From positions 1-60,036 of the IMG/VR virus record IMGVR_UViG_3300033407_000012: a stretch of DNA of 60,036 nucleotides. One strand, written 5' to 3'. A model generated the notes under the pieces. It ran no database searches and had not been told where the DNA came from. It was given only the letters and a program-made list of their open reading frames with translations. Each line of letters begins with the position of its first letter. The stretch's first letter is position 1. The position numbers and the translations under genes are program-made. The DNA comes from a virus (taxonomy: Duplodnaviria; Caudoviricetes). Of the stretch, positions 1 through 60,036 are shown in pieces.

Positions 1-78
1 TCACCTTATGTTGTGCGGCCCGATGTTGCGAGGGGCCTTGTGTTGTCAACTAAGCGGTATTGCCTTGCTGATGAACAC

Positions 79-107
79 AACATAGTACCAACTCTGTCAG
101 ATGTCAA
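79..107 (-). promoter_or_regulatory. sigma70-type promoter for a gene left of the window
   Basis: Minus strand reads TTGACA-N17-TATGTT. Confidence 0.6.
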
Positions 108-287
108 ACCCTGTTTTCAATTTTTTCGAAAATAATTCACCGATAATCCTACACACTATAATACACGCGATTTCCCCGAAACAAGATTCTCCCCTAGCAA
201 ACAGATCTTGATTAATCAAGATTCCTCTCAAGCACGAAAAATCCGGTTATCTTGAACCGGACCTTTCAGAGTAAATTAGCCAGCAAA

Positions 288-692
288 TCAGCGCGCCTTG
301 CGTTCAATCATTTCAACAAAGGAAAAAACCTTTTTCATGATTGGTTCAAGACTCACCGTGTAATCGCTGATCACGTCGTAACCGTCATTGCCATAAACGA
401 GATACACCCAGCCAAGTTTCATGCCCGAAGCATCGCGGACAATCAATTGATCCTCATCAGTCGAATTGAGCGACGCCATGATTTCAGCGTACTTGGACGA
501 CTTCACCAAACACCAATCCTCGCCATCGTACACGCTTACCGTGTTGCCCGGAAACGCAAGGAATGATTTGATCAGCTTGCGCACAATGCGGCCTTCAATG
601 CGGATGCGCTTCGCCACGGAACTTTGCGGCCCGTCACGCTCAATCACACGTGCAACCGACTCTGCAAACCCATCACCTTTAGTAACACTCAT
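288..692 (-). CDS. Hypothetical early phage protein
   Basis: ATG at 692 follows the GAAAGGTTAC RBS; C-terminal LVYGNDGYDVISDY-type phage motif. Confidence 0.75.
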   Translation of the reverse strand: MSVTKGDGFAESVARVIERDGPQSSVAKRIRIEGRIVRKLIKSFLAFPGNTVSVYDGEDWCLVKSSKYAEIMASLNSTDEDQLIVRDASGMKLGWVYLVYGNDGYDVISDYTVSLEPIMKKVFSFVEMIERKAR

Positions 693-723
693 CGTGGTAA
701 CCTTTCCTTGTGTTGATGACTTA

Positions 724-752
724 ACACTAGCCCGGATCAGCACAACAGTCAA
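724..752 (-). promoter_or_regulatory. sigma70-type early promoter
   Basis: TTGACT-N17-TAGTGT. Confidence 0.65.
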
Positions 753-906
753 CCACTAGTTTTCACCTGTCACTTCTCACACCAGCAGCCTCTCGACAGA
801 TCTCAATTAATCAAGATTCTCAGTCTCATCCCGAATCCGATTAAATTAAGATCCCGCCCATTGACAAGCGAGCCGGGAGCACGAGGCCCCCGGACAATTC
901 GCCTTG

Positions 907-1164
907 TCAGAAATCAACCACAGGAGCGCCGAGATCATAGGGCTTTGAGTGCTCCCAAGCACTGTTGAATGCATCAAGGTTGACCTTGTGCAGCTTCAGT
1001 TCGGTGGCGTCGTCACGGACACCGCGCCAGCCGTCGATAGCCTTGCGAGCAGCCAGCTTTGTTTTTGCCGCCGCCCTTTCGTCAAAGCCTTCACTCGGGA
1101 TACGCTGCACAACGCCTTTCGGCGAGAGGATAACGTAATCGAGGCGTTCGGGTTCATTTGCCAT
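907..1164 (-). CDS. Hypothetical early protein
   Basis: ORF with GAAAGGTTAC RBS and an upstream TTGACA promoter. Confidence 0.75.
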   Translation of the reverse strand: MANEPERLDYVILSPKGVVQRIPSEGFDERAAAKTKLAARKAIDGWRGVRDDATELKLHKVNLDAFNSAWEHSKPYDLGAPVVDF

Positions 1165-1315
1165 TTTAGTAACCTTTCATTGTTGCATGATCAAACTAGC
1201 ATGCCATCACATAGGATGTCAACAAAACTTATTTGCAGATCCTAACAAAATTACACTTGACATCTGATCCACTTATGACCTACACTACACCATCGAAACA
1301 GCGAAAGGTTACCTC

Positions 1316-1591
1316 ATGACTGATAGTGTCATCAAAGACCTACCCAATGGCCTGCCTGTGTACTATGTTCTCGAAGTGTGCAACGTTACTAGCAGCGATC
1401 ACAGGCAAAACGACCTTTGCGAGCTTGTCACTCGTTTTTGTCCTGACCTTCCCAACAATCAGTTTTCAGTCGGCCTCCGTCACCACGATGGCGGCTTCTT
1501 TCAACTGCACTATCGCGACACTCTTGGCGAAATCATAGCCACGCGAAATCTCATGATTGAACTCCGCAGAAAGGAACTTGGTTTCGCCTAG
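1316..1591 (+). CDS. Hypothetical early protein
   Basis: GAAAGGTTAC RBS; TTGACA-N18-TACACT at about 1257. Confidence 0.7.
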   Translation: MTDSVIKDLPNGLPVYYVLEVCNVTSSDHRQNDLCELVTRFCPDLPNNQFSVGLRHHDGGFFQLHYRDTLGEIIATRNLMIELRRKELGFA

Positions 1592-1660
1592 CTGGCGACC
1601 CTTCGGGGTCTGCCCACAAATCTTGATTAATCGAGATCTAATCACGTCCAGGATAAGCCC

Positions 1661-1885
1661 CTAAGGGCTCACCTTCTTGATCTCGTTCTTGAGCCATGTA
1701 ATTTCCCAAGAGTGCCGACTTACCCCAGCACAATCGCTGGTAGCATCATGCATCCGCTTGTAGATGCTGTCATAAGACTCTTTCGAGAGGTAATGCAGCT
1801 TAGCCACATAAGATTCTCGAACGGTTATAGGGTCTGTATTGACAAACCCCTCCCCAGGAATGTACCTTGGACGATATTCCATCAC
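1661..1885 (-). CDS. Hypothetical protein
   Basis: ORF overlapping the stop of the upstream gene. Confidence 0.55.
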   Translation of the reverse strand: MMEYRPRYIPGEGFVNTDPITVRESYVAKLHYLSKESYDSIYKRMHDATSDCAGVSRHSWEITWLKNEIKKVSP

Positions 1886-2100
1886 TCCACCTTTTTGATC
1901 AGACCATTTTCCATAGTCACATAAGCGTAAAATTCACGCCCATAGGGTTTCTCATGCACCGCTGGTCGATGCGCCACGGAAAATGATCCGTTGTCCAGAC
2001 ACTGATTTCCGAATAGCGATGTTTCCACGTATTTGAGCGGCTGACCAATCGCCGCCTTCAGTTCCTTTTTGGATTTGTATCCAATAACAAGCACTGTCAT
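1882..2100 (-). CDS. Hypothetical phage protein
   Basis: GAAAGGTTAC RBS; YKSKKELK..IG..L.Y.ETS.FG motif. Confidence 0.75.
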   Translation of the reverse strand: MTVLVIGYKSKKELKAAIGQPLKYVETSLFGNQCLDNGSFSVAHRPAVHEKPYGREFYAYVTMENGLIKKVE

Positions 2101-2115
2101 GATAGTAACCTTTCG

Positions 2116-2400
2116 TTAGGATTGTTTGCTGATTTCGACTGCCAAGTCCGTAAGGTTGCTTGACAGCTTAGCCAGCATATAGGTCCGTTCGAACCATGCA
2201 CGGCGCGCAACCCGAAGCTGTCTTTCGTCGCGGTAGTCACGACCATGCGGAGTTGCAGCACTCAGAAGCTCCAAAGCCTTTTCACAAGCGACTTGCGCCG
2301 CCATCAATTGCTCAACCAGCTTTTTCGCATCTGTGCCGTTCATGTTGACATGGGGCACAATAAGAGGCTGCAAGAAATCGGTTTTGATTGGGTTTGGCAT
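2116..2400 (-). CDS. Hypothetical phage protein
   Basis: RBS before ATG 2400; NGT...PHGRDY motif; promoter TTGACG-N17-TAGGCT at about 2428-2456. Confidence 0.75.
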   Translation of the reverse strand: MPNPIKTDFLQPLIVPHVNMNGTDAKKLVEQLMAAQVACEKALELLSAATPHGRDYRDERQLRVARRAWFERTYMLAKLSSNLTDLAVEISKQS

Positions 2401-2569
2401 AGGGTAACCTTTCATTGTTTCAACATCAGCCTATCACACCTCTAGAGCGGCGTCAACACCCTTCACAAAAATAAAACCAGCTCCCGAAGAAAATTAAATC
2501 TTGATTTATCGAGATATTGCCGGTCTTCGCGCATCTTGATTTTTTGAGATCATCAAGCGAGCCGTACCC

Positions 2570-2884
2570 CTAGACGATTGGCTCGGAATCAGGATACGTG
2601 TCCCGCAGTAGCTTTTGCGCCTCCTCAAGCGTGAAACAAGACATGGTTGGCAGTAGCGTTTTCGGAGCCCGTGGGTCAGTGAAGGCCCAGTTTGCTTCCG
2701 TGTCGTGTGGCCCGTAGGGCGAAATGGAAACAAGATCATTTTCCCCGCCGTTGTAGGCGGTTGCCAAGTCAATCAGGGAGTCTGTTCCATTGCCTTCGAA
2801 CTCTTGGCCATCGGCAAATTTCGCGTACCCATAGAACTTGGCCATGCGCCAGCGCTCAGTTAAGCGGATAAGTGGTTCAACCAT
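2570..2884 (-). CDS. Hypothetical protein
   Basis: ORF in a coupled minus-strand operon. Confidence 0.6.
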   Translation of the reverse strand: MVEPLIRLTERWRMAKFYGYAKFADGQEFEGNGTDSLIDLATAYNGGENDLVSISPYGPHDTEANWAFTDPRAPKTLLPTMSCFTLEEAQKLLRDTYPDSEPIV

Positions 2885-3056
2885 GGAGCTTTGTCCCTTC
2901 GTCGTTTTTGTCGGCTAGGATAATCATCCCGTCACTGGCATCGATCACCGCAGCGCCGGGATTGCTTTCCATGTATTTGTTCGCCACGTCATCGTCAAAG
3001 AAGATTGCAATGACTTTGAAAGCGCGGCCCATGGTGATAAAGTAAAGACCCTGCAT
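2877..3056 (-). CDS. Hypothetical 59-aa protein (not in ORF track)
   Basis: MQGLYFITMGRAFKV...; TGATG coupling to the upstream gene. Confidence 0.6.
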   Translation of the reverse strand: MQGLYFITMGRAFKVIAIFFDDDVANKYMESNPGAAVIDASDGMIILADKNDEGTKLHG

Positions 3057-3289
3057 CAGTACACCCTCCTGTCCTTGAAAACCGCGTTCGGGAAAACTTT
3101 CTCAAGCACGGTTTGAATGTGGCCGTCTGTCACGGTGCGGTCCGCATAAACTTCATGAGACACACCGGACCGCGAGAAAACTGTCCATGCATCAGCGCCG
3201 GTCACAATTTCATCAACTGGAACCTTGCGCTGCTCACAAAAAGCGTGACACGCGGACTTTATCTTGTCGAACTGATTTGCAAGTTTCAT
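3056..3289 (-). CDS. Hypothetical early protein
   Basis: GAAAGGTTAC RBS; promoter TTGCGA-N17-TATAGT upstream. Confidence 0.7.
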   Translation of the reverse strand: MKLANQFDKIKSACHAFCEQRKVPVDEIVTGADAWTVFSRSGVSHEVYADRTVTDGHIQTVLEKVFPNAVFKDRRVY

Positions 3290-3708
3290 GCGGTAACCTT
3301 TCATTTTGTTGCACCTCCACTATAGCACAAGCCTGGACCTGTCGCAACATTTATTTTCAATCCACAAAAACCCACATAAAAGCTCACAGGCGCGCGTTTG
3401 ACTTCTCAAGGGACAGGGGGTATCTGACCACACCCACAAAACGCGTCAGCGGCCGCTATGGCGGAACCAGCACCTATCGACTCTCAGAGTGCACCGCACA
3501 AAAGCCTCCCCAAAACCTCCAGATACTAATCTTGATTTATTCGGATACGACCAATCACACTCCAACCGCTAAACCCGGCTCCGAAAATCTTGATTAATCA
3601 GGATTCGCCTTCGACACTCTATTTCAAGATTGTAACAATTCGTGACTTGACAGAAGCTAGCGTTCCCACATCGGCAACTGCTATAGTTAAAGGGTAAACA
3701 AGTACATG

Positions 3709-3724
3709 TGTTCCACGTGGAACA
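3709..3724. promoter_or_regulatory. Perfect parS-type palindrome
   Basis: TGTTCCACGTGGAACA matches the bacterial chromosomal parS consensus. Confidence 0.7.
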
Positions 3725-4316
3725 GTTAACGCGGAGTAACAAGATTCGGATATGCGGATACAACCCACGCCCAAAATCTGGCCAAATCAAGATTCATTAA
3801 AATTTGAGACAAATGCAATCAAGATTTCAAGATTTCGAGATTCTCGACGAATCTTGTTTCCGCGGTCACGCGAAATGGGTCCGGGGAGTTTGCTACGAAG
3901 GGCTTAGAAAAAATTTTTTTGTGGGCAGCGAAATCTCGAAATTTGCGGACCCGACGACCTCCGCGGACGAATCTTGATTAATCGAGATCACTATCAAGTC
4001 ACTCCATTGGAACAAATTCCCGCCGCCAACAGCCACAATTGGACAATGTTCCCGCACGATAACGGACATAGATCCACGGCAAAAGAAAATGTTCCCGCCA
4101 CCAGCAGCCCAGCGGCGTCCTAGCCCCAGCACGAACGTTCACCCCGCCCAAGCGCCCAGCCCAGCCGACAGGGGCCGCAATCGCAGCCTAGCCCAAGGAA
4201 CGAGGTTGCCACAGGTGGCGCACGGCCAGCCGACCGGGGCGAAATGCCACAAATCGGTGCGAATGCTCGGAAATGTCACGGATTATAGGGAGTATGGTGT
4301 CTTTTATAGAAAAAGC

Positions 4317-4409
4317 TGGCAATTATCTGGCAATTTACCTGAAAAATATCTGGCAATTCTTATGAAAAGTTGGCAATAAAAAGGATAATGTTCCGATAAA
4401 GTTGGCAAT
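4317..4409 (+). repeat. Five TGGCAAT direct repeats in an AT-rich tract
   Basis: Starts at 4317, 4328, 4351, 4371 and 4403. Confidence 0.8.
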
Positions 4410-4410
4410 C

Positions 4411-4842
4411 CTATCCAGTATAAGGTCCCAGTGCCAGATATTTTTCCAAATACATGACGGCTTCCTCCCAACCATACGCCACAGCCCACGCATATCCTTG
4501 CTCTTCAACGGCATTTTTGAAGGCAATCTGATCATCAGACAATCCTCCTTTTGAGTTGGCATGCTTGGGTTTGTGGACAGGCCTCTTTAGCTCCAACAAC
4601 AGACCGTGGAATCGGTCACGTGGTACCAACAAAACCGTATCACTGACTCCAGGTTTAGTCCCCGTGGCTCTCATTTTGCTGGCAGTTAGAATGTCTCGTT
4701 CGCCGCCGTTGGGGACTGAAAATAGCAATCTGGTAAAAAGTGGATTTTTGCTCTGCGCAGCCCACAAGAAGAAAGCTTTCTGGTGACAGTCCTCGCTGTC
4801 GCTGTTCTTTACGTGGTCGGCTGGTGAAATCCGTGCAGCCAT
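4411..4842 (-). CDS. VRR-NUC domain nuclease
   Basis: VPNGG.R, PGVSD, ELK, LS.DQ motifs. Confidence 0.85.
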   Translation of the reverse strand: MAARISPADHVKNSDSEDCHQKAFFLWAAQSKNPLFTRLLFSVPNGGERDILTASKMRATGTKPGVSDTVLLVPRDRFHGLLLELKRPVHKPKHANSKGGLSDDQIAFKNAVEEQGYAWAVAYGWEEAVMYLEKYLALGPYTG

Positions 4843-4939
4843 TACGGCGTCCTCGCTGTCAGGGGTAATTGTTAGCGAGAGGTTGCCACAGTGGGCAGGG
4901 CGCGTCAACCGGCCACCCTGCCCTAGCTGTCGAGGAGGA

Positions 4940-5248
4940 TCAGTGCTCAGACTTAATGTCGGCCACGACCTCAGCGTACATAGCTGCCCGCTCTTCGGCC
5001 TGCTTGGCCAGACCCTCCCTGATCTCTGTCATGGCACGACGAACACCATCTGCAATCTGCTGAATGCACTGTTCTATATCAGCGTCACTCTCATTAGTCG
5101 TCTCGTGGACGAACCATGCGTTGATTGAAATGACGTTGTCGAACGCAACAGCGACAGGGCCACGTTTCACAGTCTCAATGAACGTAATAGCTGGTTTTCT
5201 TTGCTCCAGTAGCGCCCTAAGTGCCTGTTTTTGTTCTTCCGTAGTCAT
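4940..5248 (-). CDS. Hypothetical protein
   Basis: AGGAG RBS; TTGACA-N17-TAGTGT at about 5280-5308. Confidence 0.65.
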   Translation of the reverse strand: MTTEEQKQALRALLEQRKPAITFIETVKRGPVAVAFDNVISINAWFVHETTNESDADIEQCIQQIADGVRRAMTEIREGLAKQAEERAAMYAEVVADIKSEH

Positions 5249-5491
5249 AAGATCGATACTCCTGTGTTGTAGTCACGAAACACTACTAGTTTGTACGAAA
5301 TTTGTCAAGTTGCCCCAGCTACGAGCCCAAATAATTGCTGCTTTATGCTGTATTACCAATAAAGCATTAAATGGCAAAAAACCACAGAACCAGAGGGGGT
5401 GCCCTCTATCACCCAACAAAAACCCGGCTTTTTTAAACCCTATGGCTTTATTACCCCTAATCTACCTCTCAACCCCTTGAAAACAAAGGCT

Positions 5492-5730
5492 GGACCCTTA
5501 AGGGTACACTACTAAATCATCTGGCTTTATTATACCTTTATATGTATTTATACTGTACCCATTTGGGTACAAGACTATATCTTTGGACCCGTAAGGGTAC
5601 AGTTGGACCCGTAAGGGTACACAACTCCTATCAAAATTGATCCGATAATTAAGTCCTGAGACCCATACTAAACACCCACTGGACCCGCAAGGGTACACCC
5701 TGTACATCACCCTTGTACCCGCGAGGGTAC
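5492..5730. repeat. Six G(G/T)ACCC-N4-GGGTAC quasi-palindromes (iteron-like)
   Basis: Copies at 5492, 5555, 5585, 5605, 5681 and 5715, with an AT-rich stretch at about 5515-5552. Confidence 0.85.
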
Positions 5731-5805
5731 ACTAGATCACCACCCCAACTCCCCAACCCCCGCCCCAATGGCCAAACTCTTCACCTCATTCATTAAAATC
5801 TAAAT

Positions 5806-5920
5806 CGCCTAATCGACCCGCACTACACACCAACCATGCCTCGCTTCATTCGTCGTTAATTTATCTCTGAAACAACAATTAAACCACCCGAGCCGCCTAA
5901 TCGACCCGCACTACACACCA
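5806..5920 (+). repeat. 27-bp perfect direct repeat, 2 copies
   Basis: CGCCTAATCGACCCGCACTACACACCA at 5806-5832 and 5894-5920. Confidence 0.9.
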
Positions 5921-5982
5921 CACTTGACATACTGCACTTAATGAACTACATTATGTTCAGCACAATTACAAAGCAGCATTAT

Positions 5983-6318
5983 ATGACCACGCCACTTAAG
6001 TATACTCCCTTACCCAAAAGTTTCTGGATAGATGACGTGCTTCATGCGCTGGTCAATAATAGTGAACACAAACATAAGTCCGCCAGAGCAATAGCTGATT
6101 CCACGGGGGTGCATCATAAAATTATAGCAAGGCTTCGCTTGGAACCACACTTACCATCCAAGGATATCACCATAGCCCTACTCGATTACTTGTTGCCACA
6201 GGGAAGTATTCTTGCGATTGTCGAGCAGCCGCCGCCAAAATCCACGCCGCTAAAGTGGCAAGATTTACCTTCAGTGCGCGCTGTGTCAGCAAATGCTTCC
6301 AATGACGAGGATTATTGA
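5983..6318 (+). CDS. Putative HTH DNA-binding protein (paralog 1)
   Basis: S.R.IA...GVH..II.RL Cro/XRE-like pattern; promoter TTGACA-N17-TACATT at 5924. Confidence 0.6.
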   Translation: MTTPLKYTPLPKSFWIDDVLHALVNNSEHKHKSARAIADSTGVHHKIIARLRLEPHLPSKDITIALLDYLLPQGSILAIVEQPPPKSTPLKWQDLPSVRAVSANASNDEDY

Positions 6319-6319
6319 C

Positions 6320-6559
6320 ATGACCACCTACTTCACACCTGTAGACGAGGACTACCCAATCAGTCATCTCCTTCATAATTTGGTCAACAGCGACCAACAC
6401 AAACACAAGTCCACGAGGTTTATTGCTCGTGCTATCAACATACATCCCAACGTGGTTATGCGACTTCGCCGAGAACCTTACCTACCCGCCGAGGACGCCA
6501 CCATGGCACTTCTGAGATACCTATTGCCGCAAGGTTCCCGCCTAGTAATCGTCTATTAG
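6320..6559 (+). CDS. Putative HTH DNA-binding protein (paralog 2)
   Basis: Shares LH.LVN...HKHKS.R.IA...LR.EP.LP...ALL.YLLPQGS with the upstream gene. Confidence 0.65.
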   Translation: MTTYFTPVDEDYPISHLLHNLVNSDQHKHKSTRFIARAINIHPNVVMRLRREPYLPAEDATMALLRYLLPQGSRLVIVY

Positions 6560-6568
6560 AGGCCTGAC

Positions 6569-6934
6569 ATGTCACTTTACATTTCAACACACCAATTGCG
6601 CAAACTGGTCGAGGATGGTAAGTCACCCTTAGAACATTTGTTTGACCAAAATTCCATAGGTGCAGCCGCCATAGCTATGCACGTTATCTTTCACCTATCA
6701 AAAAAACCTAACTACGCCAAGTCTCAGTATATTGCACGCCATGACTGTGTCAGAAGGATAAGGCAGCTTAGCCCGTACAAGGTAGCAGATACCGGGCAAA
6801 TGGCTGAAGAAATGTTAGATACTCTCATGCACGAAGGAATCATATACGCCCAAACCATACGCCCATCCACAAAACCGCTCAAAGTAATATGGCCTAGACT
6901 CGACCATGCAGCATGGGAACTGTTCCGCTCGTAA
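6569..6934 (+). CDS. Stand-alone paralog of the primase-helicase C-terminal domain
   Basis: AM.VIF.LSKK, Y.ARH.C.R, MAEE, RPSTKPLK and LDH.AWE shared with the C-terminus of 11841-14696. Confidence 0.85.
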   Translation: MSLYISTHQLRKLVEDGKSPLEHLFDQNSIGAAAIAMHVIFHLSKKPNYAKSQYIARHDCVRRIRQLSPYKVADTGQMAEEMLDTLMHEGIIYAQTIRPSTKPLKVIWPRLDHAAWELFRS

Positions 6935-7010
6935 ACTCGCTCCACGACTAAGAGCAAAACCAATGGGCGACCTCTTCACCCCATTCACAGTTTAACAAGG
7001 ACCACCCACC

Positions 7011-7463
7011 GTGACCAACCCCACCTCCACCCTTAACGTCGCCAATATTCGCAAGGTCATCAACCTTATTCGCGCTGCAAGTGACCCGGACGCACCGCAG
7101 CCACACGAACCCTTTCTTCACAACGGGAGGCCAGTCGCCTTCCACATGAATTACGCCGTGGTAAACGTCCAGGAAATGCTGGAATCTCATAAACAATTCG
7201 TAGGTGCTCCGCAGGATTGCGGCACAGTGGCCTGCATCGCCGGTTTCTGCGATATCCTGCAAAATCCCAACGCCAGATTTACTACCCTGTGTCCGACTAC
7301 CGCAATAGCGGAAGTATTCGGCGTCGATATTGAGTTAGCCCTTAAAATAGCATTTCCAAACAACAGCACCACAATTCACCTCCGTTCTGCCACCGCGGAG
7401 CATGCAATCAACATGCTTGAGAACCTGATTGCAACAGGGGAGGTGCGCTGGGTACTCGATTAG
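7011..7463 (+). CDS. Hypothetical protein, CG..AC.AG family (paralog A1)
   Basis: FHM...CGTVACIAG. Confidence 0.75.
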   Translation: MTNPTSTLNVANIRKVINLIRAASDPDAPQPHEPFLHNGRPVAFHMNYAVVNVQEMLESHKQFVGAPQDCGTVACIAGFCDILQNPNARFTTLCPTTAIAEVFGVDIELALKIAFPNNSTTIHLRSATAEHAINMLENLIATGEVRWVLD

Positions 7464-7601
7464 CAAACGGGTTAGGATAGTGCTGTCAAGTCCCACACAA
7501 AATACTTGACAATAACAGCCCACCACTTTAAAGTTCACATGCACCCTGTGGCAACCGGTGCGAAGATTTCAACAGGGCCAACATCACAAAGGAATGATAC
7601 A

Positions 7602-8030
7602 TTGTTCAAGGGTTTGAAAGACAAATTGTCGGGCGGCGCGAAGCGCATGAGCGGTCGTACTGATCTTCTGGAAGCTGTCTGCGCCGGTGCCGCACTTGTG
7701 GCTGCTGCTGACGGCACCATTGATGATTCCGAGGTCGAAGCGACGGCCAAGGCTGTTATGGCCAACGAGACGCTCAATACCGCTTTTGATGCCCGCGCCA
7801 TCGAAGGTTGCATCCAGCGCATGATCGACCGTGCCAACGGCGGACGTGTCGGCAAGATGGGTCTTTTCAAGGAAATCGACGACATCGCCAGCAATGCCGA
7901 AGAAGCGGAAATTGTGCTCCTGACTGCTATGGACATTGCCGATGCTGACGGCAGCGTTTCGCCGGAAGAAACGGCTGTCCTGGAAAGGATCGCAGGCAGG
8001 CTCGGTCTCAAGGTGTCCAGCTACGTGTAA
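7602..8030 (+). CDS. terB: TerB-family protein
   Basis: Two ADG.....E metal-binding motifs (AADGTIDDSE, ADADGSVSPEE); TTG start after AAGGA; promoter TTGACA-N17-TAAAGT at 7506. Confidence 0.85.
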   Translation: MFKGLKDKLSGGAKRMSGRTDLLEAVCAGAALVAAADGTIDDSEVEATAKAVMANETLNTAFDARAIEGCIQRMIDRANGGRVGKMGLFKEIDDIASNAEEAEIVLLTAMDIADADGSVSPEETAVLERIAGRLGLKVSSYV

Positions 8031-8052
8031 TCACGTGTAGCGACTTGCCAAT

Positions 8053-8096
8053 AGGCCCTTGATGCTGTATCATATGGCGTCAAGGGCCTTTCATTT
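8053..8096 (+). terminator. Probable intrinsic terminator
   Basis: AGGCCCTTGA...TCAAGGGCCT stem followed by T-rich sequence. Confidence 0.6.
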
Positions 8097-8119
8097 AAAC
8101 AACACCCAGGAATGCATCA

Positions 8120-8293
8120 ATGATGGACTTACTCAGAAAACACGTGCTCGCATGGACTACGTCAACCGCTTTGATTCTCACCATGCTGCAACTCGTAACG
8201 CCGTCCTTTATTGACTGGCTGTTTGATTTCATGGTTGTCGGCCTCGTGTTTATTTCCGCCAAGCTGGCAGCACCGGCACCCGTCAAGCGTTGA
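8120..8293 (+). CDS. Small membrane protein, 57 aa (not in ORF track)
   Basis: MMDLLRKHVLAWTTSTALILTML...; two hydrophobic segments. Confidence 0.55.
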   Translation: MMDLLRKHVLAWTTSTALILTMLQLVTPSFIDWLFDFMVVGLVFISAKLAAPAPVKR

Positions 8294-8303
8294 GGATCTG
8301 ATC

Positions 8304-8750
8304 ATGACCAACATCCCTAAAAGGATCCTGGCCACTATTGATCCGAAGAAGCTGAACAAAAAGAATATCAACCGGATGATCCGCATCATTACAGGCAAAG
8401 AAATCTTCACAATGCCCAACGGTAAGCGCGTCGGCTTCAATATGAACCTGTTTTTGGACCATAATAGAACTGTAGATGTCAATAAGCACCAGTGCGGATC
8501 CACGGCCTGTGTAGCTGGTTATGCAGATTTGCTTTGTGACAAGGCAAGTGTTCCTGACTTTGGCGGCGGTGATGACAGGAGCGATGTGACTGCCCTTGAG
8601 CACTATTTTAACATTCCATACTGGATGGCTATTCAAATAGCCTATCCGGAGAGCCGTAAATACCCCCGGTATGAGGACATTCCAGCCGAAGCTGTTGCGG
8701 CTCAACTCAGACATTTGCGCGACACTGGCGAGCTCCTGGAACTGATTTAG
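8304..8750 (+). CDS. Hypothetical protein, paralog A2
   Basis: GFNM...CGSTACVAG...QLRHLRDTGELL. Confidence 0.75.
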   Translation: MTNIPKRILATIDPKKLNKKNINRMIRIITGKEIFTMPNGKRVGFNMNLFLDHNRTVDVNKHQCGSTACVAGYADLLCDKASVPDFGGGDDRSDVTALEHYFNIPYWMAIQIAYPESRKYPRYEDIPAEAVAAQLRHLRDTGELLELI

Positions 8751-8790
8751 ACTGCTAGAGTACCGCAACACAAAACAATAAGGTTAGGTT

Positions 8791-9285
8791 ATGAGCAAAC
8801 CATGCTACCCGATCCACCTTGTGGACCCTAAGTGTGTGAATAAGAGAAACATTGATCGGATGATTAAAGTTATCTCAGGGAAGGAACCTGTTGTCGTTTG
8901 CGGTAATCGTATAGGCTTCAATATGGCTAGTTTCTTTGGCTTAGTCTCCGCGTACGAGCCACATGAAGACTACACAGGACATCATTGCGGGACTACCGCC
9001 TGTATTGCTGGTCATGCTGAGATCTTTATGCAAGGTCGAAAAAAGAAAGTAATACCGGCAGCTACTAATCCAAGTGCTTTAGGTGCTTTAGCGGAATTCT
9101 TTAATGTTCCCTATAAGATGGCACAGGACATAGCCTACCCACACCTGCGGCACGTAGATTTTGTTATTCATTTTGCTGATATTCCGCCAGATCCCCTCAT
9201 AGCACAACTTAAGCACCTCCGTGATACCGGGGAACTCCTGCCACTTGACCTAGAATATTTGCGACCAGCACCCGTACTGGAATAA
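8791..9285 (+). CDS. Hypothetical protein, paralog A3
   Basis: GFNM...CGTTACIAG...QLKHLRDTGELL. Confidence 0.75.
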   Translation: MSKPCYPIHLVDPKCVNKRNIDRMIKVISGKEPVVVCGNRIGFNMASFFGLVSAYEPHEDYTGHHCGTTACIAGHAEIFMQGRKKKVIPAATNPSALGALAEFFNVPYKMAQDIAYPHLRHVDFVIHFADIPPDPLIAQLKHLRDTGELLPLDLEYLRPAPVLE

Positions 9286-9331
9286 ATGGCCAGCCGTTGC
9301 GTGAAACGCGGAAATTATAGGAACCACTACT

Positions 9332-9787
9332 ATGACCCTTAAACAACTCTTGGCTGAGCCTAACCCGCAACAAGCTATTTTTGATGCCGTGTGCAGTGGT
9401 CTGGCTGAACAGGATTTCAAGCGATCAGTTGGCATAGCTAAATGCCTTTTTCGTGGGTTCGATGGCATGAAATGCGCCATAGGTCACCTCATTGAAGACG
9501 ATCAGTACGCTGACTGGATGGAATCTGCATCACTTGTTCAAGTCATGCGCAAGCTCGGTGTTGATCCTAACCTTAATTTTGACGGATCCAGCGACGAGTC
9601 TTCAAACTTGAACTGGGAGTACAGCGAAGTTTCTCAGTTTTTGATGGGACTCATGGGAGCTCATGATCAAGGCGTATCACCACGGGAAATGAAGGATAGA
9701 CTTCTCAGCTTCGCCCAGAGAAACAGCCTGAGTATTCCAAACAGTTTGACAGGCGAACAGAATCAGGAACACGATGATGAAACTTAG
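9332..9787 (+). CDS. Hypothetical protein, KCAIGHLI family (paralog B1)
   Basis: GLA.Q.F..S, KCAIGHLI, AHD motifs. Confidence 0.75.
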   Translation: MTLKQLLAEPNPQQAIFDAVCSGLAEQDFKRSVGIAKCLFRGFDGMKCAIGHLIEDDQYADWMESASLVQVMRKLGVDPNLNFDGSSDESSNLNWEYSEVSQFLMGLMGAHDQGVSPREMKDRLLSFAQRNSLSIPNSLTGEQNQEHDDET

Positions 9788-10217
9788 AGAACTCCTCGAC
9801 GTGCCTAACCCCAAGCAAGCTATCTTTGACACAGTGTGCGAGGGCCTAGCTTCGCAGGGCTTTGAACGGTCCATTGGCAGTATGCAAACCCAAGGCGAAA
9901 GTGTTCTGGTATGTCGATATAGAAGCAATGAAAATCATCGAAAATGTGCTATAGGTCATCTCATTCCTGATGACGAGTACGAAGAACGTTTTGAGTTTTC
10001 TAGCACGTCAGACGTGCTTTTTGAGCTAGGCGTGAAGCGGTACACAACTTTTGTTGCTGTAAACCCGACAGAGGAATCAACAAACGCCCACGTGTTCCTC
10101 AGCGAACTACAGTACGCCCATGACAAAGGTGCTACCCCTGCGGGTATGAGACATCGCCTGAAAGCGTTCGCCTACTCCTATCAGTTAGCCCTCCCCGCAT
10201 CAGTGGGCATCCTTTAG
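9774..10217 (+). CDS. Hypothetical protein, paralog B2
   Basis: Same motifs as B1. Confidence 0.75.
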   Translation: MMKLRELLDVPNPKQAIFDTVCEGLASQGFERSIGSMQTQGESVLVCRYRSNENHRKCAIGHLIPDDEYEERFEFSSTSDVLFELGVKRYTTFVAVNPTEESTNAHVFLSELQYAHDKGATPAGMRHRLKAFAYSYQLALPASVGIL

Positions 10218-10245
10218 ATTAAACCCGTTTTAGTAGGATCTCGCA

Positions 10246-10686
10246 ATGACCGTCGCCGCTTCTTCCGAACAGAAAACTTTCAACGAGTTGGTCACCTCGC
10301 CAAATGCGCTGCAACTCTGCTATGACATCGCTTGTGAGGGCCTAGCCTCTCAGGAATTCAAGCAGTCAGTCGACAAGCATAACCGATGCGTATACAGGTC
10401 CGCCGACCCCTGTGGCAACACTCTCAAATGCGCCATAGGTCATTTGATAGCGGACTCAGAGTATGAAGATTCACTTGAGGGGGCCGGGATTCAGCGGGTA
10501 TTATACAGTTTGACAGACTTGAAATATGATTTTAAAGGTCTTTATTCTGAATATTCTAGTCTCTTTAGTTTCCTAGCGTGGCTTCAGTCGTCTCATGATG
10601 CAGGAATGAATGCGGAAAGTATGAAGCAGCAACTGCGGAACATTAGTCGTCGCTTTGATCTCACAATTCCTGAATGCGTAAAATAA
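10246..10686 (+). CDS. Hypothetical protein, paralog B3
   Basis: Same motifs as B1. Confidence 0.75.
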   Translation: MTVAASSEQKTFNELVTSPNALQLCYDIACEGLASQEFKQSVDKHNRCVYRSADPCGNTLKCAIGHLIADSEYEDSLEGAGIQRVLYSLTDLKYDFKGLYSEYSSLFSFLAWLQSSHDAGMNAESMKQQLRNISRRFDLTIPECVK

Positions 10687-10695
10687 GGTGCTACC

Positions 10696-10917
10696 ATGAG
10701 AATGAACGTTAACGCCCCGTATCGGGAATTAGGACCTCAGCAATCTGACGCTGATTACTGTTTTCAAAATGGGAAGATTTTTAACTGGTCAGAATCAAAT
10801 CTCGGTTATGAGCATGCTTGGTGGCTTACAGATGCAGGCGACCCAATTAATGACTCTAATCATGTCAAAAATCTTTTGTGTGATCGACCGTTTAACAAGG
10901 AATGGCTTTCGTCATGA
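10696..10917 (+). CDS. Hypothetical protein
   Basis: ORF with AAGGT RBS in the operon. Confidence 0.55.
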   Translation: MRMNVNAPYRELGPQQSDADYCFQNGKIFNWSESNLGYEHAWWLTDAGDPINDSNHVKNLLCDRPFNKEWLSS

Positions 10918-11210
10918 CTAGGGCTAAGTACAGGGACACGTGCCGTTGCGGTGCTGTATTCAGATCACCGTCTGCAGAAGCACGTCACCGGCACAACTTT
11001 CCCATGTTGTGCAAGCCGATTAAGTTGTCCTTACCGCAGAAATTGGCACTTGCCAAGTTTGGTCTTGACGATGTGCTGTCAGCAGACAGAGCGAAAGTGC
11101 GAATTAATACGCTCCGATCACTTGTGCGAAAAGGACTACTTGAGGACTGTACACCGGTCCTTTCAGGAGTAGCATTCAGCCCGACGATATTCCGAAAGCC
11201 TAAACCTTGA
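10902..11210 (+). CDS. Hypothetical protein (Zn-finger plus winged-helix-like)
   Basis: CRCG...H.H; TLRSLVRKGLL. Confidence 0.55.
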   Translation: MAFVMTRAKYRDTCRCGAVFRSPSAEARHRHNFPMLCKPIKLSLPQKLALAKFGLDDVLSADRAKVRINTLRSLVRKGLLEDCTPVLSGVAFSPTIFRKPKP

Positions 11211-11224
11211 ATTGAGGACCAATC

Positions 11225-11491
11225 ATGAAAACAATCTACAAATATCAGCTCCCTGTACTTCACGGTTTGGGCCTCCTGATGTTGCCACAGGGGGCTCGGC
11301 CGCTTCATGTTGATACACAGGACGACACCCCTTATGTTTGGATGGAGGTCGATACGGGCGGTACACCGGTTAACCGGCCTTTCGCCTGTGTTTGGACCGG
11401 CAGAGAAGTTCCTGATGACGCCAAGAATATGACTTATATTGGGACTGCTGTCGGCAGGTCTGACGGCCTTGTTACACACTACTATATGTGA
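11225..11491 (+). CDS. Hypothetical phage protein
   Basis: MKTIYKY...TG...YIGT...H motif; GAGGA RBS. Confidence 0.7.
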   Translation: MKTIYKYQLPVLHGLGLLMLPQGARPLHVDTQDDTPYVWMEVDTGGTPVNRPFACVWTGREVPDDAKNMTYIGTAVGRSDGLVTHYYM

Positions 11492-11501
11492 GGCTTTAGT
11501 T

Positions 11502-11852
11502 ATGATTAACCCAAACATGGACTATGGAAAGCAGCTGACTGTGGAAGTAGAGGACGGTCAGTTGAAAATTTCCATAGGTATTGCGCTGCTTGCTTTTGCT
11601 ACCCAAACCGCACTGGATTTTCCTCCAGATTTTAAAATAAATGATCTGAGGGACTTCGCCAAATCAATGGTAGGTCAGCTCCAGAGGCAGGAGGAAGACG
11701 GAACTACGCCTATTCATCGAATGTTTGACGCAGCCGCCAATGAGATTATGGAGCAGGGCGACGATGGCATTGAAGAAGGTGACGTTGATGACGGCATCTC
11801 AATGGCAGCACAATACCTGAGCGACAAAAACTTGAATGACTTAAAGGGATAA
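11502..11852 (+). CDS. Hypothetical phage protein
   Basis: I.IG...LAFA...EEDGTT..H.MFD.A. Confidence 0.65.
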   Translation: MINPNMDYGKQLTVEVEDGQLKISIGIALLAFATQTALDFPPDFKINDLRDFAKSMVGQLQRQEEDGTTPIHRMFDAAANEIMEQGDDGIEEGDVDDGISMAAQYLSDKNLNDLKG

Positions 11853-14696
11853 TTGTTCCCAAGCTGGGTGATCCAGGATCTGAATAGCTTTAAGTGGTTT
11901 GGTTGACGGTCGTACCACGGGTATGGCGATAATTCCGTCTTTAGCCAATATCTCCACGGTTTCTTCAGCCATTTTGTGCGAACTATGCGAGGTGATTTGG
12001 CCGTCGTCTGCTGTCTTGAACGGCAACCTCTTTCGCATTTCTCTAATGCATTCATGACGGGCCACATATCCATCTGCAATAGCTTTTGTTTTTTTAGACA
12101 GGTCAAAAATAACCTGCATAGCTACAGCAGTGGCATCCCCTCGCGTGGTTCCAATTATGTTCGTGTCGAACGCATGCATGAGACTGCATACCGTGTTGAG
12201 GCAGTAACCTAGTGCCCATGCATAGTGACCGTAATTGATTACGGGGTGCTCCGGGTTATCACAAATAGCTAGGATGGCGGCTACACGCGCTGACATGATG
12301 GCTATGCGGGCTAGTGACAGGTAGTGCAGCCCAAAAGGGCTTATTCCGTTCTGAACCGGGCGCTTGAATACGCCGACCTGAATAAGGACTTTGTCGAAAA
12401 GTTCGTTGGCGTACTGATCAAACTCCACGTATTGAACAAAGAATGACCGATCAACGTTAGCATCCGCTGCTGTCTGTTCGTATCGTTGATCAGTTTCTAC
12501 AGCTGTTCGTAACAGCGTCTTAACTAAGTTCTCTTGTTCCTCAGGAAGTTTGCGTAACATTTGTGACGGGTGTTGCTCAACAGCGGATGCACCTTTGTGC
12601 GTCACAACCAAAAGTCTAGACGGTAGACCACTTTCAACCACATCCCGCGTGAAGAACTCAGTAATGTTGGAAATAGTTGTGCCCCAATACGTGGCTACAC
12701 TCAAGTTTAAGATCGGACTTTCGCCCTCTTTCTTTGACGTGCGGGAGGCATAGGGGTTTGTCACGGCTTTAGCCGTGCTGGCGTCAAATAGCTGGTTGAA
12801 GAAGCTTTGGAAGTTGTTATCGGTAGGTGTTTTGGGCTTCACAATGCTTTGCAGTGAGGCCTTGCACTCGTCAATCAACCACAAGCAGCTAGGCACCTCC
12901 TCTAGGTGGCCGTGCATGCCTTGTACTGACCCAGCAGCACCCTTAAACACGCGATTTTTGCAAGCGTGTAGTTCGCACCTAATCGAACCAAACAGCTTCT
13001 CAATGACGCCTACTGACTGAGACTTGCCGGTAGCGGTTTGAGCACATACAATGAAATTTAGGACAGGACCAGAGCCGTCATTGCGAACCTTGTATCGTCT
13101 ACTGACCACACCCGATAAGAACGATAAAGTAGCAGGGACAGCAAACTTAACCATTGGCTCATACATGGCTTTATATGCGCTCAGACACAGCTCACCGGCC
13201 TTGCCAGGAGGCAACATTTCTTCACTAAGGTATTGTGGCGGGATACCGCAGCTTAAGAAATCACGAGCTTCAAGGGCACGCGGTTTAGCTAGTTCAGCAG
13301 ATTGAGGCCTGTTCCTGAGCGACTGCATCACCCTGAGGTGTTCTTCCTTAGCTATCGAAGCCTGGAAAGCTGTATCGTAAGGGTCGCCCTCTTGGTGCTC
13401 GTCGAGAACATTACCCGTGCCGCTGGAGGGTGCCTGAGTGATTTCTTCACTGCCGTGAGCGTTTGCCACAGGGAGCTTTGACGCTTCCCAGTTGGCCACT
13501 AGAAGGCGACCGTGATCAATGGCGCTTTGATCACGCATCGGTGGTAATGTTTTACCGGACTCGAACCACCTGTCATTCTTTTCCCGGGCTTTAATAACCT
13601 CTTTGTTGAATACGCCGTTTTTGCCGAACATCCTGTCCCAGCGATCTCGACCTTCTACAACACGACCTCCTGGAAGAACTTTTTCAGTTTTACCGGCATG
13701 TATCATGCGCGGTGACTCCTCCATCAACCGCCTTACCTGTTCATATTTGCCGGAGATTTTATCGAATGTCCCGATAAGTGCAGCCGTGTCAAAGGACCAA
13801 TCAGCACGTCCTGTGTTATCTACTGACCAACCTGCATCGCCCTGATAAACCTGCCAATCCTTCTTAAGCTTGTTTTGTATGTAATCAAGAATTTCATGGT
13901 CAGTCAGATCTGTTCTGCGACCGTACTTGGTATAGTTAGGGAGCAAGTATTCAACATTTGAGGCAAGTGATTCTTCAGATGTGTTGTCATTGTTAGGAAC
14001 CAAGTCGCCAGTGTTAGTGTAGGTGTTTTCAAATGTTTTAAAGAATTCTGTGAGATCGGGCAGTGATTCTTCACCATCACGCAAACTGTCATCACTTGGC
14101 CACTGATCTGCGGGCTCATCTGAGATCTTAGGGATATCCCCGACTACGTAAATAAATTGTCCGTTAGCAAACACGTTGCCATAAGAGCCAATGTCATACC
14201 GTTTATGTGGAATGTCAGCTATGAAGAAAATGTGCCAGCCGTTGCCCGACATGGATCGTTCTATGTAAGCGCCCTTATCGGCGAAATTCTTGGCTATGTC
14301 ATTAATGCGGATCCGTGCAGCAGCACAGTAATTGTCAGCATCTTCCTGACTAACGGTTCCGCGATTAACACGCTGCTGCATCTTTTCTTCTTGATAGTCC
14401 AGATCAACGCAAACTACACGACTACCTACAGGGGAGGCTACGGCCAGCGCCGCAATATTATCGCCTGCTCTTAAGAAATAAGCTCTAGCATCATCATATG
14501 TAGCTAGCGTGTCAGGATCATTAAAACTGGCTATGTATCTATGGCCGCGACCGGGAAGAGCTTGTGAGACAACAGTAATTGGTTCTTTATTTTCGTTGAC
14601 AAGCGCCCATGTGTCGAAGGCCTTCAATTCTTTAGGTATATTGGCCAGTTTCACCCTTATCCGGGAGTTGGTGTGCGCCGCTTTAGCTGCCGTCAT
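11841..14696 (-). CDS. Primase-helicase (AEP prim-pol plus C-terminal P-loop helicase)
   Basis: CVDLD, E.SMSGNGWH; Walker A ATGKS, Walker B LIDE. Confidence 0.85.
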   Translation of the reverse strand: MTAAKAAHTNSRIRVKLANIPKELKAFDTWALVNENKEPITVVSQALPGRGHRYIASFNDPDTLATYDDARAYFLRAGDNIAALAVASPVGSRVVCVDLDYQEEKMQQRVNRGTVSQEDADNYCAAARIRINDIAKNFADKGAYIERSMSGNGWHIFFIADIPHKRYDIGSYGNVFANGQFIYVVGDIPKISDEPADQWPSDDSLRDGEESLPDLTEFFKTFENTYTNTGDLVPNNDNTSEESLASNVEYLLPNYTKYGRRTDLTDHEILDYIQNKLKKDWQVYQGDAGWSVDNTGRADWSFDTAALIGTFDKISGKYEQVRRLMEESPRMIHAGKTEKVLPGGRVVEGRDRWDRMFGKNGVFNKEVIKAREKNDRWFESGKTLPPMRDQSAIDHGRLLVANWEASKLPVANAHGSEEITQAPSSGTGNVLDEHQEGDPYDTAFQASIAKEEHLRVMQSLRNRPQSAELAKPRALEARDFLSCGIPPQYLSEEMLPPGKAGELCLSAYKAMYEPMVKFAVPATLSFLSGVVSRRYKVRNDGSGPVLNFIVCAQTATGKSQSVGVIEKLFGSIRCELHACKNRVFKGAAGSVQGMHGHLEEVPSCLWLIDECKASLQSIVKPKTPTDNNFQSFFNQLFDASTAKAVTNPYASRTSKKEGESPILNLSVATYWGTTISNITEFFTRDVVESGLPSRLLVVTHKGASAVEQHPSQMLRKLPEEQENLVKTLLRTAVETDQRYEQTAADANVDRSFFVQYVEFDQYANELFDKVLIQVGVFKRPVQNGISPFGLHYLSLARIAIMSARVAAILAICDNPEHPVINYGHYAWALGYCLNTVCSLMHAFDTNIIGTTRGDATAVAMQVIFDLSKKTKAIADGYVARHECIREMRKRLPFKTADDGQITSHSSHKMAEETVEILAKDGIIAIPVVRPSTKPLKAIQILDHPAWEQLSL

Positions 14697-14719
14697 ATTG
14701 AAAAACCCGAAGTTTTTTG

Positions 14720-14748
14720 TTGACTTCCAGGGCCTACACGTATATTAT
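14720..14748 (+). promoter_or_regulatory. sigma70 promoter antisense to the primase leader
   Basis: TTGACT-N17-TATTAT. Confidence 0.55.
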
Positions 14749-14844
14749 ATTGACATGTGAGGCCGATTACTTGGTCACCCTTTGCAGGGTGCGGATCGAA
14801 ACTTACTAAGGTTGTTGCGAACCTTTGCGATATGTCTTGTGTTG

Positions 14845-14889
14845 AAGCGACGGGCTGTTTCCTTAACGGGTTGCAGCCCGTTTGCTTTT
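14845..14889 (+). terminator. Intrinsic terminator-like hairpin
   Basis: CGGGCTG...CAGCCCG stem followed by TTTGCTTTT. Confidence 0.6.
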
Positions 14890-15137
14890 GTCATCTTTGA
14901 TGGTTGAGCCATTTCAGTTGCCCCAGGATTGAACAGCATAGGCCATAAGTAAGATCAAATAGCCCTCGCCGCGAACCCTCACAATAGCATGCCACAAACC
15001 CCTGTGGCAACCCTTATGCTTCAAGAGCTTATGGCCGTTCTCAACTAAAAAAGTTGTTGACAGAGCAAAACGCCAAGTATAGTATAAGGGCTTCGAACAA
15101 CATCTTGTATGTCTGTACTAAACGGGGCACAATCAAC

Positions 15138-15731
15138 ATGGCACGACGACCGATGATAGCTACTGTCCTCAGTATGCCTGAGGATCGTAAGCAACTTTTA
15201 TTCGCCCAGATGGCGAAATGGAAAATGGCAAAAGCTGAATTGGACGCCGCAGCGGAGAATGAAAAAGCTGCCCGCATGGAAATTCATCGAGAATTTTTTG
15301 CCGATGCGGAAGAGGGCCTGAACAAGATCGGTCTCGGAAGCTTCTACAATGCAGACGGCGTGCTGATACGTCATGAACTGCAGATGGAGATCAAGGTCAA
15401 TCGTACACTGGACAAAAAGCCTTTCATGAAGGCCATCACTGAGAAGACGATAAAGGCTGCTGATGTCAAGGACGTGATCACTTTTCAGCCGTCATTCAGC
15501 GCTGCAAACTGGCGCAAACTACTTGATGCCCGCGAAGCTGCCCGGGACGAGGCGGCTAAACTTTCTAATTCTGACGGGTCACAGGAGCAGTCACTTGAGC
15601 CAGCAGCCCCCGCCGACGACAACGCACCAAAAATGGCTGATGCAATCCTTGAAATCTTTTCTCAGTTCGTCAAGGAAGCTCCGGGAACTCCGTCAATCAA
15701 ACACCACACCGTGGAAATTCAAACGGATTAA
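15138..15731 (+). CDS. Hypothetical protein, first gene of the recombination operon
   Basis: Promoter TTGACA-N17-TAGTAT at 15057; coiled-coil N-terminus. Confidence 0.7.
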   Translation: MARRPMIATVLSMPEDRKQLLFAQMAKWKMAKAELDAAAENEKAARMEIHREFFADAEEGLNKIGLGSFYNADGVLIRHELQMEIKVNRTLDKKPFMKAITEKTIKAADVKDVITFQPSFSAANWRKLLDAREAARDEAAKLSNSDGSQEQSLEPAAPADDNAPKMADAILEIFSQFVKEAPGTPSIKHHTVEIQTD

Positions 15732-15898
15732 AACACCGATGCGTTACTAATCGGTGCATGGGCTAGGGCACACTAGCTTAGCACCGGGCTCCGAAGCTTA
15801 GCATCCGCCACAGGCGACAGCACTAGCTTCGGAGCCGAAAAACCGTCAATGGCCAGACTCTTAGATTAAACCGCAGATTTTAAAGATTGATCCCGCCC

Positions 15899-16603
15899 AT
15901 GAAAATCACTCTTAGCGACTTCAAACCCGCCCGCGAATTTGCCCGACGCTACGGCGTCAAGTCAGTGGTATATTCCGGTGCCGGTGAGGGAAAGACGCCA
16001 ATCTGCGCTGCCACTGCTCCGAATGCATGCTTTGTAGCAACTGAGCCGGGCATGATGTCCATTCGTAAGTTGGAGATCCCCACAATAGAGGCTTACACGT
16101 CGGCCCGCATCGATGACTGCATGGAGTTTTTTAAGTCCTCAGCTGAAGCATCCAAATTTGATACGATTATCATGGATAGCGCATCCGAATTGTGCGAGAT
16201 TAAGTTGCGGGAAGCTCTTGGTGCAGGATCCAAGGGCGGAAACAAGGCTCACGGCCAAGCGGCTTATGGTGAAATGTCCATGTGGGCCATGAAGCACCTT
16301 AATGATCTTTACTTCTTGCAAAACAAGCATGTCCTGCTGATTTCTAAGCTTCAAAAAATTGAAGAGGATGGTGTCGTAACCAACCGACCATACTATCCTG
16401 GCAGGGAAATGCCCATTAAGGTGCCTCATCTTTTCGATCTTATCATGCGGCTGGGTACTTTCCACATCTCGGCTGCTGATGGTCAGCAAAAAGCTTTCCT
16501 GTGTAAAGCAACGTTCGAATCCATGGCTCGGGATCGTTCGGGGAATCTTAATGAATACGAGCCGCCAAACATCGCTTACATCTTTAACAAGTGCATGCAG
16601 TAG
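15899..16603 (+). CDS. AAA_24/Sak4-like ATPase (recombinase)
   Basis: GAGEGKT Walker A, IIMDS Walker B, ARDRSG; adjacent to a DUF669-type SSB. Confidence 0.8.
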   Translation: MKITLSDFKPAREFARRYGVKSVVYSGAGEGKTPICAATAPNACFVATEPGMMSIRKLEIPTIEAYTSARIDDCMEFFKSSAEASKFDTIIMDSASELCEIKLREALGAGSKGGNKAHGQAAYGEMSMWAMKHLNDLYFLQNKHVLLISKLQKIEEDGVVTNRPYYPGREMPIKVPHLFDLIMRLGTFHISAADGQQKAFLCKATFESMARDRSGNLNEYEPPNIAYIFNKCMQ

Positions 16604-16699
16604 GGATAAAATCTACTCGGTGTCTTGTTACCAACCAATCGCCCCGCCAATAGGGTGAAAAACAGCCCAGCAACAGGGCACAACAGAAGGACTATCCGT

Positions 16700-17443
16700 A
16701 TGTCAGTCGCATTTACCTTTAACGCCGCAAACGTCGCTCCAAGCGCACCGAGGGACACTGTTCCCAGCGGGGAGTACGATGTCGCCATCGTCAAATCCGT
16801 CGACAAAGAAACCAAAGACAAAAACGGGGCCATGTTCTTCGCGTTTGATTACAAGATCCTGACTGGTGATTACGCCGGCAAGATTGTTGTGGATCGCATC
16901 AACTACAAGAACGCCAATGCCACAACTGTCGAGATCGCCATGGCTCAGCTTTCCGCTATCAGCCACGTTACCGGCGTCATGCAGTGGACCAACACGGCTC
17001 AGCTCCACGGCAAACCGTTCAAGGTCAGTGTTGTCAAGGAAGAACGTGACGACAAGCCGGGATCATTCTCGAACAACGTGACGGGCTACAAGGACAGCAA
17101 GGGGAATGCTCCTGGCGAACAGGGTCAGGTTGCCACAGGGGATCAAGGTGCGTCAACCTTTGCCGCTCAGGCTCAGGCAGTTCAGCCGGATCCTGCACAA
17201 GTGGCTCAGCAGCAAGCAGCCGCCCAGCAGGTAGCTCTTGCCCAGCAGCAGGCAGCACAGGCCGCAGCCGCTCAGCAGCAGACACCTCCACAGCTGGCAG
17301 CTGGAGTAATCGCAATCGGAACCGGTGGATTCATCAACACCGCTACGGGCCAGCCTTGCGATCCGATGGGTAACCCAATTCAGCAGATGGCAGCTGCTGT
17401 CCAGACAGGTGCTCCTGCCGCAACGCCCGATTGGGCCAAGTAA
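16700..17443 (+). CDS. DUF669-type single-stranded DNA-binding protein
   Basis: P.G.Y.V.I, G.YAG......N, LHGKP; Q/A-rich tail ending PDWAK. Confidence 0.8.
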   Translation: MSVAFTFNAANVAPSAPRDTVPSGEYDVAIVKSVDKETKDKNGAMFFAFDYKILTGDYAGKIVVDRINYKNANATTVEIAMAQLSAISHVTGVMQWTNTAQLHGKPFKVSVVKEERDDKPGSFSNNVTGYKDSKGNAPGEQGQVATGDQGASTFAAQAQAVQPDPAQVAQQQAAAQQVALAQQQAAQAAAAQQQTPPQLAAGVIAIGTGGFINTATGQPCDPMGNPIQQMAAAVQTGAPAATPDWAK

Positions 17444-17565
17444 AGGAAAGTTCGGCGATCTCCATTTGCAAGATGTGATCAACCACTTTCCTTACTGTCG
17501 GGGGCCACTCACGCCCCACAGTGAAGTCCCCGACAGTTCTTTGCTCTAATCATCGGATATTTAAT

Positions 17566-17814
17566 ATGTATGTTAAAGTGGACGGTAAATGGTACTCGCC
17601 TGCTAGGGGTGACACTATTCAACTTTTTCTTACAAGAACAGGTCGAGAAGCTTTACAGAGTGTTCTGGACCATGCGGGCGATGAAGAGCATGTATCTGTG
17701 GGTTTGTTTCCCGACAACAACAAACAGACCCAAAAACAGCGTTCTGCTCTTTTAACCGTCCCGGAAGAATTTGAGGACCTTGAGAGATACGCTGTGGACA
17801 AGTTGAAACACTGA
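17566..17814 (+). CDS. Hypothetical protein
   Basis: MYVKVDGKWY ORF. Confidence 0.55.
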   Translation: MYVKVDGKWYSPARGDTIQLFLTRTGREALQSVLDHAGDEEHVSVGLFPDNNKQTQKQRSALLTVPEEFEDLERYAVDKLKH

Positions 17815-17850
17815 AGTCTTACTTAACCCAGGAAACGGGAATAACAAACC

Positions 17851-18345
17851 ATGCACGATTCTAAGACTGCTCAAGATGCCTTTACTTCGCCAATGTTCTA
17901 CGTTTACGTGGCATCCATTGTTTTGGTGAACATGCTATTCAGCGTAGTGCCTATGATCCAATCGCCTATCGGAATGGTGTCGCCTGTGGCGGTCCTGGTA
18001 GGGTCAATTTTTGTGCTTCGAGACTACGCCCAACGGCAATCTGGTCACTACATTCTCCTCGCCATGGTGATCGGCGTTATTATCTCTTACATTATGGCAG
18101 ATCCCTATGTGGCTATGGCTTCTGCCCTCGCATTTGCTGCCAGCGAACTGATTGACTACATCGTCTATTCTGTCACGAAGAAACCGTTTTATCAACGGGT
18201 GGCCTATTCATCCTTTGTTTCTGCGCCAACAGACACGCTTATCTTCCTGCTGGTTATCAGCGCCTTCACTCCGGGAACTTTCTTTTTGATGGTTGCAGCT
18301 AAGCTCATTGCTGCTGCGGTCATCTGGAAGCTCCGCGTCGAATAG
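17851..18345 (+). CDS. yhhQ: VUT/YhhQ family preQ0/preQ1 transporter
   Basis: Multiple TM segments; LRD..Q, AS..AF..SEL.D, S.P.DT.IF. Confidence 0.8.
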   Translation: MHDSKTAQDAFTSPMFYVYVASIVLVNMLFSVVPMIQSPIGMVSPVAVLVGSIFVLRDYAQRQSGHYILLAMVIGVIISYIMADPYVAMASALAFAASELIDYIVYSVTKKPFYQRVAYSSFVSAPTDTLIFLLVISAFTPGTFFLMVAAKLIAAAVIWKLRVE

Positions 18346-18376
18346 CTCTGGCGGGACTATTCTTCGCGTTGAGAGG

Positions 18377-18407
18377 GGGCGGGTTTCTTCGTGTTACCCG
18401 CCCTTTT
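18377..18407 (+). terminator. Intrinsic terminator
   Basis: GGGCGGGT...ACCCGCCC followed by TTTT. Confidence 0.7.
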
Positions 18408-18463
18408 CGTTTGACACTGCATCGCGTTCGTGCTAACCTTAGGTGTTCAATGGGGAATATTTG

Positions 18464-18694
18464 ATGACCGAACGACGCGAATATGAAATGACCCAAGATG
18501 ATCTTGATGTGCTTTTAGCGGCTGCTAAGCCGTCACCACTTATCATGATGCAGTGTGGTCTAGCTCCGACACCGCAAGAATGTGCTAATGCTGCATGGGA
18601 TGCTTTAGGGCACAAGATGGGGTTTGTAGGTAGCACGGTTCTGGCTATCCCGGGCAAGAGCAACAGGTTCTTCACTGCGGAGCCTGTACTGTGA
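18464..18694 (+). CDS. Hypothetical phage protein
   Basis: QE.AN.AW..LG.KMGF...FFTAE; promoter TTGACA-N17-TAACCT at 18411. Confidence 0.7.
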   Translation: MTERREYEMTQDDLDVLLAAAKPSPLIMMQCGLAPTPQECANAAWDALGHKMGFVGSTVLAIPGKSNRFFTAEPVL

Positions 18695-19491
18695 TCGCCT
18701 CCCGGCTGCACAAGCTGGCTGAAAATGTTGATCCAAACACAGGGCAGTTTGGATCAGAAAACGAGACAGTTGCACTAATGATGCAATCGGCATCCTATGT
18801 TTTGGATCCAGCAGTCTTCGACCTGTTGAAGCGGGTTAACGTGAATGAAACCCTGAAAGCTATGATCGAGGGTGATTGTGTTCATCTTCCTCATCCACAG
18901 TGCGTATTTGAGTTTGAAGTTGACCCAGGAGCTCATGAATTTGTGTTGCTGAAGACTATTGCCACAGGGGTATTTAGCTGCCGGTACGCCATGATCGATA
19001 CCAAGACTTCCAACGCTATGGCTTTCGATCAGGAATATGCGGTTTTGGTGTCCGAATCCGGCTACTCATTCGTGTTCAGCAAGAGTCGTGAACTCCCCGG
19101 ATCTCCTGATAGGGAAATTCCGCAGCTGATCGCCAACATTACTTCTTTCGCGCTCACAACGGCTCTCGTGTTGACGAATTTGCGCGGAATTGAACGAAAA
19201 GTGGTGACGTGCGAGAAGCTGAATAAGGCCCGCACAAAGTCAGGCAAGCCCCCTGTGGCAAACCACACTATCCTTCGCATAGGGACCGTGTATCGCAGCG
19301 ATGGCACCGCCTGTCAGGCAGGTGAAAAGGGTACAAAGATCCCGCACGTGCGCCAAGGATACACTCGCCGACAGCATTACGGCAAGGGTAATGCAGAAAC
19401 CAAACTGATTTACATCCCGCCATGCCTTGTGAACTTTGACCCCGCCAGCGGCGAAGAAGCCCCTGTGTCAAGAAAAATCGTAACAATGTAG
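18691..19491 (+). CDS. Hypothetical phage protein
   Basis: LNKAR...GK.P; C-terminal H.R.GY.R.Q.YG...I.P..V. Confidence 0.7.
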   Translation: MIASRLHKLAENVDPNTGQFGSENETVALMMQSASYVLDPAVFDLLKRVNVNETLKAMIEGDCVHLPHPQCVFEFEVDPGAHEFVLLKTIATGVFSCRYAMIDTKTSNAMAFDQEYAVLVSESGYSFVFSKSRELPGSPDREIPQLIANITSFALTTALVLTNLRGIERKVVTCEKLNKARTKSGKPPVANHTILRIGTVYRSDGTACQAGEKGTKIPHVRQGYTRRQHYGKGNAETKLIYIPPCLVNFDPASGEEAPVSRKIVTM

Positions 19492-19506
19492 TTTGCGGAG
19501 TTTGCA

Positions 19507-19686
19507 GTGGCTAAGATAAGTCTTAAAGAGAAACTTGACGCAGCATGGCGCGGCCCCCTTCAAAGCTGCTTGCGTCGCACGTGCTGGGAGGAAAATATTT
19601 GGGGCGTTAAATCCTACGGTGGCAGTTTAGCCAAGCTGGACGACGTAGTTCTCAGACCTCCACTTCCGTGGGAGAAAGAAGAATAA
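19507..19686 (+). CDS. Hypothetical 59-aa protein (not in ORF track)
   Basis: GTG start after GGAG; TAATG-coupled to the exonuclease. Confidence 0.45.
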   Translation: MAKISLKEKLDAAWRGPLQSCLRRTCWEENIWGVKSYGGSLAKLDDVVLRPPLPWEKEE

Positions 19687-20726
19687 TGGGCAGGCTAACT
19701 AAACTAACAGAATTTATTGATCAAGCATGTTACGACGCTCAAGGAACTCCATCCCATGGAAGTTCTGGACCACGTCGGCATCTCGGTGCTTCGATTCTCG
19801 GCAAATCTTGTGAACGTGAGATTTGGTACTCGTATCGACATGTTTCCCCATCAAATTTCCCCGGAAGAATTATGAGGTTGTTTGACCGTGGTCACAGGGA
19901 GGAAGCTAGGTTTGTAGAATTTATGCAAATGACTGGCATGAAGATCCAAGAGTTTGATCCCGCCACTGTTGATCATCTCATGTATCATCCCGAATCTGAC
20001 AGTTACTTTAAGGTCACTGGTGAATTGAGGAAAGAACATTTCGGCGGCGGGTTAGTTGAGGAGCTTACCCCTGATACGTCAAACTACAGCAGCCATGTTC
20101 TTCGGGCACAACATGAATTTAAGGTTGTTTTGGACGCGCCTAAACAATTCCGCTTTGAATCTGTGGAAGGTCATGTTGGTGGTTCCCTTGACGGTGAAGC
20201 ATGGAACGTACCTTTTCTTGAGGAAGAGTTGGGCCTTCCATCCGATACTACGATCCTGACAGAGTTTAAGACACACGGCGTTGCCAGTTATGAAAAACTT
20301 GTGGCAGCAGATTCAGTTCGGATGGTTAAGCCAGAGCACTACACACAAATGGTCCTTTATATGGAACATAGGCGGTTGCCCGCTGCTCTGTATGCTGCTG
20401 TAAATAAGAATACAGATGACTTGTATTTTGAATTTATCAGCGCTGACCCTGAGCATGCTGCGGAAACGATGGACAAAGCTCGTCGCATTGTGTATGCTAA
20501 GACACCACCGAAGCGAATTAGCAGAAGTCCAAGTCACTTTACATGCAAATTCTGCGATCATAGGGATAAGTGCCATTTCGGTGCTCCTCTTACGAAAAAT
20601 TGCAGATCATGTGAATTTTCAGCTCCGGTAGCTGAAGGTAAATGGTATTGTGGAAAATGGAACGCAACTATCCCAGTAGAAGTCGAAGCTGTTGGGTGTG
20701 ATGGATGGAAACAAATCAATGACTAG
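19686..20726 (+). CDS. Cas4-like PD-(D/E)xK exonuclease
   Basis: LGAS..G..C.R, GSLDG, EFKT, Q...YM, C-terminal Cys cluster. Confidence 0.85.
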   Translation: MGRLTKLTEFIDQACYDAQGTPSHGSSGPRRHLGASILGKSCEREIWYSYRHVSPSNFPGRIMRLFDRGHREEARFVEFMQMTGMKIQEFDPATVDHLMYHPESDSYFKVTGELRKEHFGGGLVEELTPDTSNYSSHVLRAQHEFKVVLDAPKQFRFESVEGHVGGSLDGEAWNVPFLEEELGLPSDTTILTEFKTHGVASYEKLVAADSVRMVKPEHYTQMVLYMEHRRLPAALYAAVNKNTDDLYFEFISADPEHAAETMDKARRIVYAKTPPKRISRSPSHFTCKFCDHRDKCHFGAPLTKNCRSCEFSAPVAEGKWYCGKWNATIPVEVEAVGCDGWKQIND

Positions 20727-21009
20727 TTTTGAAATCAAAGCGAATGACCTAGATTTAGGCAAGCCTTGGCAGTTAGTGGTTCGCACTCACGATTTAGGCG
20801 GTACGGACTACAGACACATCTGTAATCTGACAGATGATGACGCAAAGCTCCTTGTCGGGAGTGGTGTTAGTTGGCTATACGGGGAACCGGATTGGGCTGC
20901 GCAACGAAAAAAGATAGAGAAACTTTCAATAGAGCGAGAAATTGAAATTCTCAAGGATCAACTGCTTAAGCTTGAGGAAGCACTCGGACCTGACGATGCT
21001 GTCGGGTAA
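20719..21009 (+). CDS. Hypothetical protein
   Basis: Coupled ORF. Confidence 0.55.
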   Translation: MTSFEIKANDLDLGKPWQLVVRTHDLGGTDYRHICNLTDDDAKLLVGSGVSWLYGEPDWAAQRKKIEKLSIEREIEILKDQLLKLEEALGPDDAVG

Positions 21010-21084
21010 GGCTCTTTTTCTTGTTTGTGTCGGGGTTGTCGTCTTTCTTTTCGTCCTAGCTATTGTCACAGGGGAGTCTTCACG

Positions 21085-21300
21085 ATGTCGAGGCAAACGA
21101 ACCAAGAAATTTGTGAAGCCTTCCGACGACGAATGACGACTGGTTTTCACATCCCGATAGGTTCTGAGATTAGTCGTGATCAAGCCTTGGCCTTGACTAA
21201 AGCTTGGCGAAATCAGTTGTGGAAAGATTTTCACGAGATCGAAAATCGTATGTGCCCTAAGCCACCAGCAAGACATCAAGTACAGGCTAAAGAAAATTGA
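21085..21300 (+). CDS. Hypothetical protein
   Basis: GGAG RBS; overlaps the helicase start. Confidence 0.55.
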   Translation: MSRQTNQEICEAFRRRMTTGFHIPIGSEISRDQALALTKAWRNQLWKDFHEIENRMCPKPPARHQVQAKEN

Positions 21301-24038
21301 GCTTCACTAAGTTTATAGCTCGCTTTTATCAGCAAGAAGCTCATGACGCTATAATGTGGCGGCTTATGAATGAGCTTGGCTGTCACCCGATTGCAGCCAT
21401 TCCAACAGGCTGCGGGAAAAGCCCCTTGCTCGGGATGTTGTGCAAGTCAATACTTGCATGGAAACCTACAGCAAGGATAATGGTTCTTGCTCATGTAAAA
21501 GAATTACTTGTTCAGGATTATAACGCCATTCAAATGGTGTGGCCACAGGCTCCTATGGCTGTTTATTCAGCCGGTCTTGACAGTAAGCGCGCTTACATGC
21601 CCATTACGGTGGCCGGTATTCAGTCAGCAGTAAAGAATATGGATGCTTTTGGTATTCAGCACTATCTCATGATAGATGAGTGCTTCTCCCCTGACACTGA
21701 GGTTTTGACTAACCGGGGGTTTGTTGCGTTTCCTGAACTCCTCACAACAGATTTGGTAGCTCAGTTTGATAAGGATACGAACGAGGTTTCATTTGTAACG
21801 CCGACTAAGTACGTGAGGCGGGAAGCCAATCCTGATGACTTCTATCATTTATACGCAAAAAACAGCATTGATATGATGGTTACTGGCGGTCATGATTTTA
21901 TGGTTAATAAAAAATCCACAGGTGAGAACCTGAAAAATCCTGTCAGAGACTTTGTTATTAACGGCTGGTACAATCAGGTGCAGTCCGGTTTTGCATCCGG
22001 AACTGACAACACCTTAACACCCCGTGAAAAGCTAGCTATAATGACACAGGCGGATGGCCACCTGCTTTGCGGCACGGCTAAAGTACCTTATTTATCTTTT
22101 TCGTTTTCCAAACAAAGAAAGATTGATGAGTTTGAGCTTTTGATGTCAGAAGGTAATTTTTCGTATACTGAAGTTTCTCCTAGCGGCAAGTCTAGCCCTA
22201 ATGCAAAAGCTAGTAGGAGATTTCTTGTTAGAATGCCTGAAGACCCTATAACAAAGCAGGTAGTTGATCATTTTGATTTGGCGAGCCTAAGTCACGCTAA
22301 GTGTGTATCTATTATAGAGTATATGAATATTTGGGACGGACATGTGGCGGCAAACACAGAAGATTATTATTTATACACTAACGGGTGTAAACGATCTGCT
22401 GATTTCTATCAAGCCGTGGCATGTTTAGCTGGGTATACCGCCGCCATTAATGCAGTTAAGGATGATCGCTCTGAGAATTTTAGTGACATGTACCGCCTTG
22501 CTATAAATAAAAAAATAAGGGGCAACGGTACACAATCTATTAAAAGGAAAAAAGTAAATTACTCTGGTGATGTTTACTGTGTTCAGGTTCCTAAGGGTAA
22601 TATCATAGTTAGGCGATCTGGTAGGGTAACTGTAACGGGTAACTGTCAATTGCTTTCCCCAGACGATGAAAGCAACTATCGCAAGCTCATTGATTTCCTC
22701 AAAAAGAAATACCCTAAACTGGTTGTGATCGGTTTGTCAGCTACTCCGTATCGAATGAAAAACGGACTGCTTACTGACGGCGACAATGCATTGTTTACAG
22801 ACATCGTTTACGACATTACTGGTCGTGAGGCGTTTATCACCCTCATTCGGATGGGCTTTCTCATTCGATTGAAATCAACGCCAACTCAGTTCCACTATGA
22901 TATTAGCGGTATTAAATCCTCAGGCGGTGACTTAAACAAGAAGCAACTTGAGGAGAGGATTAATACTGACGAACAAACTGCCGCCGCACTGGACGAGGCT
23001 TTGCGTCGTGGCGTAGACTGTGATCATTGGCTGGTATTTTGTTCCGGCATAAAACATATTGATTCTGTAGCGGCTTATCTCAATATGAAGAATCAACGTG
23101 TAACCTACGTTCACTCTAAAATGAAAAAAGAGGAACGAGACCAAAATATTGCGGACTTCAAGGCTGGCAAGTACCGAATGATTGTTTCGGATAATATCTT
23201 GCGCGTAGGTTTTGACAGCTGCATTGTTGATCACCTCGTTATCCTTTGCCCGACTAAATCAGCTCCTCGACATGTTCAAACTCTTGGTCGCGGTGTTCGT
23301 CCTTTTTACATGCCCGGTTTCGATTTGAACACTCAGGAAGGACGCTTGGCGTCGATAGCTGCCAGCCCCAAATTGTTCTGTTTAGTGTCTGACTTTGCCG
23401 GGAATATTGACAGACTTGGACCAATTAACGATCCACTGTTGCCCGGTTCGAAAAAGAAAAAAGGTGAGCTTCCTGTAAAAGTTTGTCCTAAGTGTGAAGA
23501 GCATAATTTCGTGTCGGCTAGGTTCTGTGCTAATCCTGATTGTGACTTTGAGTTCACGATCAATCACGCGGAAGGACCGAATATAGACAGGACAGCGGAT
23601 AGTGCTGAGCCTGTTGCTGAGGGAAGAACACCTGAGGAGAAGAAAAATAAGGACATGGCTTGGTATAGGGTCAATCGTGTCGAATATGATAAACTGGTTA
23701 CCGGGCTGGGTGAGATGACCATGCGAGTAGCCTATCACTGTGAGAGGAGTAAGAAGGCCAGTGAGTTGGTGACTATAGGATCCGAAACGGGGTGGATGCA
23801 CAGGCAGGCTGTTGCGTGGTGGAAAGATAGACTGCCCGACTTTCCTCCGCCACCAAATGTTGAGCAAGGATGCACGGCTACGCACCTATTACGTGTTCCA
23901 ACTCATATTTACATTGACAAAAATGATAAGTACCCTAAAATACGCAGAGTTTCGTATGACGGCAACCTTGAGCTCCCAACTATCCACACGCCAGAATCAA
24001 TCCTAGGGCAGAAAGCTGATAAACATGACCGAGTTTAA
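21297..24038 (+). CDS. SF2 (RadD/UvsW-like) DNA helicase with intein
   Basis: PTGCGKS, DE|CQ, SATPYR, QTLGRG.R, C-terminal Zn ribbon. Confidence 0.9.
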   Translation: MSFTKFIARFYQQEAHDAIMWRLMNELGCHPIAAIPTGCGKSPLLGMLCKSILAWKPTARIMVLAHVKELLVQDYNAIQMVWPQAPMAVYSAGLDSKRAYMPITVAGIQSAVKNMDAFGIQHYLMIDECFSPDTEVLTNRGFVAFPELLTTDLVAQFDKDTNEVSFVTPTKYVRREANPDDFYHLYAKNSIDMMVTGGHDFMVNKKSTGENLKNPVRDFVINGWYNQVQSGFASGTDNTLTPREKLAIMTQADGHLLCGTAKVPYLSFSFSKQRKIDEFELLMSEGNFSYTEVSPSGKSSPNAKASRRFLVRMPEDPITKQVVDHFDLASLSHAKCVSIIEYMNIWDGHVAANTEDYYLYTNGCKRSADFYQAVACLAGYTAAINAVKDDRSENFSDMYRLAINKKIRGNGTQSIKRKKVNYSGDVYCVQVPKGNIIVRRSGRVTVTGNCQLLSPDDESNYRKLIDFLKKKYPKLVVIGLSATPYRMKNGLLTDGDNALFTDIVYDITGREAFITLIRMGFLIRLKSTPTQFHYDISGIKSSGGDLNKKQLEERINTDEQTAAALDEALRRGVDCDHWLVFCSGIKHIDSVAAYLNMKNQRVTYVHSKMKKEERDQNIADFKAGKYRMIVSDNILRVGFDSCIVDHLVILCPTKSAPRHVQTLGRGVRPFYMPGFDLNTQEGRLASIAASPKLFCLVSDFAGNIDRLGPINDPLLPGSKKKKGELPVKVCPKCEEHNFVSARFCANPDCDFEFTINHAEGPNIDRTADSAEPVAEGRTPEEKKNKDMAWYRVNRVEYDKLVTGLGEMTMRVAYHCERSKKASELVTIGSETGWMHRQAVAWWKDRLPDFPPPPNVEQGCTATHLLRVPTHIYIDKNDKYPKIRRVSYDGNLELPTIHTPESILGQKADKHDRV
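21681..22643 (+). mobile_element. Intein (321 aa) in helicase motif II
   Basis: Starts CFSPDTEV; T.GH block B; ends VYC.QVP...TGN before Cys; LAGLIDADG-like ADG/WDG motifs. Confidence 0.9.
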
Positions 24039-24264
24039 AATGCGGAAAGACCAATTCACTCAGCAAGCGGCTGGCGATCTCGGCGCAAATATTTCCTCAT
24101 GGTTGAATGAGAACGGGGCAATCGGTCTTTTCCGCACCTGTGGCAACTGTGCTAGGCTTGGCGCTGATGATCGGACGTGTGAGGTCTTTGGCGCACAACC
24201 GCCCGTAAGCGTGGTGCTAGTTGGCTGCGACTCTCATGTTGACAAGGAAGAAGCACCGTTCTGA
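24025..24264 (+). CDS. Small Cys-rich protein
   Basis: C.NC...C...PP......GC...PF, typical downstream of such helicases. Confidence 0.65.
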   Translation: MTEFKMRKDQFTQQAAGDLGANISSWLNENGAIGLFRTCGNCARLGADDRTCEVFGAQPPVSVVLVGCDSHVDKEEAPF

Positions 24265-24291
24265 CCATCCATTAACAAACAGGATAAAAAT

Positions 24292-24972
24292 ATGTCGGAA
24301 ATTAAACATATTATGCTAGACCTAGAAACATGGGGAGTTCATCCCGGTTGCGACCTTCGCAGTATCGGGGCTGTGGTGTTTGACCCGGTTAAGGGGTGGA
24401 TTGAGGGTTACGATAAGGATGAGCCAGTTGGTCACCGTGTTATGTCGTTAGGCGACAAGTTCTATCGAGCAACGGAAAATCCATTCATCGAAGGACATGA
24501 GCAAGTGCGACCGGAAGGGCTACGTGCAGTTAAAGGGCACTACAAATATCCTCTGCATCGAAACCCTGAGACAGTCAAGTGGTGGGCTGATCAATCAGCG
24601 GAGGCACAAGCTGCATTTGAAAATCCGGTCTATTTACCGATGGCTCTCACGTCGTTCGGGCGGTGGCTGTCCGATATTGCAGGGCACGATAAGCCCATGA
24701 ATGAACCAATCCGAGATATTCGGATATGGGCCAATGATCCTCATTTTGATGTGTCGATTCTCGACGCCGCCTATCGAGCGTGCGGCTTGCCAGTTCCTTG
24801 GCATTACCGCACACCGCGATCCATGGCGACCATCGTTGATATCTCGGGCATGACGCGAGAGGATCGCGAAAAATTTCGTCACGGAACTGCACATCATGCA
24901 CTTGACGACGCCATCTCACAAGCCATGGTGGTTTGTGAGGCCTACAAACGTCTCGGCTTGACAAAACGCTAA
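24292..24972 (+). CDS. DEDDh 3'-5' exonuclease
   Basis: MLDLET, FD..IL, HHALDDA. Confidence 0.85.
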   Translation: MSEIKHIMLDLETWGVHPGCDLRSIGAVVFDPVKGWIEGYDKDEPVGHRVMSLGDKFYRATENPFIEGHEQVRPEGLRAVKGHYKYPLHRNPETVKWWADQSAEAQAAFENPVYLPMALTSFGRWLSDIAGHDKPMNEPIRDIRIWANDPHFDVSILDAAYRACGLPVPWHYRTPRSMATIVDISGMTREDREKFRHGTAHHALDDAISQAMVVCEAYKRLGLTKR

Positions 24973-24983
24973 GGACAGTAGCA

Positions 24984-25937
24984 ATGAGCAATCACGACAA
25001 CCCTAAGCACGGTTTGAAAAGTCGAACGATCAAGAAGTTCCTTTATGAGAAAGTCAACGACTGGCTCAAGACTATTGATGATGCCGATCTGCGGGACCGG
25101 TGCAAACGGGAAACTATCGTGACGGGTGGCTGCATCGCATCCATGCTTCTCGGCGAACGTGTAAACGACGTTGACATTTATTTCCGCACAAAAGAGACTG
25201 TCCGGGCTGTGGCGGACTACTACGTCAAGAAGTTCCTTGAAATCAAAAAAGTTCAAGGTGGTATCCAAGTCCCGCTTAAAGTGGAAGAGCTTAAAGATTT
25301 ACAGGGTCGGGATCGTATTCGTGTCAAGGTTCAGTCCGCAGGTATTGCCGGTTCGGAAGCTACCAAGGACTATAACTATTTCGAAAGTCGTCAAGAGGAT
25401 CAAGCTGGCGATTATGTTACCGAAGTCTATGAGTCCAAAGCACCTACTCTTGAGACCGGTGACAAGCCTGATTATTCCCCGTGTTTCATCAGCAGCAACG
25501 CTATCAGTCTCAAAGGTCAGGTTCAACTGATTCTCAGGTTCTACGGCAACCCGGAAGAGATTCACGGCAACTATGATTTCGTCCATTGCAAAAATTATTG
25601 GGAGTCTGCGGGCGACCAGTTGACTTTAAACGCAGATGCACTGGAAGCGCTGCTCAGCCGAACTCTCGTCTATCAGGGTTCTCAATACCCGATTTGCTCC
25701 ATTATCAGGGCCAGGAAGTTCATCGAACGCGGTTGGCGGATCAACGCTGGTCAGTATCTTAAAATGGCTATGCAGATCAGTGACCTCAACCTTACCGACT
25801 ACCTCGTTCTTGAGGAGCAGTTAACCGGAGTTGATGTCGCCTATTTCGCTGAGATCCTGACCAAGCTTCACGATCACAACCCTGAAAAGATTGATACCAC
25901 TTATTTGGTTGAGATCATCAATCGAATGTTTGATTAG
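24984..25937 (+). CDS. Nucleotidyltransferase-fold protein
   Basis: GGCIAS, D.DIYF, YDF.HC. Confidence 0.7.
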   Translation: MSNHDNPKHGLKSRTIKKFLYEKVNDWLKTIDDADLRDRCKRETIVTGGCIASMLLGERVNDVDIYFRTKETVRAVADYYVKKFLEIKKVQGGIQVPLKVEELKDLQGRDRIRVKVQSAGIAGSEATKDYNYFESRQEDQAGDYVTEVYESKAPTLETGDKPDYSPCFISSNAISLKGQVQLILRFYGNPEEIHGNYDFVHCKNYWESAGDQLTLNADALEALLSRTLVYQGSQYPICSIIRARKFIERGWRINAGQYLKMAMQISDLNLTDYLVLEEQLTGVDVAYFAEILTKLHDHNPEKIDTTYLVEIINRMFD

Positions 25938-26009
25938 TGCTTGACGCCGCTCTAGGTTAGTGCTATGTTTGTCATGAATGTAGTGCTAACCAACTAAAAG
26001 GCGATTACC

Positions 26010-26255
26010 ATGGGCCACAATATATATGGTCACGCAGGTGACTTCTTCAATCAACGTGCAAGCTCGTTACGGCGGGCTAGCGACCAAGCCTCGGCGTTAG
26101 GTTTGAGAGATCAAGCAAAACGATTGGCTGATGAGGCGGGATTAGTCTGCCAACTCTACGCTGAGTATTGTGATTTTGTGGACGGTGCAACGCAAAGGGC
26201 TGCACGTGCTGCTAAAGAAAGAGCACCACAGCCCGGTCCCGCGAGCAAGTCATGA
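26010..26255 (+). CDS. Hypothetical protein
   Basis: Promoter TTGACG-N17-TATGTT at 25941. Confidence 0.55.
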   Translation: MGHNIYGHAGDFFNQRASSLRRASDQASALGLRDQAKRLADEAGLVCQLYAEYCDFVDGATQRAARAAKERAPQPGPASKS

Positions 26256-26887
26256 GCTATCCAGTTTTCTTCTCTCGACTGATCGCCGCTGAACGGGCCA
26301 AGCAGGCAGGTTTGAGATCTTTCCGTACTTTCAGGCCGCTTGAAGGCGACAAGTCCTGCTGGACATTCAAAGGTATGAATGAGAACGCTATCACCGAATA
26401 CTGTGAACTTTACTGCGACGGTAAGGACTGGATACACCACTTCGAGCTTAGCAATGAGTCCAAGCCAGTGCTAGTAGTCACGTGCTTCAAGAGTGAATTG
26501 CCTTCCGACATACCGGATCTTTTTGTGATTGAGCCTGCCACTCCTGAGTTGTGGGCAAAAGAGCCTGACTACGCCACAAAAATGAGTGCCAAGCTTCGAA
26601 GTGCTACGCCTGTTGTTTCCGGCGTTGTTTCTGGTCGCTGGTCAAGCGCTGATGCCCAGCCCAATCTTAAGCCCGTAACTCAGCAAGTGAAACGACCTAC
26701 ACCGGTTGCCACAGGGGGTGATGCTCCGGGCCGTGCGGTGGGTGCTGTTGCGTTGTGTCGTCAATTTTTCCATGAAGTAGGGGGAGCTGATCGTGCGAAG
26801 TATAAACAGCTTTGCGAGGCGGCAGGAATTAACAAAAGCACGATGGGTGTCCAGTGGGGCAAAAATTTGAAGGCTTCACAAAACTAA
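26252..26887 (+). CDS. Hypothetical protein with possible C-terminal helical DNA-binding domain
   Basis: C..AGINKST..VQW C-terminus. Confidence 0.65.
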   Translation: MSYPVFFSRLIAAERAKQAGLRSFRTFRPLEGDKSCWTFKGMNENAITEYCELYCDGKDWIHHFELSNESKPVLVVTCFKSELPSDIPDLFVIEPATPELWAKEPDYATKMSAKLRSATPVVSGVVSGRWSSADAQPNLKPVTQQVKRPTPVATGGDAPGRAVGAVALCRQFFHEVGGADRAKYKQLCEAAGINKSTMGVQWGKNLKASQN

Positions 26888-26901
26888 ATTCGCCATAGTG
26901 C

Positions 26902-26930
26902 TTGACACTAATGCAGCACTGCATTAGCTT
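26902..26930 (+). promoter_or_regulatory. Promoter with internal inverted repeat
   Basis: TTGACA-N17-TAGCTT; CTAATGCAG-CA-CTGCATTAG at 26908-26927. Confidence 0.65.
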
Positions 26931-26999
26931 AATTGAGCGAATATACAGGGCAAACTAATTAGCCCGCTCGAATGATCAACAGGAACAGGGAATACCATC

Positions 27000-27716
27000 A
27001 TGACTGAAACAACTGCAATGCCGCTGCCGCAGGTATCGATCAAGGCTGAACGTCCGAAGCAGAATGGCCAGACCCGGCCGGAAGCCGGTTCGCGCACAGG
27101 ACTCGTTTGGGATTACGCCGATTACCTGATGGCACAGAACATGGCCGACAACGCCGAACACCGGGTGCCTCTCGTCGGCGAAGTCAAAGAGCTGTACATG
27201 AAGATCGATGGCGCTCAGGTCGCAACGTGCCAGACTCAGTACGGTCGGTGGGTCACTTTCCACGGCCTCCAGGAGGAAGTGAAGGCCAAGCGCGATGCGC
27301 TCAAGGGCCAGATGACCGAAGAACAACGTGCTGCCAAGGAAGAGAAAGAGCGCGTCAAAGCCGAAAAGGCTGCTGCTCGGGAAGAACGCACTCGGCTGCG
27401 CGAAGCCGCCAAGGAAGAACGCGAAGCTGCCAAGGAACGCAAGGCGGCTGAGAAGGCTGAAAAGGCCGAACTCAAGAAGGCGGCTGATCAGGAAAAGATC
27501 AAGAAGGCGGCTGAAAAAGCTGAAGAAACTCTTCGCAAGGCCCAGGAAAAGGCCGAAGCTGCACGGGCATCCATGGCCGAAGCAGAAGCTGCCGCGCAGG
27601 CAATTGCTGCTCGTGCAGCAGAAGGCACTGAAGCGGACGAAGCCTCTGAAGACGAGGAAGTTGATTTGGCTGCTCTCGCTGCTGCGGCTGCTGCCGCAGA
27701 CGAAAACGCCGCCTAA
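27000..27716 (+). CDS. Putative abundant DNA-binding protein with K/E/A coiled coil
   Basis: QNG.TRP..G...G.VW..AD...T..TQY..W head; strongly biased codons. Confidence 0.7.
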   Translation: MTETTAMPLPQVSIKAERPKQNGQTRPEAGSRTGLVWDYADYLMAQNMADNAEHRVPLVGEVKELYMKIDGAQVATCQTQYGRWVTFHGLQEEVKAKRDALKGQMTEEQRAAKEEKERVKAEKAAAREERTRLREAAKEEREAAKERKAAEKAEKAELKKAADQEKIKKAAEKAEETLRKAQEKAEAARASMAEAEAAAQAIAARAAEGTEADEASEDEEVDLAALAAAAAAADENAA

Positions 27717-27742
27717 TCTGGCTGCAATCTTTATTGATCTTG

Positions 27743-27774
27743 AAAGCGCGCTTGGTAACTCTTGCGCGCTTTTT
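27743..27774 (+). terminator. Intrinsic terminator
   Basis: AAAGCGCGC...GCGCGCTTTTT. Confidence 0.7.
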
Positions 27775-27833
27775 CGTTGACAAACCAAGGCCCTTAGCTC
27801 ATAGTGGGCGGGTTAACTAGGCGGCAATCCCAC

Positions 27834-28544
27834 ATGACCAATACACAAAAGCCTGAGCCTGCTGTCCGTCATGGGCATGGCGAAATAGACGTTCATTCCA
27901 TGTTCTACACAATCCAAGGTGAGTGCATCCACCAAGGCCGACCAGCGTTGTTCTTGAGGTTGGCCGGTTGTTCGCTTCAGTGTCCACTGTGTGATACCGA
28001 ATACACGCAAGGCAGGTACAGAGTGGGCTCCTCGGAACTTGCTTATTCAGTAGCAGAGCGTCTTAACCAGCACCGCACTGACTTGCTTGTAATAACAGGT
28101 GGTGAGCCGCTTAGGCAGCAACTTGATGAATTTCTTACTCACATGTATCAATCTAGGCCGGGTACAATTGTTCAAATAGAGACCAATGGCATTCATCCGA
28201 TAACGCCGTTTATGATGGAGCGGATGCAGCGAAGAACACTAGACGTGGTGGTGTCACCTAAAGTACACTACGTCGATGAAACTTTGCGTTTTGCGTCGGC
28301 GTGGAAATATATCATTCAGCACGGCAACGTTGACGAGGCGGACGGCCTCCCTATTCAAGCGCTCGAAAACAAGGTTAAAGGTCGCGTTGCTCGACCACTC
28401 GGCTTTGCTCAGGTCTGGCTAAACCCCGCTGACGAGCAGGACGAGCGCAAAAACAAGCGAAACCGTGACCTAGCAGCCAAGTTGTGCTTAAAGTTCGGTT
28501 ATCGACTTGGCGTGCAGCTCCACAAAATCTACGACCTAGAATAG
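27834..28544 (+). CDS. queE: 7-carboxy-7-deazaguanine synthase (radical SAM)
   Basis: FYTIQGE, CxxxCxxCDT, TGGEP, IETNG, VSPK, QLHK. Confidence 0.93.
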   Translation: MTNTQKPEPAVRHGHGEIDVHSMFYTIQGECIHQGRPALFLRLAGCSLQCPLCDTEYTQGRYRVGSSELAYSVAERLNQHRTDLLVITGGEPLRQQLDEFLTHMYQSRPGTIVQIETNGIHPITPFMMERMQRRTLDVVVSPKVHYVDETLRFASAWKYIIQHGNVDEADGLPIQALENKVKGRVARPLGFAQVWLNPADEQDERKNKRNRDLAAKLCLKFGYRLGVQLHKIYDLE

Positions 28545-28563
28545 ACAAACAGGGCACAAAACA

Positions 28564-28839
28564 ATGAGCAGACTTTCCGACGAACTCGACTCCCGTGGTT
28601 TCGAAAAACCTGTTGAAATTATCGGGGATATCATAACCCACACAGGCAACCAGAAGCAGTATATCATCATGGGTATTGTCTGGATGGGCCATACTGATGA
28701 GTGGGGTTATTTGCATCGTGCTATTTGCGAAGATGACGCCTTGATAACTAGGCCGCTCAGCAACTTGTGCGGTAAAAGATCCAACGGCGAGTTTCGCTAT
28801 TACGAGTTCGGTGACTACGATCAGTTCGCGTTGGAATAA
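28564..28839 (+). CDS. Hypothetical protein (DUF1653-like)
   Basis: Y.I.G......T.E...L.R....RP. Confidence 0.55.
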   Translation: MSRLSDELDSRGFEKPVEIIGDIITHTGNQKQYIIMGIVWMGHTDEWGYLHRAICEDDALITRPLSNLCGKRSNGEFRYYEFGDYDQFALE

Positions 28840-28843
28840 GTTC

Positions 28844-29335
28844 ATGCTGAGATACGCCGGGATAGGATCACGCAAAACACCGTTGCCTGTTTGCAAGGCT
28901 ATGACGGGTGCTGCTGTCCAGCTTTACGATATGGGCTACACCCTGCACTCTGGTGGTGCTATTGGAGCCGATGAAGCCTTTGCCACAGGGGGTGGTGCCC
29001 GGTCCAGGATCTATACCGTAGATGACGTGACTTCTGCAGCTATCGAGCTAGCCAAACACTACCATCCGACTTGGCACAAACTTTCCATGATAGGTAAATC
29101 TTTGATGGCCCGAAATGGTTTTCAGGTTCTTGGAGATGACCTCGTTTCGCCGGTAGATTTTGTTGCGTGCTGGACACCCTACGGTGAAGTAAGGGGCGGA
29201 ACTGGTCAGGCGTTGCGCATAGCCATGGACCCGCTGTGGAACATTCCCGTCTTTAATCTTTACTATCCTCACAATTACAGCCACCTACTTTCGTTCGCAA
29301 TCGATCAAGCCAGAAAGGCAAATCCCAATGTCTGA
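28844..29335 (+). CDS. SLOG/DprA-like nucleotide-binding protein
   Basis: YAGIGSR.TP, SGGA.GAD, RN..Q, GGTGQA, IPVFNL. Confidence 0.8.
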   Translation: MLRYAGIGSRKTPLPVCKAMTGAAVQLYDMGYTLHSGGAIGADEAFATGGGARSRIYTVDDVTSAAIELAKHYHPTWHKLSMIGKSLMARNGFQVLGDDLVSPVDFVACWTPYGEVRGGTGQALRIAMDPLWNIPVFNLYYPHNYSHLLSFAIDQARKANPNV

Positions 29336-31274
29336 GAAAGCAGCAAGTGACATACTAGCCAATAATCGCAATATGAAGAGCCTTGTCGTGATGTCTGGTG
29401 GCCAGGATAGCGCTACCTGTTTGGCGTGGGCCATGCAGCGCGGGCCTGTTTTGCTTGCCTTGTCCTTTTCCTATGGGCAGAAGCACGCCAAAGAACTTCA
29501 AGCAGCCGCCGCCATTTGCGCGAAATTGGGTGTTGCACACAAGATTATGGATCTGTCGCCGATCATCCAAAGCTACCAATCATCTGCTTTGGTCAATCAC
29601 GGCGACACGACCAAGCCACATGCTTACATCGAGGACGTTCCTGCATCATTTGTCCCTGTGCGTAATGCACTCTTTTTGACAGCAGCTTTCGGCGTTGCTA
29701 TGGAAATCGGAGCGCATGCCATTGTTACCGGAGTGTGCCAAACCGACTACTGCATCCCCGGTGACGCGATGGTTTATACTTCCACAGGAGTTAAACCCCT
29801 CAGTGCGTTGCGGGTGGGCGACCTGGTTATGAGTTTTGACCCGGAAACTGGCTTGCGAGACGATAAACCTATTGTAATGCACTCGGAGTCTCCGCACCAG
29901 CCAACACTTCTTAGGATCGAACTAAAAGGTGGCAGCGTTATTGAAGTTACGCCTAACCATCATTTGATGCGTGGAACGTATCAAAAGGATAACAACGGTG
30001 TAGCGTGCAGCTTCAAGTTACAGGTTTGTGACGCTAATAAAATTGCTGTGGGGGATAACCTAATTATTCCTAACCTTCAGCATGATCTACCTAGTCCTGG
30101 TCATCACGATCACGACATTGTGGACTTGTGTGATCACCTACCGCATGATTATCTTTGCGGCAAAGCCACAGTAACAAGCACACAAATTTACAACTCACAT
30201 CAACTGAAAGTTAATCGGTTCGTGGAAAAACTGGACCTCGTGAGGCTAGTTGGGTGGTACGTCACTGAAGGTACTGCGAGTAGGGACATTAATTCGCCGG
30301 AACGCATAGCCATATATCAATCGCCTACCCACAACGCGGATAATCATGCGAAAATTTCAGCGTTGCTAGGCAGGTTTGGAGTCGATAGAGAATTTACTAC
30401 CGAAGAATTTTGCGTAGCTGGCGCAGTTGGGGCTTTCTGCAGAACTCTAGGTACTAACTCTTTCGACATGCGCCTTCCTGATTGGGTTTTTGACCTATCG
30501 GATAAACTAAGATCAGAACTTTTGCAAGTTTTGCTAGATGGTGACGGATGTGTGCATAACGGGGCGGGCTTCAATTTTTATACAGTGAATAAGTTTCTTT
30601 CATCGCAATTCAACCGGCTAGCTGTAAGTTTAGGTTGGCGAGTAACAACAAGACGTCGACCAGGAACTTTGGCCGAGAATGTTAGCTATGAAAGTTGCCT
30701 ATCCCATCAACAATTTAGCAAGCAAAGGCCGCGGAGGACGCTGGGTCAGTCCAGTTTCACGTCTGTTACGTCGATCACAGAAGTCCCTAACAATAGGGTA
30801 CTTTACGACCTGACCGTAGCTGATCATCACACCCTTGTCATTGATCAACAAGGTCCTGTGATAGTCTCACAAAGCGGTTATCCTGATTGTCGTGCACGGT
30901 TCGTCAACAGTTTGGAGCATGCGTTGCAGGTCGGGTACAACTCGAAGATTGCGATCAAAGCCCCGCTGATGTATCACAACAAGGCACAAACTTTCCAGTT
31001 GGCAGAGCAGCTTGGTGTGCTGGACATCATCATCAATGATACGCTCACGTGTTACAACGGAGACGCCGATACACGGAATCCATGGGGTCGTGGTTGTGGT
31101 GAGTGCCCTGCTTGTAAGCTTCGAGCAAAGGGTTATGAGGACTATCTGCTACTTTCCGCCATCCCACTCAACAAAGAACCAGCCGAGCTAACGGGTCACG
31201 AAAACGCCTCCCCGGTGCAGCAGGGCGCTACGTTCGGATTTGGCACTGCGCCCGGGGAAGAAGATGGTTGGTGA
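29328..31274 (+). CDS. queC: 7-cyano-7-deazaguanine synthase with intein
   Basis: SGGQDS, YGQKH, VP.RN, QTDY|SGYPDCR, TCY, CGECPAC.LR. Confidence 0.95.
   Translation: MSEKAASDILANNRNMKSLVVMSGGQDSATCLAWAMQRGPVLLALSFSYGQKHAKELQAAAAICAKLGVAHKIMDLSPIIQSYQSSALVNHGDTTKPHAYIEDVPASFVPVRNALFLTAAFGVAMEIGAHAIVTGVCQTDYCIPGDAMVYTSTGVKPLSALRVGDLVMSFDPETGLRDDKPIVMHSESPHQPTLLRIELKGGSVIEVTPNHHLMRGTYQKDNNGVACSFKLQVCDANKIAVGDNLIIPNLQHDLPSPGHHDHDIVDLCDHLPHDYLCGKATVTSTQIYNSHQLKVNRFVEKLDLVRLVGWYVTEGTASRDINSPERIAIYQSPTHNADNHAKISALLGRFGVDREFTTEEFCVAGAVGAFCRTLGTNSFDMRLPDWVFDLSDKLRSELLQVLLDGDGCVHNGAGFNFYTVNKFLSSQFNRLAVSLGWRVTTRRRPGTLAENVSYESCLSHQQFSKQRPRRTLGQSSFTSVTSITEVPNNRVLYDLTVADHHTLVIDQQGPVIVSQSGYPDCRARFVNSLEHALQVGYNSKIAIKAPLMYHNKAQTFQLAEQLGVLDIIINDTLTCYNGDADTRNPWGRGCGECPACKLRAKGYEDYLLLSAIPLNKEPAELTGHENASPVQQGATFGFGTAPGEEDGW
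29751..30872 (+). mobile_element. Intein (374 aa) with LAGLIDADG endonuclease in QueC
   Basis: Starts CIPGDAMV; T.NH; LVGWYVTEG and LLDGDG; YDLTV; ends IVSQ before Ser. Confidence 0.9.
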
Positions 31275-31530
31275 GGAAGATTTTAAAGTTCGTGTGATAA
31301 ACATAGGGTTCAATGAGGATTTACGTTTTAAGCAAGCTCAGCATCCGCCGTCATGCACCTACTTTCATGGCGACGACACACTCTCCCCTGTGGCAACGAA
31401 TGTGGCTTGTCCGTCTGGGCTATGTTCTGACTTTGACAGCGATTGCGCCAACATAAAGGATCATTTAGCCTGTTTTCGGCATGATCCTGGCAAAGGTCGT
31501 TGCCCTTTTCTGGCTAATAATGAGGAGTAG
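31264..31530 (+). CDS. Small Cys-rich hypothetical protein
   Basis: Coupled ORF. Confidence 0.5.
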   Translation: MVGEEDFKVRVINIGFNEDLRFKQAQHPPSCTYFHGDDTLSPVATNVACPSGLCSDFDSDCANIKDHLACFRHDPGKGRCPFLANNEE

Positions 31531-31534
31531 CGTA

Positions 31535-32080
31535 ATGTCTGCGGGCCTGATATCACCGGATTTAGAAAATCATCCTGGTCGCAAAGCATTTGACAAAATT
31601 GTCTTTGCCATGGATGCAGTTGACCCTGCGGATTATCGTGCTATCGAAGTGAATAAAGCAGCCATGTCGAGCATGATAGATTACATGGCTGACTTAGAAC
31701 GACTAGTCGAAATCGGTCACAAAACCATACGCACTTTGGAAGAAAGTATTGAGTTGCAAGCCGCCGCTGAGGTTCTTGTAGTGAAAGAAGATAAACCTGT
31801 CCCGCCAGAGACACCAGCACCACCCCCTGATAGGTTGGTGAGGACGGGTGTTTTCTGGGAACCGTCAAACTGTGGCATGACATCTTTTTCCTCTGTAGGG
31901 CTGCTGACTGATGGGGAACTGAAGGTCCTTGAAGGTCTTGTCGATGCTCTAGACGCTTTCGAGAAGTTACCTGCTGATTATACGGATTCCAAAAGTGATT
32001 TTAGGTACGGCATTCGTGTTTTGCAGCAGGCTGTCATGTCCAGGCCTGTCAGACGACAGCTTAATATGCCGAAAGGATGA
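31535..32080 (+). CDS. Hypothetical protein
   Basis: GAGGAG RBS. Confidence 0.65.
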   Translation: MSAGLISPDLENHPGRKAFDKIVFAMDAVDPADYRAIEVNKAAMSSMIDYMADLERLVEIGHKTIRTLEESIELQAAAEVLVVKEDKPVPPETPAPPPDRLVRTGVFWEPSNCGMTSFSSVGLLTDGELKVLEGLVDALDAFEKLPADYTDSKSDFRYGIRVLQQAVMSRPVRRQLNMPKG

Positions 32081-32084
32081 GTTA

Positions 32085-32300
32085 ATGAGCAGACGAGCCA
32101 GTGTCGAGATTCGAGGCAAGCAGCGTACATGGGCTGTTGATTGGTATGCTTCTCAGCAGCAAATTGACGACATGCGTGAAGACGGTATTGATGTTCTTGA
32201 GATCGAGAACTCAGTTCCAGCGTGGGTTGTAGACGCTGGTCTTCTACGGCCTTATGTGTTTATACAGGATCTTTGGAACTTTAAAAATCCGTTTTTGTGA
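32085..32300 (+). CDS. Hypothetical phage protein
   Basis: V.IRGK...W; MR.DG.D; QD.WNFKNPF. Confidence 0.65.
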   Translation: MSRRASVEIRGKQRTWAVDWYASQQQIDDMREDGIDVLEIENSVPAWVVDAGLLRPYVFIQDLWNFKNPFL

Positions 32301-32309
32301 GGAACTGGC

Positions 32310-32837
32310 ATGCTTTATAAATCCATCAAAACTTACGGCTCGTGGAACGGTTTGTCATGCTGCTTTCGCCAGTGGCGAGCGGATTCGCATTGTAAGTTCC
32401 TTCACGGCTACCCGCTAGAAATTCGAATTGAGTTTTGCGCACACAATCTTGACGAGAGGAATTGGGTCATAGATTTCGGTGGACTTAAACGTTTCAAATC
32501 GCACATTGAGGCTACATTCGACCACAAAACTCTGGTTGCTCAAGATGACCCACGATTGGATGATATAACCTACTTATCGCAGCTTGAAGTCGCAGATGTT
32601 CTGGTTGTGGAAAATACTGGATGTGAGCTTTTTGCTAAACTAGTTTACGACTTCGCCGAGATGTGGCTTGAGGGCGAGGGTCAGGACCATCGTGTGTGGA
32701 TAGGGCTTGTTGAGGTTAGGGAGCACCCTGGAAACGCTGCTCAATTTATCCCCAGCAGGCAAGAACCTAACCGAAGGCGTCTTGCTAAAATGGCTGAGAT
32801 TCTAAGGAATAAAGCCTTGACGGAAGGTGCAGGTTAG
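32310..32837 (+). CDS. queD: 6-carboxytetrahydropterin synthase
   Basis: C..LHGY, IDFG, FDH, E..A, VRE. Confidence 0.9.
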   Translation: MLYKSIKTYGSWNGLSCCFRQWRADSHCKFLHGYPLEIRIEFCAHNLDERNWVIDFGGLKRFKSHIEATFDHKTLVAQDDPRLDDITYLSQLEVADVLVVENTGCELFAKLVYDFAEMWLEGEGQDHRVWIGLVEVREHPGNAAQFIPSRQEPNRRRLAKMAEILRNKALTEGAG

Positions 32838-32986
32838 TGCCTGTTAGGCTGAAATCTGGCTGGCTTTGTGTTATCCCTGTCAATAAGGAAAATATTCTTT
32901 ATAATCCGCCACCAGCATTAACTTCAATAGAAATAAAATTGGTGCCCAACTATGCGGCGCTTAAAGCACAACTTGAGGAACATAGC

Positions 32987-33598
32987 ATGCCCCGTAGACA
33001 AGACTCCATACCAGCCCAAAAAGCTATCGACATGGTTGCACTGGAGTCCTGTGTTACTGACATGCTCGATATTCTTGAACCAGACCCGGGAAGGAGCGGT
33101 ATCTCCGAGACACCGGCGCGTGTCGCGAAAGCTCTCATGTTTGCCACAGGGGGCTATGATCAGGATCCTGTCACTGTGTTGAAAACGTTTGAAGATGGTG
33201 CGGCTGGCGTTGATGAAATGATTGTGGTATCCGGGATTAAATTCTGGTCGCAATGTGAACACCATATGATGCCCTTTTTTGGGGAGGCGACCATTGCCTA
33301 TATCCCGCAAGGTAAGATTCTTGGTCTGTCCAAGTTTGCTCGATTGGTTGATGTTTTCGCTAGACGTTTACAGGTTCAGGAACGAATGACAACGGACATT
33401 GCAAATGTATTGCACGGTGCTCTCAACCCGCTTGGCGTTGCTGTTTGTACACATGCTCGCCACGCCTGTATGGAATCACGCGGTATTTGTAAACATGGGG
33501 CAGTCACAACCATGCAGAAACTAACCGGTGTTTTTAAGACCGATCCGACTGTCCGTGCTGAATTTTCAGCGCTTACCCGGTTTGACGGCCACCTTTGA
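32987..33598 (+). CDS. folE: GTP cyclohydrolase I
   Basis: ETP.RV, CEHH..PF.G, GLSK..R, RLQVQER.T, H.CM..RG. Confidence 0.95.
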   Translation: MPRRQDSIPAQKAIDMVALESCVTDMLDILEPDPGRSGISETPARVAKALMFATGGYDQDPVTVLKTFEDGAAGVDEMIVVSGIKFWSQCEHHMMPFFGEATIAYIPQGKILGLSKFARLVDVFARRLQVQERMTTDIANVLHGALNPLGVAVCTHARHACMESRGICKHGAVTTMQKLTGVFKTDPTVRAEFSALTRFDGHL

Positions 33599-33615
33599 GC
33601 GTGGTATAGTTGGCC

Positions 33616-34587
33616 ATGCTTAATACAGATCCTCGCGCTACACTCTTTAATGCTGCCCTGTACGGAAACAGGTTCGGCAAGTTCGGGCGCATTTACCAGC
33701 AATGCGACGATGCGGAGCGTAAGCTCAGAGATACAGTGCCACACTATCTGGAGTCGTATCACTACGTAAATAAGGAAAGCTACGTAGCTCAGATGCGTCA
33801 AGATAAAGTTAAAGTGTTTCTGGACAGCGGTGCATTCTCGGCCTACACACAAAAAGTTACCATTGACATCGGGGCCTACTGTGACTATTGCGCACGAAAC
33901 CGTGACATTATTAGATTTCCGTCGGTTCTTGACGTTATCGACTTCGATGATTTGTCCAAGGCTATTAAGGGAACTTACCATAATCAGATGGAAATGGAAC
34001 GTCGGTTTAAAGCCGGTGGGGTATGCTTTGAGGAAACCGGCTACGGCCCCCTTCCTGTTGCCCATTACGGAGAGCCAGACGAAGTCATCCAGCACTATGT
34101 TGACAACTATGGATATATGGCCCTCGGAGGTTTGGTTCCTGTCTCAACTAAGCAAATGATTTTGTGGCTGGATCACATTTTTGAGCGCATAGTCTGTGAT
34201 GCCAACGGGTATCCAAAGGTCCGTGTGCATGGGTTTGGCGTGACCTCATTACCAGTCATGTTGAGGTATCCGTGGGGTTCTGTTGACTCTTCAACATGGG
34301 TACAGTGGTCGTCCAACGGATTCGTACTGGAACCGCTATCAGGCATCCAGATCAATGTATCAAGTAAATCATCTGCCCGGAAAATAAAGGGTCAACATAT
34401 TGATTCTGTATCCGGTATTGAAAGAGAAGAGCTTACTAGGCGAATAGCTGCTCATGGCGTAGACCCGCAGCGCTTAAGGGATAAGTACCAGAGCCGGTTT
34501 GCCTACAACGCATGGGCGTTTCCTGAGTACATTCGGACTCGCAAATTCCCTGAACGATTTATCCGCGAACAACCGGGGCTATTCTGA
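33616..34587 (+). CDS. dpdA: DpdA-like DNA guanine transglycosylase (TGT fold)
   Basis: FLDSGAFS, LD.I, P..H.GE, ALGGL, VHGFG, SVDSSTW; sits in the folE/que cluster. Confidence 0.8.
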   Translation: MLNTDPRATLFNAALYGNRFGKFGRIYQQCDDAERKLRDTVPHYLESYHYVNKESYVAQMRQDKVKVFLDSGAFSAYTQKVTIDIGAYCDYCARNRDIIRFPSVLDVIDFDDLSKAIKGTYHNQMEMERRFKAGGVCFEETGYGPLPVAHYGEPDEVIQHYVDNYGYMALGGLVPVSTKQMILWLDHIFERIVCDANGYPKVRVHGFGVTSLPVMLRYPWGSVDSSTWVQWSSNGFVLEPLSGIQINVSSKSSARKIKGQHIDSVSGIEREELTRRIAAHGVDPQRLRDKYQSRFAYNAWAFPEYIRTRKFPERFIREQPGLF

Positions 34588-35003
34588 TGTCGCAAGCAAT
34601 GTCTTTCAAAGCAAAACTTCACATGATGATAGACTTTCACAGTGCGCGGTTGAATTGCCCGTATAAGCCAGCAGCCTTTCTCAGGAGTGGTCGGCTTCTT
34701 CGAGATCAAACAGAAGTTATGGCTCATGTCTGCCATGATCTTCACTACAAGTATAGCATGTCAGCAGCGGCTATAGCTAGGTGGATAAAATCATCTTACT
34801 CAAGCGTTCGTTACCGTATCGGCATGATCGATGTCGAACTTGGACAGACTGAAACCGTATACGCTGTATTTTACTTGCGACTTCAATCAGCCGCTAGAAA
34901 ACGCGAGGCTGAAAAGAAGAAAACTGATCGTGTATCCAAGAAGTCGGAACGACAGGCCATAGCTGATTGTTTGGCTGAGGGTGTGACCGATGTCCATTCT
35001 TGA
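34587..35003 (+). CDS. Putative HTH protein resembling DnaA domain IV
   Basis: R.....M......L.....S...IAR......SSV.Y.I pattern. Confidence 0.5.
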   Translation: MSQAMSFKAKLHMMIDFHSARLNCPYKPAAFLRSGRLLRDQTEVMAHVCHDLHYKYSMSAAAIARWIKSSYSSVRYRIGMIDVELGQTETVYAVFYLRLQSAARKREAEKKKTDRVSKKSERQAIADCLAEGVTDVHS

Positions 35004-35991
35004 TAGTTTGAAATTTGTATCAGGTGCCGTGGCACGTAAGGATTTTATTCCAGAGTTATGCGCCGTCTTTATTCATGAAGGAAAGATCTCAGCGTATGAC
35101 GGCTTGTTGTCAATCTCTTGCCCTATTGATATTGAGATTACTGCCGCACCTCTGGCCGATCCCTTCATCAAAGCGATCAAGGCTTGTGAACCCGGCGAAC
35201 CGCTTGCCCTGTCTATGACCAAGGCAGGCCGTCTTTCCGTCAAATCAGGCAAGTTCAAGGCCTTTGTTGACTGTGTGCCCGACGCCGATGTAAGGGTGAA
35301 ACCACCGCAGCCAGAGGGCCAGGAAGTGCCAGTAACGGAGGCCTTTTTTGCTGGGATTAAGAAGCTCGCCCCTGTCATGGGTATAGATGCATCACGGCCT
35401 TGGTGCAGAAGTATTCGACTTTTCGGGCCATCAATATTTGCATCCAATAACATCATTGTGGCTGAATACTGGCACGGCTCCCCTGTGGCAATTGAGATTG
35501 TTATCCCAGCTGAAGCGGTAATTCAGTACCTGTCTGCCGGTCGTGTTCCGATTAAACTACTATACAATGAGGATTCTGTGTCTTTCCTTTATGAGGACGG
35601 CGCATGGATTCGATCGCAGTTGCTTGTTGACGGCTGGCCTGTTGATCCCACTAAAATTTTCAAGGAAACAGCTAAGCCGGTTCCGGTAGCTGAAGGCTTT
35701 TTTGCAGCAGTAAAAAAGATTAAACCATTTGCTGCAGATGATATACTGTATTGCGGTACTGGCAAAGTTGCCACAGGGGAGATCGTGGAGGATGATAAGA
35801 ATCAAGCTGGTGCAATAATGGAAGTTGATATCGTTGCTGAGGTCAAGCCGGTATTCTCACTGCACAATATGCTTCTTCTAGATGGTATCGCTGACAAACT
35901 GGATTTTGAAAGTTATCCCGAGCCGAGCGCCTTTACTGGTCAAAGAACCAGAGGTGTCATAGCCGGTAGAATGCGACCGAGTCCCGCATAA
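34990..35991 (+). CDS. DNA polymerase sliding clamp (beta-like)
   Basis: 333 aa; L.FV..AV..K...P.L......G.I.A.DG N-terminus; upstream of the polymerase. Confidence 0.7.
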   Translation: MSILDSLKFVSGAVARKDFIPELCAVFIHEGKISAYDGLLSISCPIDIEITAAPLADPFIKAIKACEPGEPLALSMTKAGRLSVKSGKFKAFVDCVPDADVRVKPPQPEGQEVPVTEAFFAGIKKLAPVMGIDASRPWCRSIRLFGPSIFASNNIIVAEYWHGSPVAIEIVIPAEAVIQYLSAGRVPIKLLYNEDSVSFLYEDGAWIRSQLLVDGWPVDPTKIFKETAKPVPVAEGFFAAVKKIKPFAADDILYCGTGKVATGEIVEDDKNQAGAIMEVDIVAEVKPVFSLHNMLLLDGIADKLDFESYPEPSAFTGQRTRGVIAGRMRPSPA

Positions 35992-38004
35992 ATGGCACGA
36001 ACTGACTCCATAGGACTTTTTTGGCAGGATCTACCTAGTGTTCGCGCTGGTGGCGTTCGTGAGCTTGGCCCTATCCCGCCGTGGGATGATACAGGTTGGC
36101 GACCTATTCCGATGTCCAACTGGCCGGATATTCGCAACGCCAAATGGATCTCAATCGATACGGAAACTTATGATCCTGAACTGAACGACTACGGTCCGGG
36201 GTGGGCACGTGGTAAGGGCTACATCGTAGGTGTCTCCCTTTGCTGGGAGGGCGGTAAACTTTACCTGCCATGGAAGCACAGCGTAGAGACCGAATATAAT
36301 TACCCTGAAGATAATGTTAAACGATACCTGCGTCACATCTTGACCGGACCCGGTGTAAAAATCGGGGCAAATCTTACATACGATATCGGCTGGCTCTGGC
36401 ATGAGAATATTATGGTCACCGGGCCATTTTACGATTGTCAGTTTGCCGAAGCTCTCATAAATGAGACGTCCAAACTAGCTTTGGAAGAGCTTGGCCAGAA
36501 ATACCTTGGCGTTGGTAAAACAGTTGATCGTTTGAAGGAATGGATTGAGAACTATTATCGACCTAAAAAGGGTCGGTGGCGTGGGGATATTCATAGGTCA
36601 CCCGTTAGCTTGACTGGCTTTTATGCTGAGGACGACGCGGAACTTCCTTACCGTGTTCTCATGTGCCAGTGGCCGCAACTCGTTAATCGTGGGCTGCTCG
36701 ACCTGTTTTTCATGGAATGTGAGCTAATTCCCCTCTTTATTGAAATGCGTTTTGCTGGCGTTCAGATCGATATGCCTTACGTGGAAACTTTGCGAGATAA
36801 GTTTACGTTGGAAATTGATAGACTCCAGAAAGAAGTTAACTATATCGCAGGTCGTGAAGTGCAAACGGGGTCTGCACAGTCTATGGCCGCAACCTTCGAT
36901 GCGTTAGGTTTGCAGTATTTCTACACAGAACCAACAGAAAAGAACCCTAACGGCAACCCGTCGTTCACCGGAGACTTTCTAAAGACGGTCAACCACCCTG
37001 TGGCAAAAAAGATTATAGAACTAAAAGAGGCCATGAAACTTTTGGGTACGTTTGTAGAATCGTACCTCATTAATTCCAATGTTAACGGCAAAGTGTATTG
37101 CTCGTTCAATCAGGTTTCCGGTACTGAGGGGGGGACGCGAACAGGAAGGCTATCGTCCTCTAATCCTAATCTACAAAACATTCCTGTAAGGACTGAGGCT
37201 GGCAGGCTTATTAGGCAAGCCTTCATAATGGATCATGGTCATCTTCGCGTTAGGGATGGCGACTATTCACAAATTGAGTATAGGATGCTGGCTCATTTCG
37301 CTACTGGTCCGGGATCAGACGCTGTCCGAGCAAAGTATATTAGTGATCCGTCACTCGATTATCATAAAATGATTGGGGCTCTTATTACAGAAATCACCGG
37401 CCAACTTCTTGCTCGTGGTCATGTTAAGACAATTAACTTTGGACTTGTTTACGGCCTCGGCATTGCCATGTTGGCTGTTTACCTAGGTGTGCCACTTGAG
37501 GAAGCAAAATCGCTATCCAAAACGTTCCACACAGCCGTACCGTTCGCCAAACACACTATGGAAAGTGTTATCGAAGAAGTCAACAGAACCGGCATTGTAG
37601 AAACTATTCTTGGTCGGCAAAGTCATTTTGATTTATGGGAGCCCGAAGACTGGCACTCACGAAAAGGCTCGTTTCCGCTTCCTTACGCTGCTGCTAAGGC
37701 CAAGTATGGATCATCTCAAATTATTCGTGCATACACGTACCGGGCTGTTAACTATAGATTACAGGGCTCCGCAGCAGATGTCATGAAAAAAGCTATGTGG
37801 AAGAATTATGTAGACGGTGTCTATGCAGAAACTGGAGTACCCCGTTTGCAAGTTCATGATGAGAACTTTTTCTCAGATCCAGGAGATGTTCGTCAAGAAA
37901 CTTGGGACACTATGGTTTACAACATGGAAAACTCAGTACCTCAGGTAAGAGTGCCTCTTAAGTTTGATATGGGTATGGGTATGAACTGGGGTGAGGCTCA
38001 CTAA
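35992..38004 (+). CDS. polA: Family A DNA polymerase
   Basis: Exonuclease DTET and YA.DDA; TGRLSS.NPNLQNIP; DYSQIE.R; K..NFG..YG; VHDE. Confidence 0.96.
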   Translation: MARTDSIGLFWQDLPSVRAGGVRELGPIPPWDDTGWRPIPMSNWPDIRNAKWISIDTETYDPELNDYGPGWARGKGYIVGVSLCWEGGKLYLPWKHSVETEYNYPEDNVKRYLRHILTGPGVKIGANLTYDIGWLWHENIMVTGPFYDCQFAEALINETSKLALEELGQKYLGVGKTVDRLKEWIENYYRPKKGRWRGDIHRSPVSLTGFYAEDDAELPYRVLMCQWPQLVNRGLLDLFFMECELIPLFIEMRFAGVQIDMPYVETLRDKFTLEIDRLQKEVNYIAGREVQTGSAQSMAATFDALGLQYFYTEPTEKNPNGNPSFTGDFLKTVNHPVAKKIIELKEAMKLLGTFVESYLINSNVNGKVYCSFNQVSGTEGGTRTGRLSSSNPNLQNIPVRTEAGRLIRQAFIMDHGHLRVRDGDYSQIEYRMLAHFATGPGSDAVRAKYISDPSLDYHKMIGALITEITGQLLARGHVKTINFGLVYGLGIAMLAVYLGVPLEEAKSLSKTFHTAVPFAKHTMESVIEEVNRTGIVETILGRQSHFDLWEPEDWHSRKGSFPLPYAAAKAKYGSSQIIRAYTYRAVNYRLQGSAADVMKKAMWKNYVDGVYAETGVPRLQVHDENFFSDPGDVRQETWDTMVYNMENSVPQVRVPLKFDMGMGMNWGEAH

Positions 38005-38062
38005 TTGATTGACAGCCCGGTTAAAAATTGATAGGTTATGGCTAGTTACGAGGGGAATTTTT

Positions 38063-38254
38063 ATGGTCAGTACGTTCAAGATTAAATACCTTAATGCGCA
38101 GGGTCATGTAAATTTTGTGAACATAGACGCTGTGAATCCAGAAAAAGCCGCGAACATTTTGATTACGCGCATTCGCGATAACGGCGGCGGGGCCATAAAA
38201 ATCATGACTACCAAGAATGTTGGAAGCAGGCGGAAGGCTAAGGTCCATGGCTAA
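38063..38254 (+). CDS. Hypothetical protein
   Basis: Promoter TTGACA-N17-TAGGTT at 38009; GAGG RBS. Confidence 0.55.
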   Translation: MVSTFKIKYLNAQGHVNFVNIDAVNPEKAANILITRIRDNGGGAIKIMTTKNVGSRRKAKVHG

Positions 38255-39200
38255 AGTTGCTAAGCCGTGGGTTCGTAAGCAGCACCAATTTAGACCACTG
38301 CTTGGTGAACCGCTAGACCCGGACCACATTGATGAGTCCGTGGAGTACCTGACTTCCCCCAAAATTGATGGCATCCGCTGCCTTTGTCACGACACGTTAG
38401 GTACTGTATCTCGCAAGCTGCTTGAGATCCCTAACTGGCATGTGCGATCAATTCTTGACAGGTTTCCTCGTGGCCTTGATGGGGAATTGATTACATTCAC
38501 AGGCGATAAAATGGACGATTTCAACACTGTCCAAGGCAAAATTATGTCGGAAGACGGTGTTCCTGATTTCAAGCTGTGCGTATTTGACGACTTCACAAAT
38601 CCGGATGACCCATTTTCTCAAAGGTTGCTTCGCGCCCAAGAAAGATGTCAGTCCCTGACTGAGGGTTATTACGGAAAGTCAGTTCTGTTTCTCAAACACA
38701 AACCCCTGAAAGGGCTTGCTACGCTGATTGCTGAAGCTCAATACTTCCTCGAAGTTCACGGCTTAGAGGGTGTGATGGGTAGGCATCCGCAAAGTCCTTA
38801 CAAATATGGCAGGTCAACTGCTAAAGAATGTTTTCTGTTTAAAGTAAAACCAATGGACAGATCTGAAGGTAGGATTAGCGGCTTCTTCGAGCAAATGGCA
38901 AATGCCAATGAAGCTACAGAAAATGAACTCGGCATGACTAAGCGCTCGTCCCATAAGGCCGGTAAGATTCCAAAAGGCACACTCGGAGGTTTCTTCATTG
39001 AGTGGTCCGGGGGGCCAAACTTTAAGCTAGCCACGATGAAGGACATAACAGCCGCCAAGCGTCAGGAAATTTGGGACAACAGACCGGATTATATGCACAA
39101 AATTGTTTCGTTCGATCATCAGGGCGTCGGCACTAACGGAAAGCCGCGCATTGCCTCCTTCAAAGGTTTCCGTCATCCAAACGATATGAGCGAGGACTAA
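38247..39200 (+). CDS. ATP-dependent DNA ligase
   Basis: KIDG.R, DGE, VFD, EG.M, YK.GRS, K.K. Confidence 0.93.
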   Translation: MAKVAKPWVRKQHQFRPLLGEPLDPDHIDESVEYLTSPKIDGIRCLCHDTLGTVSRKLLEIPNWHVRSILDRFPRGLDGELITFTGDKMDDFNTVQGKIMSEDGVPDFKLCVFDDFTNPDDPFSQRLLRAQERCQSLTEGYYGKSVLFLKHKPLKGLATLIAEAQYFLEVHGLEGVMGRHPQSPYKYGRSTAKECFLFKVKPMDRSEGRISGFFEQMANANEATENELGMTKRSSHKAGKIPKGTLGGFFIEWSGGPNFKLATMKDITAAKRQEIWDNRPDYMHKIVSFDHQGVGTNGKPRIASFKGFRHPNDMSED

Positions 39201-39204
39201 ACCC

Positions 39205-39384
39205 ATGACGTTATCGCAGGTTATTCCGGCCACCCTAATGATTATATTTGGTTGTGGCCTTTCCTGGACAGGATTAGTCCAGACTAAGGTTGGTATATTT
39301 ATCGCGGGTATAGGTTTTGTTATGTTGGGGATAATCTTAGCTTTGGTAGAGTTTATTGAAAACACCCCGACAGGACTTTCTTAA
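39205..39384 (+). CDS. Small 2-TM protein, 59 aa (not in ORF track)
   Basis: MTLSQVIPATLMIIFG...; GAGGA RBS. Confidence 0.6.
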   Translation: MTLSQVIPATLMIIFGCGLSWTGLVQTKVGIFIAGIGFVMLGIILALVEFIENTPTGLS

Positions 39385-39551
39385 TGACGCCCGCTACTTT
39401 GTTCGCTTTTAGAGCCCTATCATTGGTATTCCTGTTAGCGGGTATTGTTCTCGTAAGTATCGGTTCTGCTAAACACAGGGATGGTCCTTTCGTGGTTGGT
39501 TGTGTTCTGACCAGCATAGGTGCTGCAAGTTTGATACTGTTAGGAAACTAG
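39384..39551 (+). CDS. Small 2-TM protein, 55 aa (not in ORF track)
   Basis: TAATG-coupled; MTPATLFAFRALSLVFLLAG... Confidence 0.6.
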   Translation: MTPATLFAFRALSLVFLLAGIVLVSIGSAKHRDGPFVVGCVLTSIGAASLILLGN

Positions 39552-39553
39552 TA

Positions 39554-39988
39554 ATGCTAGTATCCGCTATAGCCGCTATAGGTCAGCGGGGTCAAATAGG
39601 TCGAAACGGAGTGTTGCCTTGGCATTGTCGCGATGATATGATTGATTTTCGAAACCGTACTGAGGGATGCGCCATGTTGGCGGGCAGTGCAACAATGAGG
39701 AGTTTACCACAAAGCTTCTTCGATAGCTTACCAAAAACAAATAGGACACTTTACGAATGGCGTCCTGCTTTCGGAAATTCAGACGATGCGATCAAGCACT
39801 TACGGGCCATGTCTATTCGTCATGTTTGGATAATTGGAGGTGCTTACACATATCTTCATTTCTACAAGCACATTAACCACCTTACCTGCATCAATCGCGT
39901 GAGCTATGACAATGACCCTGCCGAAGATAATCTCCATACGTTCTTTCCTTGCGCAACGTTCGGCATCGAATGCATCGCCAGCAGCTAG
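39554..39988 (+). CDS. folA: Dihydrofolate reductase-like protein
   Basis: IAA......IG.NG.LPW...D...F...T; WIIGG. Confidence 0.8.
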   Translation: MLVSAIAAIGQRGQIGRNGVLPWHCRDDMIDFRNRTEGCAMLAGSATMRSLPQSFFDSLPKTNRTLYEWRPAFGNSDDAIKHLRAMSIRHVWIIGGAYTYLHFYKHINHLTCINRVSYDNDPAEDNLHTFFPCATFGIECIASS

Positions 39989-40123
39989 GATCAAGAAACC
40001 GAAAGCAACAATTTTTATCCGTTGCGATGAGTCTTATTGCGCTATGAGCGTGGCTAATTCAGATCGAATAGTGGCGTGGGTTCCCCGGAATCTACCAAAA
40101 AGGTCTAGCAATTCGGGGGTGAA

Positions 40124-40846
40124 ATGATCTGTTCTGTTTTGGTATCTGGTTTTGTTTGTGTGGTAGTTCCGAATAATGATATTCGTGATAGGATAATCCA
40201 CTACCGCATAGAGGCTGCACACGCGCACACGGGCTATGGTTACGTAAAGCCACTGGAATCACTAGAGCTCGAAGTTCCGGTTCCGGCTAAAAAGCCTAAA
40301 CTAAAGCGTAAAACCCAAAAAACAACTACGGCACCAAAGAAGTTAGGTCGCCAACGTGTTAAGCTAGCCGTTGCCACAGGGGGTGATAAGCTTGTGCGTC
40401 CCAGCATTTTGAGCCGGTTGTTTGGCGTTCGGTCGGCTAAGGCCAGTGTGCCTAAAGTGGCCGGTGTTGATCTGAAGAAGCCGGGCTACGCGGCTGTATA
40501 TGCGGCAGCAAAAAAACACGGCGTAGACCCTAATCTCGCACTAAGAGTGGCTAAACAGGAGTCTAGGGGTAACTGCAAAGCTTTGAGCCATGCAGGCGCT
40601 AGGGGTGTTATGCAGGTAATTCCTTCTACGGCTAGGCCGCACGGCGTGTCAGCGTCCGAACTGTATAACTGTAAGCGCGGTGCGGAGGCAGGTGTACGGG
40701 AACTTAAAAAGCTACATAGCATGTACGGCGGAGACATCAAGAAAGTTCTTGTTGGCTATAATTGCGGAATAGGTTGTGTGCAGAAAGGTCGCATGCCCGC
40801 GGAGACAAAATCATACGTTAATATTGTTGGCGGTGGAAAACTCTGA
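40124..40846 (+). CDS. SLT-domain lytic transglycosylase
   Basis: QES, GA.G.MQV.P.T, YN.G, ETK.YV. Confidence 0.88.
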   Translation: MICSVLVSGFVCVVVPNNDIRDRIIHYRIEAAHAHTGYGYVKPLESLELEVPVPAKKPKLKRKTQKTTTAPKKLGRQRVKLAVATGGDKLVRPSILSRLFGVRSAKASVPKVAGVDLKKPGYAAVYAAAKKHGVDPNLALRVAKQESRGNCKALSHAGARGVMQVIPSTARPHGVSASELYNCKRGAEAGVRELKKLHSMYGGDIKKVLVGYNCGIGCVQKGRMPAETKSYVNIVGGGKL

Positions 40847-41283
40847 TGGCACAAATAATGCATATAGAGGGTGCCACTCGCGTTATCGGCAAGTCACAGG
40901 GTTATTTCGGACTACCTGTTCGTGACGGGTTCATTAGGGTCCTTGACGAACGTACTGAGTGCATGACGACCTCATGGGAGCTCACACCCGACGAATTAGA
41001 AGCCTTGCTTGCTGGTGGTATCCTCGTTGTGCAGCTAATCGGCAATTTTCCCCACGTAGTTGTAGCCGTTCTTAACGCCAATCAAGTAATAACACGGACA
41101 GATATTTGTGTTGAGGGTAGAACTATAGATAAGACTACAGATCGAGAAGTGCCTTGCAGGTTGTGGGGATTTAGCATGTCAGAAAAAGAGTGTGTTGATC
41201 ATGCCAACGGCTCGCCGCTTCACATAAACATCTTGGGAACTGAGCACCCACCGATCCTGGTGTTTGTTCAAGGTCCTGATTGA
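40846..41283 (+). CDS. Hypothetical phage protein with internal duplication
   Basis: Y..LP.RD; W..TP.E...L..G; HPP. Confidence 0.65.
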   Translation: MAQIMHIEGATRVIGKSQGYFGLPVRDGFIRVLDERTECMTTSWELTPDELEALLAGGILVVQLIGNFPHVVVAVLNANQVITRTDICVEGRTIDKTTDREVPCRLWGFSMSEKECVDHANGSPLHINILGTEHPPILVFVQGPD

Positions 41284-41597
41284 GCCTGAATCCTGTCCCT
41301 CGTCGTTATAGCCTTTATTAGGTCATCCTTAGACTGCTTGCACAAGCGGTAGACATTTCTGTCTTTTTGCCACTGCACGTAAACAGCAGCATTGGTTGCC
41401 CTTGTTGGCACTACAGACAAGTCTGCGCACGGCTCCAAGAAAATAGGATTAATGTTTGCTAGTGTTGGCTTTTCCGCGCCTAAAACATTTCTAGCGGATT
41501 CGTTGCAGGATGCTAGGAGGGACGTTAGTACCAACACAAGCAGAAGGGGTTGGCGCTTTATTGGCGGACTTGCACGGCGGGCAGGTCGCTTTGCCAT
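41268..41597 (-). CDS. o-spanin-like lipoprotein
   Basis: LLLVLVLTSLLAS-C lipobox; overlaps the 3' end of the i-spanin. Confidence 0.7.
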   Translation of the reverse strand: MAKRPARRASPPIKRQPLLLVLVLTSLLASCNESARNVLGAEKPTLANINPIFLEPCADLSVVPTRATNAAVYVQWQKDRNVYRLCKQSKDDLIKAITTRDRIQAQSGP

Positions 41598-42063
41598 CAA
41601 TGATGATTGGTATTTGGAACGTAGGCAGCGCTGGGAGTTCTTTCGAATTTTCATTTTCGTTGCCCTGTTGTGTAAGTTCAGCTATGGCGGCAGCTAAATC
41701 ATCTTGCTCACGTTGAAAATCTTCACTCATCTTGATCACTCTACGCTCTGCGGCTAGTGCTTGACGTGATAGCGCATTCTCCGCCTCAAGTTTGTCACGT
41801 TCCCTAGCTGCACGTTCGACAGCAATTACGGCCTCCCACTTAGCCTTCTCGGCTAGCTCACCCCTACCAAAGCCCACGCCATAACCGCCGTAGGTGCAGG
41901 AACTGGCTATTATAATCGAAGCGATCAACCACGGCAAGGGTGGCAAGCGAGGTATCAAACCGAGGGCGGACACAAAGGCCAGAATAGCCGGGGCAAATGA
42001 GGCATAACCCCAAAGGATCCCGGCTATGGACCAAAACGTGCTTAGCAAGTTTGCATCAAGCAC
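41491..42063 (-). CDS. i-spanin-like membrane protein
   Basis: N-terminal TM segments plus coiled coil, after the endolysin. Confidence 0.7.
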   Translation of the reverse strand: MLDANLLSTFWSIAGILWGYASFAPAILAFVSALGLIPRLPPLPWLIASIIIASSCTYGGYGVGFGRGELAEKAKWEAVIAVERAARERDKLEAENALSRQALAAERRVIKMSEDFQREQDDLAAAIAELTQQGNENENSKELPALPTFQIPIIIDGKATCPPCKSANKAPTPSACVGTNVPPSILQRIR

Positions 42064-42913
42064 CGAATACTGCCTTTGCTACGGCTAGTGTTTGTCGAGA
42101 GTGATCAAGGCCGTTAAGCCCGCCGTTTACGCGCTTGCGCATACCCAAGATGTCATTCCTGTCGGCATAAGCCGAAAGTCTGTTGTCTTTCCAGAACTTG
42201 ATGGCCGAAAGAACAGCTGGGAGTGGCTTACGAAGATTTTCAGGATTGGCCTCGGCACCAGCCCTGCGATAGTTGGCCCTGCCTGTCGTCTGGAAAAGTC
42301 CTGATCCACGATGACGCCACCCGTCACCGGGCTGATTATTTCCCAGATTCCTGTTACCCCAATCGCCGCCGTAAACGATATTAGCTATCATCTCCTGATT
42401 TGCACGTCGTCCAGGAGCCCTGCCATACGCGGCGCACTGAGCATCTGTGATCCGGTGCCTACCGAATGTGGCGCGAAGACCGGCAACGCTATAGTTCAGA
42501 CTTTCTTCAAGAACCTGCAAGTCTTTAGTCTCGGGGCACGCTTGCGAAAAGAAGAACGCCATATTGTTTGGCGTCATGATCCCTGCCTCAATAAAAGCGG
42601 CTGTAGCCACGCCCGAAAGCATAGCATCAACAATAGTTTTTCTCGCTTTCGGAGCAATCTTACGAATAAGCTCTTCTGTGAGGAACGACCCTGTGGCAAC
42701 CTTGGGAGGAGATTTTGCCACAGGGGTGGGTCTGGCTGCTGTTTGGAGCGCCGCCCATGTTTTAGGGCCAACGATACCGTCAGACATGAGGTGGTTGTTT
42801 CGCTGGAACAACTTGATCTTGTTTCGAGTAAAGTTGCCGAGGATGCCGTCAACTGCTAGCGGGCCGTAACCTGCTGCATTCAAAGAAGACTGAATTTCAA
42901 AAACGCTGGGCAT
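42056..42913 (-). CDS. Endolysin: PG-binding domain plus GH19
   Basis: DG..G..T...I..FQ......DGIVG..TW; ET......E.LNY; DGW..RG.G..Q.TG..NY. Confidence 0.9.
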   Translation of the reverse strand: MPSVFEIQSSLNAAGYGPLAVDGILGNFTRNKIKLFQRNNHLMSDGIVGPKTWAALQTAARPTPVAKSPPKVATGSFLTEELIRKIAPKARKTIVDAMLSGVATAAFIEAGIMTPNNMAFFFSQACPETKDLQVLEESLNYSVAGLRATFGRHRITDAQCAAYGRAPGRRANQEMIANIVYGGDWGNRNLGNNQPGDGWRHRGSGLFQTTGRANYRRAGAEANPENLRKPLPAVLSAIKFWKDNRLSAYADRNDILGMRKRVNGGLNGLDHSRQTLAVAKAVFGA

Positions 42914-44253
42914 TAGTTCTCTCCTGATTGAGCTACGCCATACCAAGTAACTCTCGATGCAGTATTCGTTAACTGAGTATCCCCGCTAGCTACAGGGGCC
43001 ACAGTTTGGAACTCCACAGAAAGTGTACGACCGCCGGGAGGAATCTCCAGGATAGCGTTGTGTTTCATGTCGTAAGTTTTTGCATCGCCCTCGTTTGTGA
43101 GGCTGAACCACGCTATACCAAATCCGCCACCAGCAGATCCACCAGAATCATCGTAAAGGATTATGCTAGCTGTGACCAGATCCGCATTCTCGGTAGACCT
43201 GATAAATGCACTAAGTTCAAGCTGTACTGTAATTGGTGCCGTATGCGAATTAGCTATCGGAATATTGACAGCTCCGTGAAGCGTAGTTCCAGCCGGGATA
43301 CCAAGCTCATTGCCGTGAAACTGGCTTTTGGTGCCATGAAGAACGTGAACTCCGCCTATTGCTGCCGTAGAGACGTACATTTTGCCGTCGAGTCCAGTCT
43401 CTAAGGCGTTATCCGGGTCCTCGGAGGTTAGGCAGTCTATTAGTGCGTCTGTCGCACTCGCAGTAACACAGATAGCATCTACAACCCCTACTGGATTTAT
43501 AGAGTACGGGCTATTTTCAGATATGGTTACTCCGTCGCCTTCACCACCAGTAATAGCAGTCAAGTCTACCCACAGCCTACCGTCCGTTCCGGCTTCAATA
43601 GCGTTGTTTGCGTCATCAGAAATGAGGCAGGACGCTAGTGCCGTACACGCAGGGTCATCCGCGCAAATGGAGTTTACAAGGCCAACAGGAAGTACCGAGA
43701 ACGGGCTAGTTTCGGATATGGTAACCCCGTCACCTTCGCCGATACCCGCAGTCAAGTCCACCCAAAAACCACCATCCCCGCCCTGAATTAGACCGTTATC
43801 CGCGTCTGTAGAAATAAGGCAGTCCACTAATAGCTCTTTAGCCGCTGCATCGCCACAAATTTCGGATACTACTCCGCTGGCAAAAATTGTTAGCGGATCC
43901 CCCACTGTACCAGACCCTATGATGGTCACATTGTCCACAACAACAGGATCAAGGTTGATTGATCCTTTCCATGCAGCAAAATTATCTGCAAGATTACAAA
44001 GGCTGTCGCAGTCCCAAGAGCCAGTTGGGTTGAGTGCCACGGCGAAACACAGTAGCTCCGATACTATAGCATTGATTTGTTCGGGTGATATCCTAGCAGT
44101 GCAATCGCTTGGCAGTGCTGATATGTCGCAAGTGGATTCGAACTCCTCCGGCGGGCAGTATGCGTTCTCTACCCCTGCGGGCTCTAAACAGTTTCCTAAA
44201 CTGTCCCTGATGACAATAGCACCGTCTGCTACTTCTGGGATTATTCCTGGCAT
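42913..44253 (-). CDS. Tail fibre/spike with Cys-paired repeats
   Basis: Three DGVTI...IC....A..AL..CL.S.D..N....G.DG repeats. Confidence 0.7.
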   Translation of the reverse strand: MPGIIPEVADGAIVIRDSLGNCLEPAGVENAYCPPEEFESTCDISALPSDCTARISPEQINAIVSELLCFAVALNPTGSWDCDSLCNLADNFAAWKGSINLDPVVVDNVTIIGSGTVGDPLTIFASGVVSEICGDAAAKELLVDCLISTDADNGLIQGGDGGFWVDLTAGIGEGDGVTISETSPFSVLPVGLVNSICADDPACTALASCLISDDANNAIEAGTDGRLWVDLTAITGGEGDGVTISENSPYSINPVGVVDAICVTASATDALIDCLTSEDPDNALETGLDGKMYVSTAAIGGVHVLHGTKSQFHGNELGIPAGTTLHGAVNIPIANSHTAPITVQLELSAFIRSTENADLVTASIILYDDSGGSAGGGFGIAWFSLTNEGDAKTYDMKHNAILEIPPGGRTLSVEFQTVAPVASGDTQLTNTASRVTWYGVAQSGEN

Positions 44254-44283
44254 GTTGATATCCTTTAGGCGATTTGCGGAAAC

Positions 44284-45051
44284 TTATGAGATCCTGACCC
44301 AAAGACCAACTGAGTCTGCCCCAATAGCCCCGCAATGACGCCAATTTCCAACATTTATGTTTGTTACGGACATGTCGGAACCAAGGAATTGCATAGGGCC
44401 TGTTCCCCCAGCAGCGTTGACAACGGTTCCTACTGAAGTAGATGAGTCCCCAGCAGGAATGCCAATTCCGTAGCTGCCTACTTCACCGAATGCTGGGACG
44501 CTTGTGCTGCTGGCTGCAACGTACAGAAGATTATCGCCGCCGATGACAATCTGGTTTCCGGCTGACCCTGAACGAAGACAAGCAGCTAGGGCCGTTTTCG
44601 CGCTAGTATTCCCACAAATTTGACTGACGACGCCTTGTGGTATAGTGGCGAACGGGGAGTCTTCGGTTATTGTAACGCCGTCACCAGATTGAGCACAAGA
44701 CGCGCAAATAAGGTTTATGAGGGCTGAGACAGGCATTAAACCTTCTTCACCATCCCAGCACCCTGCAATACCGTCATCGGTATCCGGCAGCACAAGTGCG
44801 GCTGGAATAGAGCAGATATTTATTGCTTGAGCCAAATTATCTAGGCTCTCGCAGTCATAGTCAATTTCTCGCAAATTGACAGCGTTAATAATCTCAGAAA
44901 TAACAGCGTTTGCCTGCGACGGGTCGAATCTGGCGTTGCATCGATTTGCATACCACAAGGCTTCGCAATCTTCTGTAATTTCTGGCGACGACAGGGCGTT
45001 TACTGTGTTAGAAGAAAACGTGAATCCGTCTTTGGGGAAAAGTCCGGCCAT
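44284..45051 (-). CDS. Short tail fibre
   Basis: N-terminal NAVISEI.N...YD.....NLAQAI baseplate anchor; one repeat copy. Confidence 0.7.
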   Translation of the reverse strand: MAGLFPKDGFTFSSNTVNALSSPEITEDCEALWYANRCNARFDPSQANAVISEIINAVNLREIDYDCESLDNLAQAINICSIPAALVLPDTDDGIAGCWDGEEGLMPVSALINLICASCAQSGDGVTITEDSPFATIPQGVVSQICGNTSAKTALAACLRSGSAGNQIVIGGDNLLYVAASSTSVPAFGEVGSYGIGIPAGDSSTSVGTVVNAAGGTGPMQFLGSDMSVTNINVGNWRHCGAIGADSVGLWVRIS

Positions 45052-45054
45052 AAT

Positions 45055-45945
45055 TTAACCTTCCGTTGGTTCGCCGCTACAGCGATGTATATTGTTAGGG
45101 CACTGACTTCCAAGAATGGCGCGAACAATGCATTCTGCGGCTAGGACCGCTGGCCAAATCACAGGCGGTAGCCCTTCTGGATCAGAATCAGTCGTGAGAT
45201 AATACGCGATAACAGGCGGCTTTATCGCTTCGTGACACAAGGTAGGCAAGCAGGCCTCAATAGTATCCGATATATTGCAAATAGTCATGTCATTGTTGCA
45301 GCAATCCTCTGGGTCTACCACATCCGGATCAGTTGGCGAGATATAAGCTCCTAACGGCTCTATGACCCAATTAATTGAGTCTATATTCGGAATGATACCC
45401 ATTTGGAGTCGAGAAAGAGACCTGATTACGCCACGCTTAATTGCACATTCAAGGTCTGTGCCGAAATCAAGATCATGAAATATTGGGCCACATTCTCCCA
45501 TAGTTTCGTAAGGCGCTAGCGGAACTGCAACTAGGGTTCGGCAAGCTGACCTATAGCAGTCCTGCCAACCTAAACGATCAAGCCACAGATCAAGAGTAGT
45601 AACAGCAGTATGAGGGGATGCTTCTCGGATCCGTGGCCAAAGGATTTCCATAAGGTGGTGCCACAGCTTATTAGCCGTATAAATAGCATGGTTCACCAAA
45701 GATAGGCAGGTCAGGTCGGTACTGCACTGAGCATCGCAAGGATCTACGTGTCTTTGCTGATTTAGGTAATACCCCATCGCCTCGTCTTTTGCACGATCCC
45801 ACAATGGTCCGCTAGGCAGTAAACCGATGAAGGAACACATAAGGGCGCATTTATTTAGATTACACAGATCAGCAGCGCAGCTAACAGGGTCAGCTGATAG
45901 CTCTTCAAAATCAACTAAACCGTCTGCGCCGAGTCTTACAGGCAT
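45055..45945 (-). CDS. Baseplate wedge (Mu gp48-like)
   Basis: LLP.G..W, EA.P.TA...L..W; follows the J-like gene. Confidence 0.75.
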   Translation of the reverse strand: MPVRLGADGLVDFEELSADPVSCAADLCNLNKCALMCSFIGLLPSGPLWDRAKDEAMGYYLNQQRHVDPCDAQCSTDLTCLSLVNHAIYTANKLWHHLMEILWPRIREASPHTAVTTLDLWLDRLGWQDCYRSACRTLVAVPLAPYETMGECGPIFHDLDFGTDLECAIKRGVIRSLSRLQMGIIPNIDSINWVIEPLGAYISPTDPDVVDPEDCCNNDMTICNISDTIEACLPTLCHEAIKPPVIAYYLTTDSDPEGLPPVIWPAVLAAECIVRAILGSQCPNNIHRCSGEPTEG

Positions 45946-47129
45946 GCTTCACCCCCTGTGGATGGGCCTTTAAAGCTTATTTCGTTAAGACAAGGTAGAA
46001 CATCGCAATTAGGGATTAGTGAGTTGCAATCATTAACGCGGGTGTTGTCGTCTTGCGGTTCCCAGTAAACGTCGTATGCGCTCTGTGCGCCCACAATGTC
46101 AGCTATGGCCAGTGTTACTTGGCGTTCCTTGACCTCCTGAGAAGGGCAGATTGTTTTAAACAGATCAGTTACAGCAACACGAACTGCGTTTATTTGATCC
46201 GTTGTCCAGCAATCTGTGACGTCTATCACTACGTTAACTTTTCCGGCTGCGAGAGCGTGAACAGTTCCACAAATCCCAACAGGTGCTTGACCTAGTCCGC
46301 GACCTTTAGGGTAGCCGAACATCCACTCGTCAATCTCAACGATTACGTTATCCGGCGCTATTCCACAATCAAACGTGTCGTCAAAGATCGCGTAGAAACC
46401 GTTAGAGCTGTTAGCATTGCAGTCTGCGCAGGTGCAGCAATCACCTACCTCACAACACTCGCCACCACGCTCGCAAACCCGAGTAACACACGGCCACTCC
46501 AGGATCTTCTCCTTAAGCCATTCCGTATCCGGTCTAGGTTTGAATTTTCTCCGTGCTATATACCTTTCACGGAAAGGTTCACACTGCTCAGCCTCTTGAC
46601 CACCGCAAAAAGTTCCACCAGCGAAAGTAACAGTAGAATCCAGTGTGCCAGGATTAGTTACAAGGGTTCCTGTAGTTACCGGGGATCCTGTTGCTGCAAG
46701 TGGTCCAGGAATAATTGATTTAACACGAAGAGTTATGCACCCGCTGGCTGGCATAAGGGACGGGACGTCACCTGCTGTAATAAAATTACCCCTAGCTGAT
46801 GATATCTCAAGACTTGAAGGAAGGGCTGAGCCTGCTTGACCCGTCACCACAACATAGGCTTGTGCGAAAGTTGCAGGTCGGGGGTACACTCCGTTATCTG
46901 CCGCCATCTTAATCAGGTTTTCGCAGCAAGCGTCTTCGGGAAATAGCTCTTTATACTGCTGGTCAGCTATTGCGTAAAACTCCTCGGTCATGGCATAGTC
47001 ATTGGCCACGACATACCACTCATTGGATTCCGGAATTACAGGAGCACCGCCTAGAACAGAATTAGAGAACATATCGCGAATGCGATTAAACAGTGTCTGC
47101 GGTGCTGGTCGTTGAATCTCACATGCCAT
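45936..47129 (-). CDS. Baseplate J-like wedge (Mu gp47-like)
   Basis: AT.A...V...G..G...P; GG...E......R. Confidence 0.85.
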   Translation of the reverse strand: MACEIQRPAPQTLFNRIRDMFSNSVLGGAPVIPESNEWYVVANDYAMTEEFYAIADQQYKELFPEDACCENLIKMAADNGVYPRPATFAQAYVVVTGQAGSALPSSLEISSARGNFITAGDVPSLMPASGCITLRVKSIIPGPLAATGSPVTTGTLVTNPGTLDSTVTFAGGTFCGGQEAEQCEPFRERYIARRKFKPRPDTEWLKEKILEWPCVTRVCERGGECCEVGDCCTCADCNANSSNGFYAIFDDTFDCGIAPDNVIVEIDEWMFGYPKGRGLGQAPVGICGTVHALAAGKVNVVIDVTDCWTTDQINAVRVAVTDLFKTICPSQEVKERQVTLAIADIVGAQSAYDVYWEPQDDNTRVNDCNSLIPNCDVLPCLNEISFKGPSTGGEACL

Positions 47130-47183
47130 TAGGACCGTACCGCTTGGTTGCCACAGGGGAGGTTGCTGGGTTGGTGGGTGACA

Positions 47184-47717
47184 TTATGGGTCAAAACCGC
47201 CGTCTACTGGTGCTCCAAGATTAAGGAACGGAGCATGTGGTGCTTCGATATTATTGCCGACGATTGTCCCGGTTACTGTAAGATTTCCGCGGACTATGAC
47301 ATTACCGCTGGTAACCTCAAGGTCCCCGTTCTCGCCAACGGCGAACTCAGCTTTTGTAATATGCGCCCTTTTGTCGTTGAACTCAAGAGCAAAATCAGGG
47401 TCTGTTGGGTGCTGGATGCCGCCTGTTCCTTCACCCCACTTTCGCTGCTTGTCTCGTGGAATTGTAAGAATAGCAAACTTCAGGTTAGTATCAGACCCGC
47501 TGGACAGCAGGATTACTTCGGTGTTTGAGTTTGTTGGCAGGTTAAAACCAAGGCCACCTATATTCAGCACAGCAGCTTCTTCGTCTTCAGAGTCTGTTCC
47601 CCGAACCCGAATTACGGAACCAGCCCCATCTAGGTATTCCTGTTTGCCCCAAACGTGACGCTCAATTATGTCTTGAACATCGCGTGTTCTTTCACGATAA
47701 CGCTGGAAATCGGTCAT
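47184..47717 (-). CDS. Baseplate central spike (Mu gp45-like)
   Basis: GF..P...E; beta-helix GNLTVTG; position after the hub. Confidence 0.75.
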   Translation of the reverse strand: MTDFQRYRERTRDVQDIIERHVWGKQEYLDGAGSVIRVRGTDSEDEEAAVLNIGGLGFNLPTNSNTEVILLSSGSDTNLKFAILTIPRDKQRKWGEGTGGIQHPTDPDFALEFNDKRAHITKAEFAVGENGDLEVTSGNVIVRGNLTVTGTIVGNNIEAPHAPFLNLGAPVDGGFDP

Positions 47718-47718
47718 A

Positions 47719-48993
47719 CTATAGCCCCTTAAGTCCTGCTAGTTTCTCAACCGCATCCAAACCGGCAAACGTTACCTGCTCAATAACGTTTATGGATGGA
47801 CTAGACCACGGTGCCGGGTATTTCCCTGCGGCAAACGTTACACCGGCTATTGCTTTGCGAGCGGATCCCATGGCTGGGTCAAGCCCGATTGTAGACAAAC
47901 CTGCGGCAAAACCGGCGGCTGCGGATGCGGGAAGTGGTGAGAGTGTTAGAGTGGTTTTAAGTGTTTTGTCGTTTTGAACAGTGTACGTAAGCGCAGTGCA
48001 TTCAAACACATCAAAAATACCTTCTGGGGGAATCTCTACGTAGTGCTCCGTGCCGATGTCCCATGGTGAACCGTCGCTTTGCTGCACGTGAAAGACTTCC
48101 ACGGTCACAGTTTTTGAGGCACTGGATCTTTTATTGGCTTCAAACCTTGCACGTCGTTCAAGAGCTTCAGGCGTCCCATCGCCGTAGTGCTGTACGATGA
48201 TCGGTATGAGAGATCCGACATCCGTGTCTTCAATTTCCTTGTAAGTTGTTACGGTGGCAGCTTCGCCCCAAACCTCTTTCTTAGTCCGCTGACCTTTGAC
48301 CTTAATTCGGGACTTAACCTGATCTTCATTTTGCTCAGCACTGAACGTGAGGATATTTTTGCCCAGGATCAATGCTTCACCGACAGTACCCCCCGTGCTA
48401 TCAGTGAACCGAAGTGACCCGTCTCGTGTTTCGTAAAGAAAATGTCCGTTCTCGGTAGCAACGCGATTAAGCTCGTCCACCACTCTAGCACCATCCCGGA
48501 ACCTGACTTTATCCAGTTTAATGGTGGCTGACATCCACTCCAATTTGATCTTCCATGGGCTGATAAGCCTTTCTACGGCCTCACGGTTTGTGGGCTGGAG
48601 CATATTTGTTGTGGGGTGTTGGTGTGAGGAATCTATAAGGTACTTAGTTTTCCCCCTACTCGTTATTTTAACCGTATAGGAGTCAGGTCCTATACTTACG
48701 GACCGGGAATTTATAACTGCTCCGGAGTGTTCTGCTGTTCCTTCACGACCACTTTTAGCACCCGTGCCTATTCGCTTGTCCACACTCCCGGTGAAAGCCA
48801 AATGACCGCCAATCTTAACCTGAAGCTCATTGCCCTTAGCAACGTCTATGAGGACGGGTTCAGTCGGTACGTATCCCATGAAAATTGATGCAGAAAAGCT
48901 GCCGGTCATAGCATCTTTTGTTCTTTTCAAGGTCATCTCAGTGTAGCCGAGGAGCTCACTTCCGCCGATGTAGATTTCAACTGGCTTGACCAT
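47719..48993 (-). CDS. Baseplate hub (Mu P/gp44-like)
   Basis: FTG.VD, GR/GK..LID.S, L.LG.NI, V.GQ, RA..EA..R. Confidence 0.85.
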   Translation of the reverse strand: MVKPVEIYIGGSELLGYTEMTLKRTKDAMTGSFSASIFMGYVPTEPVLIDVAKGNELQVKIGGHLAFTGSVDKRIGTGAKSGREGTAEHSGAVINSRSVSIGPDSYTVKITSRGKTKYLIDSSHQHPTTNMLQPTNREAVERLISPWKIKLEWMSATIKLDKVRFRDGARVVDELNRVATENGHFLYETRDGSLRFTDSTGGTVGEALILGKNILTFSAEQNEDQVKSRIKVKGQRTKKEVWGEAATVTTYKEIEDTDVGSLIPIIVQHYGDGTPEALERRARFEANKRSSASKTVTVEVFHVQQSDGSPWDIGTEHYVEIPPEGIFDVFECTALTYTVQNDKTLKTTLTLSPLPASAAAGFAAGLSTIGLDPAMGSARKAIAGVTFAAGKYPAPWSSPSINVIEQVTFAGLDAVEKLAGLKGL

Positions 48994-50174
48994 TACACGC
49001 TCGCAATAACGTCAGGGCCGACTTTGCCGACATAGGATAAAGTGTTGCTTTCTTCAAGCTCTCGGTGACGTTTAGCGTCGTTATAGATGGAGTAGGCCGC
49101 TGTCAGTGGGTGAACTGATCCGTGAAAATCAAAGGAACGTGTTGCTGGAAGGTTGTACGCCACGTTGTACAGATTGGTGCTGGTGTCATTGGCGTAAGTT
49201 CTCAGTTCCATGAAAAGGTGGTTTGAGCAATCTTCATACGCGATGGCTGCTTCATTCCTGAGCAGCGCTACAACACGGTCGAGGGCGTCAAAAGCCGCTG
49301 CATTCGTGGCGTATTTAGTGGACACGGCAGCTTGCGCCATTTGCATAGCGGCCATTACCCTGACATGCCGCACAACCGCGTTCTGCGCCTTTGCACCCGC
49401 CCCTGTCGCGGTAGCGGATATGGCTGCATTGTTGGCGATGCGGCGCATCACGTTATACCGATTCCGCGCTGTAAGCTGGTTGGCAACCGCATTAATACCT
49501 AGCCGAATGGTTTCCTCAACTGTAGATGTGTCATTGGCGGCAACCATGCTTTCTGCAACACTATCAAGGTCCGCAAATGCTCGCCACTTGCTGGCATCGG
49601 ACGTATTCCCGATAGCTGTTAGGTATTCATCTCGAATATTCGATATAATAGCTCTTGAGGTATCCCTAACCTGTGGCTTACGGTGTGTTGATACATCCGA
49701 CATCACATAATCTGCAGTGAACCTAGCAGTAGATGCGGCAACAAGTGCTGAGAAGGCCAACGTTACTAGCGTACTGCCAATGGAGAAGCCGTTAGGCCAT
49801 GAATTCCCCTCAACAAACTGAATATCTACGTAAGTAACGCCCTGCTCGTCCTCAACCTTGTCTATAACCTTGAGGGACACACAGGCAGCGCTGATAACCC
49901 CGCGTGTCGGATGAACAAGGATGCCAGGACCGGGCTGCTCACAGGCCAAAATAAGAGCAGCAGCCATAGCAATGTGGTTATTTTCCTGAAGTCTACCACT
50001 CAGGTTGTATCTTCGGATTTTTCTACCGAGATCAGCGTAACCAGTTGTTTCCCCGAACGGGAATTCACCCTCAGCACCGCGCCGACCATGTTCAGAATCC
50101 GCCTCAACAGCCTCAAAGGGGACACCGTTAAAGGATGCGGGCAGGTAAGCCGGTCTATAGCAACCTAAGGCCAT
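48993..50174 (-). CDS. Mu N-like (DNA circularisation/baseplate centrepiece) protein
   Basis: ASF.GVPF, GRR...E.P......DLG, G.G.LVHP..G. Confidence 0.9.
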   Translation of the reverse strand: MALGCYRPAYLPASFNGVPFEAVEADSEHGRRGAEGEFPFGETTGYADLGRKIRRYNLSGRLQENNHIAMAAALILACEQPGPGILVHPTRGVISAACVSLKVIDKVEDEQGVTYVDIQFVEGNSWPNGFSIGSTLVTLAFSALVAASTARFTADYVMSDVSTHRKPQVRDTSRAIISNIRDEYLTAIGNTSDASKWRAFADLDSVAESMVAANDTSTVEETIRLGINAVANQLTARNRYNVMRRIANNAAISATATGAGAKAQNAVVRHVRVMAAMQMAQAAVSTKYATNAAAFDALDRVVALLRNEAAIAYEDCSNHLFMELRTYANDTSTNLYNVAYNLPATRSFDFHGSVHPLTAAYSIYNDAKRHRELEESNTLSYVGKVGPDVIASV

Positions 50175-50411
50175 TTTACGCTCCTAAATGAGTGGGCCGA
50201 GAAGAAACAGGGCAGAAACTTCCCGGCCCCGAATGCCGCTCATGGAGTTAAACGACATTCTGTGTTAGTTTTTGTCCGGCAAGCTTAATTTGCCACTCCT
50301 GCCAGTTCTTGTGTACTCCATTGAACCGGTGGAGCTTGTGCAGTGCTTTTTTAATCGAATAGCTATCCATGCAGATTCCAGTGTGGTACTCATACACGGC
50401 CACTGCTTTTG

Positions 50412-51044
50412 CTATTCGGTCTCCTCCCCCAAGATACGGGAAACAACATCATTAGCCACTGCAAGACCATCCCGAATACCTATGCGCGCAATAGCGGCGC
50501 TTGGCAAGGTCAGCAGAGTTACCCCCTCCCCGATGGGTTTGGCTTTTTTAAGCACCTCAAGAGCTTGCAACATTTTGTTGTCCATAACAAAAAGATCTTC
50601 AAGTGCTGACATCGTTTCAAGCTGAATCTCAAGCTCAGTTACGGACTTGTCGGCGGAGAGCTTAATCGGGGAGGACAACTGGAAAAGAATGGCAGTGTGA
50701 ATGCCGTCGCCTTCCGAAATAATTTTGCCAGCCTCGCCCGCGCTCTGCTCGTCCATCTTGGCCATCAGGGAACGGAGCTTGATAGCATAAACCCCCGGAA
50801 TAGCACCGTAGGACTGGTCAGTGAACGTGTGCTGCTTGCCATCCTTCCCTGTGGCAACCACCTGTTTTTTGATCCGCTCACGCCAAATGTTTCGAGAAAC
50901 ATCATGCTGTGTTTTAGCGCTCTCTTGGGCAGACACTGTAGCCGCAACAAAAGTCTCAAAGGAAATAGGCTTCATCTCAAGTGCGGAAATCTCCACACCG
51001 TTAATATGAAGCGCTGGACTTTTGATTTCAATCTTATCTGACAT
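50412..51044 (-). CDS. Probable tail assembly chaperone
   Basis: Ends at a GGGGGAG slippery site with a -1 frame open to 50248. Confidence 0.6.
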   Translation of the reverse strand: MSDKIEIKSPALHINGVEISALEMKPISFETFVAATVSAQESAKTQHDVSRNIWRERIKKQVVATGKDGKQHTFTDQSYGAIPGVYAIKLRSLMAKMDEQSAGEAGKIISEGDGIHTAILFQLSSPIKLSADKSVTELEIQLETMSALEDLFVMDNKMLQALEVLKKAKPIGEGVTLLTLPSAAIARIGIRDGLAVANDVVSRILGEETE

Positions 51045-51059
51045 TTCGGTTCTCCATGA

Positions 51060-53942
51060 TTATTGTGCCGTAGTGGTTGCGCCCGTATCTGGCGACGGCG
51101 TACCAGAAAAGGAATTGACTGTTACCCTGACGTTTGCTACAGCAGCCGAGAAAACAGACGCGGCTGAATCCCCTATTGATGTCCCTATAGCCGCTGCTCT
51201 TTCTAACAGGCTATCTGCTGCTGCGTCACCTGCCTTTGCCCCGCCAGCTTCAATATCCAATGTGGCTTGAACAGCAGCTTGACCGATAGATTGTTTAGGA
51301 TCAAATATATCTGTTGGCAAGCTACTTTGACCAGCAAGTTGATCCACTACAGCCTTGGTTGCCGCTGCGAGTTGAAGACCGTCTAGTGGTCGTGGAACTG
51401 GGATTGGTACGACAGTTCGCTGCAAATTAGTTACCACATCGGAAATAAAGTTTTCGCTGGCAACTGAGAAAGCTAACGGTGCTCTCACGTTGTTAATCCC
51501 GCGAGCTAGGTCATTAAGAGCCCTGTTGGCATTATTAGACCCGTCCCGAATTTTAAGCAACGATTTTTTAGTTTCTTCAGGCGGAAGCGCTACCACAGAG
51601 GAAGGCCTTGCCACAGGGATTGGGCCGATGGTGGGCATGCGGCTAGAGATTGATCCAGTACCGCCGCCACTACCACGACCGCGCCAACGGCTAGCGGGAG
51701 CGCCTGAGGGTAGGTTTAAGCCAAGAGCTCTTTCTGTTCCTCTAGCTAAATCATTAAGGCCGTCAACAGTCCCATCAGCAAGGAACTTCGTTGCCTTCCT
51801 TATCATGCCGAGGCTTCGGCCAAAACTATTGAAAGACCACCGAGCAGAGTTTCCTATAGCGTCGCCAAGACCGTCAGTTAGTTTCCTAAAAGAGCTATCA
51901 ATTGACGGCCTGATAAGGTCAAGTGTGCTGTTAAGGAGATCAGGACCAAAAGCAAAACCAACTGCGCCGAGGATTACAGAACCTATTCCAGAGCCGAGTG
52001 GACCAAAGAACGACCCAGCAGCCGCACCTATTTTAGCACCGAGAAGACCCCCGCCAAGTGAACCAACCAACCCGAAAGCAGCATCCTTTGCAGCAGTAGC
52101 ACCGCCTTTAACATCGCTCATTTCTGACGAGAATTGATAAAGTGCGGCACCTACAAGACCAATACCAGCAAGCTTACCAAGATTTCTTGTTAGGCCGGAG
52201 CCAGCACGGCCCCCGCGATTAGCACGACCACTCCCATTCATTCCGCCAGAAACACCAGCAGCACCCTGAAGAGCCATGGCGGCAGCAGACAACTGTGTTG
52301 CAGCAATTGACAAACGAGGACCGGCAGTAGCCCAGCCGAGAAGCATCTTGCCGCCAAAGTATGCGCCAGCTCCCAAAGCAGCGGCACCGCCTGCCTGAGT
52401 TATCCCAAGCAAAACGGGATCGTTGGCTATTTTGTTTACGGCGTCGGCCAGGAATAAGGGGACCCCGGCCAAAGCTTTAGCTAGCGGATCAACACCGACA
52501 GCTATTAAGTTAAGCATTTGTGTGCCAAGCAAGTCCAGAGACCGGCCAAAGTTACCAGCAGCCAGTTCTCGTTCTTGATTGAAATTCAAACTGCTAGAAC
52601 GCCTAACGTTTTGCTCCATTTGATCAGCTTTTGTCACAAGCTGAGCAGCAGTTCGCATATCATTCTTAGTGAGGCCTAGTTTAGCTAGTTCTTTAGAAAC
52701 TGCCAAACCGTATTGAGCTGGGTCGTTGTCCTTCATCAACTGAAGAGCTTCAGCAGAAAGATTGTTGGCCTTTTTAATACCGGCGTCAACTAGTGGCACA
52801 AGATTTTCACGTGCCCAAGCTGCCGGGTCTGTTCTAATGTCATTTTCGCCTTGAAGAACAATGCCCTTTGAGTCCCTAAGACCGGCTCGTGTCAGTGAAG
52901 CAATTGTTTTCTTGTTAACACCGCTAGTGCCTGTCAGAACCTGAGAGAGTCTAGCTAAGCCACTACCAGACACCCTGCCTAGTTCGTCTGTCATTTCAGC
53001 TAGGGCTAGAAAACCTTCCTTATTCAGTGTAGCCGATAAACCTGAAATTCTAACAGCGGACAGATAACTTTTTACGTCAAAGTCTGGACCACCGCGAATT
53101 TTCGCAGCAGTGACAGCCTCTAAAATATCTTTACCACGCTGGGCGTTTTCTAGACCACCACCAAGGTCAGTGATTTTAACCGCACTTTCCATTACCCGGG
53201 AAGCAGTTGCAGGATCAAATGCAATAGCCAAAGATGATTCTGATCGAGCAGCTACAGCAGCTAGCTTACGTAGAATCTCACCGTTTGCACCAGCAGTAGC
53301 AAGATTCCTGGCCACTGCGAAACTACTGGCCTTAGTTACGGAAAGCAGGCCCCGTGTAGCGCCTTCAGCGGCAGATTCAATCTCTTTAAGTTTGTCCCCT
53401 GTAAATCCTGCTTGCGCGGAAGCAGACCTTTGATTCTGCAGGTCACCTATAGCACCAAACCCGGCACCTATTCCCCTGCGAAGGCCAAAATAGGCCTCAT
53501 AAGCCAGAAAGGGCCTGCCAGCTCCAAAACTAGAACCGAATCTGCCTGTTTTCGGATTTTGACCTTGACCGCCCCTGCCACCTCCGACTCCGCCGGGACC
53601 TCCGCCCATTGCACCACCGCCACCAAGATTAGCATTGGGCATGTTGCGTAGAGTATTTTGCAGACGAGTAGCTCGTCTTTGTGCGGTAGTGATTTGGGAA
53701 GAATTTACCTTGACCACAGTGCTGCGGGAATTTATCCCGCGCAACGATGCAGACAGTTTGGTGGCGGAAGTATGGGCTCTTGTAAGATCGCCAGCGTTAA
53801 CCCGCAAACGGACAGTGCCACCGGCACTCTTGAGCCTTTTCGTGGTAGCAAGAAGCTTCGCCAAGGACCGATTGATCTTATTGACGTTAGCGGACGATCT
53901 GTCCTTCAGTATTAGGGTAGCTTGCTCTGTAAAGGACGCCAA
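51060..53942 (-). CDS. Tape measure protein
   Basis: 960 aa, A/G-rich; L.L.D..S N-terminus; hydrophobic Gly-zipper segments. Confidence 0.88.
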   Translation of the reverse strand: MASFTEQATLILKDRSSANVNKINRSLAKLLATTKRLKSAGGTVRLRVNAGDLTRAHTSATKLSASLRGINSRSTVVKVNSSQITTAQRRATRLQNTLRNMPNANLGGGGAMGGGPGGVGGGRGGQGQNPKTGRFGSSFGAGRPFLAYEAYFGLRRGIGAGFGAIGDLQNQRSASAQAGFTGDKLKEIESAAEGATRGLLSVTKASSFAVARNLATAGANGEILRKLAAVAARSESSLAIAFDPATASRVMESAVKITDLGGGLENAQRGKDILEAVTAAKIRGGPDFDVKSYLSAVRISGLSATLNKEGFLALAEMTDELGRVSGSGLARLSQVLTGTSGVNKKTIASLTRAGLRDSKGIVLQGENDIRTDPAAWARENLVPLVDAGIKKANNLSAEALQLMKDNDPAQYGLAVSKELAKLGLTKNDMRTAAQLVTKADQMEQNVRRSSSLNFNQERELAAGNFGRSLDLLGTQMLNLIAVGVDPLAKALAGVPLFLADAVNKIANDPVLLGITQAGGAAALGAGAYFGGKMLLGWATAGPRLSIAATQLSAAAMALQGAAGVSGGMNGSGRANRGGRAGSGLTRNLGKLAGIGLVGAALYQFSSEMSDVKGGATAAKDAAFGLVGSLGGGLLGAKIGAAAGSFFGPLGSGIGSVILGAVGFAFGPDLLNSTLDLIRPSIDSSFRKLTDGLGDAIGNSARWSFNSFGRSLGMIRKATKFLADGTVDGLNDLARGTERALGLNLPSGAPASRWRGRGSGGGTGSISSRMPTIGPIPVARPSSVVALPPEETKKSLLKIRDGSNNANRALNDLARGINNVRAPLAFSVASENFISDVVTNLQRTVVPIPVPRPLDGLQLAAATKAVVDQLAGQSSLPTDIFDPKQSIGQAAVQATLDIEAGGAKAGDAAADSLLERAAAIGTSIGDSAASVFSAAVANVRVTVNSFSGTPSPDTGATTTAQ

Positions 53943-53962
53943 GTGTCATAACCCTGTTAATG

Positions 53963-53991
53963 AAAAGGGAGCCGCGAAATCCGAGGCTCCC
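53963..53991 (-). terminator. Intrinsic terminator after the tube gene
   Basis: GGGAGCC/GGCTCCC stem followed by TTTT on the minus strand. Confidence 0.7.
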
Positions 53992-54017
53992 CAAATCAGT
54001 GTTGCCACAGGGTGAGG

Positions 54018-54440
54018 TTACGCCGCCACGGCCTGAGTGTCAAGCGGTCCGTCAGGCAGGAGTTCATCAATCTCCTGGAATGTCAGGGTCAGCATGACTT
54101 GGTGGCTGTCCGAGAGTTCTTCGCCGGTGCCAGTGCCATTGTTCGCGGAGTAGACCAGACCATTGAAGTGCTCGATCTGAATATCCACTGAGGCACACCC
54201 CTGATACAGGTGAAGCGGGATCCGAAGATCTCGAATGACAGTGAGGTCGATCTGCTTGTTGGTCACTGAGCGTCGAACAAAGCCGCCGGGGAGCGGTTGA
54301 TTGTTGAATCCGCACAGGCGATACGTCGGCAGATCTTCAGTGGCGAGTTCATGGGAGATAGGCCCATATCGCTCGTCTGTTTCGCAGTCCAGGAACGTGA
54401 TGATAATGTTTTTCACGCCTACTTGATTTTCGCATGGCAT
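54018..54440 (-). CDS. Tail tube protein
   Basis: 140 aa directly after the sheath gene. Confidence 0.8.
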   Translation of the reverse strand: MPCENQVGVKNIIITFLDCETDERYGPISHELATEDLPTYRLCGFNNQPLPGGFVRRSVTNKQIDLTVIRDLRIPLHLYQGCASVDIQIEHFNGLVYSANNGTGTGEELSDSHQVMLTLTFQEIDELLPDGPLDTQAVAA

Positions 54441-54498
54441 TTGAAAAGTCCTTCCTTACTTCAAATCTTGAACAGCCAAGAAACCGTAGAACCTTCGG

Positions 54499-56010
54499 TT
54501 AGCAGTTGCTCAGGAGACGCGGTTGCATGTTAACTTCCACTTCACCGACACGAACCGGTGGGCTGTAAACCAGATTCAGGTACAGTTTGCCGGGTTTGCC
54601 CTGACACGATGGAGCAACCTGAAAATCAGTAAGCAGGGTGATATCCTTGTCAATGTTGTCGAACTCACTGAACAGAACGCCCACGTTGTCTTTAGCCCAG
54701 GAACGTGTCTTGCCCAGCATAAGACGGGGATTCGTGCCCCTCACGCCGGGCTTGATGTCCGTATTCTTGGTGAACAGTCCGAGGGCATTAAACTGCTGAA
54801 GGAACTTGGCAAGCTCATCTGCTGTTTTGGCCGCAAGACGACGGGAATTGACGTCCTTAAACGTTGCGTTAGGACGACCTTCCTCGTCGAACAAGAAGTT
54901 CGTAACGTCGTTTGCGATTTGCGGCGAAGTCAGAGCACCAGAACCACCCATAAGCGGAACAGTGACCACAAATCCGGCATCCTTCAGCTGGACCTGCTCA
55001 TCGTAGCTGAAGCACTGAGTGCAAGATTCCGGATGACTAAGACACGTCAGGACACCGAAAGTAGGCCCTTGAACGGACAGTTCGGGGTTATCGACGGTAG
55101 CGCAACAGGAAATCGATGCGTAGGCCGCGACTTTCAGCCAACCCAAGATCGGGTCTGAGGTGCATTGGGCCATCCGGGATACTTCTGCCGAATTGGTGCC
55201 GGTAGCCAGGATTGTGCCGAGACTGCCTGTGTTGTAAGTGTACCCGTGTCCAAAGCACTGCGGCTTCAGGCAGGACCAAGCCTCTGCAATGTAGGCAATC
55301 ATGCCGTCTTGCCACGTGACATCATCGTACAGCATGGCAATGCAGCAATAGCAGCATTCACCCAAAACCGTTTCGTAATCCAGCGGCTCAGGATTTCCCG
55401 AACCCACAACAGAGGAAGCAAATTCAACAGTCACACCAGCCGGTGCATAGTTGGACCGGTCGTGCCAGTTGTACTGGAATGAAAGATTGTTGTTGACCGT
55501 ACCAGCGTTGCGAGCAACAAGCGTAATCACGCCAGCAAGGTTTGTCATGGTGAAAGGAAAACCGTCCGGAGCAGCCGCCACGATAGCGTCACCGATCAGG
55601 GTAGGTGTCAGGCCGGAAGCAATGAAGATTGAAATGTTCCAATCACCTTCACCCCAATAAAGATCGATTCTGCCTGACGAAGTGGCGTTGCCGGTGATTG
55701 TGATCTCGTACTCAGCCGCTACAGCCCCGTCAGCGTCCAGTCGGGGGAGAGCGTAAACATCCACCGCGTTATTGCCGCAGCACGAGAAAATTTCTTTCAG
55801 ACCTTCTGCGAGGACTGACCCTTCGCCGAAACGGCAATCAACATCGCGGACGGATGTTACCTTGGTCAGGACATCGGGAACAGTGTCGCAATCTTCTTCA
55901 GGGTCGTAATACTGGCCCTCTACAAGCAGGCGGCATTTCCCTGCGAAAGTGTTAAGCGACGGGTCGAAGCACATGCGCACAAAGCCGTCACGGAGAGAGT
56001 CGATGGGCAT
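54499..56010 (-). CDS. Contractile tail sheath protein
   Basis: 503 aa; FG.GS.L; A...IT..G.AT..G; ITL.A.N.G...N; Mu L-like. Confidence 0.9.
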   Translation of the reverse strand: MPIDSLRDGFVRMCFDPSLNTFAGKCRLLVEGQYYDPEEDCDTVPDVLTKVTSVRDVDCRFGEGSVLAEGLKEIFSCCGNNAVDVYALPRLDADGAVAAEYEITITGNATSSGRIDLYWGEGDWNISIFIASGLTPTLIGDAIVAAAPDGFPFTMTNLAGVITLVARNAGTVNNNLSFQYNWHDRSNYAPAGVTVEFASSVVGSGNPEPLDYETVLGECCYCCIAMLYDDVTWQDGMIAYIAEAWSCLKPQCFGHGYTYNTGSLGTILATGTNSAEVSRMAQCTSDPILGWLKVAAYASISCCATVDNPELSVQGPTFGVLTCLSHPESCTQCFSYDEQVQLKDAGFVVTVPLMGGSGALTSPQIANDVTNFLFDEEGRPNATFKDVNSRRLAAKTADELAKFLQQFNALGLFTKNTDIKPGVRGTNPRLMLGKTRSWAKDNVGVLFSEFDNIDKDITLLTDFQVAPSCQGKPGKLYLNLVYSPPVRVGEVEVNMQPRLLSNC

Positions 56011-56047
56011 TGGGATCTCCTTTTAGATTCCAGTTAATTCAGAGCGA

Positions 56048-56269
56048 TTACTCAGCGCTCGGCTTTGCAGATTCTGAGGTCTTCGGCGAAGGAACTTCCG
56101 GTGCTTTCTTCGCCTTTGGTTTGCGCTCAATATCTTTGTGAACATTCAAAAGTCGGTCGATATAGCGAGTCCGCTGAACACCAACATAATGGTCCTCGGG
56201 GATGGCGGGTCCTGCCGGGGACTGGCGAGCAATACGACCGGGCTTTGTGCGAACATAAATCAAGGACAT
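56048..56269 (-). CDS. Small pre-sheath protein (DUF2635-like)
   Basis: IYV...PGR....P.G..IP.......Y..R....D. Confidence 0.65.
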   Translation of the reverse strand: MSLIYVRTKPGRIARQSPAGPAIPEDHYVGVQRTRYIDRLLNVHKDIERKPKAKKAPEVPSPKTSESAKPSAE

Positions 56270-56850
56270 GGGTCTTCCTTTTCTGCGAACTCTGGTCCGC
56301 AATATTTTGAATGGGGAATGCACAAGTTCGTAGCTATGACGGGAGGATGACCATCTTCTTCAAAATTGCCATGCTGCACATCAGAAAACTCATCCGCGCA
56401 CCACTGATAGTCAGCGGAAAACCGAAACTGAAAGATAACGGCGTACTCATCAACATCTGGCGTGAGACTTTGATAAGCTATTCTTTCGCCGTTAGGCCCT
56501 TGGTAGTTGCGCGTATTGGCCAGCAAGGTGTTGCGGATTGCTGCGTAGTCGTAAAAAGACCAAAATGGTGTTTCCGAATTATCATTCCGCTTATAGCGAA
56601 GAGGATCGAGCATGAACTCTATCACGAACGTGTCCGTAAGGTTCAGCGTCTTTTTGCGGGATGAATTAGGCTCATTACTGATTCCGCCTGTGAACGCCAC
56701 CATAACCAAGGGCAGAGTTCCGATATTTGTTTTAGTAAGGACAGCCTCGGACACAGCCAGCGACCGGCCACCTAATTCAGGAAACCAAATGGCCACCTGC
56801 TTTGCAAGGTCCGGAAGAAAAGGCTCATATCCGTTATCTAGCTGCTCCAC
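56260..56850 (-). CDS. Probable tail terminator
   Basis: Position before the sheath; size. Confidence 0.6.
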   Translation of the reverse strand: MEQLDNGYEPFLPDLAKQVAIWFPELGGRSLAVSEAVLTKTNIGTLPLVMVAFTGGISNEPNSSRKKTLNLTDTFVIEFMLDPLRYKRNDNSETPFWSFYDYAAIRNTLLANTRNYQGPNGERIAYQSLTPDVDEYAVIFQFRFSADYQWCADEFSDVQHGNFEEDGHPPVIATNLCIPHSKYCGPEFAEKEDPCP

Positions 56851-57227
56851 TCAACCCACCCGCTTAAACTACTTCTGGCCTGCTCGACACCCGCTTTCAA
56901 AGCATCGTCTGACATCTTGCGCCGAGCCATCCGCCGAGTTCCGCTGCGCAAATAAATCGCATGTGCAGCGGAAGTTCCGATGTCTACCCGACGCATACTT
57001 GCCTTAGACCTGATTGATCCCAGCAATGAACCGGACTGACTTGCAGGGTATTCCCCCGGCGATGACGCTTGTCGTACACGACCCCTGCGACCACTATGGC
57101 CACCCAGCATCCCCGAACGAAATGCAGCTTCTGATCCTGTAGCAACGCGCTGCATGAAACTTAGCACACGATCATCCCGCTTTCTAGCAGAAAATTTGCG
57201 CCAAGGGGTAAAGATCAGCGTAAACAT
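56838..57227 (-). CDS. HK97 gp10-like tail completion protein
   Basis: AS.PGE.PA..SG.L..SI; A.YL..GT..M..R. Confidence 0.8.
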   Translation of the reverse strand: MFTLIFTPWRKFSARKRDDRVLSFMQRVATGSEAAFRSGMLGGHSGRRGRVRQASSPGEYPASQSGSLLGSIRSKASMRRVDIGTSAAHAIYLRSGTRRMARRKMSDDALKAGVEQARSSLSGWVEWSS

Positions 57228-57673
57228 TACAGTTTCACCCCCTGTGGCAACGGGGAGCCTATGAGCGGGTTTTTCTCAGGGGATGATGGTCGTGTTACAA
57301 GGTCGCCGCGTTCTATGAGCATGACATCGGATATAAAAAATAGGCCACACTCTGAATACTCGACGCCACCTATAATCTTAAACCATCTAGGCGGGGAAAG
57401 TCGACGGTTCTCAAAGAACCATGCTGCTGACGATATGTCCACGTCTGCACGATATCTTGTAACAATGATGTGAGTTCTTGATGCTTTGGGCTCTTGAATG
57501 GCGTAACCCGACACACCGAACTGCGTTGCTCTTTTAGGCAGGATTTCAGCCCACGTAGAAAATATTCCTTCACGGGATAGGCTCATCATTCCGTCTTGCG
57601 TAACTACGTCATGCATAGAGCACATAGTAACGAAATGCTTTAGCTTACTGATTGAGGGAGCAGTGTACGCCAT
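57227..57673 (-). CDS. Head-closure/head-tail adaptor
   Basis: L...VT; WA.I.P; TH.I..RYR.D. Confidence 0.75.
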   Translation of the reverse strand: MAYTAPSISKLKHFVTMCSMHDVVTQDGMMSLSREGIFSTWAEILPKRATQFGVSGYAIQEPKASRTHIIVTRYRADVDISSAAWFFENRRLSPPRWFKIIGGVEYSECGLFFISDVMLIERGDLVTRPSSPEKNPLIGSPLPQGVKL

Positions 57674-57678
57674 AACTG

Positions 57679-58389
57679 TTAAACTGCCTCATCATTATAC
57701 TGCCGCCACAACTCAAGAGCACCGGAGGCCCATGCCGCGTTATTTGTCCCTGTCAAACCGGCTTCAGCAATAGATCTGCGATTGCGTACTGTCATGATTT
57801 CATCGCCAGGATTCATAACGTTCCACGCGATAAACTTTAGCATGCCGACTAGCACACCGCCTTGAACACTTTCCACGGAATCATAGCCAGCATAGTACAT
57901 GATCCGGGACTGGTTAGTATTTCCGCCGTTGCCACAGGGGTTACAGCAGTCCATACCGGCGAGAAGACTGTTTGGATCGTGGTGGGGCGCTTGGATCTTT
58001 TTACTGCCTATCTTACCCTGAAGCAGCATAGGGGAGGTCATGCCATACAGGTAGGCCTCTGATCTGGCCAGCGCATACTTAGTCCTGATGGTGTTGTGCC
58101 GATGCACATTAATCCCACCTCCGATACGAGGTCTTGGCAAATCAAGATACTCAGTCAGGAGCTGAAGCGGTCCGAGGTAAAGGGACGTGTACTGCATCGC
58201 CGCTTCGAAAGCGGATTTTCGATACAAACGCAATTGCTCGTCCGTAACAACAGGAATATCAGCTGTTTTGGTGTGGACACGGACTACCTCAAGTGGCAGC
58301 AACTCTTCAAGTGGAAAAAACTTCGGCGATGCTTCGGCAGCAAGGCCAATTCGGTCTTCAATAGGCGCTACACCCGCAATTTCTCGCAT
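57679..58389 (-). CDS. Head-tail connector (neck 1)
   Basis: L..V..H......D..L..Y..A.EA..YT; Y.AGY. Confidence 0.75.
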   Translation of the reverse strand: MREIAGVAPIEDRIGLAAEASPKFFPLEELLPLEVVRVHTKTADIPVVTDEQLRLYRKSAFEAAMQYTSLYLGPLQLLTEYLDLPRPRIGGGINVHRHNTIRTKYALARSEAYLYGMTSPMLLQGKIGSKKIQAPHHDPNSLLAGMDCCNPCGNGGNTNQSRIMYYAGYDSVESVQGGVLVGMLKFIAWNVMNPGDEIMTVRNRRSIAEAGLTGTNNAAWASGALELWRQYNDEAV

Positions 58390-58392
58390 GAA

Positions 58393-59112
58393 TTAGCACT
58401 TTCCGGGGATAAAATCAAAGCACGAAATGTGATCAAAGCAGACAAGATCGCAGTTCAAGGCGCGAGCTTTTATGTGCAGCCTGTAGATTTCGCAACTCCG
58501 GGCTAGGTTAGTCATTGTTACCGGAATCGAGATCTGCTGGAGATTAGCATCAACCACTATTTTGGCGGTATTGACTTCGATGGGAAGATCGAAATTTTTT
58601 GCTGGCATTGCTGCCTCGCTAACCCAAATCAGGACTTGTCGGGTTACTGAACGACCACTGTCATCCGTTTGCTTAAACCAGAATTCGTCCCAGCCTGTGA
58701 AGCCTTGATTTGGCGTGTAGGTAAACTGTCCTGCACCATCGTTGGTCAGAACGCCGTAATACGGACCGGACAAGGGAACTTTGCTATAAGTGAAATCACC
58801 ACCCGCCGGAGTGGCGTCAACTGTGAGATCGATAACAAGCGGAGCGTTAGGATCAGTGGTTACCTTTTTGGCAGTGTTAAGCGGAGCAGGGTCTTCGCCG
58901 GTTGTAGGCGGGCAACCGACAGAATTTATCTCAAGCTCTACACTGGGATCACAACGCAAGCCATGACCACCAATTGGAACGGACCACGGTGCATAGTTCA
59001 AAACAAGTAGATTAGTTTCGCCAGGACGCATATGAATGGTGTGGCAGCAGCAAGTAGAGCATGCTGCAAGGTTTGCCCCGTTATCGCGACCGTCTAGAGT
59101 AATGTGGATCAT
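58393..59112 (-). CDS. Cys-rich Ig-like virion protein (collar-like)
   Basis: CxxCCC N-terminus; P..G.L......FTYTP..GF.G.D.F cadherin-like motif. Confidence 0.65.
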   Translation of the reverse strand: MIHITLDGRDNGANLAACSTCCCHTIHMRPGETNLLVLNYAPWSVPIGGHGLRCDPSVELEINSVGCPPTTGEDPAPLNTAKKVTTDPNAPLVIDLTVDATPAGGDFTYSKVPLSGPYYGVLTNDGAGQFTYTPNQGFTGWDEFWFKQTDDSGRSVTRQVLIWVSEAAMPAKNFDLPIEVNTAKIVVDANLQQISIPVTMTNLARSCEIYRLHIKARALNCDLVCFDHISCFDFIPGKC

Positions 59113-59192
59113 GTCGGCGTCCTAGAGATGGTGTAGGGCACAACCGGAGCCATTACAGCTCCGGTCTTATTGCTGGTCGTTATTCCGATTGA

Positions 59193-59282
59193 TTAGACCG
59201 GGATAGCGCAAGTGAAGCACGGTGGCGACACGAGGCGAACCGGAGTAGCAGTGGAACACGGGGCGACACAAACGAGGTTCAT
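59193..59282 (-). CDS. 29-aa Cys-rich capsid linking-protein-like peptide (not in ORF track)
   Basis: MNLVCVAPCSTATPVRLVSPPCFTCAIPV; AAGGA RBS; downstream hairpin at 59143-59165. Confidence 0.7.
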   Translation of the reverse strand: MNLVCVAPCSTATPVRLVSPPCFTCAIPV

Positions 59283-59327
59283 GGGGAGGTCCTTTCTTGT
59301 TTAAGTTTAATCCCGAGCAATCGTACC

Positions 59328-59885
59328 TTACTTGGGATCAGCAGCCTTTTTGGTTGCATCTTTGCCGTTAGTTTCGCTAGCGACAATCTCTGGCACTTTG
59401 GTAGAATCAGCCGGTTTTTCCGAGACAACAGCAGTCTTGGCTTCGGGAGCAGTCCATTTCGGGGCGGAGGCAGGTGCCGAGGCACTTTCCTTTGTCACTG
59501 TTGCCACAGGGGGCACTGTCGGTGCTTTGGTAGGCTCAGGCGGCTTGGTCGGTGCGGGTGCTGGCGTGGCCTGTTCCTTGGCGGGGGCGGTAGTTTCAGC
59601 AGCGTTTGCGACATCAACTGCGGCATTGTACGCATCAAGCTGATCACCGGTGATTCCCGAGGCGTAGCCGAGTAGCACAAGGCTTCTGGCGTTAGCCTGC
59701 GGCAAGATTGCTAGCGGAGACGCGGCGGGCCATTCGACACGATTAACTTGGCTCATAACGGACGTTTTGTACGTGAACCACGCCATGTCGTCCTTGACAC
59801 CGGAACGGACTCGCATAGCTACAGCGAACAGGCCGGATGGTGTTTCACATGCGCCGTCAGAGCGGCGCGTCAATTTCTCAAACAT
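59328..59885 (-). CDS. Hypothetical late protein with P/A/T/K-rich tail
   Basis: AAGGA RBS; low-complexity C-terminal half. Confidence 0.7.
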   Translation of the reverse strand: MFEKLTRRSDGACETPSGLFAVAMRVRSGVKDDMAWFTYKTSVMSQVNRVEWPAASPLAILPQANARSLVLLGYASGITGDQLDAYNAAVDVANAAETTAPAKEQATPAPAPTKPPEPTKAPTVPPVATVTKESASAPASAPKWTAPEAKTAVVSEKPADSTKVPEIVASETNGKDATKKAADPK

Positions 59886-60036
59886 GTTGTGTCCTTTGCC
59901 CTTGTTTCTTCAACCAAGCAAATCGGCGAAAGAACTGTTTGATCGCCAGAAGTGCAGCTACGGCCCGTCTAGACCGTCGTGTAACGCGAACCTTAACCTC
60001 CACGTCATCGTGATAGTCTTTTTCCTGCTGGATCAT
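59878..60036 (-). CDS. Hypothetical ORF, possibly truncated by the window edge
   Basis: MIQQEKDYHDD... open to TGA overlapping the next start. Confidence 0.4.
   Translation of the reverse strand: MIQQEKDYHDDVEVKVRVTRRSRRAVAALLAIKQFFRRFAWLKKQGQRTQHV

What the first reader, a model, noticed from the sequence alone, without database searches (positions are those of the whole stretch)
6193..59511. Genome-wide asymmetric 11-bp motif TTGCCACAGGG embedded in coding sequence: candidate undescribed system
Seen: 26 exact copies by eye (16 plus, 10 minus) versus about 0.03 expected for an 11-mer at uniform composition. One-mismatch copies occur at 4206, 4883, 19461, 21063 and 24136, and the extended form is often GTTGCCACAGGGG. 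There is about one copy per 2.3 kb, 22 of 26 lie inside genes of all classes, and they are read in four frames (xATG, LPQG, PVA, PCGN), so selection acts on DNA rather than protein. Orientation is 13 sense and 13 antisense to local transcription, unlike mycobacteriophage stoperators. I saw none in either intein or in the fibre/wedge genes. Inference: orientation-independent sites for a protein that organises, protects, packages or ejects the genome, a Chi-like anti-AddAB signal, or a self-mark linked to DNA modification.
Basis: partly seen in the sequence, partly recalled or inferred. Interest (0 to 1): 0.92.

Follow-up and report, generated by a model that had tools for sequence, protein, structure and literature searches.

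The report
Phage-lineage DNA self-tag TGCCACAGGG
A small group of related phages has written one exact 10-11-letter DNA word into its genes about every 2-3 kb on both strands, even bending protein sequences to fit it; the tested candidate hosts and all other relatives lack it, so it looks like a phage-owned recognition tag whose reader is still unknown.

Summary
TTGCCACAGGG occurs 26 times (16+, 10-) against 0.03 in dinucleotide shuffles and 0.55 in synonymous-codon shuffles. It fills 23 of 32 positions where the protein sequence allows it, and such positions are 7-fold more frequent than in residue-shuffled proteins. New here: the core TGCCACAGGG is shared with Synechococcus phages Yong-L2-223 and Ssp-JY38 (21 copies each) and an IMG/VR fragment, L214 (5 in 10.8 kb), at non-orthologous positions. 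It is missing from more than 100 other related phage loci. It is not a generic repeat in 401 cyanobacterial genomes, PCC 7002 plasmids or four alphaproteobacterial megaplasmids. Orientation ignores transcription, but has a 2:1 map-wide strand bias shared by the three phages. The best reading is a clade-specific self-tag read by a phage protein. Packaging recognition by a clade-specific small terminase is my leading guess; Chi-like and nick-site readings remain open, and the true host is unknown. The scan noted other hyper-abundant phage words on other DNA (e1-4081080, e1-1933828), not this one.

The parts
6193..6203 (+). exact TTGCCACAGGG, sense in ORF 5941-6318, read LPQG
7544..7554 (-). exact copy, antisense in ORF 7506-8030, read PVA
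10408..10418 (-). exact copy, antisense in ORF 10246-10686, read PCGN
11282..11292 (+). exact copy, sense in ORF 11225-11491, read LPQG
13463..13473 (+). exact copy, antisense in primase gene 11841-14696(-), read PVA
15000..15010 (-). exact copy, intergenic between divergent primase and DUF7173 genes
17130..17140 (+). exact copy, sense in DUF669 gene 16625-17443, read VATG
18959..18969 (+). exact copy, sense in ORF 18691-19491, read IATG
19251..19261 (-). exact copy, antisense in ORF 18691-19491, read PVA
26706..26716 (+). exact copy, sense in ORF 26252-26887, read VATG
28980..28990 (+). exact copy, sense in DprA-like gene 28811-29335, read FATG
31386..31396 (-). exact copy, in a doubtful small ORF 31313-31456 (antisense, PLWQ) or intergenic
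33141..33151 (+). exact copy, sense in GTP cyclohydrolase I gene 32837-33598, read FATG
35481..35491 (-). exact copy, antisense in clamp-like gene 34990-35991, read PVA
35768..35778 (+). exact copy, sense in clamp-like gene 34990-35991, read VATG
36996..37006 (-). exact copy, antisense in DNA polymerase A gene 35992-38004, read PVA
40371..40381 (+). exact copy, sense in SLT transglycosylase gene 40124-40846, read VATG
42689..42699 (-). exact copy, sense in PG-binding gene 42056-42946(-); left arm of an inverted pair 15 bp apart
42715..42725 (+). exact copy, antisense in the same gene; right arm of the inverted pair
47148..47158 (+). exact copy, in the 56-bp gap between baseplate genes 45936-47129(-) and 47184-47717(-)
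50847..50857 (-). exact copy, sense in ORF 50412-51044(-), read VATG
51608..51618 (+). exact copy, antisense in the 960-aa tail gene 51060-53942(-), read PVA
54002..54012 (+). exact copy, intergenic between 51060-53942(-) and 54018-54440(-)
57240..57250 (-). exact copy, sense in ORF 57227-57673(-), read LPQG
57929..57939 (+). exact copy, antisense in ORF 57679-58389(-), read PCGN
59501..59511 (+). exact copy, antisense in ORF 59328-59885(-), read PVA
4206..4216 (+). one-mismatch copy (last G to T)
4883..4893 (+). one-mismatch copy (core position 9 G to T)
19461..19471 (-). one-mismatch copy (core position 3 C to A)
21063..21073 (+). one-mismatch copy (core position 3 C to T)
24136..24146 (-). 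one-mismatch copy (last G to T)
4411..4908 (-). VRR-NUC-type nuclease gene, shared only with the motif-bearing sister phage among the 7 compared genomes; candidate reader or nickase by co-occurrence only
15054..15731 (+). DUF7173 gene, shared only with the motif-bearing sister phage; candidate by co-occurrence only
21025..21300 (+). small ORF shared only with the sister phage among the compared relatives, but with homologues in Caulobacter, Brevundimonas and Rhizobium phages; weak candidate
40846..41283 (+). 145-aa ORF shared only with the sister phage among the compared relatives; homologues in Azospirillum and Rhizobium phages; weak candidate

Best explanation
The word (core TGCCACAGGG; in this phage always preceded by T and usually flanked by G) is a cis-acting DNA recognition tag. 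It is kept at about one copy per 2-3 kb on both strands by selection, or by an intracellular competitive drive, acting on DNA. It belongs to one small clade of PolA/DpdA-bearing myoviruses with Mu-type baseplates: this phage, Synechococcus phages Yong-L2-223 and Ssp-JY38, and the IMG/VR fragment L214. I read it as a phage-owned 'self' tag recognised by a clade-specific phage protein that acts on the whole chromosome rather than on individual genes.

My committed sub-mechanism (about 0.2 on its own) is that the DNA-packaging machinery reads the tag through the clade-specific small terminase. The copies would then be dispersed pac-like entry sites that mark phage DNA and not host DNA for encapsidation. 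Genomes or recombinants with more copies would be packaged more often in a mixed infection, which drives the word towards saturation, much as uptake bias drives bacterial uptake sequences.

Shown: the enrichment, the codon-level and residue-level imprint, the clade restriction, the positional turnover, independence from transcription, the shared strand bias, and the lack of comparable abundance in the tested bacterial genomes.
For: 1. It is DNA-level and strong. There are 26 copies against 0.03. In CDS there are 23 against 0.548 (max 3) in 500 synonymous shuffles. 23 of 32 residue-compatible positions are occupied, and 2 of the 9 empty ones overlap an occupied copy. Compatible positions number 32 against 4.34 +/- 2.19 (max 13) in 300 residue shuffles.

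2. It is independently maintained in relatives. Yong-L2-223 has 21 core copies, with 18 in its first 50 kb against 0.06 in shuffles and 20 in annotated CDS against 0.71 (max 3) in 300 codon shuffles, in the same reading frames (ATG, PQG, PVA). L214 has 5 in 10.8 kb against 0.01.

3. Positions turn over: 0 of the 8 window sites that could be mapped through protein alignments coincide with a Yong site.

4. It is clade-restricted. Across 76 sheath-relative loci there is 1 copy in all. Across 16 related records of 51-76 kb there is 1 copy in all. Across 35 TerL-relative loci (389,566 bases) there are 0. G001 and G002 have 0 exact copies; Agrobacterium phages Milano and 7-7-1, Sulfitobacter M39 and Microcystis Me-ZS1 have 0, 1, 0 and 0.

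5. It was not found as a host repeat where I could look. The PCC 7002 plasmids pAQ7 and pAQ6 hold 1 copy. A Picosynechococcus-like genome, G003, holds 16 core copies in 3.4 Mb. The maximum among 401 cyanobacterial genomes is 19 copies of the 11-mer.

6. It has whole-chromosome polarity and not gene polarity. Sense to antisense is 12:11 here and 9:11 in Yong. Yet 16 of 26, 16 of 21 and 4 of 5 copies point the same way relative to the structural genes, pooled 36 of 52, binomial p 0.008. The two orientations interleave: 19 runs, p 0.012.

7. Yong tolerates changes at core positions 3 and 9 (26 one-mismatch copies against 4.42 expected), whereas the window does not (7 against 3.82).

8. A terminase link exists by co-occurrence. 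L214's Terminase_2-type small terminase has a homologue in Yong (36%, 5e-36). It has none, at E up to 0.01, in the five motif-free related genomes that do share TerL and portal (G407, G408, G412, G414, G417); G002, which matched no L214 ORF, and the 50 kb held of phage 7-7-1 also lack it. Among 50,697 phage records it matches only Yong and JY38, plus two weak hits.
Against: No reader has been identified. The terminase link is co-occurrence in 2 genomes of one clade. At least five other genes show the same pattern: VRR-NUC, DUF7173, two small ORFs and L214 6416-6820. That is expected from shared descent alone.

The small terminase gene is not in this window, because the record lacks the head module. 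To my knowledge, which is recalled and untested, known pac sites are single loci in or near terS and not dispersed words, so the prior for the packaging step is low.

The host of this phage is unknown. L214 carries a GcrA gene, and small ORFs of the window match Caulobacter, Brevundimonas, Rhizobium and Azospirillum phages. The host may therefore be alphaproteobacterial, a class I could sample only through four megaplasmids.

Cyanobacterial genomes show a mild excess over the reversed-word control, for example 41 against 5 in G147. I could not test that excess against a codon-aware null. One bacterial metagenome contig of the phage's G+C content carries two extended copies in 10.3 kb.
Confidence: 0.45

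Rival explanations
1. Localized nick sites. A clade-specific phage nickase cuts one strand at each copy late in infection, as in T5, phiKMV-like phages and Pseudomonas phage tf. The word is the nickase's recognition sequence.
For: Phage tf has 14 nicks at a strict 9-mer, 5'-TACT/RTGMC-3', in 46 kb, with few near-variants. The paper proposes co-evolution of the nickase and its sites (PMC3517423, passages read). That is a similar density and strictness to what is seen here. The complement of our word, CCCTGTGGC, shares 6 of 9 letters with TACTGTGAC; this is my own comparison, roughly p 0.1 after allowing for offsets. A VRR-NUC (PD-(D/E)xK) nuclease is shared only by the motif-bearing genomes compared. 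The window encodes a DNA ligase. Yong's relaxed positions resemble the tolerated substitutions in tf.
Against: In tf, T5 and phiKMV-like phages all sites lie on one strand, and in the LUZ24 group their positions are similar among relatives. Here the split is 16:10 and 0 of 8 positions are shared. Copies on opposite strands 15 bp apart (42689 and 42715) would make a double-strand break if both were nicked. Stand-alone VRR-NUC proteins are structure-specific resolvases as far as I recall. The ligase has no tblastn match in Yong. No raw reads exist to look for ends.
Confidence: 0.15
2. Chi-like signal. The word is read on one strand by a translocating helicase-nuclease and switches it from degradation to protection or recombination. 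Many copies in both orientations would then shield any broken or linear phage DNA.
For: The word is asymmetric. Both orientations are present and interleaved (19 runs, p 0.012). There is a chromosome-wide 2:1 bias shared by three phages, positions are free with a maintained density, and use is near-saturating. All of these are what a 'nearest site to any end' function predicts. The phage carries a recombination module: an AAA_24 protein, DUF669 and a Cas4-type exonuclease.
Against: A host enzyme's Chi should be over-represented in the host chromosome. The Picosynechococcus-like genome has 16 core copies in 3.4 MB, and PCC 7002 plasmids have 1 in 310 kb. Known Chi words are 5-8 nt (recalled), whereas this one is 10-11. 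The phage's own exonuclease and helicase are also present in motif-free relatives.
Confidence: 0.12
3. Host-derived hyper-abundant word. This could be an uptake-sequence-like tag or another genome-wide repeat of the true, still unknown host. The phage would have acquired it by living in that host.
For: The host of this soil-metagenome phage is unknown. The gene pool points to Alphaproteobacteria, which I sampled only thinly. A bacterial contig, L439, of 48.4% G+C with an RND pump and HPr kinase has two extended copies in 10.3 kb. This scan noted a soil verrucomicrobial 9-mer shared with its phages (e1-4081080, unchecked by me). The size, asymmetry, strand symmetry and preferred reading frames resemble DUS and USS (recalled).
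Against: 401 cyanobacterial genomes reach at most 19 copies, about 7 per Mb against 433 per Mb in the phage. The recorded host type of the sister phage is not enriched. In 4.07 Mb of alphaproteobacterial megaplasmids there are 6 copies against 6 for the control. None of 117 metagenome stretches holding a 14-mer form has 3 or more copies; this list was truncated, so the evidence is weak. Two carriers differ by 10 points of G+C (49% and 58.7%), which argues against one shared host genome shaping both. Close relatives from similar sources lack the word. L439's second copy is not significant after 117 trials.
Confidence: 0.12
4. Dispersed operator or roadblock sites of a phage repressor or regulator, like the stoperators of cluster A mycobacteriophages or the C1 operators of P1.
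For: These are dispersed asymmetric sites of similar length and number. One copy sits in the divergent promoter region at 15000.
Against: Sense to antisense is 12:11 here and 9:11 in Yong, and 23 of 26 copies lie inside coding sequence. No tyrosine or serine recombinase was found in the window. No repressor-like family was found in the ORFs scanned. Positions are not conserved.
Confidence: 0.05
5. Functionless by-product of a biased repair or mutation process, of the very-short-patch type, that converts near-matches into the word.
For: Near-variants are scarce in the window, 7 against 3.82 expected. A clade-specific PD-(D/E)xK nuclease is present.
Against: The enrichment is about 800-fold and it has reshaped protein sequence. 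As I recall, the known repair bias around CCWGG in E. coli changes word counts only modestly. Yong keeps many near-variants, which a converting process should erase.
Confidence: 0.04
6. Target or exclusion site of the phage's 7-deazaguanine DNA modification (DpdA).
For: A complete FolE/QueD/QueE/QueC/DpdA-like set lies in the window, and the word is G-rich at its 3' end.
Against: Six motif-free relatives carry homologues of DpdA, QueE, QueD and FolE, and five of the six also carry QueC. As I recall, and did not read here, phage DpdA target contexts described so far are 2-3 nt.
Confidence: 0.03

Closest known systems
Localized single-strand interruption (nick) consensus sites of phages tf, T5 and phiKMV-like phages (PMC3517423, passages read)
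   Same: A strict short asymmetric word, strongly enriched in a phage genome (tf: 14 copies of a 9-mer in 46 kb) and lying largely inside genes. The word is lineage-specific, with slightly different preferred variants in relatives. Its function is unknown even where nicking is proven.
   Different: Those sites are all on one strand and sit at similar positions in relatives. Here both strands carry copies (16:10) and no mapped position is shared. Nicking here is untested.
DNA uptake sequences of Neisseriaceae (DUS) and Pasteurellaceae (USS) (recalled, no paper read here)
   Same: A 9-12-nt asymmetric core at about one per 1-2 kb on both strands, mostly in coding DNA in a few favoured reading frames. 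Positions turn over while density is kept. It is explained as a self tag for a DNA-translocating machine, possibly spread by drive.
   Different: Those are properties of bacterial chromosomes, which their phages merely share. Here the carriers are phages, and the tested bacterial genomes have less than 2% of the phage density.
Chi sites read by RecBCD/AddAB (recalled)
   Same: An asymmetric word read in one orientation, with a chromosome-wide orientation bias. More copies mean more protection, and new copies arise by point mutation anywhere.
   Different: Chi is 5-8 nt and over-represented in the host chromosome. This word is 10-11 nt and was not enriched in the tested host-type genomes.
Stoperators of cluster A mycobacteriophages and dispersed C1 operators of phage P1 (recalled)
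   Same: Some two to three dozen copies of an asymmetric 13-17-bp site spread over a phage genome and bound by one phage protein.
   Different: Those are oriented with transcription or sit at promoters, and they belong to temperate phages. Here orientation is transcription-blind, 23 of 26 copies are inside coding sequence, and no integrase was found.
HIP1 and other hyper-iterated words of cyanobacteria (recalled; also cited in scan note e1-5917732)
   Same: A hyper-abundant exact word that shapes codon and residue choice, with unknown function.
   Different: HIP1 is a palindrome of host genomes, and it occurs 0 times in this window. The present word is asymmetric and phage-restricted.

Membership tests
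Cluster A mycobacteriophage stoperators | Sites oriented in one direction relative to local transcription | tested here: not met
   12 sense, 11 antisense and 3 intergenic in the window; 9 sense, 11 antisense and 1 intergenic in Yong-L2-223
Cluster A mycobacteriophage stoperators | Temperate phage with a cognate immunity repressor and integration functions | tested here: inconclusive
   No Phage_integrase or Resolvase match in the window and no repressor family among the ORFs scanned. The record is incomplete, however, and many small ORFs have no family.
Chi (RecBCD/AddAB recognition) sites | Strong over-representation in the host chromosome (about one per few kb) | tested here: not met
   16 core copies in a 3.4-Mb Picosynechococcus-like genome, 1 in 310 kb of PCC 7002 plasmids, and at most 19 copies of the 11-mer in any of 401 cyanobacterial genomes. 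The host of this particular phage is unknown.
Chi (RecBCD/AddAB recognition) sites | Orientation bias along the replicon | tested here: inconclusive
   36 of 52 copies in three phages share one map orientation, p 0.008. The direction of replication or packaging is not known.
Chi (RecBCD/AddAB recognition) sites | Attenuates a helicase-nuclease | not testable with these tools
   Needs biochemistry
DNA uptake sequences (DUS/USS) | Hyper-abundant in the bacterial genome that takes up the DNA | tested here: not met
   Searches found no bacterial genome or stretch near the phage density. Only Cyanobacteria were sampled widely.
DNA uptake sequences (DUS/USS) | Asymmetric 9-12-nt core on both strands, mostly in coding DNA in favoured frames | tested here: met
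Localized nick sites (T5, tf, phiKMV-like) | Strict repeated consensus word in the phage genome | tested here: met
   26 exact copies, against 7 one-mismatch copies where 3.82 are expected
Localized nick sites (T5, tf, phiKMV-like) | All sites on one DNA strand | tested here: not met
   16 + and 10 -; Yong 5 + and 16 -
Localized nick sites (T5, tf, phiKMV-like) | Physical, ligase-repairable nicks at the sites in virion DNA | not testable with these tools
   Only assembled contigs of the two holding runs are available, with no raw reads
pac sites of headful-packaging phages | Recognition by the small terminase | not testable with these tools
   There is only co-occurrence of a clade-specific Terminase_2 small terminase with the word, in 2 of 2 motif-bearing genomes that include the head region against 0 of 5 motif-free genomes that share TerL and portal
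pac sites of headful-packaging phages | A single locus in or beside the small terminase gene | tested here: not met
   Copies are dispersed over the whole record. Yong's terS holds only a one-mismatch copy.
HIP1-type hyper-iterated palindromes | Palindromic word abundant in the host genome | tested here: not met
   The word is not a palindrome; GCGATCGC occurs 0 times in the window

The most novel reading that the evidence does not exclude
A phage-autonomous self-tag system. One clade of phages both writes and reads its own 10-11-nt uptake-sequence-like word. The word marks phage DNA for a chromosome-wide machine, either packaging or protection from a nuclease, and it spreads through the genome by competition among co-infecting genomes. 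This would be the viral counterpart of bacterial DUS/USS or Chi.
Probability: 0.35. Interest if true: 0.9.

Novelty: new variant of a known kind. Interest (0 to 1): 0.72.

Why it matters
Dispersed recognition words such as Chi, uptake sequences, stoperators and nick sites each revealed a machine that reads whole chromosomes. This one has been maintained across phages whose proteins are only 30-69% identical. It overrides protein sequence, and the tested bacteria and the phages' other relatives lack it, so a dedicated reader very likely exists. One carrier, Yong-L2-223, is recorded as cultured on a genetically tractable cyanobacterium. The question 'what reads it, and does it mark self DNA for packaging or protection?' can therefore be tested directly. 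If a phage-owned self tag is confirmed, it would give a new handle on how phages tell their own DNA from the host's. It would also provide a sequence signature for recognising members of this clade in metagenomes.

Tried and rejected
Searches for the same or an analogous word in relatives. De novo k-mer counts in 76 sheath-relative loci and in the PolA relatives L009 and L010 found only tandem repeats inside genes or GC-rich low-complexity words, and no dispersed word.

HIP1: 0 copies.

Even spacing: the coefficient of variation of the gaps is 0.72 against 0.95 for random points, p 0.066 in the window and 0.145 in Yong, which is not significant.

Motif-free regions (inteins, fibre and wedge genes, the first 6 kb): the largest gap is not unusual.

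Literature. The word and its complement occur in 100 papers. The 20 listed, judged by title and abstract start, concern unrelated subjects. 'Yong-L2-223' is in no paper of the library. A six-term search for over-represented asymmetric phage motifs listed nothing relevant. These three searches are the only basis for my statement that I found no report of this word.

Reader hunt. Pfam and PHROGs scans of 67 window and L214 ORFs found no methyltransferase, HNH nuclease or obvious sequence-specific DNA-binding family. PDB sequence searches confirmed only the VRR-NUC assignment. Atlas look-ups of DUF7173 and the 145-aa ORF gave viral families of unknown function. An alignment-based search for more small-terminase relatives in IMG/VR returned only L214 itself. 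I did not run structure predictions, because the link between any candidate and the word is co-occurrence only.

Sequencing runs. Two soil-metagenome runs hold the stretch, one of them possibly its source, and both are kept as contigs. No RNA holder is listed.

Host hunt. As a result, no all-prokaryote scan of a 14-mer form was possible, and Alphaproteobacteria could be sampled only through four plasmid records.

The mild excess of the word over its reversed control in cyanobacteria was not tested against a codon-aware null. In G147, 8 of the 40 sites fetched lie in identical copies of one repeated element. The commonest reading there is antisense xLW(Q/H) (15 of 40, 14 of them LWQ), which occurs once in the window.

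Full report
What is there. The window is a whole IMG/VR virus record of 60,036 bp, 'linear', with CheckV completeness 100. TTGCCACAGGG occurs 26 times, 16 on + and 10 on -, where dinucleotide-preserving shuffles give 0.03 (largest 1; 0 of 100 reach 26). The word and its sub-words are the most frequent 9- to 13-mers of the record. Aligning the 26 copies shows no conserved flank except G before the word (17 of 26) and G after it (18 of 26). It is therefore a discrete short word and not the core of a longer repeat.

The phage. It has a contractile-tail and Mu-type baseplate module on the minus strand (sheath 54499-56010, hub and wedge genes 45936-50174). The replication block holds a primase-helicase (11841-14696), an intein-bearing helicase (21297-24038), a clamp-like protein, PolA (35992-38004) and a ligase. 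The recombination set consists of AAA_24, DUF669 and a Cas4-type exonuclease. A full preQ0 pathway is present with a DpdA-like transglycosylase: radical-SAM QueE-like 27804-28544, QueC with intein 29328-31274, PTPS 32310-32837, GTP cyclohydrolase I 32837-33598 and phrog_887 33610-34587. No tyrosine or serine recombinase is found. No ORF of the size of a large terminase, portal or major capsid protein is present (compare). The record therefore lacks the head module and is not complete.

DNA-level selection. With my gene calls, 23 copies lie in ORFs, 12 sense and 11 antisense, and 3 are intergenic. The readings are xATG (9), LPQG (3), PVA (7), PCGN (2) and PLWQ (1). Shuffling synonymous codons within each gene leaves 0.548 copies on average (max 3 in 500) against 23 observed. 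Of 32 positions where the amino-acid sequence would permit the word, 23 carry it, and two of the nine empty ones overlap an occupied copy on the other strand. The number of permissive positions is itself 32 against 4.34 +/- 2.19 (max 13) when residues are shuffled within proteins. Protein sequence has thus been bent to hold the word.

Relatives. Megablast finds nothing in 50,697 phage records. By protein, the nearest cultured phages are Synechococcus phages Yong-L2-223 (recorded host PCC 7002) and Ssp-JY38, with PolA at 55% and sheath at 64% identity; Agrobacterium phages 7-7-1, Milano and OLIVR4 follow. Yong-L2-223 (65.7 kb, 58.7% G+C in its first 50 kb) has the same gene layout and carries the core TGCCACAGGG 21 times, 5 on + and 16 on -. 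In its first 50 kb there are 18 copies against 0.06 in shuffles. In annotated CDS there are 20 against 0.71 (max 3) in 300 codon shuffles, in the same reading frames, 9 sense and 11 antisense. Ssp-JY38 also has 21. In Yong the base before the core is T, G or A (11, 8, 2), and C stands three bases upstream in 16 of 21 copies. One-mismatch copies are also enriched, 26 against 4.42 expected, mostly at core positions 9 (11) and 3 (6). In the window they are not enriched, 7 against 3.82. Of the 26 window copies, 8 could be mapped onto Yong through protein alignments, and none coincides with a Yong copy. The density is inherited or maintained; the positions are not.

Of these, 114 held one core copy, one held two, and one, L214, held five in 10,770 bp (48% G+C; 0.01 expected). 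L214 is the head-module region of a phage of the same clade. Its TerL is 59% identical to Yong's, its portal 52% and its small terminase 36%; against five other relatives its TerL is 43-56% identical. No window protein matches it. It may represent the part missing from this record, or a close relative.

Who lacks it. The 76 IMG/VR loci with a sheath 45-64% identical hold one copy in total. Sixteen of those records, 51-76 kb long, searched whole, hold one copy in total. The 35 loci with a TerL related to L214's (389,566 bases) hold none. G001 and G002, which share the replication and deazaguanine modules, hold no exact copy. Agrobacterium phages Milano and 7-7-1, Sulfitobacter phage M39 and Microcystis phage Me-ZS1 hold 0, 1, 0 and 0. 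None of these relatives shows another dispersed word in its place. Five motif-free genomes (G407, G408, G412, G414, G417) share the structural, replication and deazaguanine genes with the window at 26-65% identity. This rules out the deazaguanine pathway and the common replication proteins as sufficient causes.

Host. The word is not a generic repeat where I could look. There is 1 core copy in the 310 kb of PCC 7002 plasmids pAQ7 and pAQ6. Five cyanobacterial genomes of 3.4-5.1 Mb hold 11-22 core copies, against 2-6 for the reversed control. One of them, G003, carries a 99%-identical copy of the pAQ7 ParA and holds 16. Among 401 cyanobacterial genomes, 233 have at least one copy of the 11-mer, and the maximum is 19, in the 2.6-Mb G147. 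That is about 7 per Mb against 433 per Mb in the window. The three richest genomes hold 41, 26 and 30 core copies, against 5, 3 and 6 for the control. Of 40 G147 sites fetched, 8 lie in identical copies of one repeated element. The rest are spread over coding DNA with another frame preference, antisense xLW(Q/H) in 15 of 40. I could not apply a codon-aware null to this mild excess.

The recorded cyanobacterial host may not be the whole story. L214 encodes a GcrA-family protein. Small window ORFs have homologues in Caulobacter, Brevundimonas, Rhizobium, Paracoccus and Azospirillum phages. The holding runs are soil metagenomes. Four alphaproteobacterial megaplasmids (4.07 Mb) hold 6 copies against 6 for the control. 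Among 117 metagenome stretches (681,017 bases) that contain another 14-letter form, 113 have one core copy, 4 have two and none has more. One of the four, L439, is a bacterial fragment with an RND efflux operon and HPr kinase. It has the phage's G+C content (48.4%) and two copies of the extended form in 10.3 kb.

Geometry. Orientation ignores transcription, but it is not random along the map. The majority orientation is antisense to the structural genes in all three phages, at 16 of 26, 16 of 21 and 4 of 5; pooled this is 36 of 52, binomial p 0.008. In the window the bias is about 2:1 in both the plus-strand replication block (7:4) and the minus-strand structural block (6:3); this is my count. 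The two orientations interleave more than expected in the window (19 runs, p 0.012). In Yong they reach the maximum possible 11 runs, which alone gives p 0.15. Spacing is only weakly more even than random (p 0.066 and 0.145).

Candidate readers. Several genes are shared by the motif-bearing genomes and absent, at E up to 1e-4, from six motif-free relatives. They are a VRR-NUC nuclease (4411-4908; PDB 4qbl at 6e-6), DUF7173 (15054-15731) and two small ORFs (21025-21300 and 40846-41283). From L214 they are the Terminase_2-type small terminase (3741-4652) and a 134-aa ORF (6416-6820). For these two the meaningful contrast is with the five motif-free genomes that match L214's TerL and portal. The small terminase type matches only Yong and JY38, plus two weak hits, among 50,697 phage records, and nothing else in IMG/VR by the alignment-based scan. 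Because the motif-bearing phages are also each other's closest relatives, this co-occurrence is expected from descent alone, and it nominates candidates without proving any. The small terminase is the only one with a known sequence-specific, chromosome-wide job.

Reading. The data show a short asymmetric word under strong DNA-level pressure. It is private to one phage clade, free in position but kept in number, blind to genes, and polarised along the chromosome. That profile matches 'self tags' read by DNA-handling machines (uptake sequences, Chi), and partly matches phage nick sites, better than it matches operators. My best explanation (0.45) is a phage-owned tag read by a clade-specific phage protein. 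Within that, I commit to packaging recognition through the small terminase (about 0.2), with copies accumulating because better-tagged genomes win the competition for capsids.

The rivals are weighed as follows. Nick sites (0.15) fit on density and strictness (tf: 14 copies of TACT/RTGMC in 46 kb, PMC3517423, passages read), but not on strandedness or positional conservation. A Chi-like signal (0.12) explains the geometry best, but it lacks host enrichment and a clade-specific nuclease-helicase. A host-derived repeat (0.12) is contradicted wherever tested, but the host is unknown. Operators, a repair by-product and a deazaguanine target site are each unlikely. No binding, nicking, modification or packaging data exist; only contigs of two runs hold this DNA.

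Novelty. I found no report of this word (searches; supplements closed). Earlier notes of this scan describe other hyper-abundant words in other phages, which I did not check. The kind, a dispersed recognition word, is known. What appears new is a DUS-like density on both strands, owned by a phage clade and missing from its tested candidate hosts.

Noticed in passing
window 1-60036: The record has no large terminase, portal, protease or major capsid gene, although CheckV rates it 100% complete. The head module present in the sister phage (Yong-L2-223 3396-8282) is missing, so the contig is a fragment of a genome probably near 70 kb.
   Followed up: partly
L214 1-10770: This IMG/VR fragment (48% G+C) holds small terminase, TerL and portal genes of the same clade and five copies of the word. 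It also encodes a GcrA-family regulator (1858-2478, minus strand) and a NADAR-domain protein (1409-1867, minus strand). It may represent the missing head region of this phage or a close relative, and GcrA hints at an alphaproteobacterial host.
   Followed up: partly
window 42689-42725: Two copies form a perfect inverted pair 15 bp apart (CCCTGTGGCAA-N15-TTGCCACAGGG) inside the PG-binding-domain gene 42056-42946. It is the only closely spaced pair and a natural first probe for binding or cleavage tests.
   Followed up: no
window 205-3990: An 18-bp palindrome family (ATCTTGATTAATCAAGAT and variants) occurs about 11 times in the first 4 kb, between small ORFs. It is the second most frequent long word of the record and is unrelated to the 11-mer.
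   Followed up: partly
L015/L016 (Yong-L2-223, OM868081.1): The sister phage has 58.7% G+C in the 50 kb measured. As I recall, PCC 7002 is near 49-50% (not measured here). Several small ORFs of this clade match phages of Alphaproteobacteria, so the recorded host assignment deserves a check.
   Followed up: no
L439 1-10306: This bacterial metagenome contig (RND efflux operon, TetR, full-length HPr kinase, PTS EIIA; 48.4% G+C) has two copies of the extended form TTGCCACAGGGG. It is a possible host lead, not significant on its own.
   Followed up: partly
G147 (loci L113, L118, L123, L128, L130, L137, L146 and one more): A 2.6-Mb cyanobacterial genome carries at least 8 identical copies of a repeated element, with an open frame of about 510 nt, that contains the 10-mer core. 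These inflate its count of the word.
   Followed up: no
window 29328-31274 and 21297-24038: QueC and the helicase are both interrupted by Hint/LAGLIDADG-type inteins (QueC: Pfam QueC, Hint and Intein_splicing). Neither intein carries the word, but the gap is not statistically unusual.
   Followed up: partly
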